From IMG/VR virus record IMGVR_UViG_3300034073_003542, positions 62,001 through 126,000 of that record: a stretch of 64,000 bases of DNA. One strand, 5' to 3'. The notes below the pieces were generated by a model that was not told the DNA's origin, made no database searches, and saw only the letters and a program-made list of their open reading frames with translations. This document shows, piece by piece, positions 1 to 64,000 of the stretch. The first letter of the stretch is position 1; each line of letters starts with the position of its first letter. The position numbers were made by a program, and so were the translations under genes.

Positions 1-629
1 CATTAGTAAGATCAACTTGAATAGGAAGATTGTCCTTATCAATTAGCTGGGCCTCAAGAAATAGCTGACTACCGAAAATCGTCTTGAGATATTCAACGTG
101 TTTCACGCCTAGCTCTAACCAGTTTTCTCGCAATCGCCCATAGTCTTCAACAATTTCATCTGCTAAACTTGATCCTAAATGACCAGTTATACCTATTAGA
201 TTTCCACTATTCAATTTCTTAATGGACTCAAAATCTAGTCTTGGTTTATAATAGAAATTTTCAGGTAAATTACTTGTGGAAACAATTTTAATCAGATCTT
301 TCCATCCTTGTAGGTTTTTGCATAAAACTAAGAAGTGAGACAAACTTTTATTTGATTCATCTTGAATTGTTGGATCATTTTTACATATATATAACTCGCA
401 ACCCAAAATAGGTTTGATTTTTGCTGCTTTTAAGCTCTTATAGAATTTTACAACGCCCGCTATGGAGCCGTGGTCGGTAATAGCACAAGCTGTTGCTCCG
501 ATAGCTTTGCATCTTTGAGCAATTTTGTCTGTTTTGCTGAGTCCGTCAAGCAAAGAAAAATGCGATTTACGAATGGACGTGTAGCGGCACATACCTGGCC
601 GACACGTCCAAAATTTTCTCCTCTGTCAT
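1..629 (-). CDS. dnaE: DNA polymerase III alpha subunit, N-terminal PHP domain (runs off window edge); frame interrupted by a 7-nt gap at 563-569
   Basis: Manual translation, not in ORF track: ATG at 629 gives MTEEKILDVSARYVPLHVHS-stop(TAA 567-569). The +1 frame continues SHFSLLDGLSKTDKIAQRCKAIGATACAITDHGSIAGVVKFYK...KPILGCELY...HFLVLCKNLQGWKDLIKIVS...FYYKPRLDF...GITGHLGS, hallmark DnaE PHP motifs. Confidence 0.92.
574..610 (-). other. GC-rich RNA hairpin immediately 5' of the dnaE coding gap
   Basis: Perfect 9-bp inverted repeat TGGACGTGT (574-582)/ACACGTCCA (602-610) enclosing a 4-bp stem CGGC (585-588)/GCCG (598-601), a 2-nt bulge and a 9-nt loop. Confidence 0.75.
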
Positions 630-631
630 AA

Positions 632-1678
632 TTATTCTATTGTTCCTGGAGCCTTATAATGAGCAACACTATAGTCTTTTGGTTGATATTTCTTGATGGT
701 ATCATTCATACCCATTAGATTAATATCGTGTCTGATTTGTTCACACATAGTCATTGGTGATCCGTTCTCGCATACTTGACCGTCGCGGTACTCTATAATA
801 GGCAGAATTGTGGGATGTCCAACAAACGTGTTTTTACCGAAATAGCAAAACTTCTTACATCTCCACGATTTAGAAAGTTTTGGTTTCTTGCATCTTTTAA
901 TTGCCTCAAATTTAACACGAAGCATTTCTTCGGTTTCGGCCAAATCATCCTTGCTAAAACACACAGAAAAAGGTCCGCCATCATTAATAAAATTGATAGT
1001 CACAATAATATGTTCATATTGAGGATACATTTTACTAATAGCATAATGATATATTCTTAATTGAGGGTCTTTGTAGAGTTTGGCTAAGGTTTTTTCTTCT
1101 CCTGTCGCCCAATCTTTTCTTCTTCCTGTTTTTAAATCGATAATTTCTAATGTATCTTTATTTTCCTGTACTATAAGGTCTATTGTTCCTTTGATTCCTA
1201 ATTTTCCCCTAATTTTTCCTTCAGGTAAATCGTACTCATAATTCGCCCATTCTTTATCAATAATGATATCAAAATGTCCCTCACTACTAAAGATGTTTCT
1301 GTTGCGTGGATCAAACATCCCATTGTGTGATGTGAGCATCGTATTGACCCATTTGAGGCATTCTTTTAAATCTTTGGGTGTCCAGACAAGGTTTTTAGAT
1401 GCGGCCGTGTAATGATCGTATATGGATTTGGTCAATTTTTCGACATTATACTTTTTAATATCAATCTTGCCAATCATATCATCTGTATAAGATTTTGTAC
1501 CATTTTGTTCACATAATTTAATTTCGGCCAAAATTTCCATAACCTTATGGCAAATACTACCTTTATCTGCTGCTTTTCCTGATGGGCTTTTAATACCAAT
1601 ATTATATTCAAGAAAATAGGCGTGTTCACAGAGGCTATGTGTGTTATATGATGAACTTCTGAGATATGTTATTATCAT
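632..1678 (-). CDS. PD-(D/E)XK exonuclease, Cas4/AddB/RecB-like, probably Fe-S binding
   Basis: GTIDLI...IIDLKTG nuclease motif, QLRIYHYA motif, N-terminal Cys (SLCE) plus C-terminal CxxxC...C cluster. Confidence 0.8.
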   Translation of the reverse strand: MIITYLRSSSYNTHSLCEHAYFLEYNIGIKSPSGKAADKGSICHKVMEILAEIKLCEQNGTKSYTDDMIGKIDIKKYNVEKLTKSIYDHYTAASKNLVWTPKDLKECLKWVNTMLTSHNGMFDPRNRNIFSSEGHFDIIIDKEWANYEYDLPEGKIRGKLGIKGTIDLIVQENKDTLEIIDLKTGRRKDWATGEEKTLAKLYKDPQLRIYHYAISKMYPQYEHIIVTINFINDGGPFSVCFSKDDLAETEEMLRVKFEAIKRCKKPKLSKSWRCKKFCYFGKNTFVGHPTILPIIEYRDGQVCENGSPMTMCEQIRHDINLMGMNDTIKKYQPKDYSVAHYKAPGTIE

Positions 1679-2319
1679 AATTTTCCTTGTAAAAATTTTC
1701 TTATCATATTATTCCGGTCTTCAATACTTAGCTCACCAGGAATAATACAATCAAATATAGATTGATCACATTGATCTGGATCTAAACCTCTTTCGCTCAT
1801 AGCCTGGGAATTAAAAGGATTTCTTTCCAATTTTATAATGATTCCTCCGCGATTCTTGACGGCAGCGCCCTCATTAGCACCAAACCTTAAATCGTTTATC
1901 AAGGCAATAGCTGGTCGGTCTTTATCTATAAGTTTTAGCGTAGCATCAACCCAAACATCTTCATACATACGCCTAAAAATGCCCGTACCAACAAATTCCA
2001 TAACCTCACGAGCGGTCATAAATCTTTGAGCTTCGATATGATTTTTAACAGGCCATGGATATTGATCAGTCCCCCAGCCAGGCATATCAACCCATTTTAA
2101 TTTAGTGGGAGTATTTTTATCTTCATCAGAACCATAACATTGTTTATATGTTAATCCTAAGATATTGATACAGACATCTCGTTTTAGAGGATCAGCAAAG
2201 CTGTAAATTTTAACATTACCAAGAATGAATTTATCTAAATACAGTCTCTCAACAAACTCTGCACTAGTAGATTTCCCACTTTGTTTTTTGCCCGCAAAGG
2301 CTATGATTTTAGTCATCAA
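1675..2319 (-). CDS. Deoxynucleoside monophosphate kinase (phage dNMP kinase)
   Basis: N-terminal P-loop GKKQSGKST, SFADPLK, REVMEFVGT, DLRF motifs of T4 gp1-like kinases. Confidence 0.85.
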   Translation of the reverse strand: MMTKIIAFAGKKQSGKSTSAEFVERLYLDKFILGNVKIYSFADPLKRDVCINILGLTYKQCYGSDEDKNTPTKLKWVDMPGWGTDQYPWPVKNHIEAQRFMTAREVMEFVGTGIFRRMYEDVWVDATLKLIDKDRPAIALINDLRFGANEGAAVKNRGGIIIKLERNPFNSQAMSERGLDPDQCDQSIFDCIIPGELSIEDRNNMIRKFLQGKL

Positions 2320-2338
2320 ACATATCTCCGTTTAGTTA

Positions 2339-2392
2339 TCAATCATCCATCATAAGTAAAAATAACACAAATAGTATTACAAATATTGGCAT
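2339..2392 (-). CDS. Possible 17-aa hydrophobic micropeptide MPIFVILFVLFLLMMDD
   Basis: Fills the primase-kinase gap exactly, starting 5 nt after the primase stop; no homology evidence. Confidence 0.3.
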   Translation of the reverse strand: MPIFVILFVLFLLMMDD

Positions 2393-2396
2393 AGTT

Positions 2397-3554
2397 TTAT
2401 AACCTCAGTTTTTGTATAGCTTCTTTAATTTCAATCTCAATTTCTTCCGAAGATAATTCGGCAACGTCATTTTTAGATATCTTTAATCTATATGTCTTAT
2501 AGGTATTTTGGCACTTCTTTATAATTTTTTCCGCAGCTATATCTCCAGGTCCATCATTATCGGTAAGGATGATAAGATTCATAGCGCCGCTACCATCTAA
2601 TAATATCTTTTGAAAGTCGCTCATGTTAGTTCCAAATATCGCTACTGCATTATGTATCCCGTTTTCTTCTAATTTCCATACATTACCTGGGCTTTCAACA
2701 ATGATTGCTGTAGCAGAATCTTGAATGTATTTTTTAGCGAACCACATATTATATAGGTGATTTTCTGTTTTAGATCCAAAGCTATGTTTCCATTTACTAT
2801 AAAGATATGCGTAAGCGGGATCGGGACACGCCCCTGTATGATATAATTCACACTTATCACAAACTGGTAATATAGAGCGGCCAGTACATCCAACCATATA
2901 AGAGTAACTATTATCATAAATAGGAACAACAACACGATTACTCATACTTTTGTGTTGTTCCTTACATAAACCAACATCATATTTACGCAATATTTCTGCG
3001 CTATATCCTCTATCAAGATAATATTGGGCGGGTATTTCAAGTTTCTTTATTATTTGATTTCTTGTTATTTTGCTGTCTGGTTCATCTATTGATTTCTGCA
3101 TATATCCAATCATACTAGAAAACTTTTGTTTTTCTTTGAATGTTTTGGATACCTTAATATCTTTAAGTGATTTATTTAGAAATTTCTCTATAAAGGTAAT
3201 AGTATCTTCAAAACTCACCATAGGATCGCCATTCTTGGTCCAATTTAATTGTTCGCGTGAAAGTATACCGCGAACAAAACCTATTATGGAACCCTTGAAA
3301 ATTTCGTGACAGTTATGTGTTCTACACTTCCAGTTTCCTCTATAAGTATCTCCTTCTGGATAAATGTTGATGGCGCTCTCATTGTCTCCACCATGAATGG
3401 GACACGACATAGTAATCATACGATTAGCGTATTTGTAATCGATGTGATATAAATCTAAAAACTCTTCTATTTGGTCACAAAGACTGTCACACAAGATTTT
3501 TAGCTTATACTGATCAATCAAACGGGATTTCTGGTTCATTATTGTCGTTGTCAT
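2397..3554 (-). CDS. dnaG: DNA primase (zinc finger + TOPRIM)
   Basis: CPIH...WKCRTHNC zinc-binding domain, YYLDRG, RVVVPI, TOPRIM motifs IVESPGN and LTDND; adjacent to DnaB. Confidence 0.88.
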   Translation of the reverse strand: MTTTIMNQKSRLIDQYKLKILCDSLCDQIEEFLDLYHIDYKYANRMITMSCPIHGGDNESAINIYPEGDTYRGNWKCRTHNCHEIFKGSIIGFVRGILSREQLNWTKNGDPMVSFEDTITFIEKFLNKSLKDIKVSKTFKEKQKFSSMIGYMQKSIDEPDSKITRNQIIKKLEIPAQYYLDRGYSAEILRKYDVGLCKEQHKSMSNRVVVPIYDNSYSYMVGCTGRSILPVCDKCELYHTGACPDPAYAYLYSKWKHSFGSKTENHLYNMWFAKKYIQDSATAIIVESPGNVWKLEENGIHNAVAIFGTNMSDFQKILLDGSGAMNLIILTDNDGPGDIAAEKIIKKCQNTYKTYRLKISKNDVAELSSEEIEIEIKEAIQKLRL

Positions 3555-5412
3555 CTTTTAGTTCGAAACCATCCTCTTCTTTATTATTGCCGTTCATAAT
3601 TTCTAATTTGGTTTTGCCCTCTGTAATTTTGGCACACCATCCCTTCATATGACAATTGATATAGTCATTACTGTCTAATCCTCCTCCGTGCCTACTAACA
3701 ATTGGAATTAGTTTACGATTACCATTATTAGGTCCGTCTTGTGCTAATTCTTCATCTGTTTTCTTTTTGAAGATAGAAAAATTAGAACACAACCATATGA
3801 TTCGGTCTGATCCACTAGCTGCCGACGTATCTTCCGAATTAATTCCGTCACGGTTTAGCTGCATAAAAGCTAGAATTGGAACCTGATAACGAACTGCAAA
3901 ATTATGTAAGCTGGTCATCATAAACCCAAGAACTTGATATTCTTTCATATCTTGAGAAATACCCTTACTATCCATTAATTTCAGATAGTCATAAATAATA
4001 ACACATGGTTTAGCATGGCCGTTTGCGTCGAGTCCAACTTCTTTTAGTAACCATCTACGCATAATAGCTAATTGTTCTTCGAACTCCATACCAGCTATTG
4101 TTTTGTAAAATAGTTTAGCTTGTTTCAATTCGTTAGCGGCTTCAAAAACCTTCTGTTTAATATTGGGCGATTGAGCAAATGTTCCTTTTTCGATAGAATT
4201 GATTTCTGTTTCCGTCATCATAGCCAATATTCTATATTTATGATCTTTGATGCTCATTTCAGTATCCATATTCAATACTGGTAGTTTATGGGTACAGGCT
4301 ATATATCGACCCATATTATCAGCCATTTGAGTTTTTCCAGTATTTTTTGTAACAACATAATTATCTGTTACATAAAGCTCGGCTTTTGTATTAACACTAA
4401 TACATTGTACTATTTTTTTGCCAATATTTTCTACTTTAGCTATCTGGTAATAAACTAGATCATTATTTATAAAGACAGGTATTTGCCAGTTTAATACATT
4501 ACTACTATACATTAATTCTTTTAGAGTAGTTTTGATTGGATGTTGTGAATTTATTTGTTTAGCTAGCCAAAAATGGTCAGAACAACATTCGGCATAGGCT
4601 CCATTAGACAATGTTATTCTATATACTTCTTTTTCGCCAAAAGGATAAACTCCTATAACTTCACACGTTGCGTTATTTTTTGACGGATCTACCAAAATAT
4701 CGCCAATCTTAACGTCACCCATTCTAATCCAACCATTTGGTGTTAAAATTTTAGCATCAAGAGGTTGCGCTTTTGGCCTCGCCCCAATAACATTGACTGT
4801 TCCTTTTCTTAATCCACCCCCAATAGATTGATCAAAAATAGGAAATCCTGTTGGAATGCCTACTTGGTCTACTGGATTATCTATTAGGTCTTGTAGAAAA
4901 CTATCTATATCTTTACTAATTTCTTCTGGATGATTTTCTGTGTCATTTAATAGAGAAGAGAAATCAAAAATTGCATCTTCTGCAATACCCAAAATATTCG
5001 TTACTGTTTCATTTCCCGTAATATCTAGCAGCTTATCTCCTGCTGTTTCAAGCTGTGTTCTAAGAAGACGCGCTATTTCTAGTTTACGTATTTTTGCAGC
5101 AAACCTTCTAACATTATCTATTGCTACTGGAAACTCCAAAATAGCTTTTAAATGCAGAGCTTCTTCTTTTTTTTCTATTTGTTGGGTTAGAGTTAAATCT
5201 TGGGCGGCGCTATAAATACTCGCCAAATCAATCTTAGAGAACTTATTGTTGTGTTCACAAATATGTTTAAGAATCTTGTATATTACTACATTACTATCAA
5301 CAGTAAAAGTAGAGGGTTGTATAATATCTGCGACATCTAAGTACGCATCTTCTCCATAACGACAAATTCCAGCCAATACCGCTCGTTCTGCCGCAGGATC
5401 GCATAATATCAT
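3514..5412 (-). CDS. dnaB: Replicative DNA helicase with mini-intein
   Basis: AERAVLAG N-terminus, GIPTGFPIFDQSIGGGL, Walker A GARPK|TGKT split by an intein, MDTEMS, IIYDYLKLM, FMQLNR. Confidence 0.93.
   Translation of the reverse strand: MILCDPAAERAVLAGICRYGEDAYLDVADIIQPSTFTVDSNVVIYKILKHICEHNNKFSKIDLASIYSAAQDLTLTQQIEKKEEALHLKAILEFPVAIDNVRRFAAKIRKLEIARLLRTQLETAGDKLLDITGNETVTNILGIAEDAIFDFSSLLNDTENHPEEISKDIDSFLQDLIDNPVDQVGIPTGFPIFDQSIGGGLRKGTVNVIGARPKAQPLDAKILTPNGWIRMGDVKIGDILVDPSKNNATCEVIGVYPFGEKEVYRITLSNGAYAECCSDHFWLAKQINSQHPIKTTLKELMYSSNVLNWQIPVFINNDLVYYQIAKVENIGKKIVQCISVNTKAELYVTDNYVVTKNTGKTQMADNMGRYIACTHKLPVLNMDTEMSIKDHKYRILAMMTETEINSIEKGTFAQSPNIKQKVFEAANELKQAKLFYKTIAGMEFEEQLAIMRRWLLKEVGLDANGHAKPCVIIYDYLKLMDSKGISQDMKEYQVLGFMMTSLHNFAVRYQVPILAFMQLNRDGINSEDTSAASGSDRIIWLCSNFSIFKKKTDEELAQDGPNNGNRKLIPIVSRHGGGLDSNDYINCHMKGWCAKITEGKTKLEIMNGNNKEEDGFELKDDNDNNEPEIPFD
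4342..4770 (-). mobile_element. 143-aa mini-intein in DnaB Walker A (class 3-type, Ala1, ends TKN)
   Basis: AQPLDAKILTPNG...CCSDHFW...VQCISV...YVTDNYVVTKN|T; removal restores GARPKTGKT; no endonuclease domain. Confidence 0.9.
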
Positions 5413-5432
5413 TAAACATCAACCTCCTTTTA

Positions 5433-5846
5433 TTAGCCCGGATTCATAGCACAACCATTACATTTATATCGAGCTTTATCGAACACAAAATCAGAAGAAA
5501 CTTTTTCTTTATCTCCGCATACCCTGCACCTCACCTCTATCATATTGGCTTTTCGGCTTCTTGGCGAAGGAGGAAGTTTGTTTAGTTTCTTATCAATAGC
5601 CACATCGCTCTTAAACATACTTTTTTCGCTCATTGTGTCGAACAAATTTGTCGATGTTTTTCTGGCGCGACTTGGCTCAGTTTTTGATTTTGGTGTCGAT
5701 ACTTTTTTAGTTTTGGTCTTTGGGCGACCCCGTTTTTGTGTTGATGATGTCGAAGTATCAACCTCTTCATCGTCTACTTCTTCTGTTGTTAATCCTTTTT
5801 GGAGAATAGCTATTAGCTGTTTAATATCATCATTATCAAGTGGCAT
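5433..5846 (-). CDS. Hypothetical protein with C-terminal Cys4 zinc ribbon
   Basis: CRVC...YKCNGC; acidic and basic low-complexity N-terminus. Confidence 0.6.
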   Translation of the reverse strand: MPLDNDDIKQLIAILQKGLTTEEVDDEEVDTSTSSTQKRGRPKTKTKKVSTPKSKTEPSRARKTSTNLFDTMSEKSMFKSDVAIDKKLNKLPPSPRSRKANMIEVRCRVCGDKEKVSSDFVFDKARYKCNGCAMNPG

Positions 5847-6327
5847 TTTTCACCTTATTTCTTTGTATAGCTAATAGTATATCAGATAGGCTCTTAGTAC
5901 TATTTGCTAGGTAACTTAATCTGTCAGAACGTTGTTTTGCGAATAGTTTAATTTTTTGTAGGGCTTGAGCGCTATCGTTGTGTTTTATTGCTTGTATGCT
6001 TTTTTCTATATAGCCATAACCTTTGTAGTTATTAATATCGTCAGCAATCACTTCCTTAACTTTCTCTTCTGCCCAATTTAGTCTTGCTAATTCTCTATTG
6101 ATTGTTCTTTGTAGATGAAAAGAGTATTGGGCTAGACGATAGCTTATTTGGGCACAATCTTCTGGCCCTAATTTTTCTAGGGCATTTCTATCCATTGTTA
6201 AATATGTATTAAGTTCTTCTTCTGGAAGTATAGTGGGAGCATATTTTGGTAATCCTATACTTTGTTCGTATTCATCAAGGATTTTATCCCAACTTTGAAT
6301 TTGATCTTTTGCAGTTTGATTACTCAT
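5836..6327 (-). CDS. Hypothetical helical/coiled-coil protein in recombination operon
   Basis: Long amphipathic helices; translationally coupled to neighbours. Confidence 0.55.
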   Translation of the reverse strand: MSNQTAKDQIQSWDKILDEYEQSIGLPKYAPTILPEEELNTYLTMDRNALEKLGPEDCAQISYRLAQYSFHLQRTINRELARLNWAEEKVKEVIADDINNYKGYGYIEKSIQAIKHNDSAQALQKIKLFAKQRSDRLSYLANSTKSLSDILLAIQRNKVKNAT

Positions 6328-6721
6328 TAAGTAACGCTCCCCAATTTTCTATTTGATTGTAAGGAAAGACTATATATTTAATTCCATTAATTTCACACCA
6401 TTCTTTTTTCTCATTATCCCTTTTTTGTCCCAATAAAAATTGCAGCTTGTTGGTATGGAAAAATGGACAAAACTCATAATGTTGTTCTCCATGAACTTCT
6501 ACACATAATTTTTTAAGAGGCAAATAAAAGTCCAGATAAAGAGTTTCATTGCGACGTAAGGGAATTGGTACTTCTTCTAATAGTTGTAGGGTTGGATACG
6601 TGTCAACTAGTAGTTTTCTTGCCGCTAAATGATATTGGGATTTGTTTATATCATTAGCTTTAGCAAAATTGCCAGTAAGATTCCAATTATGTAACTGGTT
6701 ATCTAAATCTTTTATTCGCAT
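6320..6721 (-). CDS. Vsr/DUF559-like restriction-fold endonuclease
   Basis: LYLDFYLP...VEVHGEQHY...RDNEKKEWC motif. Confidence 0.7.
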   Translation of the reverse strand: MRIKDLDNQLHNWNLTGNFAKANDINKSQYHLAARKLLVDTYPTLQLLEEVPIPLRRNETLYLDFYLPLKKLCVEVHGEQHYEFCPFFHTNKLQFLLGQKRDNEKKEWCEINGIKYIVFPYNQIENWGALLNE

Positions 6722-8757
6722 TTAATACCCATAGTTTCCTTAACTGTTTTTAGTAAATCTAGATATACTTCTGGATGTTCTACTAGATAGTTTCTTACTT
6801 TTTCTATTCCTTGGAATTTTGGGGTATCTTTGACCGTTTTGAGCGTATACCAAGCGCCAGCCTTTGTAATTAAGCCCATATCGGCAGCTAGGTTAGCTAC
6901 GTCCGTTTGTTTATCTAGACCTTGACCGTATCTTAAATAGGCTGTAGCTGTACGATTAGGAGATCCTAGTGACGACCAAACAACTTGCCATTCAACTTCT
7001 TGACCAATTTGTTCTCCGTCAGTAGTTAGTGTCCAACCAGTAGTTTTTTTTGCTCGTAGCTTAACATCGGTCTGATATGTTATGGCCTGTCCACCCTTTT
7101 CTTTCCATTCTGATCCATAGCCAGTTGGATTACCCATTAAATGTGTAATGCCTATGACTATGTTTTTGTTGACCGGAATAACATTTCCAACCTTTCTACA
7201 GAACTTAGCTAATAGCTTTGCTCCGTCTGCTCGTTGCATTTTATCCATGTCACTGGTAATTTCAGCTTCTGTACACAGAGCGGAATAGCTGTCTACTATC
7301 AATATACAGCCAGGAACTTCATTGATAATTTTTTCTCCTATCTGGAGATATTCTTCTGCGTGTAAAATTTTCCCTTCTTGCGATCCTATGACATGGAAAC
7401 GATTTAAGTCTAGTCCAGATATACCTTCTAAGTCTCGCTTTTTAAGTCTACCTTCAATGTTTAGATAATACACTTCACGCGGTTTCTTAAGTGTTCCTTG
7501 GTATTCTGATTTTTGTGCAGTAGCGGCGAAATCTAAAGATAAACTAGTATTGTGCGTTACAATAAAATCATTTGTTAAATATAGTCCGTCTGGATTTTCG
7601 ATTTTAATACACATAGCTTCTTCGTTAGCGACCTTTTCAACTTTTGTAATTGTTCTAAATAAGTTAGGTTTGATTCTCACTTTTCCGGTCTTTTTTCTAG
7701 GAAGACTAAATAGTTTATCTAGAGTATTTCCACTAATAGTTAATCTATAGGATGGAAATTTTTTGCCATTTTTGCCAGAATAGCTAGTGAATCTTTTCTT
7801 GATTCTACACAAATAACCTAGGCTTTGTGCTAATTCTTGTACATCTTTAGCTAGCTGTTTCGATGTTGTAGAGTACTCTGTTCTATTTCTCTCCATATTA
7901 GATCCGTCTGTGTCCATTAATCCTTGCATTAATTTAAAGCGATTAGTCGTGCTAGCATATAAATATTCTTTAGGAATAAATTTGTTATGTGAATTTTTAC
8001 CAAATAAGTTTAGTGTTTTTAATTTGGCTCTAAGAGTATTTTCAAGCAAGAGTCCTCCACCAAAATTACCACTAATTGAATAGTCATATTTATCTTTACG
8101 TTTAAAAGATAAGTTATTTTCGTCACAATATTTTTGGAATTTGTCTAAAATATATTCATCTCCACTAGATATTATTATCGATTTAGTAATGCCTCCATCA
8201 CCAATCAAACATCCTAAAATATATGGATCTATTGGTAGCCTTTTTTCTTGTTTAAAATAAACAGGCTTAGTAACTGGAATCTTCCATTTCCATCTATCAG
8301 TATATTTTAATCCTTCGTCTAATATTTCTTTAAGAGTAATAGTTTTCCAATTTGTTTGTCTATTATTTTTTGATACAGTCCAGTTATGATCTAATCCACA
8401 ATAGGTTTTGGACCCATCATTAAATGTTACTCGATATATATCTTTTTTCCCTTGTGGGAATAGGCCAACAACTTTAGTGGTTTTACCATTAGGGCTGCAT
8501 ACCAAATCTCCAACTTTTAGGTTTTTTAGTTGTGTTGGTCCTTTAGGTGTGTAGATTATATCTGTTAATCTTTGTAGTTTACCTACTTTGGGCTGACCAG
8601 TTAATATAAAAAAACTGCCTTCTGGAACCCCACCATTGAGAGCAATATCAAGTCCGGGGCTAATAGGAATAATAACCTGTTTTCTATCAATAATGCTATT
8701 AGCGCTCGAAATTATATTTTCGCCAAATTCTTTACTAATATCTTCTTTAACTGCCAT
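6712..8757 (-). CDS. recA: RecA/UvsX recombinase with LAGLIDADG intein
   Basis: ISPGLDIALNGGVPEG, Walker A GQPKVGK|TS split by an intein, YLNIEGR, LIVDSYSAL, KGGQAITYQTDV, LRYGQGLD. Confidence 0.92.
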   Translation of the reverse strand: MAVKEDISKEFGENIISSANSIIDRKQVIIPISPGLDIALNGGVPEGSFFILTGQPKVGKLQRLTDIIYTPKGPTQLKNLKVGDLVCSPNGKTTKVVGLFPQGKKDIYRVTFNDGSKTYCGLDHNWTVSKNNRQTNWKTITLKEILDEGLKYTDRWKWKIPVTKPVYFKQEKRLPIDPYILGCLIGDGGITKSIIISSGDEYILDKFQKYCDENNLSFKRKDKYDYSISGNFGGGLLLENTLRAKLKTLNLFGKNSHNKFIPKEYLYASTTNRFKLMQGLMDTDGSNMERNRTEYSTTSKQLAKDVQELAQSLGYLCRIKKRFTSYSGKNGKKFPSYRLTISGNTLDKLFSLPRKKTGKVRIKPNLFRTITKVEKVANEEAMCIKIENPDGLYLTNDFIVTHNTSLSLDFAATAQKSEYQGTLKKPREVYYLNIEGRLKKRDLEGISGLDLNRFHVIGSQEGKILHAEEYLQIGEKIINEVPGCILIVDSYSALCTEAEITSDMDKMQRADGAKLLAKFCRKVGNVIPVNKNIVIGITHLMGNPTGYGSEWKEKGGQAITYQTDVKLRAKKTTGWTLTTDGEQIGQEVEWQVVWSSLGSPNRTATAYLRYGQGLDKQTDVANLAADMGLITKAGAWYTLKTVKDTPKFQGIEKVRNYLVEHPEVYLDLLKTVKETMGIKCE
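7549..8577 (-). mobile_element. 343-aa intein with LAGLIDADG homing endonuclease in RecA (class 3-type, Leu1)
   Basis: LQRLTDIIYTPKG...CGLDHNW...LGCLIGDG...LMQGLMDTDG...AMCIKI...FIVTHN|T. Confidence 0.92.
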
Positions 8758-9193
8758 TATTTTGCTCCTCTGTATCTTCGTCTAGGGATTTCAATTTAGA
8801 TAAGATATTATTAACTGTTGGAATTTTTCTATCAAACTTAATATCTTTTTTTCTTTCTAGATTCATTTTTAGTTCTTTGTTCTGTGAATCTAAAAGTTTC
8901 TGCTCTTTCTCTATAATAGCAATCAAACTGGGCGCTCGCAAAGAGTATAATCTCTGTGCTTTTGGATCTCGTAACGCTTTAACTATTGCTGCTGGATCAT
9001 ACTTTTTAACAAGCTTATTTGCTGTAGCTATTTGGTTTCTATAAAAAGCCGCCCATTCTTTAGATACCCAAAATCGATAGTGTAGATCTTTTTTATCGTA
9101 TCGAGCCTTATTTTCACAGATTATCTCTGTAATATATTGAGCAGCGGTAACGGTTTTGCCGTTACTATACTTGGAAGGATATCTATTAGACAT
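8747..9193 (-). CDS. Hypothetical protein
   Basis: 148-aa ORF coupled to recA; no recognised motif. Confidence 0.6.
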   Translation of the reverse strand: MSNRYPSKYSNGKTVTAAQYITEIICENKARYDKKDLHYRFWVSKEWAAFYRNQIATANKLVKKYDPAAIVKALRDPKAQRLYSLRAPSLIAIIEKEQKLLDSQNKELKMNLERKKDIKFDRKIPTVNNILSKLKSLDEDTEEQNNGS

Positions 9194-9196
9194 TGA

Positions 9197-9553
9197 TTAC
9201 TTTGGGCGAAAAATTGCGTCTTTGTTTCGAATACTGATAGGATTTGACTTATTCTTTTTTCTGTGTTCATCAGCTAGTTCTGTGAAACCCTTTGTTGTTA
9301 TAGTAACAGTACTATTACCGTCAGCATCTTTCTTTTCGACCAACGGAAGATTTTTCTTTCGCTTTTTGGCAACGGCGGGTTCGTTCTTGTTTTTCATTTT
9401 CTTGTTAGCTTGAGTATTAACTTCTGCTTTTTCCAAGCATTTGATTACTTGATCAACAGATAATTTAAGAGCCTCAGAAATTTCTTCTGCGTCTTTCCCT
9501 TCATTATTCATCCAGTAAATTGCATATGTTTGTGTTTTATTTAGTCTAGCCAT
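9197..9553 (-). CDS. Hypothetical basic protein with N-terminal helix-turn-helix
   Basis: GKDAEEISEALKLSVDQVIKCL resembles an HTH; Lys-rich tail. Confidence 0.55.
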   Translation of the reverse strand: MARLNKTQTYAIYWMNNEGKDAEEISEALKLSVDQVIKCLEKAEVNTQANKKMKNKNEPAVAKKRKKNLPLVEKKDADGNSTVTITTKGFTELADEHRKKNKSNPISIRNKDAIFRPK

Positions 9554-9942
9554 TAATTATTCTCCTTGTTTGCCTTGCTCAACCATGATCTATTTAGTGT
9601 TCGTAGATAATTGACATATAACTCAAAAACCTTTGGATTAACCTCAATAAAATTTGTAACCTCGTCTGTTCGTTTCAGTAATGTGTTTGATTGATTTGTT
9701 ACTAGTGGATTTGGATCAAATATATTTCTACGATCATCTACTCTAACAAAAAATCTAGTTTTTCCATTATTTGTTATTGTTTTTGCATAAACGTCTTTGT
9801 CGTTTTTAAGAGCTTTTTCTGTTTTGATGCGAGGGTTTAGTAAATCGTCTAAGAAATCGTTTTTCTTTTTGTGTCCAAAAAATTCATATTCGTTATTGTC
9901 TGATACATTCGGATCTATTTTAAAAATACATTCTTCTGCCAT
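9553..9942 (-). CDS. Hypothetical protein
   Basis: 129-aa ORF, coupled stop/start. Confidence 0.55.
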   Translation of the reverse strand: MAEECIFKIDPNVSDNNEYEFFGHKKKNDFLDDLLNPRIKTEKALKNDKDVYAKTITNNGKTRFFVRVDDRRNIFDPNPLVTNQSNTLLKRTDEVTNFIEVNPKVFELYVNYLRTLNRSWLSKANKENN

Positions 9943-9943
9943 A

Positions 9944-10324
9944 TTAAATCTTCTTTCTTGGGTTCTTTTTTCTTCTAACTTTTTGTGAATTATCAGACCA
10001 TTTAACTGTTTGGTCTGTATTCATCCTTTTCATTCCTTTTGGTAACGCTCCCTTTTGGCGATAGTCATAGTGTTTCTTTTGTAGTCTACTCTTATGGTCG
10101 TCGCTAAATCTATCTCTATTGCGATCAGCTAATTCTCCAAGAGTAAGTTGATCATCGCTTTTTTTTACACTAGTGATCTGTGTAGCAACGTCCAACATAT
10201 AGTTACGGTGCGTTTTTTTACTATTGCAATGAAGACATTTGGGCGATTCTTGATAGTCTTTTATAAAGAAAAAGAGTTCAAATTTTTCGCCGCATTTATC
10301 GCATCCATAACTATACGTTGGCAT
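9944..10324 (-). CDS. FmdB-family zinc-ribbon protein
   Basis: MPTYSYGCDKCGEKFE...SPKCLHCNS signature. Confidence 0.8.
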   Translation of the reverse strand: MPTYSYGCDKCGEKFELFFFIKDYQESPKCLHCNSKKTHRNYMLDVATQITSVKKSDDQLTLGELADRNRDRFSDDHKSRLQKKHYDYRQKGALPKGMKRMNTDQTVKWSDNSQKVRRKKNPRKKI

Positions 10325-10907
10325 TTTGCTTATAACTTTCTGGTAAATATATCGCCCACTCTTCAGGAATACTATCCTTTATTTTAGTTAGATATCTGTT
10401 GATTGGCAAGAATTTACTGCTCTTAGCTGGAACATATGGTAAATGTAGTAATGGCATTTGTGCTTGTTGGGGAGTTCTATTTCCCTTTTTATGATTACAT
10501 TTGACACAACTAGTTGCTATATTTGTCCATACTGTAGGAGTTCCCTTTTTATAGTTCCATAAGCTCTTAGGTATTACGTGATCATATGTTAATTCGCTAC
10601 TATCAAATATCTTATGACAATATAAACAAGTATAATCATCTCTTATGAAAACATTTCTTCTATTAAAGGCGATTCCATGACGACTTGTTTTGAAGAACTT
10701 ACGTGTTCTTACAACAGCAGGAATAGGATACTTACGATCATGAGCACCCTGAATAAAATCATCCTTATAAAAGTCTAGAATATCTACGCCATGTTTATCA
10801 TCTTCTGTATATCCTAAACTCCAACTCATTGCACGAGTCCAAGATACTATACAAAGCGGACTATAATCAGCATTCAAAACTAAACATCTACTGTTTTTGG
10901 TTTTCAT
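10311..10907 (-). CDS. HNH endonuclease (McrA-like)
   Basis: CLVLNADYSPL, RRNVFIRDDYTCLYC, LTYDHVIPKS, NIATSCVKCNHKKG. Confidence 0.9.
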   Translation of the reverse strand: MKTKNSRCLVLNADYSPLCIVSWTRAMSWSLGYTEDDKHGVDILDFYKDDFIQGAHDRKYPIPAVVRTRKFFKTSRHGIAFNRRNVFIRDDYTCLYCHKIFDSSELTYDHVIPKSLWNYKKGTPTVWTNIATSCVKCNHKKGNRTPQQAQMPLLHLPYVPAKSSKFLPINRYLTKIKDSIPEEWAIYLPESYKQNANV

Positions 10908-10937
10908 CGTACAATTCCGAATTAACTATCGTTCCTA

Positions 10938-11684
10938 TTAACTAGACTTTTTGCTATTTTCGTATTCTTTTTCTTCCAACATCTCTAGTCTGTCTAATAT
11001 TTTCTCAATTATGGGATTACGAACAATATCAGTGGTTTCTAGTACAGAAACGCCGATTCCATCTATCCCATACAAAGAGTCAATCATATACTTAAATCCG
11101 CCTCTCATATGATATGGTAGATCAGATTGAGATACGTCGCCAGTAATCACCATTTTACTGTCTCTGCCTATTCGTGTCAAGAGCATTTTTAGTTGATCAT
11201 AGCTTGCGTTTTGGCATTCGTCCGCAATTATAAAACAATTATGAAAATTACGACCCCTCATAAAACCAAATGGAACAATCTCAATCTTATTACTAGCCTT
11301 TAATGAAACATATGTTCCAGCAGCAGAATAATTATTAATCTCATCTAATATTGGTAATAAATACGGATGTAATTTTTCTTCGAAAATTCCTGGTAGAAAA
11401 CCAAGCTTTTCGCCAGCCTCTACAACTGGTCTAGTTATAATAATTTTATTAACTTTATCTTCTAACAAATACTCCAGCGCAGTACCTACTGCACAAGAAG
11501 TTTTTCCGCTCCCTGCTGGGCCATGACACAAAACAATGCTATTTTGATTTATTTTATTGATATAGTCGGCTTGATTAGCAGATCTAGGTTTTACTTTATG
11601 TCTATTAGCAAATCCCTTAAAATTTGTTGGCGGTCCAATATCATTAGTAGCATCTATAACCTTCTTTTTTCTAGTTTTTCTCAA
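10938..11684 (-). CDS. phoH: PhoH-family ATPase
   Basis: GPAGSGKT, IIITRP, LGFLPG, FMRGRNF, DECQN, LLTRIG, GDVSQSD. Confidence 0.95.
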   Translation of the reverse strand: MRKTRKKKVIDATNDIGPPTNFKGFANRHKVKPRSANQADYINKINQNSIVLCHGPAGSGKTSCAVGTALEYLLEDKVNKIIITRPVVEAGEKLGFLPGIFEEKLHPYLLPILDEINNYSAAGTYVSLKASNKIEIVPFGFMRGRNFHNCFIIADECQNASYDQLKMLLTRIGRDSKMVITGDVSQSDLPYHMRGGFKYMIDSLYGIDGIGVSVLETTDIVRNPIIEKILDRLEMLEEKEYENSKKSS

Positions 11685-11739
11685 AGTTAGGTTCCTTTTA
11701 GGGAAGTGTGTTTATAGTAAAATCCTACCATTATATACA

Positions 11740-12162
11740 CTATCCGCTTGATCCAAACCCCTTTTCGCCCCTATTGGTTTCTGTCAATTCGTCGGTTTCC
11801 ACCATAGGGAAATTAAAATGTTGCTCAATAATGACTTGGGCGATTTTGTCTCCATAAGTTATTTCAAATGTTTTTTCTTTGTCTGTATTAATTAGTACAA
11901 CTTTATATTCGCCCGAATATCCACTATCACAAACTCCTGCTAAAACATCAATACCTTGTTTAGCAGCAAGTCCTGATCTTGGGGCGATTCGTGCATAGAA
12001 CCCATCAGGTAATTGTAAACAAATTCCTGTGCCGACAATAGCTCTTTCTCCAGGGGGAATAGAAACCTGTTCGACGGCAAATAAATCAGCCCCTGCGTCT
12101 GTTGGATTATTTCTTTTGGGCGTTATTGCTAATTCATGAATCTTCTTTACTTTAATCATCAT
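11740..12162 (-). CDS. dut: Trimeric dUTPase
   Basis: AGADL, APRSGLA, GVCDSGYSGE, GDKIAQ, RGEKGFGSSG; start set at MMIK after a GGAGGA RBS. Confidence 0.95.
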   Translation of the reverse strand: MMIKVKKIHELAITPKRNNPTDAGADLFAVEQVSIPPGERAIVGTGICLQLPDGFYARIAPRSGLAAKQGIDVLAGVCDSGYSGEYKVVLINTDKEKTFEITYGDKIAQVIIEQHFNFPMVETDELTETNRGEKGFGSSG

Positions 12163-12170
12163 TCCTCCTA

Positions 12171-13829
12171 TTAGGCTTCGCAACTAGAACAGCTCAGAAG
12201 ATTTCTTGCTAATTCCTGAGCAGGATTTGCGCTCCTCTGATAATAAAATGTTTTAACTCCCATCCTCCATCCCTCAATTAGTAGATCGCTAACTTGTTTT
12301 GGTGGAGTATTGGGTGGAACCATAAGATTTAAGGATTGTGCTTGATCTATATATTGTTGACGATTAGCTGCTTGAATAACAATTTCTTTTTGGCTAATCT
12401 CACCAAAGGTCTTAAACACATCTTTTTCTTCTTGAGATAGAAAATCTAAATGTTGAACAGAACCACCCTTAACCAATATGCTCTTCCACACTTCATCATT
12501 ATGTTTATCATATTTTTTCAATAGATCTTTTAGGTGAGGATTTTTAAATGTAAATTTGCCCTTAGCTAAATTCTTAACAAAGTAATTACTGTTAAGCGGC
12601 TCTATACTGGGGCTAACTTGTCCCAATATAAAGGAACTACTTGTTGTTGGAGCAATAGCAAGAGTTGTAACATTTCTTCGCCCATAGCCCTCTAATATTG
12701 GAGCTTCTCCAAATTTTTCGGCTAATTCAATAGTAGCCCTATCCGCCTTTTCTCTTATTGTTTTCCAGATTTGTCCATTAATCATCTTAGCTTGTAGACT
12801 TTCAAATGGAATCATTTTGCTCTGTAGGTATGAATGCCACCCCAATCCGCCCAAACCTAATGCTCTTTGGTTTAGGGCAAAGTTTCTAGCGCTCTTCATA
12901 AATCTTATATTTTCTGTTTTATCTACAAACTCTTGATTAACAGCGTCTAAGAAATATATCATAGTTTCTACTGCATCTGTTTCGGCTATCTCATCCCAAT
13001 GCAATAGATTAAGACTACTTAGTACACACACAAAACTATTGTTCTCATCTGAAAAAAGATTTATTTCCGAGCATAGATTTGACCCACTTATCTTCATGCT
13101 CTTATCTTTATACACTTGAGGAGCATTATTATTTACTGTGTCGGTAAAGAATATATAAGGATAACCAGTTTCAAACCTCTTTTGGATAATTTTGGCCCAA
13201 ATCTTTCTCTTAGACTTATCTCCCTCAACCATACTATTCATCCAAGCATCAGTAATAGTAACCCCAATGCTCATATTCTGAATAGAATGACCTTCTCCTC
13301 TAATCTGCAAAAACTCTTCAATATCCGGATGTTCTACCGGGAGATATGCTGCAAAAGATCCTCTACGTTGCTGACCTTGAGTGATAACATTTGTAGCAGT
13401 ATCGAACATTTCCATGAAATGTACTGGCCCACTACTTTCGCCCCCAACACTAATCTTAGCTCCACGACCTCTTAGATCACCAAAATAACCACTGGTTCCT
13501 CCACCCACTTTGCTCATCATTCCAACTTCTGCTGTTTTGTACAAGATACTAGTGATTGTATCGTCTATATAACTCCCAAAACAAGAAACAGGTAATCCTC
13601 GTTTATTTCCGAAATTCGTAATGACTGGTGTGCTTAATGAATAAAAACCTTTTGATAAATAGTTATAGAATTTATCAGAGAACCCAGATACACCCAATAT
13701 CTTTTCTGCATTATCTGAAATTTGTCTATATCGTACTTCTGGCTCTGTACCTTCTTCTAGGTAACCGCGTTCTAAAAATAGTCTTGAGTGCTTATTTAGC
13801 CAATAAAATGGTTCATTTACTTTTGTCAT
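12171..13829 (-). CDS. nrdA: Class I ribonucleotide reductase alpha subunit (compact, no ATP cone)
   Basis: PVSCF, GGGTSG, RRGSFAAYL, SNLCSEI, AIAPTTSSS, IDQAQSLNL, KTFYYQR, C-terminal CSSC. Confidence 0.93.
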   Translation of the reverse strand: MTKVNEPFYWLNKHSRLFLERGYLEEGTEPEVRYRQISDNAEKILGVSGFSDKFYNYLSKGFYSLSTPVITNFGNKRGLPVSCFGSYIDDTITSILYKTAEVGMMSKVGGGTSGYFGDLRGRGAKISVGGESSGPVHFMEMFDTATNVITQGQQRRGSFAAYLPVEHPDIEEFLQIRGEGHSIQNMSIGVTITDAWMNSMVEGDKSKRKIWAKIIQKRFETGYPYIFFTDTVNNNAPQVYKDKSMKISGSNLCSEINLFSDENNSFVCVLSSLNLLHWDEIAETDAVETMIYFLDAVNQEFVDKTENIRFMKSARNFALNQRALGLGGLGWHSYLQSKMIPFESLQAKMINGQIWKTIREKADRATIELAEKFGEAPILEGYGRRNVTTLAIAPTTSSSFILGQVSPSIEPLNSNYFVKNLAKGKFTFKNPHLKDLLKKYDKHNDEVWKSILVKGGSVQHLDFLSQEEKDVFKTFGEISQKEIVIQAANRQQYIDQAQSLNLMVPPNTPPKQVSDLLIEGWRMGVKTFYYQRSANPAQELARNLLSCSSCEA

Positions 13830-13853
13830 AAATATTTATATCCTAATTAACTT

Positions 13854-15800
13854 TTAAAATAATTCGTCTACACTAAAACATACTGAATTTTTAGAGTATT
13901 CAACTGGTCTTGAGTTAAAGAAGTCTGTCATATTATTGCCTAGAATCTGTTCATCAAACCATGTTGTTTTTTTAAGCATTTCGTTGTCTACTCCAAATAC
14001 TGATTCATAGCCAATTTCTTTCAGAGAGGCATTTAAGCGATCCTTAATATATTCTTTCAAAAGATTTGAATTAAGATATTCGCTCTCATATCCATTAACG
14101 ATCCAATCAATGATCTCGCACTCATATTTTACTGCTTCTTTGGCTTCGTGCAAGATTTTTTTCTCTAGCTGTTCATCGAATAGGTCTGGATGTTCTTCTT
14201 TAATAGTATTAATGATTTTTATTCCAATCATAGAATGCAAACAATTTCCTGCAATAAATGTTTTACCGTCTAGTCTTGTTATAATAGCTCCAGAATCCAC
14301 TGATACGCAATATACATTGCCATTGTATTTAGTTATAGTTTTCTTTATTCCGTGTGAAACTGGATTATGGTCTATTTTTCTTAATCCAAGCTTATAACAT
14401 GGACTATCTTCATATCCTTCTTTTGTATTAGCATAGTAACTTGTTGCATACCCAGCACATATTGCTATAGATTGAACCATATCGATACACGATTTATTAG
14501 TAGAAGAATACCCTATACTGTCAGAGTCAGACCTTTTATATCCATCCCACTCAACTACTTCTTGTATAAAGTCTTCACACCATTCTAGAGATTTATTTTT
14601 AAGATCGACCCAATCAAAAGATTTATAGTCAAAATCATGATTAAATGTTATTCTATAGATAACTTCATTATCTTTATTTGGTTCTGATTTAGTATATGGA
14701 ATATTGCTCTTATTTAATATCCATTCCAGTCTCTCTTTTTTTCTATCCTTAGTTAATGCAAAAGAGTGTGTTTGCCCGCCATTTTTTCCTCTTTTTATTT
14801 TTTCTGCTTTGGTATTTTTCCAATACAAAATAGATCCGTCTGCTTGAATAGCTATCTTAAGTCTGTCTTCGTAAGACAAAATATTGTCTCCATCATTGTT
14901 TAATGTGCCACTAATTGGTATTTTTATATTTTTATGTAACTTAAGATCAATTGCTTTCTTTTTTTTGTAGTTGTCATAATTATCAAAGTAAACCATATCA
15001 TGATTTGGAGTAACTATGCACTTGTTTCCAGATCTACTAAAAGCGATAACATCTCCAGTATATTTTTTATTAGTTTTATGATTGACTTTAGTAAATTCTA
15101 TTAATCCTTCTGGAGTATATTGAGCTACATCATCTCCTACATTAATATCTCTAAAATCTACCCATCCTTTTGGGGTTAGTATTTCAGTGCCTTCAATATA
15201 GCATTCTTCTCTTGATGTATACTCAACCTGCTTATTTGTATCTTTTAGCATATTCTTAAATCGCCCAAAATAGCTAATAGTATAAAACTGACTAAATAGA
15301 GCAATATTTTCAACAAATAAAGTAAACAAAATTAATGAATAGATGAATTGTTTTTTATTATCTTCGTGGAATTTGTGTAGATGTTTGCGTAAGTAGTTTA
15401 CGCGTCCCTTAATAATATCTAATTCTAAAATCTTCTCAAAATTATCATCAATACCAAGTACTTCTAATAAACGCTCATAAGCATCCCCATGAATGACTTC
15501 AACATGAGCCATTGTATAACCAAGATCATTAAGAGAAGGATGAGGTAAATTCTCTCCCAGCTTCGCCCAAAACTTCTTGACCGAAATCTCTAATTGACCA
15601 ATTGTTGAAAGGGCGCGAATTATAATCTGTTGTTCTTGATCTGTTAAATTAACCAAAAAATCCTGTTTGTCGCTTTGGAAGTTGAATTCTCTGTGCGTCC
15701 AGAAGCCGTTGTGCATAGCTTCAATAAAGTCTTGGGTCCAGGGATAGTGATCAGGTTTACGGGAAATTTGTTCATTAAATATCATCTTTGATTGCTCCAT
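13854..15800 (-). CDS. nrdB: Class I ribonucleotide reductase beta subunit with intein
   Basis: EAMHNGFW, EVIHGDAY, FVENIALFSQF, SREE|CLH iron-ligand motif split by an intein, DFFNSRPVEY. Confidence 0.93.
   Translation of the reverse strand: MEQSKMIFNEQISRKPDHYPWTQDFIEAMHNGFWTHREFNFQSDKQDFLVNLTDQEQQIIIRALSTIGQLEISVKKFWAKLGENLPHPSLNDLGYTMAHVEVIHGDAYERLLEVLGIDDNFEKILELDIIKGRVNYLRKHLHKFHEDNKKQFIYSLILFTLFVENIALFSQFYTISYFGRFKNMLKDTNKQVEYTSREECYIEGTEILTPKGWVDFRDINVGDDVAQYTPEGLIEFTKVNHKTNKKYTGDVIAFSRSGNKCIVTPNHDMVYFDNYDNYKKKKAIDLKLHKNIKIPISGTLNNDGDNILSYEDRLKIAIQADGSILYWKNTKAEKIKRGKNGGQTHSFALTKDRKKERLEWILNKSNIPYTKSEPNKDNEVIYRITFNHDFDYKSFDWVDLKNKSLEWCEDFIQEVVEWDGYKRSDSDSIGYSSTNKSCIDMVQSIAICAGYATSYYANTKEGYEDSPCYKLGLRKIDHNPVSHGIKKTITKYNGNVYCVSVDSGAIITRLDGKTFIAGNCLHSMIGIKIINTIKEEHPDLFDEQLEKKILHEAKEAVKYECEIIDWIVNGYESEYLNSNLLKEYIKDRLNASLKEIGYESVFGVDNEMLKKTTWFDEQILGNNMTDFFNSRPVEYSKNSVCFSVDELF
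14244..15203 (-). mobile_element. 320-aa class 1 intein in NrdB with degenerate LAGLIDADG region, ends GN
   Basis: CYIEGTEILTPKG...VTPNH...IAIQADG...VVEWDG...VYCVSV...TFIAGN|C. Confidence 0.9.
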
Positions 15801-15830
15801 TTAAAATAGGTGTACTTTGTCTCCACAATG

Positions 15831-15965
15831 TTACAGTTTTTTATTCAACAGAGCTACCATGCCTATTAAAACGGATGCTCGAAAGGAGGTTTCCGCTGTA
15901 GAATGTCCATAAAAAAGATCATATGAGTATATCAGCATGGAAATATAAAAAATAACATTCATCAT
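15831..15965 (-). CDS. Small hydrophobic protein, 44 aa (below ORF-track cutoff)
   Basis: MMNVIFYISMLIYSYDLFYGHSTAETSFRASVLIGMVALLNKKL; fills the gap between the dCMP deaminase gene and nrdB. Confidence 0.5.
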   Translation of the reverse strand: MMNVIFYISMLIYSYDLFYGHSTAETSFRASVLIGMVALLNKKL

Positions 15966-15990
15966 ATCTGTCTCTGTTGTTTTGGTAATC

Positions 15991-16491
15991 TTACAATACA
16001 CCACTCAATTGTTTCAGCCAATCATAGTTTGGCTCAAAATATTCTATTTCGATACCTGTCATTTTAACAAATTGGTCAAATAGTTTTTGTTGATTTTCAT
16101 CAAATAGATGAGTCCCATGAGATTTAGCCATAACGATTTTTGTGATGCCATTTTGCCACAGCGTCATGGCGCAATTATTGCAACATTGACCGGTTACATA
16201 TGCTATTGCGTTGTCTGGCCTAATAACACAATTAGCCAAACTATTTATTTCACTATGGATGAAGACCGCATATTTAGCGGGTCTTTCTAAGGGTAGTTCT
16301 TTATCGTGCATTCCTTTGGGAAATCCATTATAGCCAACCCCCAATATCCTATTTTGTCTATCCGTAATGACACAGCCATGTTGCGTATGAATATCGTGCG
16401 ATCTTTGTGAGGCTACTTTTGCTAGACCAAGAAAATAATTGGTCCAGTCGGGTCTTGTGCGATGTGTTGGATTTTCGTTTGGCATAGTCAC
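15991..16491 (-). CDS. dCMP deaminase
   Basis: RSHD, GCVI, GYNGFP, HSEINSL, GQCCNNC zinc motif; true start may be MPNE at 16485. Confidence 0.9.
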   Translation of the reverse strand: MTMPNENPTHRTRPDWTNYFLGLAKVASQRSHDIHTQHGCVITDRQNRILGVGYNGFPKGMHDKELPLERPAKYAVFIHSEINSLANCVIRPDNAIAYVTGQCCNNCAMTLWQNGITKIVMAKSHGTHLFDENQQKLFDQFVKMTGIEIEYFEPNYDWLKQLSGVL

Positions 16492-16493
16492 AT

Positions 16494-16522
16494 ATTATAT
16501 CGAGAGACAGCCTATGTGTCAA
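16494..16522 (-). promoter_or_regulatory. Consensus sigma70-type promoter for the dNTP/replication operon
   Basis: TTGACA (16522-16517)-17 nt-TATAAT (16499-16494). Confidence 0.85.
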
Positions 16523-16536
16523 GTTGTCGTTATTAG

Positions 16537-19065
16537 TTAGATGTATGAAGAAAAGAATCCTCCGGCTAATATTTTATTATCGCTTTGAAGCTCTATTGAC
16601 ATTATATTTGGATTATCAAATCCCGTAGAGGTTATGAAGGATGTATCTAAAGAGCCGTCAGAGTTTAGTCTAGCCATACCGTTTCTTGTTACTTCATTAT
16701 ATGATGTAAACTGTCCAACACAAACGATTTTTCCATCTGGCTGTATTATAGTTTTTCTTACTCTATTATTAAATCCAGTGCCGCCAACATTAAACGTATT
16801 GTCTATAGATCCATCTGTATTTATTCTAGTTATTCTATTTTGGGTAACCCCATTATAGCTAGTGAATTGACCACAGCATATAATTTTACCATCAGATTGT
16901 ATTGATATATGTTCAACTGGTTGAAAAAATCCGACCCCAATATTAAATGTATTATCAATAGAACCATCAGTATTTATTCTAACTATTCTATTTGTTGCAT
17001 ATCCATTATATGAGACAAAATATCCTCCAATAATTAATTTTTGATTCGACTGAACAGCTACGCATAGCGTTGTATTGTTGAATCCAGACCCTATATTAAA
17101 TGTCTCATCTATAGACGCATTAGAATTTAATCTAACGACATATGGGCAGCTAGTTGATTGATAAGAAGAAAACCTACCCACACATACAATTTTTTCGTCA
17201 TTTTGTATTGCTGAACCGTATATATGATCACTAGCTCCAGCATTCACATTAAATGTGTTATCTACAGACCCGTCTGTATTAAGTCTAACTATTCTGTTTG
17301 TTGGTAAAGTGAATTCTCCAACTACAACAATTTTATTGTCTGGCTGTATAATAATATTATATGGAGGAAAATTTAACCCTTGAGTGAATGGCATATCTAC
17401 AGTTCCGTTAGAATTGAGTCTAATAAGTGCAAATTTTGCGACACCATTATAAGAGCGAAAGCCTCCGCCTATTAGTATCTTATTATCTGCTTGAACTTTA
17501 ATTGTTGTAACTGAGTTGTCAAAACCAGTACCAACATTAAAGTCGTTGTCTGCTACTGAATTAGAATTTAAACGAATAATATTGCGATAATTAGTATTAA
17601 TAATATCCTCAAAAGACTCGCCAATTGTATCAGTAATACAATCAGCTATTTGTTTTCCTACACTGCTAACCGTAGCACAGTTTTTTAGTCTTGCTCCGAT
17701 AGAGTCAGTGGTTGTTAGTTCCGAAACCGGTGTGTTCCAGAAATCTTGAGTATTTTCTATTTGTAGTGTTCCAAGAGTATTATCTACTGGCACATTTATC
17801 AGTACAGAATTTATCGGCGGTACTATCATAGTACCAGTAACCGCCACATTATAAACAATGCCATCTCTAACATCTTCTGGATTTACATCTATAGCTCCAA
17901 CCGGATCTACAAGAGCTTTTTTAGTTGAAAGATAACGATACATCAAAATTTTATTATTTGTAACATCTTTAAATCTTATTGTTCCGTTGGTTGGACTAGC
18001 GCCCAAATCACCATATTCAGCTTCTTCTATATAACATACTCTAGTTGATACACAACTGACACCAGGTCCGCCCGCTACTCCAGAGCCGCCTATTGCTTTG
18101 AATAAATTTATATCACCTCCAGAAGCGCCAGTTATATTAAGACCTATTGCTGATAAACTAGAACTTCCTCCCGTAGCAATACCGGCACCGCTGACAGTCA
18201 AAGTACCGCCTGCGCTAAAATTGACTGCGTTAGCAGATGAAACTGAATGACCATTAATGCTGCCAACAATAATAGTGTTCCCACTTGCTTGAGTGATGTT
18301 AGCACCGACACTACTAGTGCCTGATCCGGCACTTATATTTCCTATTATATTTATATTTAAATTTGTACTTGTACTTATTATTTCTAAACCAGGAGCAGCA
18401 GTTCCTCCTGTAACATTGCCATTAATTGTAATTGTAGCAAGTACACTTGATAAAGTTGAATAGTAAAAACCATTTGCTCCCGTATTTACTGAGCCGCCCG
18501 TTACATTGCCATTAATTGTAATAGAAGAATTGTCGCCAGTTATATATAAACCCCAAGCACTATTTGCCGAGCCGCCGGTTACGTTTCCATATATAATAAT
18601 AGTGGAATTTGAACCGCTACAAGCAAATCCAAAACCAGATGTGCTTGTTCCTCCTAATATATTTCCTGTTATTGTAATAACACCATTACTTCCTGACCAT
18701 ATTAATCCATCACCTGTCGTCCCGCCAGTTATATCTCCATTAATTGCAAGAGTTCTGTTCGCTGTAGAGTTAGTAAATAAATTGTTTACACCCCCAGTGA
18801 TTAAGTCACAATTTAAAGTCAAACCACTAGCTGCTAATTGAAAAGTGCCACTAGCTGTAGCTCCATCAAAATTTGTATTTCTAATAGAATCTACTGTGAA
18901 TCCAACATTAACCTGAATAATAAAACCATTACTCATCAACACATCAGACGCAGTAAAGCTTCCAAAATAATCTCCTGCTGTGCCTGCGGGCGTAGTTGCC
19001 CAAACATCTACATCATTCACATTACCATTTTTTCTTGCAAAATATGTTGCCATTATTATCTCCAA
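16537..19065 (-). CDS. Adhesin/receptor-binding protein: Gly/Thr/Asn-rich beta-helix plus C-terminal delta-60-like beta-propeller repeats
   Basis: ITINGNVTGG repeats; about 6-7 copies of RLNxDGSxDxTFNxGxGF...QxDxKIxxxGxFxSYN; paralogue of 19068-20417. Confidence 0.75.
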   Translation of the reverse strand: MEIIMATYFARKNGNVNDVDVWATTPAGTAGDYFGSFTASDVLMSNGFIIQVNVGFTVDSIRNTNFDGATASGTFQLAASGLTLNCDLITGGVNNLFTNSTANRTLAINGDITGGTTGDGLIWSGSNGVITITGNILGGTSTSGFGFACSGSNSTIIIYGNVTGGSANSAWGLYITGDNSSITINGNVTGGSVNTGANGFYYSTLSSVLATITINGNVTGGTAAPGLEIISTSTNLNINIIGNISAGSGTSSVGANITQASGNTIIVGSINGHSVSSANAVNFSAGGTLTVSGAGIATGGSSSLSAIGLNITGASGGDINLFKAIGGSGVAGGPGVSCVSTRVCYIEEAEYGDLGASPTNGTIRFKDVTNNKILMYRYLSTKKALVDPVGAIDVNPEDVRDGIVYNVAVTGTMIVPPINSVLINVPVDNTLGTLQIENTQDFWNTPVSELTTTDSIGARLKNCATVSSVGKQIADCITDTIGESFEDIINTNYRNIIRLNSNSVADNDFNVGTGFDNSVTTIKVQADNKILIGGGFRSYNGVAKFALIRLNSNGTVDMPFTQGLNFPPYNIIIQPDNKIVVVGEFTLPTNRIVRLNTDGSVDNTFNVNAGASDHIYGSAIQNDEKIVCVGRFSSYQSTSCPYVVRLNSNASIDETFNIGSGFNNTTLCVAVQSNQKLIIGGYFVSYNGYATNRIVRINTDGSIDNTFNIGVGFFQPVEHISIQSDGKIICCGQFTSYNGVTQNRITRINTDGSIDNTFNVGGTGFNNRVRKTIIQPDGKIVCVGQFTSYNEVTRNGMARLNSDGSLDTSFITSTGFDNPNIMSIELQSDNKILAGGFFSSYI

Positions 19066-19067
19066 AT

Positions 19068-20417
19068 TTATTGATTAAGCGCTGTCGATAATTGTTGAGC
19101 TACTGAGTCTATGGTAGCACAATTTTTTAGTCTTTCTCCGATACTTCCTGGCGTATTAATTGATGATATTGGAGTGTTCCAAAAACCTCCTAATGGAAGA
19201 TTCCATGTTCCAGTACCGCTATCAACAGGCACTCCTATTAATACAGATTCATATGGTGGCATATATAAAGTACCAGTTGTAGCAGTTAAATTGTATGCTG
19301 TGCCATATCTAACATGTGATGGATCAACAATTGGATAAGAAGCGGGGTCTATTAGTGTTTTTTTTGTGTCTAAGTAGCGATATATTAATGCAACATTACT
19401 TAAATTATCGGTTAATCGTATTGGTCCTATTGTTGGAGAAGCGCCCAAATCACCATATTCAATACCAGTTAAATATATGATCCCGCCCGCACCGGTATTA
19501 GATGCCCCCGCTCCGCCGATTTGTGTTGAGCCTCCTATTGCTATTCCACCTATTGTAGCCTCTACTGTAGCTCCATCTATGTATAATCCATGAGAACCAC
19601 TTTCTGTTCCACCAACAACGTCGCCATCTATATTAACAGGACACGCTCCTGCTGTGGGAGTAAAGTATATTCCTGCTGCGTTTGTATTTGTCCCACCATA
19701 CACACTTCCACCTATGTCTATTGCTGTTGTAGAAGCTGTTGTTATGTTGATACCTCTAGCCGTTGCTCCACTTCCGCCATAAACGCTTCCGTCTATATTT
19801 ATTATATGGTTAGATCCACCTAAGCTAATTCCATAAGAAGTACCACCAGAGCCTGCGCTTACATCTCCACTTATATTAATGGTTAGGCCTGTACTTGATG
19901 AAGATATTCCAACCATTCCACCAACCGATCCACCAGTGACATTACCGTTTATTGTTATATTTTGTGTGTTTGCCCCAACAGTTAAAACTTGTGAATTAGT
20001 TCCGTCGTCTCCTATAAGATTTCCATTAATAGTTACTACACAATTTGTTCCTGTAATTCTAAAACCGTTTGGTGCGGCGGCACCTACAATGTTTCCGTTT
20101 ATTACTATAGAACTATTTGCTGTAGTTAGAGACAATAAAGCAACTGCTCCAGATCCGGTAGCATAAACTTCTGCTGTTAGCGTAATGCCATTATTTATAT
20201 TGAATCCGCCAGTAGCAGTAGCGCCACCGGTGTTGTCTCCCCTAATTTGAGCAACAGTAGTATTAACATTTATTGTAATAGTAAAAGAATTACAAACTAA
20301 TATGTCACTACTAGTAAAACTACCAAAATAATCACCAGCAGTTCCAGTTGGAGTGGTCGCCCAAACATCAACATCGTTTATATTTCCAGTTTTTCTTGCA
20401 AAATATGTTGCCATCAT
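19068..20417 (-). CDS. Gly-rich beta-helix adhesin-like protein, paralogue of the first 480 aa of 16537-19065
   Basis: Shared MATYFARKxGNxNDVDVWATTPxGTAGDYFGSFT start and YGDLGASPT...SIGxRLKNCAT end. Confidence 0.72.
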   Translation of the reverse strand: MMATYFARKTGNINDVDVWATTPTGTAGDYFGSFTSSDILVCNSFTITINVNTTVAQIRGDNTGGATATGGFNINNGITLTAEVYATGSGAVALLSLTTANSSIVINGNIVGAAAPNGFRITGTNCVVTINGNLIGDDGTNSQVLTVGANTQNITINGNVTGGSVGGMVGISSSSTGLTINISGDVSAGSGGTSYGISLGGSNHIINIDGSVYGGSGATARGINITTASTTAIDIGGSVYGGTNTNAAGIYFTPTAGACPVNIDGDVVGGTESGSHGLYIDGATVEATIGGIAIGGSTQIGGAGASNTGAGGIIYLTGIEYGDLGASPTIGPIRLTDNLSNVALIYRYLDTKKTLIDPASYPIVDPSHVRYGTAYNLTATTGTLYMPPYESVLIGVPVDSGTGTWNLPLGGFWNTPISSINTPGSIGERLKNCATIDSVAQQLSTALNQ

Positions 20418-20442
20418 ACACCCCGTATTTTTTATTATATTG

Positions 20443-21423
20443 TTATGTATATGTTACAGTTTCTCTATCATCCCACTTAACATTTGTAGCAACAGTAAAG
20501 CTGAATACGCTTCCATCAGAATTATAAACAGTTTTTTTGATTGTCCAAACAGAATCTGATGTTAATGAATTTGTTGGTGCTGTTCCTATATAATTTGTAG
20601 AATCAACCGTATCTGAAAGAACATATCCAAAAGTAAATATTGATGTTATTGTTAAGCTATTTGCTTCATCAACATAGTCTAAAATTATTCCAGTTCCAGC
20701 AACCAATAAATTAGATACTTCATCATCTATATATTCGTTTAAAGCTACTCCACTCACATTAATAGTATGGGCATTAAAGTTTCCATTAATATCTAAGGTA
20801 GTTGTGGGAGACGTAGTTCCAATACCAATACTTGTTCCGCTTTGATAAATAACGCTTTGATTTATGTCGTTTGATCCGTCAAACTTACTTAAATATCCGT
20901 CTATGCCACTAATGCTCGGCAATAATCCGCTAACCGACGCATTAAAGTCTGTTATGTCGGAGCTTACATGGATGTGTCCTTCTAAGCTATAATCTCCAGA
21001 CGGCTGAACTCCTGTTACTGTTATTGTTAGAGTATCGATACCATCATCGTATGCTAATCCAATATAATCTCCTTCTACAAGCAAAGCTGCTACTCTATCA
21101 TCAACTTCTTCTTGGGTTAATCCTCCGCCAACACCAGTATAAGCTATTGTGTATAGATTATCTACAAAAGATATTGATATATCTCCACTACCAGATATAG
21201 CTGGGATTAAACCACTAACAGCTGTGTTAAAATCAGTAATGTTTGTTGTTGTGTGTGTGTGGTTTGTACCAGCATATGTTAATGTATTCCAATCATTAAC
21301 TCCATCCCCAATCTTATATTTTAGTGTATCTGTTTCGTAGCACCACTCGCCTGCCGCAAGGGTTGGATTAATTAAAGATAATGCTGCTGCTGTACCACGT
21401 TTTATTTGAATTTGTGTAGACAT
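20443..21423 (-). CDS. Tail-fibre-related protein with Mtd-N/hyaluronidase-like N-terminal module
   Basis: IQIKRGTAAA...AAGEWCYETDTLKYKIGDG..WNTL; HTH...ITDFN..VSGL and QPSGDYS repeats shared with 25085-28528. Confidence 0.7.
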   Translation of the reverse strand: MSTQIQIKRGTAAALSLINPTLAAGEWCYETDTLKYKIGDGVNDWNTLTYAGTNHTHTTTNITDFNTAVSGLIPAISGSGDISISFVDNLYTIAYTGVGGGLTQEEVDDRVAALLVEGDYIGLAYDDGIDTLTITVTGVQPSGDYSLEGHIHVSSDITDFNASVSGLLPSISGIDGYLSKFDGSNDINQSVIYQSGTSIGIGTTSPTTTLDINGNFNAHTINVSGVALNEYIDDEVSNLLVAGTGIILDYVDEANSLTITSIFTFGYVLSDTVDSTNYIGTAPTNSLTSDSVWTIKKTVYNSDGSVFSFTVATNVKWDDRETVTYT

Positions 21424-21431
21424 GATTTCTC

Positions 21432-21608
21432 CTAAGCTACTTCTCCAGCGTCTGCGATAGATACAGTAGACAAATCAACAATTTCATTGTTATCTTTTTT
21501 TGTATAAGCTTTTCCATCTGTTGTATTGACAACAATTTCTCCAACCGATATTTCGTCGGCCGTTGGAATTGCTCCTGGTGTATTGTTTCGTTTTTGCAGT
21601 ATTACCAT
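21432..21608 (-). CDS. 58-aa stand-alone copy of the fibre N-terminal module (not in ORF track)
   Basis: MVILQKRNNTPGAIPTADEISVGEIVVNTTDGKAYTKKDNNEIVDLSTVSIADAGEVA; aligns with the N-termini of 21913-24195 and 24192-25085. Confidence 0.75.
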   Translation of the reverse strand: MVILQKRNNTPGAIPTADEISVGEIVVNTTDGKAYTKKDNNEIVDLSTVSIADAGEVA

Positions 21609-21913
21609 ATATCAGATGTTGGAATTAGGGGAATAATATCTCTTAATAAAACAATTTCGGTTCCAGCTACTATTGTAGCTACATTACTATTAATCCACAT
21701 ATTATGTAATAATCCTCCGGGTTGAATTTCAGTTAATATATCTGCACATAACATATATTTACCGTTAGTTAATAAAACTGGACTAGGCACACAATTGGTA
21801 TCTCCAAATTGTGTCCATTTATTTTCAACCTCTGCTGCTAGTTCTGAAGAAAATATTAGTGCGTATTCGCGCAATACTTCAATGTTTGAGTTTAGTAGCG
21901 ATTCAAACGTCAT
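21602..21913 (-). CDS. Hypothetical protein, possible fibre chaperone
   Basis: Start set at MTFES (TAATG overlap with the upstream stop); lies among fibre genes. Confidence 0.55.
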   Translation of the reverse strand: MTFESLLNSNIEVLREYALIFSSELAAEVENKWTQFGDTNCVPSPVLLTNGKYMLCADILTEIQPGGLLHNMWINSNVATIVAGTEIVLLRDIIPLIPTSDIW

Positions 21914-24195
21914 TATGGCCTCCCCATAGAATTTCGTGCATTTCGCCATATTAATGCGAATATGGCGTGTTGTTCTGGTGTCATGGTTTCTCCAATAAAA
22001 TATCCACGAGCAGTAGCATTAGATTTTGCGTCTCCATAAACAATAGTTGTTGGAACCCCGCCAGAAACATTTTGATACGACCTAGCAAGAACGCAAAAAT
22101 CTCCTTCAGGCATTTGGTTGTATGCGGCTGCTGATGTTATTTGTGTACTACCCTTTTGTACACCATCCTCAAATAATCGCATATCCGTTGCTGATGCCCT
22201 ATTAACCACTTTTAAATTTGGTGATGATGTATAAGTATTTATTCCAACGTGTAACGACTGACCTCCTGGAAATGTGTTATTTCCAGAAATCCATAGTCTT
22301 CCTCTTGGTGGAGTCGGACTACCTTCATTAAAAAATACACCACAATGACCATATTGCGTACTTGATGTAAAAGCATTAGCTAAATCTAATCCTATGCTAT
22401 GGGTGGACCAATCTAATTTAATAGTTGGTAAAGGTACTGTGCGTATATATTTAGTAGAAGCATTTCCAGGCAAGCCTCTATTTAAAGAATAATCTGAAGA
22501 TATAAATGCTACGTTAGTATCAGTACTATTACCATAAGTAGTCCCAAAAGGAATATCTCCTAAATAAAGAGGCACAAGAGCAGCATTAAGGTTAGAACCT
22601 GTAAATAAGTTTAATCTATAAAATTTGTTTCTTAGACCAGCCGCATCAACATCTTGACAAAATTTATTTACAATACTAGCTACTAAAAATGAAACTGTGC
22701 CATTGTTCGTATAAACCCTATTAATCCAATCTTGTGCTTCGGGATGCGAAACCGTTGGTTTAACATCAATATTATAATATTGACCTACTAACGATTCTAA
22801 TCCTAACCTATTAGAATATTGGTTTGTAGCATAATAAATTAATTCATGAATGTTAGCGTCTATAGGACGACCAGCCACTCTTCCATTACTCACCCAAAAT
22901 CTTGATACACTACTTGTTAATGGAGTATTTGTTGTATACTTTAAGTCTCCATCACGATATGTATAAGAGTTTGTGCCATCCCAACTACCTGAATGTAAAT
23001 GGGTTGTGTTAAGCACAGGCGGATTATTACCAGCGGCAGTATCATTTCTACGCCAGTTCATATATGAGTTTACAGCATTTTCAAGTCCACCCCCATCAGT
23101 ATTGAATATATTAAAATAACCGCGACCAGAACCCGTAGTGCCACGAGAACCCACAGTAATTAAATAATCAGCAGTTGGAGATAAACTTACATCTCTATAT
23201 AAAGTACGACTAGGAGCAAATGCTATATATGGTCTGTTGTTATGTATTAATTGATAGCCAGTAACTGAACAAAAGGGACGTTGACCTACCGATGGTGGTG
23301 TTAAATGTCGATTATTGCCGCTTTGATCATACCAAGTATGAACTAATGAGCATCCGTAAGGTAAGGTTGTTGTTGTTTTAAGCTCTGTTGGTGAGTCAGC
23401 TATTTCTAATTGGAAGCCATAAAATTCTACAACACGAGCCGCAAAACTATCAAAATAAAATCCTATTGCTCCATCAGCTAGTGTATAAGTAAAACTTATT
23501 GAGTGTCTAGTCCAATCTGAAGTAAAAACTTTAGCGACTGTAACGCCTCGATTTGTAAGGTTTGAGCGTAGAACTGTGTTTAATGTATTGCTGCCAGAGA
23601 CTAATCGCGCCCAAAAAGAAAAGGTTACTCTTCCGTTTAAAGATGGTAAAAATCCTCTAGCGTACGAATCGGTTGGTGTACCAAACCTCCTATTTACGGT
23701 ATCTGGAAAAGTTACTTGTGCAGCGTTGGTTCCGCCAAAAGGATCGGTTGCTCCAACGGTTTGTGTTGGATAATTTACAACGCCAAATATAACATTGGTT
23801 CTATAGTCATTAATGCCCCAATTTACAGAAGGATAAACAGCATTTCCTCCAGAACTAGACGCCCATCTACCAGCATAACCACTACTAATCTCATCCGCCG
23901 TAAAATCGCGCTCTATTGAGTCATGACTACGAACTAGTCGCACAACCGGACCAGTATATATTGAAGATAGTTGACGTAAAGAATAAGCACCAGCCGCTCC
24001 AGGATACGCATCAAGTACTGGGGCTAATATTTCCCCGCCATCTGCTGTTGCGCTAGTTAATTTTACAATATTGTTAGTTGTTATTTTTGTGTATACCACA
24101 CCATCAGCAGAATTAATCGCAAGCTCTCCTGTTGTAAGCTGATTAGAATCAGGTATACTATTAGACACTGCCGAATGTTTGTGTTTGATTATCAT
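21913..24195 (-). CDS. Multi-domain tail/adhesin protein with lectin (ConA-like) and CBM-like domains
   Basis: AYSLRQLSSIYTGPVVRLVR, VTFSFWAR...TSDWTR, WYDQSGNNRHL, FQLE motifs; C-terminal domain EAQDWINRV...KFYRLNLF related to 24192-25085. Confidence 0.65.
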   Translation of the reverse strand: MIIKHKHSAVSNSIPDSNQLTTGELAINSADGVVYTKITTNNIVKLTSATADGGEILAPVLDAYPGAAGAYSLRQLSSIYTGPVVRLVRSHDSIERDFTADEISSGYAGRWASSSGGNAVYPSVNWGINDYRTNVIFGVVNYPTQTVGATDPFGGTNAAQVTFPDTVNRRFGTPTDSYARGFLPSLNGRVTFSFWARLVSGSNTLNTVLRSNLTNRGVTVAKVFTSDWTRHSISFTYTLADGAIGFYFDSFAARVVEFYGFQLEIADSPTELKTTTTLPYGCSLVHTWYDQSGNNRHLTPPSVGQRPFCSVTGYQLIHNNRPYIAFAPSRTLYRDVSLSPTADYLITVGSRGTTGSGRGYFNIFNTDGGGLENAVNSYMNWRRNDTAAGNNPPVLNTTHLHSGSWDGTNSYTYRDGDLKYTTNTPLTSSVSRFWVSNGRVAGRPIDANIHELIYYATNQYSNRLGLESLVGQYYNIDVKPTVSHPEAQDWINRVYTNNGTVSFLVASIVNKFCQDVDAAGLRNKFYRLNLFTGSNLNAALVPLYLGDIPFGTTYGNSTDTNVAFISSDYSLNRGLPGNASTKYIRTVPLPTIKLDWSTHSIGLDLANAFTSSTQYGHCGVFFNEGSPTPPRGRLWISGNNTFPGGQSLHVGINTYTSSPNLKVVNRASATDMRLFEDGVQKGSTQITSAAAYNQMPEGDFCVLARSYQNVSGGVPTTIVYGDAKSNATARGYFIGETMTPEQHAIFALIWRNARNSMGRP

Positions 24196-25085
24196 AGAAC
24201 TGCTGCGATTGTTGTTAGATATGTACTAATTCTGGCCTCTAGTTTAGCAAGATCAAGTCCTGCGCCTATAGAATAGAAAGCTAAACGACTACTAGCAAAA
24301 TATGCTCCATCACTAAAGACCAAAAAATTTGCAGAGCCTGGAGTGCTACTATTTTGTTGTATTTCGACATTAGTACTAGCATTACGTGCAATATACCCCG
24401 ATGAATCTGTTCGACTAACGCCCTCAAAACCCAAAGTTACTGCTGGAAATGACGCTATGGTTACTCCACGAGATTGAGTTAAAAGGGCGACTGATCGATA
24501 TATAGCAGATCCTGCGGAACTAAAACTACCAGGATTAGCTCCTATGTGTAACCGTGTTGCAATACCTAGTGCGGTTGCCCATGTGGCTACGTGTTGATCA
24601 TTCTGTGGATTTGCGTTATTAGCATAGTTTGTATTTATATATGTACTGACAGAATTGCCCTGTATACCTGTTTCACGGTTATAATTAGCTGCTGCGAAAC
24701 CAAAGTTGGTTGGCGCTGGCCCCCGTAACGGTATCATACATCCATCAACTGTTCTAGGACCGGCCAACAAACACATTGCTCCAATACTATCCCACAATTG
24801 ATCATATTTTAGTCCAACAATTAAATTATAAATAGCCGCCCTAACACCTTGCTCTAGTATTGTTGTGTCAGCGACTTCGACTGCGTTTATATATGCCACG
24901 GCATCCATATCGATTTCCCCACCATCTAATATATCTGGTTTACGCAAATCAATAACTGAATCATCTGTTTTTTTTATGAACCATGTGCCGTCTGCTGTAT
25001 TTAGTGCTATTTCGCCAGTTGTTAGGTCGCCAGAACCAGGAATTGAGCCTGGAGTGCTACTACGCTTATGTAGAATGTTGGTCAT
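24192..25085 (-). CDS. Tail/adhesin-associated protein with shared N-terminal module
   Basis: ILHKRSSTPGSIP...GEIALNTADG...LDGGEI, then DAVAYINAVE...GLKYDQLWD domain. Confidence 0.62.
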   Translation of the reverse strand: MTNILHKRSSTPGSIPGSGDLTTGEIALNTADGTWFIKKTDDSVIDLRKPDILDGGEIDMDAVAYINAVEVADTTILEQGVRAAIYNLIVGLKYDQLWDSIGAMCLLAGPRTVDGCMIPLRGPAPTNFGFAAANYNRETGIQGNSVSTYINTNYANNANPQNDQHVATWATALGIATRLHIGANPGSFSSAGSAIYRSVALLTQSRGVTIASFPAVTLGFEGVSRTDSSGYIARNASTNVEIQQNSSTPGSANFLVFSDGAYFASSRLAFYSIGAGLDLAKLEARISTYLTTIAAVL

Positions 25086-28000
25086 TAGTAGTTTCCTCCA
25101 TCAATTGTGTCCGTAGTTGTTAAAAGCCCATCTGTGGTTGTAACAACGATTTGATTAGCTATAGAACCAATTTTACCATCATTAGTAATGTTGCCATGGG
25201 TATGATTATCTAGTGCTACGCCAGTTCCATTAACTAATAATGTAGTAAAATCTCCGCTACTACTTGGAATCCAGTAGTCAGTAGAGCTATCGTATTGTAA
25301 AAATTGACCATGGGTTACGCCACTAATGTTTACATCATGATTATCATCAAGATGACCATAACTAGTTGGTCTTACAAAAATTTTACCATTACTAGCTGCG
25401 TCTAAAATAATAGCTGCTGATATGCTATGCTTAGGCTCAATATTGGTTAATTTACCAGGAATTGTTGGATGGACATAAAGAATATCTCCAGCAACCCAAG
25501 TTTCATCTCCAACAGCAAATGGTGATGCTACATTACCTCTAGTATCAATATTATTGATATGCCCAAAATTCATAGCATATCCATTATTATTATCGTTTAT
25601 ATCTTCTAGTACTAATCCAATAAATCTTATTTCTCTAATAGTTCCATCAGAAACATATAAGTCTGGTGTTATAATACCGTTAGAATGAACTCCACTAGCA
25701 TAAACGACTTGGCCTTTATATAATACAGATCCTGTTGTGTTTCGTATTCTATAAACATTATGTTCGCCAACATTAATAGTAGCATCATCTGTTAATGCAA
25801 TATCCATTGTCCCTTCGGTATCATTCCATCCTATCTGACCTTGGGTAAGAATAGGAGCGGCATCTAGATCTAGTTGAATTTTATCAAAAGCTGGCGCTGT
25901 TACTGTATTAATCGTAAGAATTCCACTCGCATCAACATAATCAAGATTAATATTATTTCCTGCTACTAAAAAACTATTACCTAAATTGTCTTGAATATCT
26001 TCTAAAATAATATCGACTGTATAAATTCCGCTATTTGAGACGACTGAAATACCACTACCACCAACAATATCTTTAACTGGCAATAGACCACTCACAGACG
26101 CAGCAAAGTCAGTAATATCTGTTGCTGTGTGAGTATGACCGCTTATACTTACAGGAATATTATTAACAAACAAATTTTCACTAAAATTACCGGAACCAGT
26201 AATGTCTAATGTATATAAAGGAGTGTCTGTGCCTATGCCAAATTTACCGTCATGTGTTAATCTTGCTCTTTCTATACTTCTAGGCTTAAAAATAATATTT
26301 TGATTAATACTACTGTTAGAGATGTGTCCAATGGTAACAGGGCCAGTATATCCCATAACCATTGCTGTGCCGTCTTGATTTCCAACTTTTACATATGCTC
26401 CTGCATCTAAATATAGATTACCAGAATTATCTCCCCTTACTTTGCAGCTTGTATCGGCTATTCCTGTTCCTGTTTTTATGTAAATTGTTCCTAAACTATT
26501 ACTAGGACCCCTAACATACACACTTCCGGCAATATCTAATAGCCCACTAGGGCTTGTTGTTCCAATTCCAATATTTGTTCCGCTTTGGTAAATTACGCTG
26601 TTTCCTAATTCATCTATATCATTAAACTTTGGTAAATATCCAAGAGTACCACTTATAGTTGGAAGCAAGGCTATTACTGATGTATCAAAATCTGTAATAT
26701 CGTTACTATTATGAGTATGTCCGTTTATAGAATAGTCGCCACTAGGCTGTAGTCCTGTTACTTCAATGGTATAAACGTTGTTATCCTCGGTAACCGCCAC
26801 ATAGCCACTTCCTGCTACAGAAATAGTTGCTGGAATAGTCGGAAGTAAACCGCTAACTGCGGAATTAAAGTCTGTGATTTCGTTTGCGGTATGGGTATGG
26901 CCCACCAAAGAGTAATCACCGCTAGGCTGGAGGCCACTGGTAGAAATTGTTAAACTATCACCTAAATCATCATAATTCAATATAATATAAGAACCAGCAA
27001 CAAGTAAACTGTTTATTCTATCATCTACTTGTTCACTTGTTAGCCCAAAATCTCCAGTAACACTTACAGTATAATCAGTTCCACTATTAGATATATCAAT
27101 ACCGCTTCCTGCTGTCAGGGATGTTATAGGCAATAAACCACTAACGCTACTATTAAAGTCTGTAATTTCGCTTGCAGTATGAGTATGTCCTGCCAGGGAG
27201 TAGTTGCCGCTTGGCTGCACACCAGTTATCGCAATAGTGTAAACGTTGTTGGCAAAGGTAGATGTGGCGTACCCCGTACCAGTAACGCTCGGAAGTAAAC
27301 CGCTCGTGGCCGAGTTGAAGTCAGTAATGCTGCTGGCGATGTGAGTGTGTCCAATATCAGATTTTTGAGCTAATCCACTAGCTACAGTTGTAGCAAAATT
27401 TGGATCATCACCTAAAGCAGCGGCTAATTCGTTTAAAGTGTCTAAAACTGCTGGAGCAGATTCTACCAGATTACTGATTTCTGCTCTAACAAATGCTGTA
27501 CTAGCTATTTGATTTGTATTTGTTCCACTAGGTGCTGTTGGTGATGTTGGTATTCCAGAAAAATTAGGACTGATTAGCGGAGCATAGTTGATTAATAATC
27601 CACTAACAGAAGCGTTAAAATCAGTGATGTCGTTACTAATATGAGTATGATTATCAAGAGAATAGTTGCCACTTGGCTGTAAACCAGTTACAAAAATAGT
27701 ATAAGTATCATTATTAAGTTCTGCTACGGCATAACCACTACCCTCCACGTTAATCTCTGTAGGAAGCAATCCACTTACCGCTGTACCAAAATCAGTAATG
27801 TCACTTGAAAGATGGGTGTGTCCGTCAAGAGAGTAGTTGCCGCTTGGCTGTAGCCCCGTTACTTCAACAGTATAAATGTTCGCATCTTCTGTGACTACTA
27901 TATAACCACTTCCCGCTACTGTAATAGTAGCTGGAATGCTCGGCAACAAACCACTAACTGCGGAATTAAAATCGGTGATTTCGTTTGCTGTGTGGGTATG

Positions 28001-28528
28001 TCCTTCGATAGAGTAGTCACCACTTGGTTGTAATCCTGTTACTATAACTGTGTAAGTACTGTTGTTCTCGTTGACTATTACATAGCCGCTACCTTCTACT
28101 ATAATTTCCGCTGGTAGCAAACCACTTACCGTTATGTCGAAATCAGTAATGTTGCTCGCAGTATGAGTGTGTCCTACTGTTGAGTAGTTACCACTTGGTT
28201 GTACCCCTGTTATCTCAATAGTATAGACATTGTTAGCGAAAGTGGACGTGGCGTATCCCGTACCAGTAACACTTGGAAGTAAACCGCTTGTTGCTGAGTT
28301 AAAATCTGTGATTTCACTACTGGTATGGGTATGTCCTACTAAACTTATATTGTCTGGAATAAGTAGAGAACCTATTACAGCTTCAACTGATTCAGTAGCG
28401 GCTTCGATATTAATGGATTCAATTGGAGTAGTTACGGCTACATCTATACTGTTTTGCTCAAAAGAGCTTGGTGTAACTGTTATAGTATAGGTCTGTTCCG
28501 TAACCTGAACCGTACTCATTATAAACAC
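25085..28528 (-). CDS. Long tail fibre protein (1147 aa)
   Basis: Classic fibre motifs APLISPNFSGIPTSPTAP..TNTNQIASTAFV and LDTLNELAAALGDDPNFATT; seven GxQPSGxYSxxxHTH..ITDF..SGLLP repeats; IGIGT repeats. Confidence 0.85.
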   Translation of the reverse strand: MFIMSTVQVTEQTYTITVTPSSFEQNSIDVAVTTPIESINIEAATESVEAVIGSLLIPDNISLVGHTHTSSEITDFNSATSGLLPSVTGTGYATSTFANNVYTIEITGVQPSGNYSTVGHTHTASNITDFDITVSGLLPAEIIVEGSGYVIVNENNSTYTVIVTGLQPSGDYSIEGHTHTANEITDFNSAVSGLLPSIPATITVAGSGYIVVTEDANIYTVEVTGLQPSGNYSLDGHTHLSSDITDFGTAVSGLLPTEINVEGSGYAVAELNNDTYTIFVTGLQPSGNYSLDNHTHISNDITDFNASVSGLLINYAPLISPNFSGIPTSPTAPSGTNTNQIASTAFVRAEISNLVESAPAVLDTLNELAAALGDDPNFATTVASGLAQKSDIGHTHIASSITDFNSATSGLLPSVTGTGYATSTFANNVYTIAITGVQPSGNYSLAGHTHTASEITDFNSSVSGLLPITSLTAGSGIDISNSGTDYTVSVTGDFGLTSEQVDDRINSLLVAGSYIILNYDDLGDSLTISTSGLQPSGDYSLVGHTHTANEITDFNSAVSGLLPTIPATISVAGSGYVAVTEDNNVYTIEVTGLQPSGDYSINGHTHNSNDITDFDTSVIALLPTISGTLGYLPKFNDIDELGNSVIYQSGTNIGIGTTSPSGLLDIAGSVYVRGPSNSLGTIYIKTGTGIADTSCKVRGDNSGNLYLDAGAYVKVGNQDGTAMVMGYTGPVTIGHISNSSINQNIIFKPRSIERARLTHDGKFGIGTDTPLYTLDITGSGNFSENLFVNNIPVSISGHTHTATDITDFAASVSGLLPVKDIVGGSGISVVSNSGIYTVDIILEDIQDNLGNSFLVAGNNINLDYVDASGILTINTVTAPAFDKIQLDLDAAPILTQGQIGWNDTEGTMDIALTDDATINVGEHNVYRIRNTTGSVLYKGQVVYASGVHSNGIITPDLYVSDGTIREIRFIGLVLEDINDNNNGYAMNFGHINNIDTRGNVASPFAVGDETWVAGDILYVHPTIPGKLTNIEPKHSISAAIILDAASNGKIFVRPTSYGHLDDNHDVNISGVTHGQFLQYDSSTDYWIPSSSGDFTTLLVNGTGVALDNHTHGNITNDGKIGSIANQIVVTTTDGLLTTTDTIDGGNY
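26690..28340 (-). repeat. About 60-aa coding repeats in tail fibre, partly near-identical in DNA
   Basis: 27241-27330 and about 28225-28315 encode near-identical ITDFNSATSGLLPSVTGTGYATSTFANNVYT. Confidence 0.8.
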
Positions 28529-28917
28529 TCAAGGTTACTAGTATATAAACTATATCTTTTGACGAGAGTAATTTTTCCGTACAAAACTCTAACAACTATA
28601 TTGCCTCCGCCCGTATAAAGATCTGTTGGACTTTCCAATTCTAAGTCATATTTGGCAGAATTAAATGTGTAGCCGTTTGTTACAGTGGCAGGGATTTGAA
28701 ATACTACTTCTCCACTTGGTCCACAGGTTAAATTATACAGGGAGGGATCTGTATTTTCTGATGTAAAAACTTGGGTATTTCCGTCATTTGTTAACCAGCT
28801 TATTCGGGCGCACCAATTAGTTAAATCTACCGGATTATTATCTGCGTCATTATAAGTAAAAGTTACGCTATAAGACGAACCCTGTTCAATTGAAAAATCA
28901 TATTTACCGGCAGCCAT
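28519..28917 (-). CDS. Tail/baseplate-associated Ig-like adaptor (BppU-N-like)
   Basis: YDFSIEQGSSYSVTFTY..PVDLT...AKYDLEL...VLYGKITL pattern; directly upstream of the long fibre gene. Confidence 0.6.
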   Translation of the reverse strand: MAAGKYDFSIEQGSSYSVTFTYNDADNNPVDLTNWCARISWLTNDGNTQVFTSENTDPSLYNLTCGPSGEVVFQIPATVTNGYTFNSAKYDLELESPTDLYTGGGNIVVRVLYGKITLVKRYSLYTSNLECL

Positions 28918-28941
28918 ATATATCTCCTAATTAAGTTAATG

Positions 28942-29193
28942 TTATTTTGTAGCATTTAACTTATTATACACTATAAGACTGATAGCTGCCCCTCCAATAC
29001 CATAAACAATTCCCGTAGGTTGTATTCTATCATATGAACCTATGGCATATAAAATTGCTCCCCCAACATATGAACCAACAACACCAAGAGCTACGGTTTG
29101 AAAAAAGCCCATCTTTTCTTCGCCAGGAACTACAGCTTTAGCAATACTCCCAACAAAAATGCCGTATACGCACCATATTAATAAACTAAACAT
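28942..29193 (-). CDS. GlsB/YeaQ/YmgE (transglycosylase-associated) membrane protein
   Basis: GIFVGSIAKAVVPG...ALGVVGSYVGG...GIGGA; three hydrophobic segments. Confidence 0.82.
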   Translation of the reverse strand: MFSLLIWCVYGIFVGSIAKAVVPGEEKMGFFQTVALGVVGSYVGGAILYAIGSYDRIQPTGIVYGIGGAAISLIVYNKLNATK

Positions 29194-29572
29194 TTGCGGC
29201 CTCCATTAATGAATATGTGTCTTCCTGACCTAGATTTTCTCCTGTATCTAATATGGCATTCAATAATGACATACTATATTTAGCATATTGATCTTTGCTC
29301 ATTTTTTGACGCATTATTTTTTTGATTCTCATTTTAGTAAAATAACCGCGCTTCATTGAAAACATTCTAATTTCTGAACCGTAAAAATCAGCAGCATCTT
29401 TGGCTCCAAAATTACATGTTTTTGATTTATTACATTCTTGTAGTACTCGTATTAAACCAATAATAATACTAATAATCATAAGTACAGCGATAAAACTACC
29501 AAATTCTTCTTCAGCTGGTATATTAGCTTGCTCTCTTATTTTTTCGGCTAATTTTTTAACGCGTGGATTCAT
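29186..29572 (-). CDS. Hypothetical single-TM membrane protein
   Basis: FIAVLMIISIIIGLIRVL hydrophobic segment. Confidence 0.6.
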   Translation of the reverse strand: MNPRVKKLAEKIREQANIPAEEEFGSFIAVLMIISIIIGLIRVLQECNKSKTCNFGAKDAADFYGSEIRMFSMKRGYFTKMRIKKIMRQKMSKDQYAKYSMSLLNAILDTGENLGQEDTYSLMEAANV

Positions 29573-29579
29573 ATATTGC

Positions 29580-29981
29580 CTATCTTCTATAAATAGTTGT
29601 TGGTTTGGCGGGTTTGCTCGGTGCTGGTTTAATGGGACACTTACCTTCTTTGCATTGATCTTCGGATTCCTTTTGTGGAGATAGAATAATCGGCGGATGC
29701 TCTAAAGCTTCTTCTTGAGGAAGATCGCCCGATTTATTATCTGGAACACAATAAGGACACTCTATATCCACAACAACAATAGTGTCGCCACTTTTAATTA
29801 TCCCTTTTCCTTTACATATAGGACATTTACTTCTAGGATATTTCTTTTCGATATCGATCTTCCTAGATTTAATCTTAGCTCCTGCAACAATAACAGCGGC
29901 TGTGGAGCCAATACCATAAGCGTTAACAGAAGTTATGCAGAGAATGAGAATTAGGGCGATTTTGAGTAATTTATTTTTCAT
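29580..29981 (-). CDS. Secreted protein with DnaJ-like CxxCxGxG zinc motif
   Basis: Signal-like MKNKLLKIALILILCITSVNA, CPICKGKG...CPYC, Pro-rich tail. Confidence 0.6.
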   Translation of the reverse strand: MKNKLLKIALILILCITSVNAYGIGSTAAVIVAGAKIKSRKIDIEKKYPRSKCPICKGKGIIKSGDTIVVVDIECPYCVPDNKSGDLPQEEALEHPPIILSPQKESEDQCKEGKCPIKPAPSKPAKPTTIYRR

Positions 29982-30159
29982 CTTCGTCCTCTTTTCTAAA
30001 TATTCTTCTTCTTTTCTTTTTAGGTGGAGTAGGTTCGTCTGGAGGTACGGGTTCATCAACTTTGGGCAAATTAGCTGTAATGATTTTTAAGACACCTAAT
30101 ATAAAAGCAGTTATAATTGCTATTAATCTATTGAGGGCGATTTTGTCTAGAATTCTCAT
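29971..30159 (-). CDS. Small membrane protein with Pro-rich and polybasic tail (62 aa)
   Basis: MRILDKIALNRLIAIITAFILGVLKII...PPKKKRRRIFRK. Confidence 0.55.
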   Translation of the reverse strand: MRILDKIALNRLIAIITAFILGVLKIITANLPKVDEPVPPDEPTPPKKKRRRIFRKEDEDEK

Positions 30160-30178
30160 CGTTACACCTCGTTGTAAG

Positions 30179-31099
30179 TCAATATGTGAAGCCGTAATCT
30201 GGAAGTTTTTGTGGTTTGAAGCCGTCGAAATTAGAAAAAGCATATGTTCTACCAGCATTGATCATACCTTGCATAGTTTCTGCTTTAATCAAAAAACATC
30301 CATCTGGTATTGGTCCCCAGGAGGGATGTCCACCCTGACACCAAGCTCCCCAGCTATTAATTATCATAAAATCCATATTTCCTTGCGTATCGTCACAAGC
30401 TCCTACACACATACAATGATTCCAACTACCAGAAGGTTTACAAAAACCTTTTGAATCTCTTTTTGAGCTAAAACCATAATTGCTTCCAACACTTAAGCCA
30501 TATCCATTAGCTAGGGCGTCACGAGCTTCTTCTACGGTTTTAATAAGACTAACTGTACGAACCTGATGATCATTAGCAATATCTATAACTTTATCTGGTA
30601 CTCCGCGACCACCCCATGAGTTGCCAATTGAAAACTTATATTTTGATAAATCAACTATTCCATCGTAGTTTTGCCTTAATAATATACCACCAACAGTGCT
30701 AACAAATTTTGCTGCACGAGCTGGGTCCATTCCTCCACCAGAAAACCCTCTATAGCCATAAATTCCTTCTGTGGCTCCAATAGAAATATACGCTTCTGGT
30801 TCTCCATCTATATCTATTTCTACACAACGCGTTATATCACAAGCATTTCGTGTGCCATGAGAAGTACAGTCTGGTCCGGTTTGTCTTTCTTTAAAAGCTC
30901 GTTTCTTGTCCATTTTTTCATAACTTTTATATGGTACACTTAATTTACCCTTACCTGATTTAGCAATTTTTTTAGCAGCATCGCCGAAGTATGGATATTT
31001 TGAGTGGGTTAATAGTTCTTCATAAATATGTGGTTCGTTAATACATCCGACATATCCATTAGAATACTTTTCTAATAACTCTTTGGGACTTAATGGCAT
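30179..31099 (-). CDS. Papain-like cysteine protease (peptidase C1)
   Basis: Catalytic set Q/C (QTGPDCTSHG), H (WNHCMCVGA), N (IINSWG). Confidence 0.85.
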   Translation of the reverse strand: MPLSPKELLEKYSNGYVGCINEPHIYEELLTHSKYPYFGDAAKKIAKSGKGKLSVPYKSYEKMDKKRAFKERQTGPDCTSHGTRNACDITRCVEIDIDGEPEAYISIGATEGIYGYRGFSGGGMDPARAAKFVSTVGGILLRQNYDGIVDLSKYKFSIGNSWGGRGVPDKVIDIANDHQVRTVSLIKTVEEARDALANGYGLSVGSNYGFSSKRDSKGFCKPSGSWNHCMCVGACDDTQGNMDFMIINSWGAWCQGGHPSWGPIPDGCFLIKAETMQGMINAGRTYAFSNFDGFKPQKLPDYGFTY

Positions 31100-31101
31100 A
31101 A

Positions 31102-31596
31102 TTATTTACTCCCTTCAACAGCGCCCCAACAAATCGCCCTGAAAGCTTCTACTGCTTTTTTTCTTGATTCTGGTGCTAGAGGCACAATATCGTCACCCAA
31201 AACACCCTTAACTAATTCATTACATAAAGCCATAGTTTTTGGATATTTATCTTTCATTTTAAGTTCCATCATATGACCACTCATACTATTTATTTCCCTA
31301 ACTTCGCTCGTATTTGAAACAGCTTCTTTATCGCCCTCTAAACTAATAGCAAGAGCAAGATCGCCCATTAATTTGGCGAATTCAAGAGCATCGCTTTTTC
31401 TTGAAAATCCGCCCTCTTCTTTAAAAGTCTCCCCAATCTCTTTTGCTTTTTCTAATAAGATGGGATCAGTAGGAGCCACAACATCAATAGCTACTACGTC
31501 TGTTTGATTATTATTCCAATTAAGATTAGGATTGTTATATACGCCAAAACCTATTAAAGCCAAAGCCACCCATAATACCATTGAATTTTTCATCAT
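31102..31596 (-). CDS. Exported/membrane-anchored helical protein
   Basis: N-terminal hydrophobic segment MVLWVALALIGFGVY. Confidence 0.6.
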   Translation of the reverse strand: MMKNSMVLWVALALIGFGVYNNPNLNWNNNQTDVVAIDVVAPTDPILLEKAKEIGETFKEEGGFSRKSDALEFAKLMGDLALAISLEGDKEAVSNTSEVREINSMSGHMMELKMKDKYPKTMALCNELVKGVLGDDIVPLAPESRKKAVEAFRAICWGAVEGSK

Positions 31597-31603
31597 ACAC
31601 CTC

Positions 31604-32032
31604 TTATTTTTTGTCTTTGCCGCAAGCGGTTACGCTAAGATGAGGAAACATTTGGTCAGCAATTTCAATAGCTTGATCACAACCAGCTTGCACAGCAAGA
31701 TCACGAGTTTGTTTCCAGCTAACAATTAACTTAAAGAATACATCAGAAGATTCGTTTTTATCGTTCAAACTTACTGGTTTTGGAGCCGCAAGAATATCAA
31801 ATATGTCTCCAGACAATGGCTTGGTTTCTACTGGTGTTGTAGTCCCACCAGCAGGTTTAATCTTGCCTACCATATTTGTCACAAAATCTTTGACAGCGCC
31901 CAGCTTGTTTCCGAACAAATACCAGACTGCTAAACCAACACCGCCCAACAACACTAAAGTTTGTCCGTTTAAACTCTTGCTAAATTCTTCGAAGTTTTGC
32001 GTTGCGAATTCCATACCTGTAGCTAGTAACAT
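31604..32032 (-). CDS. Hypothetical membrane protein
   Basis: TLVLLGGVGLAVWYLFG TM segment. Confidence 0.6.
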   Translation of the reverse strand: MLLATGMEFATQNFEEFSKSLNGQTLVLLGGVGLAVWYLFGNKLGAVKDFVTNMVGKIKPAGGTTTPVETKPLSGDIFDILAAPKPVSLNDKNESSDVFFKLIVSWKQTRDLAVQAGCDQAIEIADQMFPHLSVTACGKDKK

Positions 32033-32062
32033 TTTAATACCCGATACCTTTCGTTAATGTGT

Positions 32063-32506
32063 TTATGTGGTCTTTTTGAAATATCCGATTTTATTGAAAG
32101 TTGATACTATAACATCAATACTGCTAGATACCATTAACAATAAAATTTTCTTTATATACTTATGAATGAGTCCCTCGAAAATAGAAGGAATGAGTGGTAG
32201 ATCTACTGCTATAAAAACAGTATCATATAATTTTTCTATAAGGTGTAACGCTAGGGTTTTTTTATCAGCTCCTACAACTGATTCGCCCGCATATTTTTCG
32301 ATAAGGATAACTATTTCACTAGCTGTTCCTTGAAGAATTTTCCATGCTTCATTTATAGCGAGACGCTTTACTTCGCCCAGATTAGTCTTTATCGTTTGGG
32401 CTAGGTTTTGTGTTTCTAGCTTTAGTTGTTCTAGATTTGGTAGTGTTGCTAATTTTTCGAGACTTTCTGGATTTAGTTGATTTTCGAGGTTTGCTTGTTC
32501 TGACAT
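32063..32506 (-). CDS. Hypothetical helical protein
   Basis: GADKKTLAL...DLPLIP amphipathic helices, a pattern often seen near phage holins. Confidence 0.5.
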   Translation of the reverse strand: MSEQANLENQLNPESLEKLATLPNLEQLKLETQNLAQTIKTNLGEVKRLAINEAWKILQGTASEIVILIEKYAGESVVGADKKTLALHLIEKLYDTVFIAVDLPLIPSIFEGLIHKYIKKILLLMVSSSIDVIVSTFNKIGYFKKTT

Positions 32507-32756
32507 TGGTTTTCTCCGTAGCTTCTTTTTGGGCCACTATTTTTTTTACTTGCATTCTGCCCGCAATATATCTATAAAGAATAAATAACTGCCCACCTAT
32601 TAATATACACGATTCTATGCCGTGGGTTGCTATATTTGTTAATTCATCCGTTTGGTCTTTTTCGGAGATTATGCCGGTTAGAAAAAGGCCCGAAAAAACG
32701 AAACTTGATAATACCACCCACCACTCTGTGGTCTTCCATCCAGGTTTATTTGCCAT
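32382..32756 (-). CDS. Holin-like two-TM protein with basic C-terminus
   Basis: KPGWKTTEWW start, two hydrophobic helices, Lys/Arg-rich tail. Confidence 0.6.
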   Translation of the reverse strand: MANKPGWKTTEWWVVLSSFVFSGLFLTGIISEKDQTDELTNIATHGIESCILIGGQLFILYRYIAGRMQVKKIVAQKEATEKTNVRTSKPRKSTKSRKSRKISNTTKSRTTKARNTKPSPNDKD

Positions 32757-32792
32757 ATTTCACCCCATATAAATAAAAGCTACTATATATGT

Positions 32793-32800
32793 ATACACCA
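32793..32800 (-). promoter_or_regulatory. TGGTGTAT motif, putative phage late promoter element
   Basis: Intergenic, 37 nt upstream of the holin-like gene; the same octamer recurs in four other intergenic sites. Confidence 0.55.
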
Positions 32801-32826
32801 TAATATGATAGCTTAATATTTGTTAA

Positions 32827-33435
32827 TTATAGAACTGAGGCTTCTCTAAACGCTTGATCCACTTGAGCTTCTGTTAAACCTAGTGCTGTAGCCATAGGAA
32901 TTAACCAACTATGTGTACGTTCTATATAAGGAGCATACTCCCACTCTATTTTAACACTATCTCGTGTTGCTTGATCTGCGATACTATCAATAGCTGCTTC
33001 AATATTGGTCATACTAATTCCGTGTGCTACAAGCCACAATCGAATCTGACGAGCAGAGACAGACGGAGGAATCGAATTTTCGTCTGGTTGAGGTATTTCA
33101 GGCCATGGAATTGGTTGACCTGACACAACAACATCCGGTAAATCTCTCAAAGCTTGCCTATAAACAGCCCAAGCAGACTTAACAGCCCCAGATAAAGGAG
33201 CATCATTAGCTTGAGTCCAATCTGTTGCTGTTAACACAAGTCCGCGAACATGGCGCATATATTCGGTTTCGTCAGAAGGTGGAGGGTTTTTGCTGGCTAG
33301 TGACAAAACTGAATTAATAAGCCAACCTCCACCATTTTTGACGGCCACAGAACCGTTGTCGAATAAAATTTCAGAGTTGGGTGAAAGTCCCAAAGCTTCC
33401 ATATCCTGCCAATTAATTCCAATAAATATGCTCAT
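32827..33435 (-). CDS. Tail fibre assembly chaperone-like protein
   Basis: RGLVLTATDWTQANDAPLS...WAVYRQALRDLP...IPWP, then SVSARQIRLWL domain. Confidence 0.8.
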   Translation of the reverse strand: MSIFIGINWQDMEALGLSPNSEILFDNGSVAVKNGGGWLINSVLSLASKNPPPSDETEYMRHVRGLVLTATDWTQANDAPLSGAVKSAWAVYRQALRDLPDVVVSGQPIPWPEIPQPDENSIPPSVSARQIRLWLVAHGISMTNIEAAIDSIADQATRDSVKIEWEYAPYIERTHSWLIPMATALGLTEAQVDQAFREASVL

Positions 33436-34331
33436 GTTACATTAAACCTCGTCGATGAAAAGGTAACCTGATTAACGGACGCATCGCCGTTATTGTTTGT
33501 AAACATAGTGACTGCTCCACCGACATTTGTTGCTTCTGTTGGTCCGCCGGTTTTTGTACCAACTAGAACTCCATCTTGATATAGCCGAATATTGCCTAGT
33601 CCATCACTATAAAGAATAAAGTCGTGAGATACATCGTTTCCAAATGTTGCGTCGATAGACATTGTATCAAGAGAAACGCCGTCATGAGACATAATCTCAA
33701 GATTATTTCCAACGCTTCTAAACCCAATTCCTATTTGATCAAGAGCTATTGATGGATCTAGTGAAAGAGATCTACCCCAAGACATACCAGTGATAAAATT
33801 TGGAGATGCGTCAAACTCGTGTCGTGCAATGCGTACAAATAGAAATCTTGGTTTATTCCAATCAATACCAAATAATCCGCCGCGCCTATACATTAATGAA
33901 TTATTATTTAAGCCAGAATTACAATAAAATACAGATCTAGCTGTAGTTGAAGTATTAGTTCTCCATGTTATTCCATGTGTTCCAAAACCGTATGGGCTAA
34001 CACCAGAAGATACTCCGCCTGTTGGAAAATATTCAGTAACTCCCAAACTTGCTATCACTGCTTTATCTGGTGATATAATAGTATTCTCGGAAGTGCCATA
34101 TAATGCGTCATTTAAGTCCGCAAACTCTCCACCACCCCCACCCAACTCAAATATAGTTCCGTCTTCTTTTGCTGCGTAAAGCTTCTCTTGGTCGTAGTCA
34201 ATACAAAGATCTTTAAAATTAAGGTTTGTAGGCGCGCCCGTTTCTTCGTTCTCAACTAGACGTTGCTCTCTATTAAATTTGACGATTCCAAAAAATCTAG
34301 AAATAAGTGATGGGTGGGTAAAAAATTGCAT
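33432..34331 (-). CDS. Beta-rich tail-associated protein (lectin-like C-terminus)
   Basis: Beta-strand-rich sequence, LYAAKEDG N-terminal module, adjacent to the chaperone gene. Confidence 0.5.
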   Translation of the reverse strand: MQFFTHPSLISRFFGIVKFNREQRLVENEETGAPTNLNFKDLCIDYDQEKLYAAKEDGTIFELGGGGGEFADLNDALYGTSENTIISPDKAVIASLGVTEYFPTGGVSSGVSPYGFGTHGITWRTNTSTTARSVFYCNSGLNNNSLMYRRGGLFGIDWNKPRFLFVRIARHEFDASPNFITGMSWGRSLSLDPSIALDQIGIGFRSVGNNLEIMSHDGVSLDTMSIDATFGNDVSHDFILYSDGLGNIRLYQDGVLVGTKTGGPTEATNVGGAVTMFTNNNGDASVNQVTFSSTRFNVT

Positions 34332-34381
34332 TTTAACTGATCCTGTATTTTGTCTTTTATTGATATTAGCTCTGTATTATT

Positions 34382-34389
34382 ATACACCA
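34382..34389 (-). promoter_or_regulatory. TGGTGTAT motif, putative late promoter
   Basis: Intergenic, 51 nt upstream of the 34331 start. Confidence 0.5.
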
Positions 34390-34428
34390 AAACCAAGAAA
34401 GCTAATACTAGAAATAAATGACAAATTT

Positions 34429-36027
34429 CTATTGATCTTCTCTTGTATTAATACTAGCATTTACATAAGTGGCAGTACCAGTAACAGCTCTTGCGGCTAA
34501 AGTTAGAGTTTCCCCTGGTTGAATTGTTATTTCGTCTTCAAATTCATATGCTCCTCCTCCGTTTTGAGCTAAAGCATAAGCAAATTGTACTTGACTTTTT
34601 TCACTAAAAGAACAAGTAGTTGCCGCAGTATCCCAGTACACACAACTATCAGGATCAAACCGGCTAAAGTTTGGTGTTCCGTTAAGCGTTGCGTTTTTTA
34701 TTAAGTAAAAGGTGATGGGTGTGGCATCATCGTGAGCAGCACTAATACTTAATGGATAAACAATCGATTGGTTGGCTCGTTCTGGTACTCCACTATGACC
34801 GTGAGTTAAGTCATTTCTAATAGTAAATAGGGGATAGTATGTACTAGCCGCACTACCAACATAATTATTGGTTTCTACAAAAGGACACATTCTTGGGCCG
34901 GTTAGCTTCTTTTTTCCTTCTATAAATCCAGCAAATGAAGCGCATTTAACACTAACGTCGGTAGTAGATCCGGCCGAATAGGCAGCCATAGTAAAAGGAA
35001 AAGATGGTTGTGTGATATTTACCGCTGTCCTTAAATTAACCATACGTAAAGTGTGAACAGTAACCATATCGGGATTATTACCAGCTTGTCCGTGTTCTAC
35101 CTGAAAAACAACATCTCCAAAACCCAAATACTGAATATTAATTTGATAAATATTTCCTTTTAATGGATCTAATATCATGCCGCTTTCGCCAGTGCCGTCC
35201 ATTGGATCGCCGTTCCAGCTTACTTGTGGAATCCATGTATCAGTACTAGCTACGCCCGCGAGTGTTTCTGTGAATGTTCCTGCTGCTGGTACTCCAGCAC
35301 CACTTTGTGCTACGGAAAATGCACCAGTCTTATCCCCCACCGAATCTGCTAAAAACACTACTGTTGATCCACGAGCCAAAGCTTTCCATCCGGCATATGT
35401 TCCTTGACTAATTTCGTATGCTGTTTTTGTTGTACTTCCGTTATTTGTGGCTGTAACTGTATAGGTAGTACCAGCTAAAGTAATTTGATAATTGTTGGTT
35501 GAGGTGCTAGCAGTTGTTATAGTGAGAGTTTGAATTTCTCTAACTCCTCCATTAGAATATAGAATCCCAAAAGAGGTTCCATTATAACCAAAATAGAATC
35601 CAGCTTCACCAGTACCCAAACCAGCAACAAGGATAGAACTAGCTGTTGGATTAGAAAACATTGCAGTAAATTTGCCAACCACGCCCTGACCAGCTCTGTA
35701 TCTTAGTCTTTTTCTAGATTGAATAGTAGCAAAAGAATAAGCATTAGTACCAGTAGAACAAGAAAAAAAATTATCAGTACCAGATATTTGTCCTGAAGTT
35801 ACTCCACTAGGGCTTATAGCGTTTCCTATTGTTGTAATAATAGCGTCAGAATTAACACCATAAACAGCATCAGCCTGAAAAATTGGCTCTAGATTTTCTA
35901 CATGAATAGAGCCAAACGGTAGTCTTGGAGCATGAATAGCTACCTCCAAATGTCCTTCTGGCGTAGATGCCATAGGTATATAATTTCCTGCGTCTGTTTG
36001 TGCTGTTATTGCTCTAATATATGTCAT
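34429..36027 (-). CDS. Beta-rich virion-associated hypothetical protein (532 aa)
   Basis: IQSRKRLRYRAGQG, GYFFGYNG, YQINIQYLGFG; Thr/Gly-rich insertion. Confidence 0.55.
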   Translation of the reverse strand: MTYIRAITAQTDAGNYIPMASTPEGHLEVAIHAPRLPFGSIHVENLEPIFQADAVYGVNSDAIITTIGNAISPSGVTSGQISGTDNFFSCSTGTNAYSFATIQSRKRLRYRAGQGVVGKFTAMFSNPTASSILVAGLGTGEAGFYFGYNGTSFGILYSNGGVREIQTLTITTASTSTNNYQITLAGTTYTVTATNNGSTTKTAYEISQGTYAGWKALARGSTVVFLADSVGDKTGAFSVAQSGAGVPAAGTFTETLAGVASTDTWIPQVSWNGDPMDGTGESGMILDPLKGNIYQINIQYLGFGDVVFQVEHGQAGNNPDMVTVHTLRMVNLRTAVNITQPSFPFTMAAYSAGSTTDVSVKCASFAGFIEGKKKLTGPRMCPFVETNNYVGSAASTYYPLFTIRNDLTHGHSGVPERANQSIVYPLSISAAHDDATPITFYLIKNATLNGTPNFSRFDPDSCVYWDTAATTCSFSEKSQVQFAYALAQNGGGAYEFEDEITIQPGETLTLAARAVTGTATYVNASINTREDQ

Positions 36028-36036
36028 TATTACTCC

Positions 36037-36381
36037 TTAAATAATATACCATGCAGATCCATCACATTGAATAGTGAGCGAATCATATTGAGATGATAAG
36101 GTAATAGTTGTTTCGCCGTCTATTGTTTCGCTGGTACTCCCGTCAATAGTAATAGTATTGCTAGAAGAGTCTATTTTTTTAATATAGTATAATACACCAG
36201 AAGCAGTACTAGTTTGTGGTAGATTTACTGTTATATTATTGCTTGTACAATCACATAAGATGGTGTGATTAGTTGTATCTAATGTAATTGACGCAGAAGT
36301 AGTAGTTTCTATTGGCAGACTAATAGATTGATTTAGAATAGCTTTGTTGGTCGTTATTTGGTCAAAAGTGGATAGTGTCAT
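36037..36381 (-). CDS. Small tail-fibre-like beta protein
   Basis: TILCDCTSNNITVNLP...IKKIDSSSNTITIDG...ETIDG...W motif common in phage fibre termini. Confidence 0.6.
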   Translation of the reverse strand: MTLSTFDQITTNKAILNQSISLPIETTTSASITLDTTNHTILCDCTSNNITVNLPQTSTASGVLYYIKKIDSSSNTITIDGSTSETIDGETTITLSSQYDSLTIQCDGSAWYII

Positions 36382-36411
36382 ATTGAGTTCCTATTTTGTG
36401 ACTAATTTAGG

Positions 36412-36419
36412 ATACACCA
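36412..36419 (-). promoter_or_regulatory. TGGTGTAT motif, putative late promoter
   Basis: Just downstream of a terminator, 31 nt upstream of the 36381 start. Confidence 0.55.
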
Positions 36420-36445
36420 TACAGCTTTGAATGTTAAGCATATCA

Positions 36446-36478
36446 ACAAAAATGCCGCCCTAAAAGAGCGGCAAATTT
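36446..36478 (-). terminator. Rho-independent terminator
   Basis: Minus strand TTGCCGCTC-TTTTA-GGGCGGCAT followed by TTTTGTT. Confidence 0.75.
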
Positions 36479-36500
36479 TAGCGTCTAAATAAAGATGTTA

Positions 36501-36842
36501 TTATTCTGGTGTTGGTTCAGGAATAGTAACTGTTCCGTCCTCATTAAGAGTAGCTTGACCAATAAGAGCTTGTCCCTCAGTAATGCTATCTGGCTTAACG
36601 CCCGCTAGAAGCTGTCCTAATAGGTAGTGTAAGGTAAATACTTCTGCGGCATCTGTTCCTAGAGCAGCAGCAATTTCATTAGGAGTAGCTCCTTGTCCAT
36701 TCGCCCAAAATATTTTAGCTCCCTGGTTATATGCTTGTGCCATCTGTAGATAGCTTTGACGAGCCATTTGCTTTAGGCGATTAGCTGCTTGTGTAGCTGG
36801 TGGAACTTGTGGGCCTGCGTTTCCTTGTTCAAGAATGCTCAT
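36501..36842 (-). CDS. Hypothetical Ala/Gln-rich protein
   Basis: 113-aa ORF with GGAG RBS. Confidence 0.6.
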   Translation of the reverse strand: MSILEQGNAGPQVPPATQAANRLKQMARQSYLQMAQAYNQGAKIFWANGQGATPNEIAAALGTDAAEVFTLHYLLGQLLAGVKPDSITEGQALIGQATLNEDGTVTIPEPTPE

Positions 36843-36843
36843 A

Positions 36844-37644
36844 TTATTGTCTCCATATTTCTAGGTTACTATATTTTTCTACTAATTGTTTACCCAAAAT
36901 TTTATCAGCGCGAAGAGGTACTGGTAAAACTTGTGGACGAATTGTGTGAAGATCGGGAATTCTGTGAACGCCCGCATCATCTTCTTTTGTATACTGCTCT
37001 ACATTTGAAAAATTATGTTCAAAATAGGGCTTCTCCAAATAATCATACACCATTTTTAGGGTTTGGTGGGGCTTAGAAGTCAAATCATCAAATTCAACGA
37101 ATAAGAGGTCTTTTTGGAATCCTCTACTAATTGCGTCTTTTACTCGATTATAGGCTAACCCTACTGGTTGGGCTGCACCAGCCCAAATATCGCATCTGCC
37201 TTCTACTGTTTGGGCCTTGATATAATTTTCGCCCTCAAAATTCCATTGAGATTGTCCTGTGGTTTTTCTCCATAAGGATTCAAAACTTGCTAGAATTTCG
37301 CCCAAATTCCTAACTGGCACAATAATCTTTGGAGTTTTACCCAAGATAAATTGAGCCATTTCAATAAGGCTTAACCAACCACGACCTTTATCGATTATGA
37401 TTTCTTTATTTGTCTGATGATAGTTATTAATTATACTCTGCAAAACTACCCTTAATTGATCGTAGTTAATTCCTTCGGCTTGATGTTCTATTAAATGATC
37501 CCATTGATTACGAACACCAAATAAAACATCATGTAATCCAGAAGTAGCTTTACTAACAAAGCAATTTGGATTTTGAGCTAAAATGTTACAAAGTAAGGTA
37601 CTTCCTGCGCGTGGAAGCCCGCTAATAAAAATAAAGTCCTTCAT
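36844..37644 (-). CDS. Sulfotransferase family protein
   Basis: FISGLPRAGSTLL PAPS-binding loop, IIDKGRGW, KIIVPVRN..EILASF, VEFDDLTSKP. Confidence 0.88.
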   Translation of the reverse strand: MKDFIFISGLPRAGSTLLCNILAQNPNCFVSKATSGLHDVLFGVRNQWDHLIEHQAEGINYDQLRVVLQSIINNYHQTNKEIIIDKGRGWLSLIEMAQFILGKTPKIIVPVRNLGEILASFESLWRKTTGQSQWNFEGENYIKAQTVEGRCDIWAGAAQPVGLAYNRVKDAISRGFQKDLLFVEFDDLTSKPHQTLKMVYDYLEKPYFEHNFSNVEQYTKEDDAGVHRIPDLHTIRPQVLPVPLRADKILGKQLVEKYSNLEIWRQ

Positions 37645-37678
37645 TGGATTCTCCTGTGTGTCTAGAAATATCTAGGTT

Positions 37679-37707
37679 ATTATAGATTAGGAGACATGAT
37701 TTGTCAA
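37679..37707 (-). promoter_or_regulatory. Consensus sigma70-type promoter for the sulfotransferase gene
   Basis: TTGACA (37707-37702)-17 nt-TATAAT (37684-37679). Confidence 0.85.
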
Positions 37708-37728
37708 GTGTTGAAGACTCATATTTGA

Positions 37729-39294
37729 CTAAGGAGTTCCCCAACTTACTTGAGCAATATCTACAACCGCCACCCATCTTATATTTTTCGCCGCAACGCC
37801 CGTTACTCTTATTTCTAAAGCTTCGTTTGTGTCATCAGCTACTACAGAGGCGGTAGCTGTGGAGAGCGAAGCGTCCGTGTCTGTTGTGGAAGTAACCGAA
37901 CCAATAAGAGCGGTTCCATTTGCCGCATTATGTCTTATACCACCCTCAAACTTCCACCAAGCTCCTTCATTATCGGTATCGTTATAAGCAGAAAGTTTAA
38001 CGGTGAATTGCCAAGTTGTTTCGGCTGGAATTGTTAAACGAGCAGAACTTCCGTTAAGAAATAAAACCTGGTTTGCTGTAGCATCAGTAGTAGCGCGACG
38101 AGCTACAAGGATAAGATGTTGGGCGTCACCAGCAGTAGCGAATTGTCCTGCCGCATGAGCAAGAGAGCCATAGAGAGAGGCTTTTGCGTAAGATCCACCA
38201 GGAACAGAACTATAAGTAGCAGAAGCTGTGTTTGAGCGACCTCCTCCTACAGAGCTATAATTAGCAGAAGCTTGGTTTAATAAACCTCCAACCGCAGAAC
38301 TATAAGAGCCAGAAGCTGTGTTTTGTCTACCTCCTCCTACTACCGAACACGAAAAGCCAGAAGATGTGTTTGATTTACCTCCTCCAACAGAATTATGATA
38401 GCCACTTGCTTCATTTGATTCGCCTCCCACTATAGAACTATAATAACCAGAAGCTGTGTTTTGGCGACCTCCTCCTACAGAGCTATAATTTTGTGTTGCT
38501 GAGTTGAAAAAACCTCCCCCTACATAACTCCAATAGGCAGAAGCTGTGTTTGAGCGACCTCCACCAACAAAACCACAATAAGAAGAAGCTGTGTTTAAGT
38601 AACCTCCTCCTACAGAACTCGCATAGGCAGAAGCTTGGTTTTGGTAGCCTCCTCCTACAGAACTCATATCGGCAGAAGTTATATTGTATTTACCTCCTCC
38701 TACAAAACTATGAGAACCAGAAGCTGTGTTGCCGTTACCTCCTCCAACAGAACTATAGGTGGCAGAAGCTGTATTTGATAGACCTCCTCCAACAGTAGAG
38801 CTTTGTCCAGTTGCTTGGTTTGATTGACCTCCTCCAACAGTAGAGTTTTGTCCACTTGCTTCGTTTGATTGACCTCCCCCCACGGTTGATCCGTAGTTGC
38901 TTGCTTGATTGGAATAGCCGCCCCCAATGGTTGTGTATTCGCTGCTTGCTTGGTTGGAATTGCCGCCCCCAACGGTTGTGTAGAGGCCGCTTGCTGAATT
39001 GTACGAGCCGCCTCCAACGGTTGCGTAGGAGCCGCTTGCTGTGTTGAAAAAGCCGCCTCCAACGGCTGCGTAGTGGCTGCTTGCTTGATTGTTGCGACCG
39101 CCCCCAACGGCTGTGTAGTAGCCGCTTGCTGAATTGGAATGGCCGCCTCCAATAACTGAATAATTTCCAGACGCAACCTGTGAGCTAACACTACGATATT
39201 GCTGTAAATCAATAGCATTTACTCCTCTTGCATCTCCTTCTATATCTAACTGAAAAACTTCTGTTGATAAATTAGTTGTTGTTACTTTTTTCAT
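37729..39294 (-). CDS. Gly-rich 15-aa-repeat beta-solenoid adhesin/fibre (521 aa)
   Basis: About 22 repeats of xSxVGGGxxNxASxx; C-terminal HAAGQFAxxGDAQHLIL...IRWVAVVD domain. Confidence 0.75.
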   Translation of the reverse strand: MKKVTTTNLSTEVFQLDIEGDARGVNAIDLQQYRSVSSQVASGNYSVIGGGHSNSASGYYTAVGGGRNNQASSHYAAVGGGFFNTASGSYATVGGGSYNSASGLYTTVGGGNSNQASSEYTTIGGGYSNQASNYGSTVGGGQSNEASGQNSTVGGGQSNQATGQSSTVGGGLSNTASATYSSVGGGNGNTASGSHSFVGGGKYNITSADMSSVGGGYQNQASAYASSVGGGYLNTASSYCGFVGGGRSNTASAYWSYVGGGFFNSATQNYSSVGGGRQNTASGYYSSIVGGESNEASGYHNSVGGGKSNTSSGFSCSVVGGGRQNTASGSYSSAVGGLLNQASANYSSVGGGRSNTASATYSSVPGGSYAKASLYGSLAHAAGQFATAGDAQHLILVARRATTDATANQVLFLNGSSARLTIPAETTWQFTVKLSAYNDTDNEGAWWKFEGGIRHNAANGTALIGSVTSTTDTDASLSTATASVVADDTNEALEIRVTGVAAKNIRWVAVVDIAQVSWGTP

Positions 39295-39306
39295 TCTAAC
39301 CTCTTA

Positions 39307-41742
39307 TTACGGAGTTCCATAACTTGTTTGTACTATATCTACTACGGCCACCCAACGTATATTTGTTACAGCGATGCCTGTCACCTGGATCTCAAGAGAC
39401 TTACTTGTGTCATTTGCAACTATAGATGCGGTTGTTGTACTAAGAGCAGCGTCTTTTTCTTCTAAGACTTGGGTTACTGTTCCAACTATAGCTGTTGTAT
39501 CAGATCCATCTCTTTTTATGGCTCCAACAAATTCCCATGCTGCTGCCGCATCATTTGTGTCGTCATAAGCACTTAAATTAACTGTAAATTTCCATACAGT
39601 TTTAGCGACCGGTAGAATTAATTCGTCGTCTGTTCCATCTAAGAATAGAACTTGGTTAGCTGTGTCGTCCGTGGTTTCTCTGCGAGCTATAAGGATTAAA
39701 TGTTGGGCGTCTCCTCCAGCAGCGAATTGTCCTGCTGCATGAGCAAGAGCGCCCCAGTGAGCGGCTTTTGCTTGGTATCCACCCGGAATGGTTGCGTAGC
39801 TATTGCTTGCTGAATTGGCAGAGCCTCCTCCAATAATTGATTTATCTCCGCTTGCTGTGTTATTTACTCCACCAACAATACATGACAAATATCCACTAGA
39901 CGTATTTTGTGTACCTCCAACAGTAGCTGTCCATCCTCCGATTGCTATGTTATTACTGCCACCACCTATAAAACTATATTGATTACTTACTGTATTGAAG
40001 CCGCCACCAGCAATGGTTGCGCATTGGTCTGTTGCTGAATTGGAACGACCGCCTCCTACTGTTGCGTAGTTGGCCGAGCTTGTGTTACTGCGACCCCCAT
40101 TGATAACGCTAGAAGTTCCACTAGCAGCATTTAGTCCTCCGCCTCCAATAAAACTATCGTTTCCTGAAGCTGAATTTTGATACCCACCAACTACAGAACT
40201 ACATGTTGCTGTCGCTTCGTTGCTATATCCCCCAAGAACAGCACTATTGCCTCCAGAACTTGTGTTATAACGACCACCCGCTACTGTTGCGTAATCATAA
40301 GTTGCTGAGTTGGATCGACCCCCACCTACTATTGCATAGTTGGCAGAGCTTGTGTTGGAAAGGCCGCCTCCTACTGTTGCGTATTGGTAAGAGGCTGAGT
40401 TGGAGCGACCTCCTCCTACTGTTGCGTAGTAGCCAGAGCTTGTGTTGGAATAACCGCCTCCTACTGTTGCGTATTGGGCAGAGCTTTGGTTGGAATAACC
40501 GCCTCCTACTGTTGAGGCGTAGCCAGAGCTTTGGTTGTAACGACCGCCTCCTACTGTTGCGTAATTGTTAGAGGCCGAGTTGGATTGACCGCCTCCTACT
40601 GTTGCGCATTGGGCAGAGCTTTGGTTGGAATAGCCGCCTCCTACTGTTGCGTAATTGTTAGAAGCTGAGTTGTAGCGACCGCCTCCTACTGTTGCGCATT
40701 GGGCAGAGCTTTGGTTGGAATGACCGCCTCCTACTGTTGTTGATAGGGCAGAGCTTGTGTTTTCGCGACCTCCTCCTACTGTTGCGTAATAGGCAGAGCT
40801 TTGGTTGAAAAGACCGCCTCCTACTGTTGCGTAATTGGCAGAGCTTGTGTTGGAATAACCGCCTCCTACTGTTGCGTAATAGGCAGAGCTTTGGTTGAAA
40901 CTACCGCCTCCTACTGTTGCGTAATTGGCAGAGCTTGTGTTGGAAAGGCCGCCTCCTACTGTTGCGTAGTTATATGTTGCTGAATTAGATTGACCTCCTC
41001 CAACAGAACTATAATTACCAGAAGCTGTGTTGTACCAACCACCACCAACTGTTGATGCATAATAACCAGAAGCAGTATTACCTTGTCCGCCGCTTACTGT
41101 AGAAGAAAAAGCACTTGATGTATTAGAAGAACCTCCCCCAACTACTGATGAATTATTTGTTGCTTGATTAAAACCCCCACCACCAACAAAAGAATAATCA
41201 CCAGTACTTTGATTCGTTGTTCCGCCTACAACAATAGAGTGTTGTGAGCTTGCTGTATTACTAAAACCCCCCACTATTACCGATCCATATCCTGATGCTA
41301 CTTGGTTCGCAGCGAATCTAGTTTTTTGTAAATCAACTGCGTCTTCTCCTCTAGCATCACCGTCAGCGGTTCTTTGTATGGCACCTGTTCCGTTTTGGGC
41401 AAGAATCAGCGATCCGTTAGTATTGGTGCTTGTTACAGTATTACCATCAAAAGTAAGATTATCAACATCGATATCACCAGTAACAGTAAGGGTTGTTCCG
41501 TCAAAAGTTAGATTAGCTTCGGCGTTTAAGCCATCTATATCTCCAGTATTAGTAATAATACGATTATCGCCGGGATTTAAAACAACAGCCGCGCCATCAG
41601 AAGCTAAATTTACCAAATCACCAACTGTTATCTTTTTGGTTTCCTGATCACCAGTGGGATCATCCATGATCAAAATAACATCATCTAGAGATAGATCTCC
41701 GCTACCTGTTGGAAATTCATTAAATCTTAAAATTCTAGGCAT
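39307..41742 (-). CDS. Gly-rich 15-aa-repeat beta-solenoid adhesin/fibre (811 aa), paralogue of 37729-39294
   Basis: About 34 repeats YATVGGGxxNxSS; same ARGxxAxDLQ entry and GDAQHLIL C-terminal domain. Confidence 0.75.
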   Translation of the reverse strand: MPRILRFNEFPTGSGDLSLDDVILIMDDPTGDQETKKITVGDLVNLASDGAAVVLNPGDNRIITNTGDIDGLNAEANLTFDGTTLTVTGDIDVDNLTFDGNTVTSTNTNGSLILAQNGTGAIQRTADGDARGEDAVDLQKTRFAANQVASGYGSVIVGGFSNTASSQHSIVVGGTTNQSTGDYSFVGGGGFNQATNNSSVVGGGSSNTSSAFSSTVSGGQGNTASGYYASTVGGGWYNTASGNYSSVGGGQSNSATYNYATVGGGLSNTSSANYATVGGGSFNQSSAYYATVGGGYSNTSSANYATVGGGLFNQSSAYYATVGGGRENTSSALSTTVGGGHSNQSSAQCATVGGGRYNSASNNYATVGGGYSNQSSAQCATVGGGQSNSASNNYATVGGGRYNQSSGYASTVGGGYSNQSSAQYATVGGGYSNTSSGYYATVGGGRSNSASYQYATVGGGLSNTSSANYAIVGGGRSNSATYDYATVAGGRYNTSSGGNSAVLGGYSNEATATCSSVVGGYQNSASGNDSFIGGGGLNAASGTSSVINGGRSNTSSANYATVGGGRSNSATDQCATIAGGGFNTVSNQYSFIGGGSNNIAIGGWTATVGGTQNTSSGYLSCIVGGVNNTASGDKSIIGGGSANSASNSYATIPGGYQAKAAHWGALAHAAGQFAAGGDAQHLILIARRETTDDTANQVLFLDGTDDELILPVAKTVWKFTVNLSAYDDTNDAAAAWEFVGAIKRDGSDTTAIVGTVTQVLEEKDAALSTTTASIVANDTSKSLEIQVTGIAVTNIRWVAVVDIVQTSYGTP
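40021..41000 (-). repeat. 45-bp tandem coding repeats with near-identical core CCGCCTCCTACTGTTGCGTA
   Basis: About 15-20 consecutive units at 45-nt period, several recurring as 90-nt dimers. Confidence 0.9.
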
Positions 41743-41761
41743 TAGTTTTCTCCATTATTTT

Positions 41762-41950
41762 TTAGCCCCCGACTATAATTTGTTCTTCAAATCTATCTTG
41801 ATATTTTGATTCTATTTCTGCAATCGTATCGCATTCTGAAGGAGCCTTCTTTATCAAGAGATATGCACCACCATCAGGACGAGCATTAACATATGCGCGC
41901 TTTTCATTAATAGGATTACCGCTTGCAATTGCTATGATGTCAGTTGCCAT
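41762..41950 (-). CDS. Hypothetical protein (62 aa)
   Basis: Coupled to the upstream gene (TAATG). Confidence 0.5.
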   Translation of the reverse strand: MATDIIAIASGNPINEKRAYVNARPDGGAYLLIKKAPSECDTIAEIESKYQDRFEEQIIVGG

Positions 41951-42318
41951 TATTTATCTCCTTTGTTGTGTCTGTCTCGATATTCTTCTTCTGTTTCATC
42001 CATACGCTCTTCTAAGCTTTCTAGTGTTTTGCTAAGAGTAGCTATATTGATTTTTAATTCTGTCATCACCTCTATTACTTTTTGTAGAGTAATACTAAGC
42101 GCCCCATAAGCTTCTTTATTACTAGCTAACCTTTCCATAATAAATTCACGATCTTTACTATAAGGCGATTCTGTAAGTATCATTTTTGTTATTTCTTCTT
42201 TATTAACTAGTTTGCGTCCCACGCCCACCCAAAATCCAGCCAGCGTTATAATAATAGTAATTGACGCAGTAGAAACAGTCTGCCAAAAATGAATAATAGC
42301 TTCATGATCATCTGGCAT
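41950..42318 (-). CDS. Single-TM coiled-coil protein
   Basis: ASITIIITLAGFWVGV TM then heptad coiled coil; strong AAGGAG RBS. Confidence 0.65.
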   Translation of the reverse strand: MPDDHEAIIHFWQTVSTASITIIITLAGFWVGVGRKLVNKEEITKMILTESPYSKDREFIMERLASNKEAYGALSITLQKVIEVMTELKINIATLSKTLESLEERMDETEEEYRDRHNKGDK

Positions 42319-42354
42319 TTTATTTCTCCTTTAATTATATTCTCTATTTGATAG

Positions 42355-42362
42355 ATACACCA
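42355..42362 (-). promoter_or_regulatory. TGGTGTAT motif, putative late promoter
   Basis: Directly after a terminator, 37 nt upstream of the 42318 start. Confidence 0.55.
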
Positions 42363-42368
42363 GCCGAT

Positions 42369-42403
42369 AAAAAAACCAAAGATGTCCAAAAACATCCTTG
42401 GTT
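42369..42403 (-). terminator. Rho-independent terminator
   Basis: Minus strand AACCAAGGATGT-TTTTGG-ACATCTTTGGTT then TTTTTAT. Confidence 0.75.
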
Positions 42404-42433
42404 AATTTAATACTCAGTAATTACTAAAAAGAA

Positions 42434-42928
42434 TTAGTAGCTGTCGTTTGTTGGTTCACCGCCAGTAGTATATGTTACTTTTTCGCCACGAGTAGCGTAA
42501 TCAACATAAGTTGATCCGGTAATAGCTTTGTGGAAAGTATCGTCAGCATCAGTTGGAGGAGTTGTCCAGGCGCCCGAATAGATATCCCAGTATCCAGCGC
42601 GAATAGCTGTTGCAACCTTATTGGTCTTAACAGCTTCGATACGATGAACACCCTGAGTTAATTCAGGAACAAGGGCTGGACTAAGAGTTCCAGCATCAAC
42701 ACCACCACGAGTATAAGACATAAGAGGAGCAACTGGATTCGAGTCATCATAAAGAAACTCACCAGCACTATAAGCTTCGGCAATATCGCCTCCATCATAA
42801 ACATACTTATTATCAGGAGCGTGCGCGCCTAAGTCAGTACCGGATAAAATTGCGCTTGTGGCTGGACCAAGTACTGCTCCATTATTGTTGTCAGTTGCGC
42901 CACTACCTAAAGCTGTTGTTGTTGCCAT
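42434..42928 (-). CDS. Hypothetical acidic protein, probably virion structural
   Basis: Gly/Ala/Thr-rich, own terminator, GGAG RBS. Confidence 0.55.
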   Translation of the reverse strand: MATTTALGSGATDNNNGAVLGPATSAILSGTDLGAHAPDNKYVYDGGDIAEAYSAGEFLYDDSNPVAPLMSYTRGGVDAGTLSPALVPELTQGVHRIEAVKTNKVATAIRAGYWDIYSGAWTTPPTDADDTFHKAITGSTYVDYATRGEKVTYTTGGEPTNDSY

Positions 42929-43005
42929 TTTTTAAACTCCATACGAATATTGTGTTTAGATAAAATACTAGAAAGCATCACTAGTACATTACCCCAAACA
43001 GGAGC

Positions 43006-43671
43006 TTAAACTGAAATTTTATTAAAAAGTTCTAGGCCAGAAGTATAGAAAAATCGCACACCAGAGATATTTGGTGTATTTTTGATGAGTTTTACATGTT
43101 TGTCATTATAAACATTGCCAGTACAAATAGATCTAATATTACTCTTCATCGTTAAAAAGTTGCATGCAATTAAATTATCCTCAACATTATCAAGTGTCGC
43201 CCCACTACTAGTAAAAACCGTATCCAGATTAAACTCCTGCAAAATCTTACAAACTTTATCCAGAGTTTCGTGCTTAAATATCCTATATTCTAGAATATAA
43301 CGAATTCCCACATTTTCTGGCCCACATAATTCTGTGAGAGCTTTAATTTCTTCCCTAAATTTGTCATATTTTCGATTTGTGATAACTTTGGTCGGAATCA
43401 TTAAATCGACGTATTTTACTTTGGCAGAATGTTTGATGATTTGACCCACCATAAATACACGACTTTTCCAATCGGCCAGCCCATAAGGAAAATCTAAGAC
43501 ACACGAAACCGGAATTTTAGCAGGGATGCGGTTTTCCATGAGTTTGATGGTATTTAGACTATAAGGCAAAACCGAAATAGATGTAGCACCATATTTTAGG
43601 GCTTTTGTTATTTCTTCTTGTGTTTCGTGCTCATTTAGCTCATAATTATAGCAAGCATAATCTATTATCAT
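43006..43671 (-). CDS. DeoC (deoxyribose-phosphate aldolase)-like TIM barrel, catalytic lysines apparently lost
   Basis: VSCVLDFPYG, VDLMIP, YILEYR, VFTSSG (canonical FVKTSTG). Confidence 0.7.
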   Translation of the reverse strand: MIIDYACYNYELNEHETQEEITKALKYGATSISVLPYSLNTIKLMENRIPAKIPVSCVLDFPYGLADWKSRVFMVGQIIKHSAKVKYVDLMIPTKVITNRKYDKFREEIKALTELCGPENVGIRYILEYRIFKHETLDKVCKILQEFNLDTVFTSSGATLDNVEDNLIACNFLTMKSNIRSICTGNVYNDKHVKLIKNTPNISGVRFFYTSGLELFNKISV

Positions 43672-44384
43672 AATTTGCTCATGTAGTTTTTGATAAAATC
43701 AATATTGGGGAATTTTTTACTACCCAATACACCGTCCGCAAAACCATAATCAACAGCTTCTTCGCTATTCAAGATCCAATCTATTTTTGTTGCCAATTGA
43801 TTAACGATGTGCTTTTTAGCCATCATTTTTTTCCAATTTTTCTCTTTATATATCTTACTGTTAATACACCTTTCAGTAAAGATATTAATCATCTTCTCGG
43901 ATTCCTTCTCGCTCCACTGAACAGAACTTAATACAGCTTTGTGTTCATTTTCAATAGAGATCGAACCATAATGAATTAAAAAGTTGCTGTTTTGGCTCAA
44001 TATTCTTAGATCTGCCCCCTGCAAAATAACGCTACTTGACGATTCAACTTTTCCATACGCTACAATACAAATAGGACTTTTACTTGCACGTATATTGTCG
44101 AATATACCCAGACAGTCTTGCCAATCACCACCAGGCAAGTGCATATGAACAAGAATGGGCGATAAAGAGAGAGTATTTAAATACCGTAAATTTTTTTCAA
44201 AGATAACAGCAGAACGATAATCTACACCCGCCTCGTCTTTATCGTCTGATATATATGAGTGTAAATATATCTCTCTATTAGGAATATCAATATTATAATC
44301 GTGTATATATTGAAATTCTGTTAGACGATCTTCTTTTGATTTTTTGTCTTGCTCTTTTTTAGTTGTATTAGTTTTGTTGGTCAT
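43668..44384 (-). CDS. clpP: ClpP-family serine protease
   Basis: NREIYL, HLPGGD, GKVESSSSVILQGA (Ser), FLIHYG (His), DWILNSEEAVDYGFAD (Asp). Confidence 0.85.
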   Translation of the reverse strand: MTNKTNTTKKEQDKKSKEDRLTEFQYIHDYNIDIPNREIYLHSYISDDKDEAGVDYRSAVIFEKNLRYLNTLSLSPILVHMHLPGGDWQDCLGIFDNIRASKSPICIVAYGKVESSSSVILQGADLRILSQNSNFLIHYGSISIENEHKAVLSSVQWSEKESEKMINIFTERCINSKIYKEKNWKKMMAKKHIVNQLATKIDWILNSEEAVDYGFADGVLGSKKFPNIDFIKNYMSKL

Positions 44385-44814
44385 GAAAGTTATTTATTCG
44401 TTGTTGGATATCTGTCATCACCTCTTTATCTGCAAAACACTTACCAATACCAATTCTAAATCTATAACGGGTAAAAGGGTCTAAGATTTCAACGCCAGGA
44501 CATTCTTCAATAATATCTAATACGTTTTGGGATATATTAAAGTTAGTATGCCCAACCCAAAAATTAAAAATCTTACTAGAAGAAGTATGTTCGTTATACG
44601 GAATAATGCCCATAGGAGTCTGAATAACTCGCACTTGTTTTGGCATATGTTTTTCTATACGTTCCTCAAATATCATTGAGGCTTCGCTATCATCATCGTC
44701 ACCGTATTGATTCCATTTGACCTCGCCCGTATCTTCTCCAAACGGATCAACCCATTTTTCCCATTTTATCGTGGGATTTGTGGGACTATCATCGTCTATG
44801 TCATTTTGGTACAT
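44368..44814 (-). CDS. Hypothetical protein
   Basis: IKWEKWVDPF...FNFWVGHTNFNI...RYRFRIGIG; no confident family. Confidence 0.6.
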   Translation of the reverse strand: MYQNDIDDDSPTNPTIKWEKWVDPFGEDTGEVKWNQYGDDDDSEASMIFEERIEKHMPKQVRVIQTPMGIIPYNEHTSSSKIFNFWVGHTNFNISQNVLDIIEECPGVEILDPFTRYRFRIGIGKCFADKEVMTDIQQRINNFHDQQN

Positions 44815-44815
44815 A

Positions 44816-45220
44816 TTATTCCCTTTTTGAGAAATCTGTGGGTCGAACCACAGGAGTATTTTTATTTATTGATCGATTATGTCTGGCTTTATGCAACTCT
44901 TCCCATGTTGCTATGATTGTCATAACCTTATCTTTTACCGGAGGACTATTAATTGCGATATCTTTTAAGGTCGCTAACATAGAAGAAAAATATAAACCAG
45001 CATTCAAACTATCTATCATATCTGCAAAAGCAACCATTCTGTTTGGATCATTATCGTCTTGAATAACAATCTTAATATATGGCTCATTAGTATCAGGAGT
45101 TATGCAAAGCACGATGTGGTCGCCCATTTCTTCGTCTTTGAGTTCTGGTTTTTGGGGAGTTTCAACAACTGTATTATTGTTAATTAGCTCTTTCAGTTTT
45201 GTCCATAATTTGTTTATCAT
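44816..45220 (-). CDS. Hypothetical protein
   Basis: 134-aa ORF in a coupled run. Confidence 0.55.
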   Translation of the reverse strand: MINKLWTKLKELINNNTVVETPQKPELKDEEMGDHIVLCITPDTNEPYIKIVIQDDNDPNRMVAFADMIDSLNAGLYFSSMLATLKDIAINSPPVKDKVMTIIATWEELHKARHNRSINKNTPVVRPTDFSKRE

Positions 45221-45606
45221 TGCAGTTTTTGTGTGACCTCTAATAGAATGTGACTATGAGTATTAGGTACATGATAATTGAACTCAATCCAATGAACATT
45301 ATTAAGGTTTTGACTTTTGGGCGTTAATAGTCCGTGTATAATATATAGAGTATTTTCTTCTTCACTAATTTGTGGTAATCTATTCTTTATTGAGATAAGT
45401 TGTGAAATTAGTTCCAGGTCGCTGATAAATATATATTCTTTGAGTTTTTGGGCGATATACATAACAGGATTATCAAAATACTCGTCAGACACTTCCAATA
45501 AAGGTAGTTCAATTTCGTCAGATTTTGTTGATAAAACAAACTGTTTATTCTTGGCAATATCTGTTGCTAATAATACACAAGCTATTTTTGTGTTATGATT
45601 TTCCAT
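45217..45606 (-). CDS. Hypothetical protein, possibly degenerate Nudix-like fold
   Basis: Beta-alpha-beta layout without an intact Nudix box. Confidence 0.4.
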   Translation of the reverse strand: MENHNTKIACVLLATDIAKNKQFVLSTKSDEIELPLLEVSDEYFDNPVMYIAQKLKEYIFISDLELISQLISIKNRLPQISEEENTLYIIHGLLTPKSQNLNNVHWIEFNYHVPNTHSHILLEVTQKLQ

Positions 45607-45677
45607 TTAGCTCCTCTTCATTTCGATTTACAATTTATGATAGGTCATTCTGAAAGTAAATGCAAGTTCGTACTTGT

Positions 45678-46016
45678 TTACTTATTGATATTGACTATTT
45701 CTGTATCTTTAAAAAGATGGCTCAATTTTTCTATTTCTGGTTTATCATATAATCTATTTCGGCATTGACACTTAGGACATATCCATTGACCTTCATGCCA
45801 AGTTCTATAAGATCCACCATAACCACACTCTTCTTCATGGGTTTGTTGATCAATGTATGTTAGTTCTCTTATTTCCCAGCCGCGCAAACAATCTATGTTT
45901 CCGCACCTTACCAAAGTGTGCGATAATTTGTCGTTAATAGCTTTATATACTAAATTCAGTTGATCTTGTAAATCTTGTTTTTTAGCTTCAAGTTCCGCTA
46001 GTGTGGGCGTCTTCAT
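45678..46016 (-). CDS. Hypothetical zinc-finger protein
   Basis: CGNIDC...WICPKC. Confidence 0.55.
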   Translation of the reverse strand: MKTPTLAELEAKKQDLQDQLNLVYKAINDKLSHTLVRCGNIDCLRGWEIRELTYIDQQTHEEECGYGGSYRTWHEGQWICPKCQCRNRLYDKPEIEKLSHLFKDTEIVNINK

Positions 46017-46413
46017 CTACTTTATTTCTCCTGTCTAATTCGTCTGCAATAATTCTTAGGTCATAGCTAGATAAGCAACTTCCTGTTTCTAACCAATAAG
46101 ACCAAACTCCATCCCCAGGTCGCCTATCTATAGAATTATCTTCTTTGCAGGTTTGTAAAACTCGTTTTTTGTATTCTATATTATTGCATTGTAACTTTGC
46201 TTGATCTAAAGTGTCATAAGTTTCATGTAATTTTTCGTTAATATAAACAGAAAAAATAGGAACAGTTTTATATTTTTCACCAGCATTGACAATAGTATAA
46301 TATGGCTCTATTACTACTTTTTTATCTTCTACGACCAGATATTCTGCGCAATCATAATGACTAAAAGCTCTGTGTTTATATTCACCTATAGTATGCCATA
46401 CTAATCTAGACAT
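45988..46413 (-). CDS. Hypothetical protein
   Basis: Start set at MSRLV, overlapping the upstream stop. Confidence 0.5.
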   Translation of the reverse strand: MSRLVWHTIGEYKHRAFSHYDCAEYLVVEDKKVVIEPYYTIVNAGEKYKTVPIFSVYINEKLHETYDTLDQAKLQCNNIEYKKRVLQTCKEDNSIDRRPGDGVWSYWLETGSCLSSYDLRIIADELDRRNKVDEDAHTSGT

Positions 46414-46567
46414 TCCAAACCTCTTGAACAGCCACAACAAAGTGATAATCCGTATTCCAGCTTTGAGAAGGTATTAAAGCTACTGCCTCTAATATATGAT
46501 GTGCTTCTAAATACTCCCAACGTAGTTTATCTGTTTGTTCCTGAATTGTTATTCTGAATTTTCTCAT
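46406..46567 (-). CDS. 53-aa hypothetical protein (not in ORF track)
   Basis: MRKFRITIQEQTDKLRWEYLEAHHILEAVALIPSQSWNTDYHFVVAVQEVWNV; ATGA overlap with the NAMPT stop. Confidence 0.55.
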   Translation of the reverse strand: MRKFRITIQEQTDKLRWEYLEAHHILEAVALIPSQSWNTDYHFVVAVQEVWNV

Positions 46568-48078
46568 ACGATATAAAGTCTCCTACGAATATCTGCCAAG
46601 GTATGATCTACCAACAAATTACCGTCTTGGAATACCGGCACTAGTTCGCCACCCTCTTCTTCTTCGTGTGTTACTTGATCCCGAAGAACATACTCGCCGC
46701 TCACTAAATCAACTCTCAAAAGTCCTCTGGCGGATTTCTTCATCCCGTCATCAGTCACAGGGTCTTTGAAAATTTCTCGTGGCTGTCCGTCCACTTCACA
46801 GTAGGTACTTTTTACAGCAATTCCTAAAGAATCTCTGGTGTTGTAATTGTAGGTATAGGAACCAATCCCAAAGACGATGTTGTTACTGGCAAATCCCTTC
46901 TTAGCAAGACGTTCACAAATTGCTTCTGCTCGTTCTCGGCTAATAGAATCTCCATAGATACAACCGATATGAGGATCAAGTTCCTTGAATCCCTTAGAAT
47001 TGACTTTACCACCAAATACTTCCCAAAGAAGTTCGATGACACCTTTATATTCGGACTCACTATGATTTTGTTTGTAGTAATCTGAACAGTTTTCATATGG
47101 TAATATTGTACCATCATTGGTTCTAGGATTAGTATTTAGCCCACAAACAATATCTACAGGATCGCCGCTATCTGGACGAATAACCATCTTTCCTTCTCTG
47201 CTCAAGATTTTGTCCTTGAGTTTTGTGCAGAAGGTCGTGCATACTTGCCATAGGTCGAAAGAATCCGAAACAATACTAACAATACCACTTGGGAATTGAT
47301 CTAGGATTCTATTAAAGGAATCAATTTCTTGTTCTTTTCCGTAGCTTGTCATGACAGAATGTTCGGAAGCCGGGACAGAACTACCAATCAATTCTGTTTC
47401 CATATTGGCGTTGTAGTATTCTTCAAGCATAAATACGCTAGGAATAGTATCAGTACCAGTAAAACTCAGAAGATGACCAGCTTGATTAAACGTACTTTCT
47501 GTGCTAGAACGACCTCTTTGACTAAAATCATGACCTTGCCATTGAACAAAACTACGATCATCACAAGTTTTATCGGCCCAATTTTCAAGAATTTTGCGGT
47601 ATTCTCGGGCGATAGTTGCATTGACACACAAATCCCAAATACACGTACTCATTTGTGTTTCAAGAAAATTTACCAACCAAGCAAAATCGTCATGAGTATT
47701 TGTAATAGTAAAGAAAGGAACCTTTTCTCTTACAAGACTTCCTTCTGGTAAAGCTTTAATCAAAATAGGAAGATGCCCAAGATCATGTAGCTTCTCGATA
47801 TGTTCGGTTGGCATATCGTAGAAACTAAAATGTTTGTGGAAACGCTTGAATTGCTGGACTACTTTTTCTTTTGGTTGTTCAAAAAAGTTTCTGTTCCATT
47901 GACCTAATAGGTATTCTTTAAGATAGTATTGTAATCCGAAGAAAACGGATCTATCTGTTTGCATATGTTTGAAAGAGCGAGGAGTAAAATTAGAATATAG
48001 ACGAGTAATCCCACCTGGATACATTAGGTGGTGAAACTGTTTGTAGGAATCACTATTAAGAATCGGCAAAATTTCCAT
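46564..48078 (-). CDS. nadV: Nicotinamide phosphoribosyltransferase-like protein (NadV; Namat if NARP1)
   Basis: SDSYKQFH, FFGLQYY, WLVNFLET, HDFSQRG, GTDT, PASEHSVM, VSDSFD, IRPDSGDP, YGDSI, FGIGSY, KDPVTDDGMKKSARG. Confidence 0.93.
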   Translation of the reverse strand: MEILPILNSDSYKQFHHLMYPGGITRLYSNFTPRSFKHMQTDRSVFFGLQYYLKEYLLGQWNRNFFEQPKEKVVQQFKRFHKHFSFYDMPTEHIEKLHDLGHLPILIKALPEGSLVREKVPFFTITNTHDDFAWLVNFLETQMSTCIWDLCVNATIAREYRKILENWADKTCDDRSFVQWQGHDFSQRGRSSTESTFNQAGHLLSFTGTDTIPSVFMLEEYYNANMETELIGSSVPASEHSVMTSYGKEQEIDSFNRILDQFPSGIVSIVSDSFDLWQVCTTFCTKLKDKILSREGKMVIRPDSGDPVDIVCGLNTNPRTNDGTILPYENCSDYYKQNHSESEYKGVIELLWEVFGGKVNSKGFKELDPHIGCIYGDSISRERAEAICERLAKKGFASNNIVFGIGSYTYNYNTRDSLGIAVKSTYCEVDGQPREIFKDPVTDDGMKKSARGLLRVDLVSGEYVLRDQVTHEEEEGGELVPVFQDGNLLVDHTLADIRRRLYIV

Positions 48079-48121
48079 TATTTTCTCCTGTAAGATTAAC
48101 TCTCTGTCGCCCTATGTTGCT

Positions 48122-48149
48122 ATTATACCAAGTCTGGTGAGTCTGTCAA
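48122..48149 (-). promoter_or_regulatory. sigma70-type promoter with extended -10 for the NAMPT-like gene
   Basis: TTGACA (48149-48144)-16 nt-TATAAT (48127-48122), preceded by TGG. Confidence 0.82.
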
Positions 48150-48164
48150 GCCCTGGCTGTGTTT

Positions 48165-48431
48165 CTAGTCCTTTGACAATTCTTCATTAAAGACCCATTC
48201 TGTATACTTGTTGATTTTTTCTCTATCTATTTTAGTATAGTTATCTATTACCCAATTATATTGATCTTTTATTTCTTGTTTAAGGGATTTAATAAAAGAT
48301 TTGGAGCCTCCATATGATACTGCATTCCACACACGAGACAAAGCTAACAAATATTCTTCTGTTTCAGTATTTCGTGATTCGCCAATTTCTTCTAACAAAT
48401 CAACCATTTCTTCTATAGAAACTTTTTTCAT
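48165..48431 (-). CDS. Small acidic hypothetical protein
   Basis: 88-aa ORF with GAGG RBS. Confidence 0.55.
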   Translation of the reverse strand: MKKVSIEEMVDLLEEIGESRNTETEEYLLALSRVWNAVSYGGSKSFIKSLKQEIKDQYNWVIDNYTKIDREKINKYTEWVFNEELSKD

Positions 48432-48433
48432 TT

Positions 48434-48718
48434 TTAATATCCTCTTCTTAATTTTTCTAGTCTATCTTTTTCTTGCATTTCTCTTATTAGGTCTATTGGT
48501 GTTTGATTAAATGAATTTTCTGTTTGGACTAAAGCAATTTCAATTATCTCCCAGTTCTCTAGATCTTTTTTAATTCTAGGGTTTATCATTATTTCACGAA
48601 GATGTAGTTTGATGTGTCCTATATGATTCCAAGTTTTTCCTTTGTTAGACCATTGTGGATCATAACCACCCTTACTATATAATCCTGTTTTCTTGTGTCT
48701 AATTTTATAGATAAACAT
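48434..48718 (-). CDS. Small hypothetical protein
   Basis: YKIRHKKTGLYSKGG...GKTW..IGHIKLHL motif recurrent in phage early genes. Confidence 0.55.
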   Translation of the reverse strand: MFIYKIRHKKTGLYSKGGYDPQWSNKGKTWNHIGHIKLHLREIMINPRIKKDLENWEIIEIALVQTENSFNQTPIDLIREMQEKDRLEKLRRGY

Positions 48719-48889
48719 TTATTTACTCCAAAATGCTAAATAAGGTAAAGCTAACGGCCATAAAATCGCAAAAACAAAAGGTTTCCACAAATCTTCATTT
48801 TTGCCGCCTAAAATAGCAAGAAAAAGATAAGCAATAAACGAAACAACAACTCCACCGCAATATATGCCTAATAAAAACATACTCATCAT
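48719..48889 (-). CDS. 56-aa two-TM membrane protein (not in ORF track)
   Basis: MMSMFLLGIYCGGVVVSFIAYLFLAILGGKNEDLWKPFVFAILWPLALPYLAFWSK; coupled to both neighbours. Confidence 0.6.
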   Translation of the reverse strand: MMSMFLLGIYCGGVVVSFIAYLFLAILGGKNEDLWKPFVFAILWPLALPYLAFWSK

Positions 48890-49386
48890 ACTGATTGATC
48901 TTCCAAAAATTTTGGTATAAAATAGTTGTCTCGTATGTCAGTTAGAATTTCGCCCAATAAATTCTGTCCACGCCATTTTGTTGGATCTTGGGCGTCAGGA
49001 TGATTTTCCGCAAGACCGATCCCCCAAATTTTATCGTAAGGGCTTGCTTCTACCAGAAGTGTTTTTGCGGTCATTAAAAGTTGTGCGCGTAAATCTTCAT
49101 TTTGCTCAAATTTAAGGATATTGCCCATACGCACTATACTCTTACAATTCTGTTCCCAAATAACAGCATTAAAATTAACTACTTGTCTACCTAATTGTTT
49201 TTGTTCTCTTGGATCTTCTGACAAAAGAATTAAAGACTCGGTTTTAGAATCACCAAAAAGTCTAGCTTTCTCAGCCATCATAAACTGTTCTGCACAATTA
49301 TATGCACGACCATTTAGATAAAAATTGCTTTTATACCACTGAGAAAAAGGTCCGCTCCAAAAGAAGGTAAATTTGTCGTATTTCAT
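48886..49386 (-). CDS. NADAR (YbiA-like) ADP-ribosyl/N-glycoside hydrolase
   Basis: FSQWY, AEQFMMAEKARLFGD, QKQLGRQV, KFEQN..L...L, VEASPYDKIWGIG, GQNLLG. Confidence 0.92.
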   Translation of the reverse strand: MKYDKFTFFWSGPFSQWYKSNFYLNGRAYNCAEQFMMAEKARLFGDSKTESLILLSEDPREQKQLGRQVVNFNAVIWEQNCKSIVRMGNILKFEQNEDLRAQLLMTAKTLLVEASPYDKIWGIGLAENHPDAQDPTKWRGQNLLGEILTDIRDNYFIPKFLEDQSV

Positions 49387-50148
49387 TTAAGCTCCAACAG
49401 TGGCTAGAGACACTTCGCCTGTCCGATTAAAAATCCTCTTGATTCCAGCTTCTTCTAGAACCCCAAGTCCCTTAGAATATATTCCGTGACTTGTATATAA
49501 ATAAACCGAAGCCACATCCTTAGAGTATAAGAGCTTTGCGGCCTCAATAAATGTTCGACCTCCATCGCAAATATCATCAATAATTAAAACGCTATGTCCC
49601 GCAAGATCGTATGTTTGTTCAGATATTTTTAGTCCAGTAATTTGACCAGTTAATTGATCTCTTTCTTTATCTAAAACGACTGTGTGAAATCCAGTAGGAA
49701 CGCAATGCTCATAGCGAATTAAACTACCGTGATCTGGATAACAGATAAAGTCGGGTCGAACTTCCCTAAGAACATCGTATATTTCTGATGTTGGCTCAAT
49801 ATCTACAAAATTTGATGGAAGTAAATGTTTAGAATGAGCATCATAAGTATATACGCGATTATAAAAAGGAGCAATAATCTTCAAGAAGGTATTGAGTCCA
49901 AAAGTCGTATCATTTGCAATAGGTTTATCTTGACGACCATAAGGAAGAAACGGAATATATAGATTAGCGTTATGTTGAAGTAAATCTCCCAACTGACAAA
50001 CAGTAACTAATTCATGGTCGCCCTCATAAATCCATTCAACATCACAACGCTTACATTCTAACAATTCATCATCAAGCTTCCACACTTGTTGAGTCTTATC
50101 TGGAAAAATGGTTGGAATAATTTTTTCGCCGTTCAATGTTACTGACAT
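49387..50148 (-). CDS. prs: Ribose-phosphate pyrophosphokinase-like protein (Prs; Adps if NARP1)
   Basis: FPD, PFLPYGRQDK, DAHS, PDHGS, LIIDDICDGGRTF, SHGIYSKG. Confidence 0.88.
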   Translation of the reverse strand: MSVTLNGEKIIPTIFPDKTQQVWKLDDELLECKRCDVEWIYEGDHELVTVCQLGDLLQHNANLYIPFLPYGRQDKPIANDTTFGLNTFLKIIAPFYNRVYTYDAHSKHLLPSNFVDIEPTSEIYDVLREVRPDFICYPDHGSLIRYEHCVPTGFHTVVLDKERDQLTGQITGLKISEQTYDLAGHSVLIIDDICDGGRTFIEAAKLLYSKDVASVYLYTSHGIYSKGLGVLEEAGIKRIFNRTGEVSLATVGA

Positions 50149-51221
50149 TTTTCAATAGTCTCCTTAATAATCTTAGCAGTATTTTCCCAAGTAAACTTCT
50201 TACACGTACCTAAACCATGAGCATTATATACGATACGATTCTCATAACAATGTCTCATATATTGTTTTGTTTGCTGGAATTGTTTTTCGCCCAGTTTTGC
50301 CCATTTTCCTGTTCCAAAAAACCATTTTCCGTCATTAGCTACTTCCAATTCATCAATATCAACAAGGAATGAATTGTCTTTAGTACAATATTGAGTATGA
50401 GCGGAATAGTTAGTTGCTATGATCGGTTTATTCAATGCCATACTTTCCAGAATTGAATTATTCCATCCTTCTGCTCTTGATAAAAATACTCCACAATGCC
50501 CTAACGATATATATTGTGCTAAATGATGTTGTGTTGGTAGTCTCTCAAATATTTTGATCTTCTTTTGTAGAGGAGATAGTTTGACTAGATTTTCCCATTG
50601 AGCTGTTTCTTCTGCGTTTAAGAACGGATTTGCGGGAAGTAACCATAATTCTACATTATCTGTTTGACTAAATGTGTTATTGAAGCATTGTATGAGAAAA
50701 TCGTGAGCTTTTCTTGTTTCCCATTTACCAATATGAAAAAACACATATGGTTGTTGTGGGTCTTCGATCTTTATTCTACGCTCGTCTTTAAAAATGTCAA
50801 GGTCAACTGCTAGAGGGGCTACATAAACAGGCTTGACTACTCCATTATCAATTAGGACTTGTTTTGCCCATTCGCTCGACACAAATATTCCGTCGCATGA
50901 ATTTAGGTGTACGCGCTCTTGATCTGTTAATTGATCTACTTCAAAAAAAACATGACTGAAATATGGACCACTTCCTATTCTTTGGGCGAGGTCAAATTGA
51001 TGCCAGATTTTTAAGCAGGGAGCTTTGTAGTCAAAGTTTTGGGCGTTTCCATAAGTCTCTTGAACTATAGCTTTTTCTATGTCGTTATTGAGTTGAATAT
51101 TTTGGGTACTCATAGGAAACAAACTAATATCAACTCCAAGATTATGTAATCCTTTTAGGATGTTGACGCTTGTAATTCCATAGCCAGTTGTGCCTAGTGG
51201 ACACTGTAGATTAAGTTTCAT
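50139..51221 (-). CDS. Glycosyltransferase, GT4/GT-B
   Basis: TGYG, SEWAK, FFHIGKWETRK, FLSRAEGWNNSILESMAL, ATNYSAH. Confidence 0.85.
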   Translation of the reverse strand: MKLNLQCPLGTTGYGITSVNILKGLHNLGVDISLFPMSTQNIQLNNDIEKAIVQETYGNAQNFDYKAPCLKIWHQFDLAQRIGSGPYFSHVFFEVDQLTDQERVHLNSCDGIFVSSEWAKQVLIDNGVVKPVYVAPLAVDLDIFKDERRIKIEDPQQPYVFFHIGKWETRKAHDFLIQCFNNTFSQTDNVELWLLPANPFLNAEETAQWENLVKLSPLQKKIKIFERLPTQHHLAQYISLGHCGVFLSRAEGWNNSILESMALNKPIIATNYSAHTQYCTKDNSFLVDIDELEVANDGKWFFGTGKWAKLGEKQFQQTKQYMRHCYENRIVYNAHGLGTCKKFTWENTAKIIKETIEKCQ

Positions 51222-51970
51222 TATATTTTATCTTTCCATTCTTTTGATATTTCATGACATGTTCTTATAAAGTATTCTAAATCAAAATCACTTTTCATTC
51301 GTTGTAGGTCTTTGTGTACCCAGCCTATATTATCAATAGTATATCCTTTACTTGAGTCTATTCTATCTAAGGACGCTGTTTTGTTGTGTACTGATATTTC
51401 TCTACCAGTTAAATAACATTTATGGTTTTGTTTTTCTAGCAATAAATCCATATCTTCTATTGTTAGAGAAAATTTTCTATTTTTACTTTTAGCTCCCAAC
51501 TTAACTTGGGCAAAATAAGTTCCTGTTATATTTTTTGTACCTTTATAAGAAACATGATCAATTCCGCGTTTTCTTCTACTACAATTTTTACATACTTTAG
51601 TTTTTCCTAATTCACTAGCTTTTGTCACATATTCATATCCGCATACACAACGAATTAATATTTTTCTTCTATTATTAATAAGCTCTTTAGTATATCCAAT
51701 AACAGTAAAATTATTAATTATATCTCCAGACTTATATTTATGTAAATTATTTTTAGCAAAGCAACTTTTACAAGAATTAATTCTTTTTATATTTCCTGTA
51801 GGAACTATTCTAATTTTTCCACATTCGCATCTAACTTTAACGTGCCAAGCTTTGTTTCTTCTAAAAGGTTTTTTTGATATTACTGTATAAAGACCATATT
51901 TATCTCCATATTTTGTAATAATTCTTTTTGTTTTGTGGTTTTTACTATCTTTTTGTTTCAATTTTTTCAT
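51221..51970 (-). CDS. Free-standing HNH-type homing endonuclease
   Basis: Repeated GDxxxxxTVI...RCxCG modules, CYLTG, SLDRIDSSKGYTIDNIGWVH. Confidence 0.75.
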   Translation of the reverse strand: MKKLKQKDSKNHKTKRIITKYGDKYGLYTVISKKPFRRNKAWHVKVRCECGKIRIVPTGNIKRINSCKSCFAKNNLHKYKSGDIINNFTVIGYTKELINNRRKILIRCVCGYEYVTKASELGKTKVCKNCSRRKRGIDHVSYKGTKNITGTYFAQVKLGAKSKNRKFSLTIEDMDLLLEKQNHKCYLTGREISVHNKTASLDRIDSSKGYTIDNIGWVHKDLQRMKSDFDLEYFIRTCHEISKEWKDKI

Positions 51971-53070
51971 ATCAGATATTGTGGATTCTTATTGTCATGA
52001 ATTTTTGTTACTCTTATAAAACTCGCGCATTTATTCATATCTTTAATACATACTGCTCCAATATAAGAGCAACATGATCTTATTCCTCCTAGTAGTTCAT
52101 TAATAATATTTTGTATTGGTCCTTTATATGGAACCGTAATTTTAGTTCCTTCACTAGCTCTATAGTCTTTTTTTGTGTCTTCATATATCGCTTGTGCATA
52201 ATGTGTTGACATCCCATAATATGTAAAGTTAATTTTTTGTGGGATTTTCTTTGGGTCGATACTACAATAATCATAAGTCCATTCACCAACACATTCATCT
52301 ACACCAGAAAAATAGCCGCCAAGACAAATAAAATCAGCCCCAGCACATAACGCTTTCGCTATATCTCCTGAATTTTTATGTCCACCATCAGAACAAACTA
52401 GTCCTATTTTTTTAGGTTCCTTTTGTTGTCCATGAGCTATATATCCATTATTTATAACACAACTTAATTGAGGAAATCCACAACCTGTAACAAATCTTGA
52501 AAGACAAGCCGATCCACCACCAATTCCAACCTTAACAATATCAACCCCGCCATGAATAATAAGTTCTTGTGTAGAAGCCGTGTTAGTTACATTTCCAGCC
52601 ATAATTATTGAATCTTCAAAATGTGATCTAACTTCTTTGCAATACTTAACAAAACTATCCATATGTCCATTAGGAACATCAATACAGATATTGGGCGACT
52701 CTATATCTAGGGCCAGAAGCTGATTGTCTAGCTCTATTAGTTTGCTTAGTTCGCTCTTTTTATATCCTATACTAATCCAAACATAAGGTATATTTTGTGG
52801 TTTCTGTTTAAAGTACTGTACTAATTCTTCTACAGAATGATACTTATGCAAAACAGCAATCATGTTATTGTCAGCCATCTTATCTGCAATAGGGAATGAG
52901 CAAAATCCCATATTGGCACACATAACTGGTGTACCTTTCCATGTTCTAGGAGAATGATAAAACTTAAATTCGCGCAAAATCTCAATATCTGCTCTACTAT
53001 CAACAGTAGATCTTTGCGGTTCAATAAGAACATCGTCAAAATCCAATTGGATTTCATTGTTGATTTTCAT
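51967..53070 (-). CDS. guaC: GMP reductase (IMPDH/GMPR family, no CBS domains)
   Basis: LDFDDVLIEPQRS, CIDVPNGH, AGNV, KVGIGGGSAC, SDGG, YYGMS, ASEG, GGIRSCCSYIGA. Confidence 0.85.
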   Translation of the reverse strand: MKINNEIQLDFDDVLIEPQRSTVDSRADIEILREFKFYHSPRTWKGTPVMCANMGFCSFPIADKMADNNMIAVLHKYHSVEELVQYFKQKPQNIPYVWISIGYKKSELSKLIELDNQLLALDIESPNICIDVPNGHMDSFVKYCKEVRSHFEDSIIMAGNVTNTASTQELIIHGGVDIVKVGIGGGSACLSRFVTGCGFPQLSCVINNGYIAHGQQKEPKKIGLVCSDGGHKNSGDIAKALCAGADFICLGGYFSGVDECVGEWTYDYCSIDPKKIPQKINFTYYGMSTHYAQAIYEDTKKDYRASEGTKITVPYKGPIQNIINELLGGIRSCCSYIGAVCIKDMNKCASFIRVTKIHDNKNPQYLI

Positions 53071-53116
53071 CGAAACAAATTCTCCTCAAGACAAATTTAG
53101 CGTGTCACTATGTATG

Positions 53117-53728
53117 TTATTTAACTAGCTGTCTAATGTTTTCCAAGCCCTTCTTTATATTAAGACGAACGGCTTCGCGTGACACCCCGAATTCTTTTCC
53201 TATATCATTCAGGCTCAAATCGTCAATATAGTATCTCTTGATTTGTTCTTTCTGTTTTTCGTTAACTACTCCTGATTCTAACAGAGCATTAAGGTCTTGT
53301 TTTATGAGATTTATTTGTTCATTGCTTGATGACTCAAATGATGGATCAGTTTGTTTTGGATCAGCAAAAATTTCATGTAGAGAATATTCTTGGTCGTTAC
53401 TTGGTTTAGTAATTCTATCTAAACTAATCATTTGATAAGGGCCGTTTTCTTTTTTGTATTTGCCACTAACATAAGACTTGATTGCCCATATCGCACACTG
53501 ATTCCTATATGAATATGCTGTTTTTGATTTTTGTGTCTTTCCTTTTCTTGTTGGATCAAATCTACTATCGCCCAACATAATTGCTGTAGCAACGTCACTA
53601 ATAGCGTCCTCGCTTTGTAACATTTCGTTTTTGAGTCCTGTATAAAACTTTGGAGCAAATTTACTAATCATTTTTTTGGCTAGTGTTAAGTAATCGCCCA
53701 AAGATGCGCATTGTGTCATTGTTTGCAT
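53117..53728 (-). CDS. Phage RNA polymerase sigma factor (sigma70-like regions 2 and 4)
   Basis: RFDPTR...YRNQCAIWAI; RYYIDDLSLNDIGKEFGVSREAVR HTH; start set at MQTM after an AGGA RBS (ORF track extends to 53803). Confidence 0.8.
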   Translation of the reverse strand: MQTMTQCASLGDYLTLAKKMISKFAPKFYTGLKNEMLQSEDAISDVATAIMLGDSRFDPTRKGKTQKSKTAYSYRNQCAIWAIKSYVSGKYKKENGPYQMISLDRITKPSNDQEYSLHEIFADPKQTDPSFESSSNEQINLIKQDLNALLESGVVNEKQKEQIKRYYIDDLSLNDIGKEFGVSREAVRLNIKKGLENIRQLVK

Positions 53729-53819
53729 ATTTTTCCTTTTCTTTTTCTTGTTAGTTGTCCTAGTACTAGTTTTTTTAGTACTGTTTTGATTTTTCCTGTT
53801 CATTACGCTTCAAGTTCCT

Positions 53820-53847
53820 ATTGTACCATGAGCTTCCTGTGTGTCAA
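53820..53847 (-). promoter_or_regulatory. sigma70-type promoter with extended -10 for the sigma factor gene
   Basis: TTGACA (53847-53842)-16 nt-TACAAT (53825-53820), preceded by TGG. Confidence 0.78.
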
Positions 53848-53870
53848 GCGAGTCGCTGGTGACGCTAATG

Positions 53871-54755
53871 TTAGTAGTTTTCATAATAATTTTTCCAAGA
53901 TTTGAATGAAGAATATTTAATATTATTATGTTTACAAAATTCTCTTTTAGATAAACCAGAATCTTTCCATTCTCCATATTTTTGTTTTTTGTATTCTAGA
54001 TCTTTAACTCGCACAGATTTCTGAATAGGCTTCTTATCTCTAATATAACTACATTTCCACAATGAAATTGTTCTACTGTCAACACCTATTAATTTTGCGT
54101 AATCTGTTTGAGTTAAACCTAGTTCTTTCATTTTTTTTATATGTTTAATTTTATTGTTTGCTGTCAAGTTTCTTAGGTCTGGACGATATTTCCTAATCCA
54201 CCAATTAAATAAATTATTTTTAATATCATATTTTTTACAAATATTCTTTTTTTCTATAGGAAATGAATTTTCCCACTCATTCAAAATCTTATGAATTTGC
54301 TTCAAAGAAAATGTTAGTCTTTCGTCTCTTTGGATATTCCAGTATTTTTGGTTCCTATTTAAACAGGAATTAGACATATTTTTTCTATGATGTGTAGTAA
54401 ATTTTTTGCCAATATTGGAAAATTTAATATCTTCAGATTCCGTTAATATATTAGTTAATATTCCTGTCTTGTCTTCAATTTTACCAAACCATCTTATAAG
54501 AAAACTTTCTTTTCTCAGGGCTTCTTCGTATGAATCGCACTCATATAAAACTTTAATGAGCGCACCGTACTTATTTATATATGCTTTTTTTATAGGATTG
54601 TTTGCTCTGTTTTTATGGCTATTTATTCTTCTTTTTATGTCTTTAGTTATCCCTATATAAAATAGGCCATCGTCTACTTTATTGGTGATATATTTAAAAT
54701 TTTTTTCCTTATATAGTCCATAAACATAAATTTTCATACGTTTGCTAATTCTCAC
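53871..54755 (-). CDS. GIY-YIG homing endonuclease with C-terminal HTH modules
   Basis: IYVYGL...FYIGITKDIKRRINSH...E..LI..F...LTN; GLTQTDYAKLIGVDSRTISLW. Confidence 0.8.
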   Translation of the reverse strand: MRISKRMKIYVYGLYKEKNFKYITNKVDDGLFYIGITKDIKRRINSHKNRANNPIKKAYINKYGALIKVLYECDSYEEALRKESFLIRWFGKIEDKTGILTNILTESEDIKFSNIGKKFTTHHRKNMSNSCLNRNQKYWNIQRDERLTFSLKQIHKILNEWENSFPIEKKNICKKYDIKNNLFNWWIRKYRPDLRNLTANNKIKHIKKMKELGLTQTDYAKLIGVDSRTISLWKCSYIRDKKPIQKSVRVKDLEYKKQKYGEWKDSGLSKREFCKHNNIKYSSFKSWKNYYENY

Positions 54756-54769
54756 TTAATACATTGACT

Positions 54770-55807
54770 TTACCAGCTCCACTTGCACGACCACCACCTA
54801 GCTTTCCATTTTGGACCAGGATTATCACAATTGTGCCTAGCCCTAAAACTTTTTCTTCGTTCTGGATCGTTTTTCTTGATTCGCATGTTCGGATCGCCAA
54901 ATCTTAAAATAATCACTTTACCTTTTTCGTTTTTTACATATACTGCAAATTTTTTCGGACCATCTGGTGTACGAAAAGGTTTATTAAGCTTTACTTTACG
55001 CCCCTGATATTCTTCTGCTCTGCCCATGTATAATAACTGTTGACCATCTTTCTTATGTAAACCAGTTCTATCGAAGAAGAATATTTCATTTGTTGTTGGA
55101 TCTCTATATTTAAATAGGGCTGATTCCATTTCTTGTTTGTTTTCTTCTTCATTTTCGTCTTCATGCTCGTATTCGTCTTCATATTTTCCAGGCTCATAAT
55201 ATTTAACAAAATCATAAACATTTTGTATATATATTTCTGCCTTAGAAATCATATCTTTTGTCCAATCTTGAAACTCTACTTCCGTATTCATGACTTTTAG
55301 AAGCTCTGTAACTTCCATTAATTGGTCATGCATTTTTTGAATTTGCTCCAAAGCCATCTCGTCACCGCTACTAGATTGCGCTTTTTTCCAAGATTCTGGG
55401 TCTGGTCTGTCTTTGTCTCCTGGTTTTGCGGGTCTATACTTTTTACCCTCCCTTTGGCGCTTTCTTCTAATATTTTCCCAAAGACCTGGTCGTTCTTTTG
55501 CGCAATCCCATTCTTCTACTGTTTCACCAAAATCTTCATATTCATCCTCTAATGGAACATAGAAATTTATTGGCGATAGCTCTTCTGTGACCCCGTCTTC
55601 TTCGCATTCACAGTCGCTATAAGTAATTTGTTCTTGAAGGGCTTCCAAAATTTCGCTGACTACAGAACCTTTTGTGTTAGCTTGTCTATTACAAATAGCG
55701 TATCTTTGTCCTTTGTCTGGATATTCTTTATTCATAACGGGATCACTCATACATCTAGACATAAATTTGTCAATTTTTTCATCTTTTTCTCTTTTAGGTA
55801 TTGGCAT
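54770..55807 (-). CDS. Composite charged protein, putative head/prohead-associated; DUF6321-like C-terminus
   Basis: MPIPKRE..FMSRCM..YAIC N-module, PGLWENIRRKR module, KLNKPFRT..KKFAVYVK..RFGDPNM..RRKSFRARHNC..ARWWSC C-module. Confidence 0.6.
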   Translation of the reverse strand: MPIPKREKDEKIDKFMSRCMSDPVMNKEYPDKGQRYAICNRQANTKGSVVSEILEALQEQITYSDCECEEDGVTEELSPINFYVPLEDEYEDFGETVEEWDCAKERPGLWENIRRKRQREGKKYRPAKPGDKDRPDPESWKKAQSSSGDEMALEQIQKMHDQLMEVTELLKVMNTEVEFQDWTKDMISKAEIYIQNVYDFVKYYEPGKYEDEYEHEDENEEENKQEMESALFKYRDPTTNEIFFFDRTGLHKKDGQQLLYMGRAEEYQGRKVKLNKPFRTPDGPKKFAVYVKNEKGKVIILRFGDPNMRIKKNDPERRKSFRARHNCDNPGPKWKARWWSCKWSW

Positions 55808-55828
55808 ATATTTTCTCCTTTGATTAGG

Positions 55829-55836
55829 ATACACCA
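55829..55836 (-). promoter_or_regulatory. TGGTGTAT motif, putative late promoter
   Basis: 22 nt upstream of the ATG at 55807, before an AAGGAG RBS. Confidence 0.5.
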
Positions 55837-55837
55837 A

Positions 55838-56377
55838 TTAAGCAATAGACATATCTAAAAATCTCCAGCGATCAAAATCGTCAATAATAACAGATTCATT
55901 GATATGATATAAATAACTCTTAAGATCATCCCATGAAGAAAAAATCATTTCATGAGGTATTGTTCCAAATAACCAGTCCGGAGCATTTTCTTTACCTTGC
56001 TCCATATGTACCAATATAGCTTTTCTTAAATTGTTTGCAGAAAAACATTCCTCCCATGTACCTACTGCGTAATGATCTAGATCAATATTAACTATTAAAA
56101 AATCACTAAGATCAACAAGACGAAGATCAACCTTTCTAATAGTTTTCATAATTTTGGAGAGTTCATCGTATTTACCTTCTTTTTTTAGTTGTTGTTTAAG
56201 AATGTGTGTCTCATCATCCTCTTTACCTATATTCATGGGTTTTTTAAGAGGATTGAACACCACCACACCTAAACTCTGCAAAAATGGAGTAATATCTTCT
56301 CTCCAGCCTCTACCTCTATCCTTTACTCTATCCATTGCTCCTGCAAGATAAACTCTCTGATTAGATAACCTATTCAA
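55838..56377 (-). CDS. Nucleoside 2-deoxyribosyltransferase-like / nucleotide N-hydrolase
   Basis: VYLAGAMD, VVFNP, DLRLVDLSDFLIV, GTWEE. Confidence 0.78.
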   Translation of the reverse strand: MNRLSNQRVYLAGAMDRVKDRGRGWREDITPFLQSLGVVVFNPLKKPMNIGKEDDETHILKQQLKKEGKYDELSKIMKTIRKVDLRLVDLSDFLIVNIDLDHYAVGTWEECFSANNLRKAILVHMEQGKENAPDWLFGTIPHEMIFSSWDDLKSYLYHINESVIIDDFDRWRFLDMSIA

Positions 56378-57136
56378 TCAAATCTCCTTAATAAAACCCT
56401 TGATTGTATTCTCTCTAAAAATATCTAGATAAGGTTGCTTGCTACGATGTACTTCTTCCAAACATCTTGCCAAATGTTCTGGATTTGTGCTTCTACCTTG
56501 GGGGTTTTCATAATACAATCCCACTGGATGATTTAGTAATTCCAATTTTGCTCCACCAAATGCACACCGAAGCCAAAATTCTCCGTCTGCGGCAGAAAAA
56601 TAGCTTTCGTCAAAATATCCAAAACGGTCATGCAAACTCTTTCTCCAAAGAGGCATACAATGAGGACTATTGTGATTTAATAAATTTTCAAGAGAAAAGC
56701 TAGAAATAGGATAAACTAAATTATAGCTATTGTCCTCATATTTTTCGTTGGCTGTTCTTGAAACATAAGTGATACCATAAGCTACATCAATATGGGGTTT
56801 TCTTACTAGAAGTTTATATAGTAATTCTATTCCATGACACGGTTTACGGTCATCAACATTCCAGTTGCCTATAATGTCAGCCTGACATTGTTTAATTGCA
56901 ATATTCCATGCTGGATAAAGTCCTGGATCTTCATCTAATCGAATATATTTAACGTTTTCATACATCCTACTCCTTGGCTCGATATACTTTCTTTCATTTT
57001 CTGGAGAATTACAGTCCAAGATAACAAATTCTGTATCTTCAAACATAGTTTGCTTGAAGACATCTTCCAGATATCCCTCTATAAATTTTTCACCCTTATA
57101 GACAGAACAGAAGATAGATACTTTGTATTTTTTCAT
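56378..57136 (-). CDS. Glycosyltransferase, GT2/GT-A
   Basis: VSIFCSVY, EFVILD, GLYPAWNIAI, WNVDD, ADGEFWLR. Confidence 0.85.
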   Translation of the reverse strand: MKKYKVSIFCSVYKGEKFIEGYLEDVFKQTMFEDTEFVILDCNSPENERKYIEPRSRMYENVKYIRLDEDPGLYPAWNIAIKQCQADIIGNWNVDDRKPCHGIELLYKLLVRKPHIDVAYGITYVSRTANEKYEDNSYNLVYPISSFSLENLLNHNSPHCMPLWRKSLHDRFGYFDESYFSAADGEFWLRCAFGGAKLELLNHPVGLYYENPQGRSTNPEHLARCLEEVHRSKQPYLDIFRENTIKGFIKEI

Positions 57137-58146
57137 TATGAAAGAACCTTAGAGGCAATTAAACATCCTTTAGAAACGCTGTGTAGAGGATCTACGGCAT
57201 GAACAACTTCACTAATTTTGACAGGAAAATCTAATTCGCCCAATTTCTTTTTGAATGTATCTACATATCCGTCAGCTTTTGATGTTCCGCCCGCGATAAC
57301 TATTTTAAGTGGATCTTTGAACTTTGGCAAAGCTTTATGTCCACCTAGAGCAAAAGCTAATTGTTTAACTGTATAATCAATTAATCTTTCATAATATGTA
57401 GCAACAGCCTCTAAGATCGGATTAGGATTAGTTTCGCCCACTTTAAATCCACCGCCCTCTTTTTCGGCTTGTACAACGCTGTCTGGTTCACCAGTTGCAA
57501 CGGCACTCATACGATCAATCCAGTCGCCCGATTTTGTTGTACTAAATACAACCGTTGGTTCACCATTCAACATCACACAAACATTTGTCATTCCAGAACC
57601 ACAACTAATAGCAATACCAGTATAATCGTCATTCTCAAGTTCAGCGTAACACAGAGCTTCTGCTTCGTTGATAGCTCTGGCATCATACCCACATTCAGTT
57701 AAGATAGATTTTACAACATCTTCATGATAACCAACGTCAAAATCTTCTGTTTCTTGGTCTACTGGTTGAGCAGGAACGCAGAACACTAATTTGTCGCCTG
57801 GGTTAGCTGCTTGCCCAACAACTTCTTTGAGAATAAACGCTAGAACTCTTTTTGCATCCTTTTCTTTGGCCGACACTACTCCTCTATACATGGGGCGTTT
57901 TGCTGTGTCGTTTCGCTCAATAGCTTTTTCAATTGCGTCTTTACCAAGTATGATAAATGAGCCATCAACGTCCTTGATAAAGGTTTTTCCTGCTAAACCC
58001 TTCTCGATCATTTTTGTGGCTACAGGAGTAGTAGGCTTAATAACATAAAAAGCATCACGAAATTCTTTATATTCGACATTGCCAGCATCATTGTCTTTTG
58101 ACAAAACAATAAAACTCGTACCCACATCTAAACCAACATTTGCCAT
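57136..58146 (-). CDS. Actin-fold ATPase (ParM/MreB/MamK/FtsA superfamily), 336 aa
   Basis: Phosphate-1 VGLDVGTS, connect-1 INEAEAL, phosphate-2 ISCGSGMTN, adenosine IVIAGGTS, connect-2 DPLHSVSKG; start set at MANVG. Confidence 0.85.
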   Translation of the reverse strand: MANVGLDVGTSFIVLSKDNDAGNVEYKEFRDAFYVIKPTTPVATKMIEKGLAGKTFIKDVDGSFIILGKDAIEKAIERNDTAKRPMYRGVVSAKEKDAKRVLAFILKEVVGQAANPGDKLVFCVPAQPVDQETEDFDVGYHEDVVKSILTECGYDARAINEAEALCYAELENDDYTGIAISCGSGMTNVCVMLNGEPTVVFSTTKSGDWIDRMSAVATGEPDSVVQAEKEGGGFKVGETNPNPILEAVATYYERLIDYTVKQLAFALGGHKALPKFKDPLKIVIAGGTSKADGYVDTFKKKLGELDFPVKISEVVHAVDPLHSVSKGCLIASKVLS

Positions 58147-58165
58147 AATTTTACTCCTATTATTA

Positions 58166-58477
58166 CTATTTTTTGAGACCTTTGAGTTTGTCAACTGCCG
58201 ACGATATATTTTCGTCAGATTTTTTGGTTTCGCCCAGCGACCCATATTTTTTTTCCATGCCGTCAGTTGTGATTTTGGTCACTATTTTCTGATCTTCTAT
58301 AGATATAGTATTGGGGCGAGCTTGATTGTCAACATCCTTTTGCTTCTTAAAGAAAGATTGTGAAGGGGTTCCGAAATTTTGCTGACTATTCAATTTTCCT
58401 ATTAAATATCCCAACAATCCAATAATAATATTGGAAGATAGTACGGATGCGATAATGAGTGAATCGGTATGAGACAT
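58166..58477 (-). CDS. Single N-terminal TM protein co-transcribed with the actin-like gene
   Basis: LIIASVLSSNIIIGLLGYLIG then charged tail ending AVDKLKGLKK. Confidence 0.65.
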   Translation of the reverse strand: MSHTDSLIIASVLSSNIIIGLLGYLIGKLNSQQNFGTPSQSFFKKQKDVDNQARPNTISIEDQKIVTKITTDGMEKKYGSLGETKKSDENISSAVDKLKGLKK

Positions 58478-59046
58478 TATAATTGGCTTAAATATGGTAG
58501 GTTTTTATCTTTTTCTGAGAGGATAATATCCTCAATACCGATAGGATATTCTATATTTACGTCAGGATCATTCCATTTTAGACCTTGCTCTGTTTTTGGA
58601 TTGTGAGAAGATTCTGTCGTTAAATATTGGAATATAGACCTATCCGATATTGTTAATACACCATGAGCGAAACCGGGAGGAATATACATCATTTTTCCCT
58701 CTGGTTTATCTAAACAGCCATATCCCCATAGATAATCATTTCCCACTAAAATGTGTGCTGTATATTTACCAAATGTTTTAGATCCTTTTCTTACATCAAC
58801 AGCAATATCAAATATTCCACCAATAATTGGTTTAACTATTTTACCTTGACTATCGGCCCCAGTATGAAAATGAAGACCTCTTAATACGCCATATTTAGAG
58901 CTAGCTAATTTTGATTGTTTTACTTCTACATTTAATTGATCCTTATTAAAAGTTTCACATAAATATCCTCTATCGTCCTCATAATAATCATGATGAATCA
59001 ATAGAACCTCTGGCAGTATTGTGTCTTTTTCAAATCTAATATTCAT
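58477..59046 (-). CDS. rfbC: dTDP-4-dehydrorhamnose 3,5-epimerase
   Basis: DDRGY, GVLRGLHF, QGKIV, DIAVDVRKGSKTFG, YIPPGFAHG, WNDP, LSEKD. Confidence 0.93.
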   Translation of the reverse strand: MNIRFEKDTILPEVLLIHHDYYEDDRGYLCETFNKDQLNVEVKQSKLASSKYGVLRGLHFHTGADSQGKIVKPIIGGIFDIAVDVRKGSKTFGKYTAHILVGNDYLWGYGCLDKPEGKMMYIPPGFAHGVLTISDRSIFQYLTTESSHNPKTEQGLKWNDPDVNIEYPIGIEDIILSEKDKNLPYLSQL

Positions 59047-59681
59047 CTTTTTAAGTTTCTTCCTATTAAATATCCATTACGACTATTTTTGTTATCAATA
59101 AGGATTTCAAACTCCTCGCTGTTCGCCCTGATATATTCTGCCGCATCATAATTTTTAAGAGTTTCTGTATCGTCCAAGACTATGATTTTTGATCTACCTT
59201 TTAGAATAAAAAATTCAGCTTTAGAACAATATTCTCCTCCATCAAGTATAAGTAAATCTATTTCGTGTGGTATTTTATTTAAGGCTATTGGAGACTCTTT
59301 GTGTTCTCTAATTGATTCCTTAAACCATTCTTTTTGTTGCTCTCTAGAATATGTTGTAAAAAATCTATCTGGATAATTATCTAGATTAATAAGATCTTCT
59401 TCTATTGTAATTCGCCCAAATACTAAATCTACTATCCATAAATCGTCTTTAAGATTTTTTTGAGCTTCTAAATATCTGTCATAATTAGCTTCTATTGACA
59501 TTACTAATGAAGGACTAGATAATATCCATTTACTAGAATCTTTCCATCCATCAATGATACATTTGGTTGAACCCAATCCATTCCATGTACCAATATCTAC
59601 TATTGTTCTTATGTCTTGATGTTTGGCAAGCTCGTAAATCTTTTGTCCTATTTCGGAATCTCTATTGATTTGTCCGCTCAT
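59043..59681 (-). CDS. Class I SAM-dependent methyltransferase-like protein
   Basis: IVDIGTWNGLGST, SIEAN, IDLLILDGGEY, IVLDD. Confidence 0.7.
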   Translation of the reverse strand: MSGQINRDSEIGQKIYELAKHQDIRTIVDIGTWNGLGSTKCIIDGWKDSSKWILSSPSLVMSIEANYDRYLEAQKNLKDDLWIVDLVFGRITIEEDLINLDNYPDRFFTTYSREQQKEWFKESIREHKESPIALNKIPHEIDLLILDGGEYCSKAEFFILKGRSKIIVLDDTETLKNYDAAEYIRANSEEFEILIDNKNSRNGYLIGRNLKR

Positions 59682-61066
59682 GATTTAGGGAAGTTTGTTG
59701 GACTTCCATCCTTTGAGTATTCTGAAAATTTAGGTCGATAATTATCTCCAAGCCAATCCATAGTCTTCGCTAAAACTCCATCATGTTCTGGACTACCATC
59801 ATACAATTCAAATTTTGAAAGGGTTCCAGAGTTGTCCAGACTACTCAATTCTTCCCATAGTTCTGTTCCTGGAAATGGTATACAATCACTTATTTGCCAA
59901 TGAACTTTATTGTTATTTTGCGCGCCTATTGCGGCTAATTCTTTCAGTGTTGCTTGATCTTTTTCCCAAGAATTATCTTTTTCTCCTGGTAGATTTTTCA
60001 TTGTAGTAAAATGAAATTCCATATTGGAAAAATGAGTAACTAAATATTTGAGGTTATCGTATGACACTTTTGTGTCCATATGCTTCTTTACGTTGTCTGA
60101 CAAAACCTGATTAAAAGTTTCTACTCCAAATCTCATGCCAACACAACCAGAGTCTACCATTATATCATAAAGCTCTGGCTTACTCGTATCTATTCTACCC
60201 ATCATTGTCCAGGGCAAACCAAGCTTTTTTAATCCGTCACACATTTCTGTGATTCGCTTTGGACCCAAATTCCAAGTATCATCATCAAAAAATATGCTCT
60301 TGAGTGAGTCTCCAAGTAATGTTCGCATTTGATTTAATTCATCTATAACAGCACTAGCTGATCTACTTCTATACTTACCATTATTAATAACATTAGGCCA
60401 TTGACAATAAGTACACTTAAATGGACATCCGCGAGAAGTACTAATAGTTAATTGTATTCTGGGCGTTCCCATAGAAGGATCGTAATAATTTGCGATATAA
60501 GATGGGCGGAGTGGTAGAAAATTATCACCATTTGGTAGAGTGTCTAGATTTGTTAAGTGTTCAAATTTATAGATAGATTTAGATTCATTTCCTTTTTGGC
60601 AAATATCTAAGGCCGGGATATCATATTCACCAATAATACAATTATCAATATAATCCAGTTTTATACATTCTTCTGCATAAACCTTCATATGAGGTCCACA
60701 AAACACATTTCTACAATTTAGTTCTTGTTTTGCCCATTGAGCGAACTCTCTATTTAGTTCATATGTTGGAGTTGAAACATCGTAAAAAACAACATCTGGT
60801 TTATACTCCAGGAACATACGCTTAGAATTATTGAGATTACTATGTCGTAATGCAACACCATCATATAATTCTACTTCAAATCCATGAGACTGAACATATT
60901 TAGCAGCATAACCCAACCAAAAAGGAAACGGAGCATACCCATGAAAGTGTGATCCTTTATTTGTCCAAGGCCAACGAGAACCAGCATTTGGTCCTGTATG
61001 AATCTCTCCATTGATTATTCTAACGTATGGTATATTTGCGAATAAAATTTTCATGATTGTATCCAT
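59678..61066 (-). CDS. B12-binding radical SAM protein
   Basis: N-terminal cobalamin-binding-like domain; SRGCPFKCTYC; FFDDDTW; SGCVGMRFGVET. Confidence 0.88.
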   Translation of the reverse strand: MDTIMKILFANIPYVRIINGEIHTGPNAGSRWPWTNKGSHFHGYAPFPFWLGYAAKYVQSHGFEVELYDGVALRHSNLNNSKRMFLEYKPDVVFYDVSTPTYELNREFAQWAKQELNCRNVFCGPHMKVYAEECIKLDYIDNCIIGEYDIPALDICQKGNESKSIYKFEHLTNLDTLPNGDNFLPLRPSYIANYYDPSMGTPRIQLTISTSRGCPFKCTYCQWPNVINNGKYRSRSASAVIDELNQMRTLLGDSLKSIFFDDDTWNLGPKRITEMCDGLKKLGLPWTMMGRIDTSKPELYDIMVDSGCVGMRFGVETFNQVLSDNVKKHMDTKVSYDNLKYLVTHFSNMEFHFTTMKNLPGEKDNSWEKDQATLKELAAIGAQNNNKVHWQISDCIPFPGTELWEELSSLDNSGTLSKFELYDGSPEHDGVLAKTMDWLGDNYRPKFSEYSKDGSPTNFPKS

Positions 61067-61920
61067 TCCTTAAAATTTGCTAGTCTGTGTTTTATAGTAT
61101 GATTTTCAATAGTTTTGTGGTAAGCTGTTTGACGAAATGGCATAGTATAGTCGGGATGCTTTAAATAGAACTCTATAGCCTTTTCGCACTCAGTCTTATT
61201 TTTTACGAATACCATACATCCATCAAAATTATCAACTAAATCTTGTGACGTATCAGAAATAATAAAACCTTGACATGCCATGATATTAAAAAGACGAAAA
61301 TTAAAAGTTCCATAATCAAGATGTTCTTTCAAATGAGCGTTGAGACAAATAATGGAACTAGTATATAACTTTCTTTCACCTTCTAATGATATCTTTCCTT
61401 TGCAACATTCGTCATTCCATGATTGTGGATTTCCATAAATAGAAAGTCCATATGGTTTTGCAGATAGGATATAGTCTTCTGTTGTTTGTTTATCTCTTAT
61501 ATTATTCCCAACAAAACAGCAGTTAATATAGAAATTGCTATCAAAATCTGGATAATAAATATCTGGATCTGTTCCGAATTGACAAACCAATCCTTCTTCC
61601 TCACATGCTTCTTGCATTTTTTTTGATGTAAAAATGTATTTATTATAGCGATGTTTGTGTTGCTGGAACATTTCTACTGTGCCGGGCCAATAAGGCTTTG
61701 GAAACACATTTTGTAGATATAGAACTTTAATGGGCGAATTTGAATTGTCTTGTAGTAGAGGGCTAAAAGATATGGAAATGTCGTGATCGCCAGGAGCGTT
61801 AAGGGTCGCCCCTAATTCTTTTGCCCACATTCTTGCTAGAAGCTCGTCACCTTGGACATTGGCTCCATTATTTTGTATTGTTAAAGAAGTTGTTGATGTT
61901 GATAAGATATTAATTTTCAT
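61051..61920 (-). CDS. CgeB-like / glycosyltransferase family 1-2 protein
   Basis: FVGN, IYGNP, YTSSIICLNAH, NFRLFNIMACQGFIISD, HTIKHR. Confidence 0.8.
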   Translation of the reverse strand: MKINILSTSTTSLTIQNNGANVQGDELLARMWAKELGATLNAPGDHDISISFSPLLQDNSNSPIKVLYLQNVFPKPYWPGTVEMFQQHKHRYNKYIFTSKKMQEACEEEGLVCQFGTDPDIYYPDFDSNFYINCCFVGNNIRDKQTTEDYILSAKPYGLSIYGNPQSWNDECCKGKISLEGERKLYTSSIICLNAHLKEHLDYGTFNFRLFNIMACQGFIISDTSQDLVDNFDGCMVFVKNKTECEKAIEFYLKHPDYTMPFRQTAYHKTIENHTIKHRLANFKEWIQS

Positions 61921-62749
61921 GAGTCATCCTAAAAAGCCCCTGATCTATTGTATTTGGTAGATCGTCAAACATCCTGTTGTATTTTGCTGGATTTAGAGAT
62001 ATGTCTTTTGGAAATCTTGTTGGGATTGTGTCTATGGGCTTTAATAGTTTTTCGTTTTTACCAAAAGCCAGAGCTACTTTCTTATAAAGATTGTATCGAT
62101 TTGATGCCCATGCAGCAAGATGAATAAGTTTAATTTTATTTACATCGTCAAACATAACTCGCTCAAGCATTTCGGCAAAATTTATAACATATGTTGGGCT
62201 ATTAATCACTTTTCTATAACACTCTATAATTTCACCTTTATCTAATTCATCTAATAGCCATTTTATCCACGGAGATCCACTTCCATAAAGACCAGAAGTT
62301 CTAACTACAATACCATTTGAAGCATCGTTTGTTGTGATTTCTCCCAACATCTTACTAATTCCATAAAAAGTTTTGGGGTTCGCTTGACTCTTTTCTGTAT
62401 AAATTCCTCCTTCATCACCAGAAAAAACATAGTCTGTTGATATATAAATAAATTTTATGTCACTAATAATTGTTTCAAGAATTGTTTTGGGTGCTTCTGT
62501 ATTTATTTGTGTGGCTAATTCTTTATTTTGTTCACATAAATTAATATCTTTTATACCAGCAGCATAAATTATATGTGAATAATAGGGTTTATTTTTAGAG
62601 CTAAAATATTTTCTTACATCCACATCATTGGTTAAATCAAGGTCTTTTCTTCCTATAATATGTGTGGTATACTTTTGAGAAAAAAATTTGTAAAGATTAG
62701 TCCCAACAAATCCGTTTCCCACTATCAATATTTGTTTTTGTGGGTGCAT
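61910..62749 (-). CDS. rfbD: dTDP-4-dehydrorhamnose reductase
   Basis: GNGFVG, ISTDYVFSG, YGISK (YxxxK), VVRTSGLYG, SPTY. Confidence 0.88.
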   Translation of the reverse strand: MHPQKQILIVGNGFVGTNLYKFFSQKYTTHIIGRKDLDLTNDVDVRKYFSSKNKPYYSHIIYAAGIKDINLCEQNKELATQINTEAPKTILETIISDIKFIYISTDYVFSGDEGGIYTEKSQANPKTFYGISKMLGEITTNDASNGIVVRTSGLYGSGSPWIKWLLDELDKGEIIECYRKVINSPTYVINFAEMLERVMFDDVNKIKLIHLAAWASNRYNLYKKVALAFGKNEKLLKPIDTIPTRFPKDISLNPAKYNRMFDDLPNTIDQGLFRMTHEN

Positions 62750-63570
62750 TATGTTTCTGTTTCTTGTGCCGCTTTTTTAATTCGATTAATCCAATAGCTT
62801 TGACTAGTTATAGATAATTGATAAGTTTTACCAATAGTGATATTATACAAATCTTCCATATGTTGTTTATCTCTTAGTTCATCAATATCGTTTATAATAA
62901 TAATAGGCAATTTTTCATACATTTCATAAATTTTGTAGTCGCCTATCTTTACAGTAATTGGAATCCTGCCAGCATACAGAGTTTCCCATAGACGATGCGT
63001 GTCAACCCCGTTTCCCGCTGGACACAGGTTCATTTTATATTTCTTGACCTCTGACACCCACTCTTTAATGGAAAGCGTAGGGGATTCGCAAACGATATGA
63101 GAGCAATTAGAAGCAATATTCCAAACCTTGTTTCTGTGTTCAGTATTTGTTTTGATGTTAAAGTTACAGTAAATAAATTCACTAATTGATTCTGGCTGCA
63201 TATAATTTAAACAGTCCATTTTTTCTTGTACGCGATTTCCCCAGCCAACTCCGTGTCCGTTTCTTATGCACTCGTCACGGTTTTCAATTCCTATTGGAAT
63301 TGGCTCTATGATTGGATTTTTAGATACTGCGTTTTGACAAAACCATTTTGTAATATTTTTGGGCGCTAAATCTAGAATATGATCAGTGATCGGATAATCA
63401 GAGTTACCTGTAATTAAAATAACATCATGATCAAGCAAGCTTATTTGTCCAAAATCTTCTTGTAAAAAATCAGTTTTACAAAACCACACCTTATCTCCAT
63501 CATGAAGATTGGCGAAATTATTAAGTTGTATAAAATCAAGATTTCTGTTCATAAGATTTTTCTTCCACAA
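62749..63570 (-). CDS. Exostosin-like (GT47) glycosyltransferase
   Basis: PIPIGIEN, NFNIKTN..HR, LCPAGNGVDTHRLWETLYAGRIP, LPI. Confidence 0.75.
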   Translation of the reverse strand: MWKKNLMNRNLDFIQLNNFANLHDGDKVWFCKTDFLQEDFGQISLLDHDVILITGNSDYPITDHILDLAPKNITKWFCQNAVSKNPIIEPIPIGIENRDECIRNGHGVGWGNRVQEKMDCLNYMQPESISEFIYCNFNIKTNTEHRNKVWNIASNCSHIVCESPTLSIKEWVSEVKKYKMNLCPAGNGVDTHRLWETLYAGRIPITVKIGDYKIYEMYEKLPIIIINDIDELRDKQHMEDLYNITIGKTYQLSITSQSYWINRIKKAAQETET

Positions 63571-63916
63571 AGTCTGATCCAGTTAAGTCGTTAAGCTTAC
63601 GTTTTAGTTCAGCTCTCTTATCATTAAATGTATATACATCACGAGCAAGCTGGATAAACTCGTCATCAAATTCTTTTAATCTTTCTTTGACACGAATTTT
63701 GTCTTCAGTTTCCCACAAAATATGATTTACTTCACTTAACGTCACATAATATTGAATAATTTCTGGACGCACCATCCAAATCGAACAAATCTCATATAAA
63801 TAATGATATTCTTTTTTAACATTAGCTAGTTTTTGTGGATCTTTTACTTTATCTAATTTAATACTTAGAATGTTCAATTTATCCAAAATCTCGCCGCTAG
63901 AAACCTCGATCTGCAT
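63536..63916 (-). CDS. DUF6165-like protein
   Basis: IEVSSGEILDKLNILSIK...LWETEDKIR..E...FDDEFIQLARDVYTFNDKRAELK..N...EEKSY. Confidence 0.75.
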   Translation of the reverse strand: MQIEVSSGEILDKLNILSIKLDKVKDPQKLANVKKEYHYLYEICSIWMVRPEIIQYYVTLSEVNHILWETEDKIRVKERLKEFDDEFIQLARDVYTFNDKRAELKRKLNDLTGSDFVEEKSYEQKS

Positions 63917-63999
63917 TATACTTCCTCCCAAATTTTGGTTGTTGTCATGTCGCTATAAGGCAATAGATGTTTATTTTTGTGATAGAATAGCTTTCCAGA
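63916..63999 (-). CDS. C-terminal fragment of upstream gene (window edge)
   Basis: ...SGKLFYHKNKHLLPYSDMTTTKIWEEV-stop, TAATG-coupled to the DUF6165-like gene. Confidence 0.5.
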   Translation of the reverse strand, partial: SGKLFYHKNKHLLPYSDMTTTKIWEEV

Positions 64000-64000
64000 A

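What the first reader, a model, noticed from the sequence alone, without database searches (positions are those of the whole stretch)
134..61811. Hexamer GGGCGA/TCGCCC heavily over-represented in core genes, scarce in adhesin islands
Seen: a manual scan logged 52 copies (36 TCGCCC, 16 GGGCGA on +; e.g. 134, 1105, 1243, 4165, 11765, 11838, 11909, 11982, 15261, 31331, 31361, 37229, 37298, 53568, 53694, 57236, 57434, 57524, 58230, 58314), often extended as TTCGCCCAA. A rough base-composition expectation at about 33% GC is only 5-6. Copies occur in both orientations and different frames, so one dipeptide does not explain them. Only 2 lie in 16.5-28.5 kb and none in 33.4-36.4 or 37.7-41.8 kb. Inference: a lineage-specific DNA signal (Chi-like recombination site for the phage RecA/nuclease, HIP1-like methylation-linked motif, or binding site for packaging/segregation proteins), with motif-poor islands being recent acquisitions. 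The manual count may be off by a few.
Basis: partly seen in the sequence, partly recalled or inferred. Interest (0 to 1): 0.72.

Follow-up and report, generated by a model that had tools for sequence, protein, structure and literature searches.

The report
Phage-specific over-represented DNA word GGGCG
One uncultured 210-kb phage has peppered its AT-rich genome, on both strands and in every reading frame, with the short word GGGCG (usually TGGGCGA) by choosing otherwise disfavoured codons, which points to a selected DNA signal of still unknown reader, most plausibly a Chi-like one.

Summary
GGGCGA/TCGCCC occurs 53 times in the window (about 9 expected) and 154 times in the 209,847-bp phage genome (23 expected). 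The true core is GGGCG (306 vs 73), usually extended to T-GGGCG-A (96 vs 7.6).

The excess survives synonymous-codon and whole-codon shuffles (3-8x, z 13-26). It is present in all six frame/orientation classes and in intergenic DNA. It has no strand polarity, and no other G/C-only pentamer shares it.

It is specific to this phage. About 1.2 Mb of homologous regions from 92 related phage loci sit at 1.06x, and two complete relatives show none. One distant collinear relative (L148) shows about 3x. At sites where 79 orthologues encode identical amino acids, only this phage spells the word, and it does so with rare codons.

The 'motif-poor islands = recent acquisitions' idea is not supported. The core is enriched there too, and those genes have native third-position GC. 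No DNA methyltransferase, Vsr or DpdA was found and HIP1 is absent.

The function is unproven. My best guess (about 0.35) is a Chi-like word that tames a helicase-nuclease, as in phage P1. Rivals are priming sites, another DNA-binding reader, or a repair bias.

The parts
134..61811. Field of dispersed copies of the word: 107 GGGCG (34 on +, 73 on -), of which 53 are GGGCGA and 31 are TGGGCGA.
   Evidence: enrichment against nulls
11740..12183 (-). dUTPase gene, the densest single gene in the window: five GGGCG, four of them GGGCGA at 11765(-), 11838(+), 11909(-), 11982(+), alternating in orientation about 72 bp apart. Its two orthologues have none.
   Evidence: (5 vs 1.0 expected, p=0.004)
57136..58245 (-). 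Conserved 369-aa sugar-metabolism-type gene with 7 copies. At invariant S-G-D, A-G-G and R-P positions, 0, 1 and 11 of 79 orthologues carry the word. One further site arises by Ile>Val.
632..16491 (-). Replication/recombination/nucleotide module (exonuclease, dNMP kinase, primase, DnaB, HNH, RecA/UvsX-like, HNH, PhoH, dUTPase, RNR large and small subunits). It is the most word-rich part of the window (27 GGGCG, 5.2x the codon-aware null) and is collinear with L148.
2397..3554 (-). DnaG-type primase, a candidate reader under the priming-site rival.
6712..8757 (-). RecA/UvsX-like recombinase with an intein-like insertion. This is the phage's own recombination function, relevant to the Chi-like reading.
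10311..10907 (-). HNH endonuclease, one of two Pfam HNH matches in the genome. It is a possible sequence-specific nuclease with no demonstrated link to the word.
25085..28528 (-). Tail-fibre gene (1147 aa) with no GGGCG at all: 6.3 expected from scaled composition, 2.0 from the codon-aware null. GC3 is 0.23, which is native.
39307..41742 (-). Repeat-rich 811-aa structural-block gene with 2 GGGCG (10.5 expected from scaled composition, 5.3 codon-aware). GC3 is 0.28. It is GC-rich because of its amino-acid content.

Best explanation
Shown (about 0.95): GGGCG, preferentially T-GGGCG-A in AT-rich flanks, is a DNA-level word that this one phage lineage has accumulated about 3-4x over any codon-aware expectation (13-21x over composition for the 7-8-mer). 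It lies on both strands, in all frames and in non-coding DNA. It arose mostly by synonymous or conservative substitutions that use disfavoured G/C-rich codons in a 35%-GC genome. Such gains run against both codon preference and the AT-rich composition, so they imply positive selection or a molecular drive for the word itself.

Inferred (about 0.35, the confidence given for this field): the word works like Chi. It would be read on DNA being unwound from a double-strand end by a helicase-nuclease (host RecBCD/AddAB-type, or a phage analogue), switching it from degradation to RecA-type loading. That would protect the phage's linear or replicating DNA and feed recombination-dependent replication.

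If the host is GC-rich, as the Planctomycetota lead suggests, a G/C-only word would be frequent by chance in the host and rare by chance in an AT-rich phage. Selection would then have to build it up, here to about 1 TGGGCGA per 2.2 kb, the density of Chi in phages P1 and LLS. Presence on both strands would fit a phage whose DNA ends fall at many genome positions, as in headful-packaging P1.
For: Enrichment and its DNA-level nature: synonymous shuffle: GGGCG 306 vs 94.6, z 26; TGGGCGA 96 vs 19.7; all six classes 2-8x; the only enriched G/C pentamer; intergenic: 22 vs 4.8 by composition, 7.2 by dinucleotide shuffle.

Lineage-specific gain by synonymous change: 50 vs 11 in matched orthologues; 5.3% of identical-amino-acid cells carry it; 1.06x in 1.18 Mb of homologous loci.

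Cost: the word is built from rare codons.

Chi-like features: a short, asymmetric, G-rich word, and TGGGCG and GGGCGA are the top two hexamers by excess over composition. [quoted passage not shown] P1 carries Chi on both strands, 31:19 (bioRxiv 10.1101/2021.07.08.451572), against 20:31 here for TTGGGCGA. Patchy occurrence among related phages is what a host-specific or lifestyle-specific signal would give.

Host lead to GC-rich Planctomycetota.
Against: No reader has been identified, and no RecBCD/AddAB-like or Gam-like gene was recognised among the roughly 110 proteins scanned. The phage has its own recombination kit (RecA/UvsX-like, RuvB, exonuclease), whereas Chi-rich lambdoid phages are those lacking one. 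There is no polarity (all four gene-strand by word-strand classes are 2.9-4.5x) and no clear clustering toward the ends, unlike LLS, MD8 and in part P1. The packaging mode is unknown: no terminase was found and the ends do not overlap. In two genomes of the only host lineage I could test (Pirellulales), GGGCG is not special: 0.84-0.88x composition, with TGGGCGA ranked about 700-800 of 7,800 heptamers. The host itself is unknown.
Confidence: 0.35

Rival explanations
1. Priming sites. The word is the preferred template start site of the phage's own DnaG-type primase working with its DnaB and Pol III alpha replisome. A G/C-rich start would stabilise short primers on AT-rich DNA. Selection would keep the density at the scale of Okazaki fragments on both strands.
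For: The phage encodes a primase, DnaB, Pol III alpha finger and HhH domains and an epsilon-like exonuclease. GGGCG occurs about once per 1.4 kb per strand, on both strands. T7 primase reads pentamers such as GGGTC/TGGTC and is sensitive to T/G-rich flanks (my own knowledge; the titles and abstracts of PMC2910064 and PMC6136900, listed, deal with sequence-specific template binding and flank context, but I did not read the papers). The word here has a T-rich 5' flank.
Against: I found no precedent for genome-wide enrichment of primase sites. Spacing is over-dispersed, not regular (CV 1.29, with gaps of 7.4 and 5.2 kb). L148 shares the word although its primase is only 46% identical. DnaG-type enzymes usually need only a trinucleotide.
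Confidence: 0.2
2. Binding or marking sites for another phage-encoded reader, such as a genome-structuring or condensing protein, an anti-silencing factor, or a sequence-specific nickase or modification enzyme outside the families searched.
For: Orientation-independent, roughly random dispersal over the whole genome is what a double-strand DNA-binding word would show. Most of the roughly 290 ORFs have no assigned function. There are two Pfam HNH matches, a further HNH-type PHROG hit (window 6320-6721) and several LAGLIDADG nucleases. The secondary word GAGCG (1.5x, z 7.8) suggests a degenerate GRGCG specificity typical of protein recognition.
Against: No candidate gene is linked to the word. 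ParB, DpdA/TGT and four methyltransferase families were not found. Nuclease recognition sites are normally avoided by their owner, not enriched.
Confidence: 0.15
3. A non-functional by-product of a context-dependent mutation or repair bias in this lineage, for example from its Pol III-type replicase, Ogg/HhH-type glycosylase or UvdE, or from short-patch repair that favours the word.
For: The word is strand-symmetric and present in coding and non-coding DNA alike, with near-exponential spacing. The phage has an unusual repair set: UvdE, an Ogg-HhH glycosylase, ligase and RuvB. A lineage-specific enzyme would explain the patchy distribution.
Against: No precursor word is depleted enough. The gain is about +210 copies, whereas the only low neighbour, AGGCG, is down by about 32, and the deamination-type neighbours GGGTG (1.19) and GGGCA (0.95) are not depleted. 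No Vsr was found. The bias would have to drive G/C gains at several positions at once in a genome that is otherwise 65% A+T, and against codon preference.
Confidence: 0.15
4. A HIP1-like, methylation-linked word maintained by a methyltransferase together with mismatch repair.
For: Only the analogy to cyanobacterial HIP1 as a hyper-abundant short word. GGGCGAT resembles half of an extended HIP1.
Against: The word is not a palindrome. GCGATCGC is absent. A and T follow GGGCGA equally often. PF00145, PF01555, PF02086, PF02384 and Vsr were all not found; the MT-A70 search was uninformative.
Confidence: 0.05
5. An artefact of amino-acid, codon or base composition, of a repeat family, or of assembly.
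For: Sense NNG-GGC-GAN is the commonest class (59 of 154). The hexamer's excess over its own pentamers is small (1.17x under the maximal-order Markov model).
Against: All codon-, dinucleotide- and composition-aware nulls fail to explain it. Flanks show no shared sequence beyond A/T richness, so it is not a repeat element. Matched orthologues lack it. Independent assemblies from other samples are identical, and fragments occur in marine runs.
Confidence: 0.02

Closest known systems
Chi-rich phages: P1 (50 Chi, 1 per 1.9 kb) and the lambdoid LLS / Pseudomonas MD8 class (PMC12315714; bioRxiv 10.1101/2021.07.08.451572)
   Same: A short, asymmetric, G-rich word stands out as the most over-represented word of its length (by excess over composition here; by raw count in P1 and LLS). 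It sits inside genes irrespective of frame, is not explained by codon usage, and reaches about 1 per 2 kb. It is present in some phages and absent from close relatives. In P1 it lies on both strands (31:19).
   Different: The word here is GGGCG/TGGGCGA, which matches no Chi I know of. Its reader and host are unknown. There is no polarity or clear end-clustering (LLS 20:3, MD8 32:0). This phage has its own RecA-like, RuvB and exonuclease genes, whereas the LLS class lacks a Rec module and P1 depends on host RecA/RecBCD.
Bacterial AddAB-type Chi words, e.g. Bacillus subtilis AGCGG (5-mer) and Staphylococcus aureus GAAGCGG (from my own knowledge)
   Same: A 5-7 nt G/C-rich asymmetric word, and a pentamer core is sufficient.
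   Different: The sequence differs. Bacterial Chi is skewed with replication direction, and no such skew is seen here.
HIP1 (GCGATCGC) of cyanobacteria
   Same: A hyper-abundant short word spread through coding DNA, and lineage-specific.
   Different: HIP1 is palindromic and associated with methyltransferases. This word is asymmetric, no methyltransferase was found, and HIP1 itself is absent.
Primase recognition sites of T7-like phages (GGGTC/TGGTC; PMC2910064 and PMC6136900 listed, not read)
   Same: A pentamer rich in G with T/G-rich flank preference, needed on both strands, and read by a phage-encoded enzyme.
   Different: T7 sites are not known to be enriched genome-wide. The primase here is DnaG-type. 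Spacing is not regular.
Very-short-patch-repair-driven word excess (CCWGG in E. coli) and DNA uptake sequences (USS/DUS)
   Same: Words that rise in frequency through a molecular drive rather than through their coding content.
   Different: No Vsr, no depleted precursor word, and no uptake process applies to a phage.

Membership tests
Chi (RecBCD/AddAB recombination hotspot) as found enriched in phages | Short (5-8 nt), asymmetric, G-rich word that is exceptionally frequent beyond codon usage | tested here: met
   GGGCG 3.3x and TGGGCGA 4.9x over the synonymous shuffle. TGGGCG and GGGCGA are the top two hexamers by excess over composition.
Chi (RecBCD/AddAB recombination hotspot) as found enriched in phages | Recognised by the host helicase-nuclease, changing its activity | not testable with these tools
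   The host is unknown; this needs biochemistry.
Chi (RecBCD/AddAB recombination hotspot) as found enriched in phages | Orientation bias relative to packaging or replication, and clustering toward the exposed end | tested here: not met
   all strand classes 2.9-4.5x; no clear end gradient. Caveat: P1 has Chi on both strands.
Chi (RecBCD/AddAB recombination hotspot) as found enriched in phages | The same word is exceptional in the host genome | tested here: inconclusive
   Only a candidate host lineage could be tested. Two Pirellulales genomes show no special status for the word, and the true host is unknown.
Chi (RecBCD/AddAB recombination hotspot) as found enriched in phages | The phage relies on host recombination (no Rec module of its own), as in the LLS class and P1 | tested here: not met
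   RecA/UvsX-like, RuvB and exonuclease genes are present.
HIP1-like methylation-linked word | Palindromic word with a cognate DNA methyltransferase | tested here: not met
   The word is asymmetric; PF00145, PF01555, PF02086 and PF02384 were not found; GCGATCGC count is 0.
VSP-repair-driven word | Vsr-type endonuclease, and depletion of the T:G-derived neighbour words | tested here: not met
   No Vsr; GGGTG 1.19x, GGGCA 0.95x, and only AGGCG is low at 0.77x.
Primase recognition site | Phage-encoded primase, and sites on both strands at Okazaki-fragment spacing | tested here: met
   Primase found; 306 sites, or 1 per 1.4 kb per strand.
Primase recognition site | Primers start at the word | not testable with these tools
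   Needs primer mapping.
Polar chromosome-orienting words (KOPS/SRS type) | Strong strand skew that switches at origin and terminus | tested here: not met

The most novel reading that the evidence does not exclude
The word is a phage-autonomous genome identity signal. It would be read by the phage's own replication-recombination machinery (its primase, or an unrecognised phage helicase-nuclease or DNA-binding protein) and would have been built de novo in one lineage of large aquatic phages. That would be a self-made 'Chi or priming code' which distinguishes phage DNA functionally without base modification, and whose specificity can appear and vanish between related phages (strong here, about 3x in L148, absent in complete relatives).
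Probability: 0.2. Interest if true: 0.8.

Novelty: new variant of a known kind. Interest (0 to 1): 0.55.

Why it matters
Exceptional short words are among the few genome features that reveal DNA transactions without any experiment: Chi, uptake sequences, KOPS and HIP1 were all first noticed this way. Here an uncultured 210-kb phage shows one of the cleanest cases. A single pentamer is built by synonymous changes against codon preference and is absent from relatives of the same GC content.

If it is Chi-like, it would give the first candidate Chi-type word for the phage's host lineage, possibly Planctomycetota, where none is known to me. It would also extend the 'phages enrich Chi' idea from temperate coliphages to large environmental phages that carry their own RecA. 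As I recall from Levy et al. 2015, which I did not read here, Chi also limits RecBCD-dependent CRISPR spacer acquisition.

If the phage's own primase or another phage protein reads the word, it would be a new kind of self-encoded genome code. Either way the word could serve as a practical marker for this phage lineage, and perhaps for phages sharing its host, in metagenomes.

Tried and rejected
1. Dipeptide or codon explanation: rejected by the synonymous and whole-codon shuffles and by the frame breakdown.

2. Repeat element: rejected, because flanks share nothing beyond A/T richness.

3. Family-wide trait: rejected. The CCACC, CCGCC and CAAGG 'top words' of some relatives vanished under the codon-aware null.

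4. HIP1 or methylation, and VSP repair: rejected. The MT-A70 search was uninformative because its control did not ring.

5. Host word in Planctomycetota: TTGGGCGA is 2-4x its reversed control in many Pirellulales. Unbiased k-mer analysis showed this to be an ordinary GGCGA-type codon effect.

6. L138 as a second case: rejected. It shows general G/C clustering with many CG-rich words, which is a different phenomenon.

7. Close sister phage for site-turnover analysis: none found. L001, L006, L007, L009 and L016 are 100% identical to the genome. One metagenome scan found nothing and the other gave at most 78% RNR identity.

8. Read laying gave only fragmentary contigs. Near-identical pieces occur in two marine runs, and divergent co-occurring relatives lack the word at 10352-10357 and 13443. 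This is too sparse for population statistics.

9. Literature string searches for the word returned only primers.

10. Terminase and packaging mode could not be determined.

11. A bulk scan of all small ORFs via a pseudo-alignment was not attempted.


Full report
WHAT THE SEQUENCE IS. The window is bases 62,001-126,000 of a single 209,847-bp contig, an IMG/VR virus record classed as linear and estimated 100% complete by CheckV. It has 35.4% GC, about 293 ORFs (240 on the minus strand) and a cluster of 25 tRNAs at 203.3-206.0 kb.

The window holds a replication, recombination and nucleotide module: exonuclease, dNMP kinase, DnaG-type primase, DnaB, RecA/UvsX-like recombinase, two HNH-type endonucleases (PHROG matches; only 10311-10907 also matches Pfam HNH), PhoH, dUTPase and both RNR subunits. 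It also holds a structural block (DUF5122 propeller, Mtd_N protein, tail fibre, virion proteins, head protease), NAMPT, and a long run of glycosyltransferase, dehydrogenase and sulfotransferase genes.

Outside the window I found Pol III alpha domains, an epsilon-like exonuclease, RuvB, ATP-dependent ligase, UvdE, an Ogg/HhH glycosylase, ThyX, thymidine kinase, RNA ligase, RtcB, LAGLIDADG nucleases and a major head protein. The phage comes from a subsurface/soil metagenome study, and near-identical fragments occur in two marine runs.

GGGCGA/TCGCCC occurs 53 times in the window, against 9.1 +/- 3.1 (maximum 18) in dinucleotide-preserving shuffles. It occurs 154 times genome-wide against 23 from composition, and TGGGCG and GGGCGA are the two most over-represented hexamers of the genome.

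The unit is not the hexamer. The core is GGGCG (306 vs 72.5). T-GGGCG-A is the favoured form (96 vs 7.6), rising to 51 vs 2.45 for TTGGGCGA and 16 vs 0.26 for TTGGGCGATT. Every NGGGCGN variant is enriched 2-5x, whereas changes inside the core abolish the excess, apart from a weaker GAGCG (1.5x). Among the 16 G/C-only pentamer pairs, only GGGCG stands out: 3.3x against at most 1.44x for the others. Flanks share no sequence beyond A/T richness, so each copy is an isolated G/C island and not part of a repeat.

IT IS A DNA-LEVEL SIGNAL. Shuffling synonymous codons within each gene keeps every protein and each gene's codon usage. It still leaves GGGCG at 306 vs 94.6 (z 26), GGGCGA at 154 vs 40 and TGGGCGA at 96 vs 19.7. 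Permuting whole codons gives the same answer.

All three sense and all three antisense frames are enriched: 2-8x for the pentamer and 3-17x for the heptamer. Overall the sense orientation is at 3.9x and the antisense at 4.2x. Non-coding DNA without tRNAs has 22 copies in 15.3 kb, against 4.8 from composition and 7.2 +/- 2.6 from dinucleotide shuffles.

There is no polarity in absolute strand terms: all four gene-strand by word-strand classes are 2.9-4.5x. Spacing is near-exponential with mild clumping (CV 1.29). No neighbouring word is depleted enough to be a precursor. The word is spelt with this phage's rare codons (GGC 15%, GGG 9%, GCG 10%, CGA 11%, CGC 8%, CCC 10% of their families), so each copy carries a translational cost.

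IT IS SPECIFIC TO THIS PHAGE AND WAS GAINED HERE. About 85 loci from related large phages of the same GC have a median observed/expected of about 1.1. None has any pentamer above 2.6x under the codon-aware null, whereas CGCCC is the top word at 3.0-3.9x in every 21-kb piece of this genome.

Ninety-two loci around the homologous replication module pool to 362 observed vs 343 expected over 1.18 Mb, or 1.06x. Two complete relatives have 29 GGGCGA each, in 231 kb and 180 kb, against 22 and 18 for the reversed control. This genome has 154.

In 42 genes with orthologues (26 kb aligned), this phage has 50 copies where orthologues average 11. Where an orthologue encodes identical amino acids at a site, it carries the word only 5.3% of the time. 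In the gene at 57136-58245, the invariant S-G-D, A-G-G and R-P positions carry the word in 0, 1 and 11 of 79 orthologues.

One exception is informative. L148, a 13.4-kb lake-metagenome contig collinear with window 632-16491 (31-82% amino-acid identity), has 14 copies against 4.1-4.8 expected, dispersed on both strands. So the word is patchy within the clade.

THE ISLANDS. Only the hexamer in island 1 is marginally low.

Against scaled composition, four large genes are poor: the major head protein, its 854-aa neighbour, the tail fibre gene 25085-28528 and the repeat protein 39307-41742. With 293 genes tested this is weak evidence. Their third-position GC is native, and their extra GC lies in codon positions 1 and 2.

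Recent acquisition is therefore not supported. Amino-acid content, and perhaps selection against rare codons in highly expressed late genes (an inference), explain the gaps better.

WHAT IT IS NOT. HIP1 is absent. No C5, N4/N6, Dam-type or N6_Mtase methyltransferase, no Vsr, no DpdA/TGT and no ParB was found.

A host lead emerged. A pilin-like N_methyl/DUF1559 gene (genome 129580-130776) is 75-83% identical to genes on 64-70% GC contigs of three Planctomycetota MAGs. Most of the phage's tRNAs read A/U-ending codons. However, the word is unremarkable in two Pirellulales genomes analysed without bias, even though it exceeds its reversed control there.

MOST LIKELY MECHANISM. Gains against composition and codon preference, on both strands and in non-coding DNA, imply selection or drive for the word itself.

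The only documented precedent for such a phage-specific word is Chi. [quoted passage not shown] In headful-packaging P1 it lies on both strands, 31:19. TGGGCGA here occurs once per 2.2 kb, and TTGGGCGA splits 20:31 between strands.

I therefore favour a Chi-like word that tames a helicase-nuclease, at about 0.35. The objections are the phage's own Rec genes, the lack of polarity and end clustering, the unknown packaging mode, and the negative result in the candidate host lineage.

The rivals are: start sites for the phage's primase (0.2), sites for another phage-encoded reader (0.15), a repair or mutation bias (0.15, weakened by the missing precursor depletion), HIP1-like methylation (0.05) and artefact (0.02).

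VERDICT. This is a real, unusually clean, lineage-specific genomic word. It is of a known general kind, with a new sequence and atypical properties, and its reader remains to be found.

Noticed in passing
window 3514-5412, 6712-8757, 13854-15800; genome 54760-57627: DnaB, the RecA/UvsX-like recombinase and the RNR small subunit are much longer than usual and share matches to the same unrelated PHROGs, which suggests intein insertions. A 955-aa glycosyltransferase-like ORF outside the window matches Intein_splicing and LAGLIDADG_3.
   Followed up: partly
genome 129580-130776 (+), and the N-terminus of 189986-190264: A type IV pilin-like N_methyl/DUF1559 protein is 75-83% identical to genes on 64-70% GC contigs of three Planctomycetota MAGs, although the phage gene lies in roughly 33-36% GC sequence (5-kb bins; the gene's own GC was not computed). 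This is a host lead and a case of a strongly conserved host-type gene in a phage.
   Followed up: partly
window 39307-41742: Internal diverged repeats (about 628 nt at 83% identity, 90-nt register shifts) generate the second family of over-represented words (CAACAGTAGGAGGCGG and overlaps, 13-17 copies). This is a repeat-domain structural protein with no Pfam or PHROG match.
   Followed up: partly
window 20443-21423; genome 6812-9376: An Mtd_N (major tropism determinant) domain protein and an FGE-sulfatase/C-type-lectin-fold protein are typical targets of diversity-generating retroelements. No reverse transcriptase or template repeat was searched for.
   Followed up: no
genome 203300-205998: A cluster of 24 tRNA genes (plus tRNA-Cys at 175784), mostly with anticodons for A/U-ending codons. 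It explains the GC-rich, less word-enriched right end.
   Followed up: partly
genome 19652-34960 (+): A single 5,102-aa ORF in the plus-strand virion block, not annotated here. It carries 17 GGGCG against 3.0 in the codon-aware null.
   Followed up: no
window 49387-63931; genome 42639-50256 and 126601-127844: An unusually large set of glycosyltransferases, sulfotransferases, an FkbM methyltransferase, a dehydrogenase and a mannosyltransferase. The 369-aa gene at 57136-58245 is 73-84% identical in more than 330 viral contigs.
   Followed up: no
L138 (lake metagenome contig, 17.6 kb held): A 30%-GC phage contig with general clustering of G/C: runs of 7 or more are 3.2x the codon-aware null, and GCGCGG, CGGCGG and CGGGCG are 3-5x that null (30-40x composition). 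This is a different phenomenon from the single-word excess studied here.
   Followed up: partly
genome 58197-60528 and window 2-592: Pol III alpha finger and HhH domains sit in a 545-aa ORF next to an RNase T/epsilon-like exonuclease. The replicative polymerase may be split over several ORFs. The ORF running into the window start was not annotated.
   Followed up: no

Follow-up and report, generated by a model that had tools for sequence, protein, structure and literature searches.

A Volactin-family actin and a predicted membrane-anchored partner protein form a conserved two-gene cassette in large uncultured phages

We describe a two-gene cassette in a 210-kb uncultured phage that encodes an actin-like protein of the Volactin family and, directly upstream, a small single-pass membrane protein which is predicted to grip the actin by its C-terminal tail. 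The same pair is kept in about 110 viral loci, and it probably constitutes a phage-built, membrane-tethered cytoskeleton. Polymerisation, membrane insertion and cargo are, however, inferred only. The window, that is the whole stretch of DNA that was analysed (64,000 nucleotides), corresponds to bases 62001–126000 of the IMG/VR virus record IMGVR_UViG_3300034073_003542, which has 209,847 bases and is rated 100% complete by CheckV; its G+C is about 35%. The features of the cassette are, in window coordinates:

57136–58146, minus strand: gene of the actin-like ATPase, 336 aa (P0001), Volactin family
58154–58158, minus strand: Shine-Dalgarno-like AGGAG, 7 nt before the ATG of the actin gene
58166–58477, minus strand: gene of the predicted 103-aa single-pass membrane partner (P0002), its ATG overlapping the stop of the upstream rmlC-like gene
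58400–58459, minus strand: codons 7–26 of the partner, predicted transmembrane helix
58169–58306, minus strand: codons 58–103 of the partner, conserved tail with predicted actin binding, ending in the helix 92–102

The actin gene starts with the ATG at 58146, stops at 57136 and begins 19 nt downstream of the partner gene. A longer frame of 369 aa from an ATG at 58245 would overlap the upstream gene, and as the homologues start at the MxxxGLDVGT position, 336 aa is the right length. The five nucleotide-binding motifs of the actin superfamily are found at residues 7–11 (DVGTS), 160–164 (NEAEA), 181–187 (SCGSGMT), 284–289 (IAGGTS) and 323–327 (SVSKG), and their key residues (D7, G9, T10, E161, G183, G185, G286, G287 and G327) are invariant across 40 relatives of 30–85% identity. 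The partner has a hydrophobic stretch at about residues 7–26 and a basic C-terminus. No tandem or direct repeat array was found near the pair. The neighbouring genes are indeed sugar-modification genes: a GT2 glycosyltransferase (56378–57136), RmlC (58477–59046), a B12/radical-SAM protein (59678–61066), a glycosyltransferase (61051–61920) and RmlD (61910–62749). Thus, what the original prediction had observed, namely an actin-fold protein with five motifs next to a membrane protein gene, without a repeat array and within a glycosylation cluster, holds in every detail.

The actin is a full-length member of the Pfam family Volactin (PF25216), with 197.7 bits against a cut-off of 35 and residues 4–331 matching profile positions 3–320 of 321; a search at the level of the whole genome gave the same result. 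Other families stay below their cut-offs: MreB with 18.9 against 27 bits (PF06723) and 12.8 against 365.75 bits (TIGR00904), salactin with 24.4 against 400 bits (NF053533) and ROK with 14.9 against 22.9 bits. No ParM family was among the Pfam or NCBIfam hits, no FtsA membership was found, and PHROGs returned no family for the actin and only a chance-level hit for the partner. An AlphaFold2 model built on the alignment of 40 sequences is confident (pLDDT 93, pTM 0.90) and shows a plain four-subdomain actin. The best solved matches to this model are MreB (1jcf, the top Foldseek hit), the BeeR filament (8r2n) and the MamK filament (5ljv, TM-score 0.73). The first 30 ranks are occupied by MreB, MamK, BeeR, actin and Arp structures, whereas PilM and FtsA appear at ranks 33–46 and EutJ at rank 37. 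The identity to MreB, MamK or actin structures is only 12–19%, and in fact a search of the PDB with the single sequence found no chain. A profile of the family, however, finds MamK first (E 5.5e-13), then MreB, FtsA and BeeR, and no other proteins in the PDB. We therefore regard the protein as an actin of the polymerising kind. The founding member of the family, volactin from Haloferax volcanii, forms dynamic filaments that touch the membrane by their tips (PMC10869688), but for the phage protein itself polymerisation is inferred.

Actins of this family are not rare in metagenomic large phages, contrary to the premise of the original prediction. A word search found 1858 protein clusters, the best 120 of which are all 80–85% identical, metagenomic and located on contigs of up to 230 kb. 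IMG/VR holds 255 close loci, and with a profile of distant members 416 viral stretches on contigs of up to 618 kb are found. In contrast, a megablast search with 12 kb against the GenBank phages returned nothing, and tblastn found only two huge phages at 34–36% identity. Cellular relatives at 30–38% identity occur in bacteria (Omnitrophota, Planctomycetota, Magnetococcales, Nitrospirota and Desulfosarcina) and in archaea (Haloferacaceae and other Halobacteria, Archaeoglobaceae and Thermoplasmatales); for the relatives in Omnitrophota and Nitrospirota an identity with Mad28 was considered without being settled. Hits in MAGs at 74–81% identity are short contigs binned with unrelated phyla and are thus probably phage DNA. 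In a quick, unrooted tree the actin of the window falls into a viral clade with SH-aLRT support of 100, whose sister is a small group of actins with an N-terminal extension of about 110 residues. Both are apart from the clade of Halobacteria and Archaeoglobi that contains the haloarchaeal volactins, and from two huge-phage clades, and the viral label requires at least six changes on the tree. In this tree the protein thus does not group with volactin proper. Of the papers mentioning volactin, none of those examined by title is concerned with phages, and the volactin paper itself does not mention phages or viruses (PMC10869688). Literature searches on phage or jumbo-phage actins also turned up nothing on this family, although a further one was swamped by matches to ‘Actinobacteria’.

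The small membrane protein is a co-conserved partner of the actin. A word search with its sequence alone found only itself, and the family became apparent only through synteny and a profile. In 76 of the 80 closest loci an open reading frame of 94–124 aa with an N-terminal hydrophobic helix ends 1–51 nt, mostly 1–4 nt, before the start of the actin gene. Clustering by gene order shows the pair in all 80 loci; in three of them a homing endonuclease is inserted between both genes and in three more the small frame was masked by an antisense-ORF artefact of our gene picking. In addition, an iterated HMM of the tail finds the partner upstream of every full-length actin with at least 69% identity to the actin of the window (about 110 viral loci) and nowhere else among 6215 open reading frames. 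A profile search finds 392 such proteins of 85–129 aa, none of which has a Pfam domain.

The partner diverges much faster than the actin, with a median pairwise identity of 42.6% compared to 84.7%. Among the 47 variants aligned, the median identity is 27% in residues 1–57 but 61% in residues 58–103, which suggests selection on the tail, and the conserved tail carries the pattern I.ID..K.V..I.T...EKKY..LG..K.S.ENIS.S.NKLKN.K. When modelled alone, the partner consists of a confident helix at residues 3–33 (pLDDT above 90), a low-confidence stretch at 34–91 and a short helix at 92–102. All 47 variants have a hydrophobic 19-mer of at least 1.79 on the Kyte-Doolittle scale. Lysine plus arginine averages 0.13 in the 15 residues before the hydrophobic helix and 1.55 in the 15 residues after it; 43 of 47 variants have more after than before and none has fewer. 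By the positive-inside rule this puts the tail in the cytoplasm.

The pair is found in at least three gene contexts and thus moves as a unit. In most relatives the order is RuvB-like ATPase, secreted thioredoxin-like protein, partner, actin, HNH, and onward, and two further contexts exist in the loci L027/L028 and L045 (our numbering of the 80 close loci); relatives also place the pair after cluster c10 of the gene-order clustering. In the genome of the window the flanking genes of the common arrangement lie next to each other, and the pair sits further on, after an island of about 8 kb of sugar genes (58477 to about 66179) and before a deoxyribosyltransferase-like gene that relatives also have. 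Among the 80 closest loci, whose flanks were mapped, only this phage and a second record with 100% identity (L002) have the pair next to sugar genes, whereas the relatives have no such island at this place. These results support a two-gene functional unit and argue against a role tied to glycan synthesis.

In order to ask whether both proteins bind each other, the actin was co-folded with residues 52–103 of the partner. The score was 0.75, compared to 0.00 for the best of three controls. The mark was reached by 58 of 80 solved complexes and by 2 of 110 mismatched pairs, but these counts hold only roughly as our own alignments were used. The runs agree in at least 96% of contacts, and the pLDDT of the partner is at least 80. 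The model thus supports binding but does not show it, and since like complexes, that is peptides in actin-fold clefts, have been solved, part of the score may come from the memory of the predictor. In the co-fold, residues 63–102 of the partner touch the actin. The contacts with the lowest error join partner residues 90–101 to actin residues 167–175, 194–196 and 326–335, and further contacts involve actin residues 18–29, 51–67, 99–109 and 137–148. According to the secondary structure of the model, residues 161–169 and 323–334 are the two hinge helices, connect 1 and connect 2, which in actin and ParM line the cleft between subdomains IA and IIA. The C-terminal helix of ParR and many actin-binding proteins use this cleft at the filament end; to map this knowledge onto the phage protein is our inference.

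Taken together, we suggest that both genes are a self-contained cytoskeletal cassette of the phage, a reading which we consider somewhat more likely than not. In this view the 336-aa protein binds ATP and most likely polymerises into filaments in the infected cell, like the founding member of the family and its nearest solved relatives. The 103-aa protein would be inserted in the inner membrane with a short N-terminus outside and with a flexible tail of about 58 residues and the conserved C-terminal module in the cytoplasm. This module is predicted to wrap the actin, its last helix (residues 90–102) lying against the two hinge helices (actin 161–175 and 323–335), so that the likely outcome would be a tethering of filament ends, or of nucleating monomers, to the membrane. 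It would be an adaptor-plus-actin system in which the anchor of the adaptor is the membrane and not DNA. The gene pair, its conservation and its mobility are shown by sequence; the actin fold, the arrangement of transmembrane helix, flexible tether and terminal helix, and the binding of the tail to the cleft are predictions with support; and ATP-dependent polymerisation, the anchoring or nucleation of filament ends at the inner membrane and a role in phage replication or assembly are inferred. Our best guess on the purpose is the spatial organisation of replication or assembly in a large phage that has no tubulin, as no tubulin-family gene was found in the genome. That inteins sit in the actin gene of two phage clades fits a protein that matters to the phage. 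Nevertheless, no RNA run holds the locus, which was found only in DNA runs, and no cargo-binding element was found, that is neither a DNA-binding domain nor repeats. In addition, a partner that fills the IA/IIA cleft could sequester monomers instead of anchoring filaments.

The interpretation given in the original prediction is therefore partly supported. A membrane-tethered actin system, its first suggestion, is the best reading, and of the findings that would have spoken against it and could be checked none was obtained: the protein does not cluster with sugar kinases or BcrAD-type activators and the membrane gene is co-conserved. In contrast, an MreB- or FtsA-like scaffold for glycan synthesis and the assumed rarity of phage actins are not supported.

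When compared to volactin (VolA, HVO_2015) of Haloferax volcanii, the phage actin belongs to the same Pfam family over its full length, and archaeal members also have a membrane protein gene next door (DUF7139). However, the identity is 33–36%, the partner is a protein of about 100 aa with one predicted transmembrane helix and no detectable homology to DUF7139, and the setting is a bacteriophage and not an archaeal chromosome. The closest functional parallel is AlpC/AlpA of prophage CGP3 of Corynebacterium glutamicum, a phage-borne actin with a co-transcribed adaptor encoded upstream, whose filaments point to the membrane and which is needed for efficient phage DNA replication; AlpA binds DNA repeats (alpS) (PMC4446434). 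Here the adaptor gene likewise lies upstream on the same strand, but the adaptor is a predicted membrane protein and no repeats were found near the pair. In the type II plasmid partition system ParM/ParR/parC a small adaptor enters the cleft between subdomains IA and IIA at the filament end with its C-terminal helix, and the same region is predicted here. Nevertheless, the phage actin has no ParM-family match, the partner has a transmembrane helix, a disordered tail and a short helix in place of a DNA-binding fold, no centromere repeats were found and the gene order is reversed. MamK, the nearest solved relative by profile and by fold, and MreB, which acts with RodZ, both work at membranes through partner proteins. 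The PhuZ spindle of nucleus-forming jumbo phages is also a phage-encoded polymer that organises infection in large phages, but PhuZ is a tubulin and thus of a different protein superfamily.

Among the alternatives, a scaffold that remodels the host, by which the membrane-bound actin reshapes or enlarges the cell or blocks its division, survives best but appears unlikely. Volactin itself acts in cell-shape change (PMC10869688), the nearest folds include MreB, and the partner is a predicted membrane protein with no cargo-binding part. On the other hand, the identity to MreB is low, the MreB profile stays below its cut-off and no wall-synthesis genes are conserved beside the pair; on host shape there is no evidence either way. 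More doubtful is a non-filamentous membrane platform or monomer-holding pair, in which the protein works as a PilM/PilN-like or FtsA/FtsN-like ATP switch bound to a membrane peptide without long dynamic filaments. PilM and FtsA are among the fold matches, FtsA appears in the profile search and the predicted partner site covers a cleft that filaments also use, but the best sequence and fold relatives (MamK, MreB, BeeR and volactin) are filament formers and the model has no extra IC-type domain as in FtsA or PilM. A scaffold for the neighbouring glycan-synthesis enzymes is very unlikely, since in its favour speaks only the close packing of the pair between the rmlC-like and GT2 genes with overlapping stop and start codons, a context which among the 80 closest loci is peculiar to this phage and its identical second record. 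Finally, a monomeric sugar kinase, BcrAD-type activator or Hsp70-like chaperone can practically be dismissed, as the weak ROK match and EutJ at fold rank 37 stand against the full-length Volactin match and a profile search and top 30 folds without such proteins.

Known phage cytoskeletons are the PhuZ tubulin spindle and a single studied actin, AlpC. What is new here is a separate viral branch of the known Volactin family together with an adaptor that is anchored, by prediction, in the membrane instead of on DNA, in a cassette that is widespread in environmental large phages, compact and directly testable, with two small proteins and a defined predicted interface. Tentatively, large phages without tubulin might thus build a widespread, so far undescribed cytoskeleton of ATP-driven actin filaments whose ends are held at the host membrane by a dedicated one-pass adaptor. 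Equally tentatively, Volactin-family actins in archaea, bacteria and viruses would share one design, in which an adjacent adaptor gene combines a variable anchor (transmembrane helices such as in DUF7139, coiled coil or zinc ribbon) with a short C-terminal helix that enters the IA/IIA cleft. This would explain how volactin filaments attach to the membrane by their tips, an open question for which DUF7139 is a candidate answer.

Cellular and other viral family members also have an adjacent gene with a variable anchor and a short basic amphipathic C-terminal helix. Haloferacaceae and Archaeoglobaceae have DUF7139 membrane proteins (162.8 and 56.3 bits), Magnetococcales have 2-TM proteins of about 140 aa, Planctomycetota and Omnitrophota have coiled-coil proteins, Desulfosarcina and Neomarinimicrobiota have proteins with a cysteine-rich N-terminus (possibly a zinc ribbon, as read from the sequences alone), and one huge-phage clade has soluble proteins of 71–91 aa ending in WAIPDF..KIKFGK. 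The upstream or adjacent proteins of the cellular relatives in Magnetococcales, Archaeoglobaceae, Planctomycetota, Omnitrophota and others end in similar helices (...VARKLASMQRG, ...TKALKSIEERMGK, ...SALDRLKNMRGG). However, homology to the phage partner could not be established statistically, as hmmsearch gave E values of 0.3 or worse, hhalign gave P values of 0.01 or worse and the iterated HMM stopped inside the phage clade. We therefore treat the resemblance as analogy, that is a shared design and not a shared family.

With regard to the surroundings of the cassette, a scan for promoters and terminators gave nothing above chance, no tRNA was found in the window, and a query with a structural protein to find the host gave one tail-fibre hit. 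The open reading frames were translated without an alternative genetic code. The PHROG matches include virion structural proteins, a DnaB-like helicase and ribonucleotide reductase, and an open reading frame of 228 aa at 53117–53803 appears sigma-factor-like from its translation alone.

The actin gene holds an intein (Hint plus LAGLIDADG) in two different phage clades, namely in the loci L089 (position 2061–4172) and L195 (position 1930–4059). One of these inteins sits after about residue 204 of the actin and the other after about residue 184, and thus they occupy separate insertion sites in conserved parts of the protein. In addition, three genes at the positions 3514–5412, 6712–8757, and 13854–15800 of the window, the DnaB-like helicase, a RecA/UvsX-like protein, and a ribonucleotide reductase subunit, are over-long and give split or extra PHROG matches, which suggests inteins or fused homing endonucleases.

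The genes adjacent to the actin differ between the members of the Volactin family. In both Haloferacaceae and Archaeoglobaceae the archaeal Volactin-family genes lie next to a DUF7139 (PF23600) membrane protein (position 1922–2797 in locus L109, position 2239–2985 in locus L136, and the downstream open reading frames in the loci L140 and L147). This protein is a candidate for the unknown factor that holds the volactin filament tips at the membrane. In the relatives of the huge phage LR756511 (loci L164–L195), on the other hand, a different small upstream partner is found, which has a length of 71–91 amino acids, is devoid of a transmembrane helix, and has the conserved end WAIPDF..K(I/V)KFGK. 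In the Planctomycetota loci L092, L098, L104–L106, and L117 two actin-like genes lie in tandem after a coiled-coil gene, and the second of these is fused into a protein of 580–648 amino acids, with the Volactin domain at residues 158–477 of the L092 protein. The sister group of the actin clade of the window (loci L197, L206, L209, and L090; 43–45% identity) carries an N-terminal extension of about 110 residues on the actin. In L090 the upstream open reading frame ends ...AADKLRRLRKLKGNK, much like the partner protein encoded in the window.

With regard to the genomic surroundings, an island of about 8 kb of sugar-modification genes which related phages lack at this place extends from position 58477 of the window to about 66179 and thereby runs past the end of the window. 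The island comprises RmlC, RmlD, a B12/radical-SAM enzyme, glycosyltransferases, and DUF6165. A further block at position 37729–41742 of the window has a G+C content of 0.45 compared to about 0.35 elsewhere and holds two large open reading frames of 521 and 811 amino acids, both without a PHROG match, the first of which has a short tail-fibre-like match to Cyanophage Cy-LDV1.
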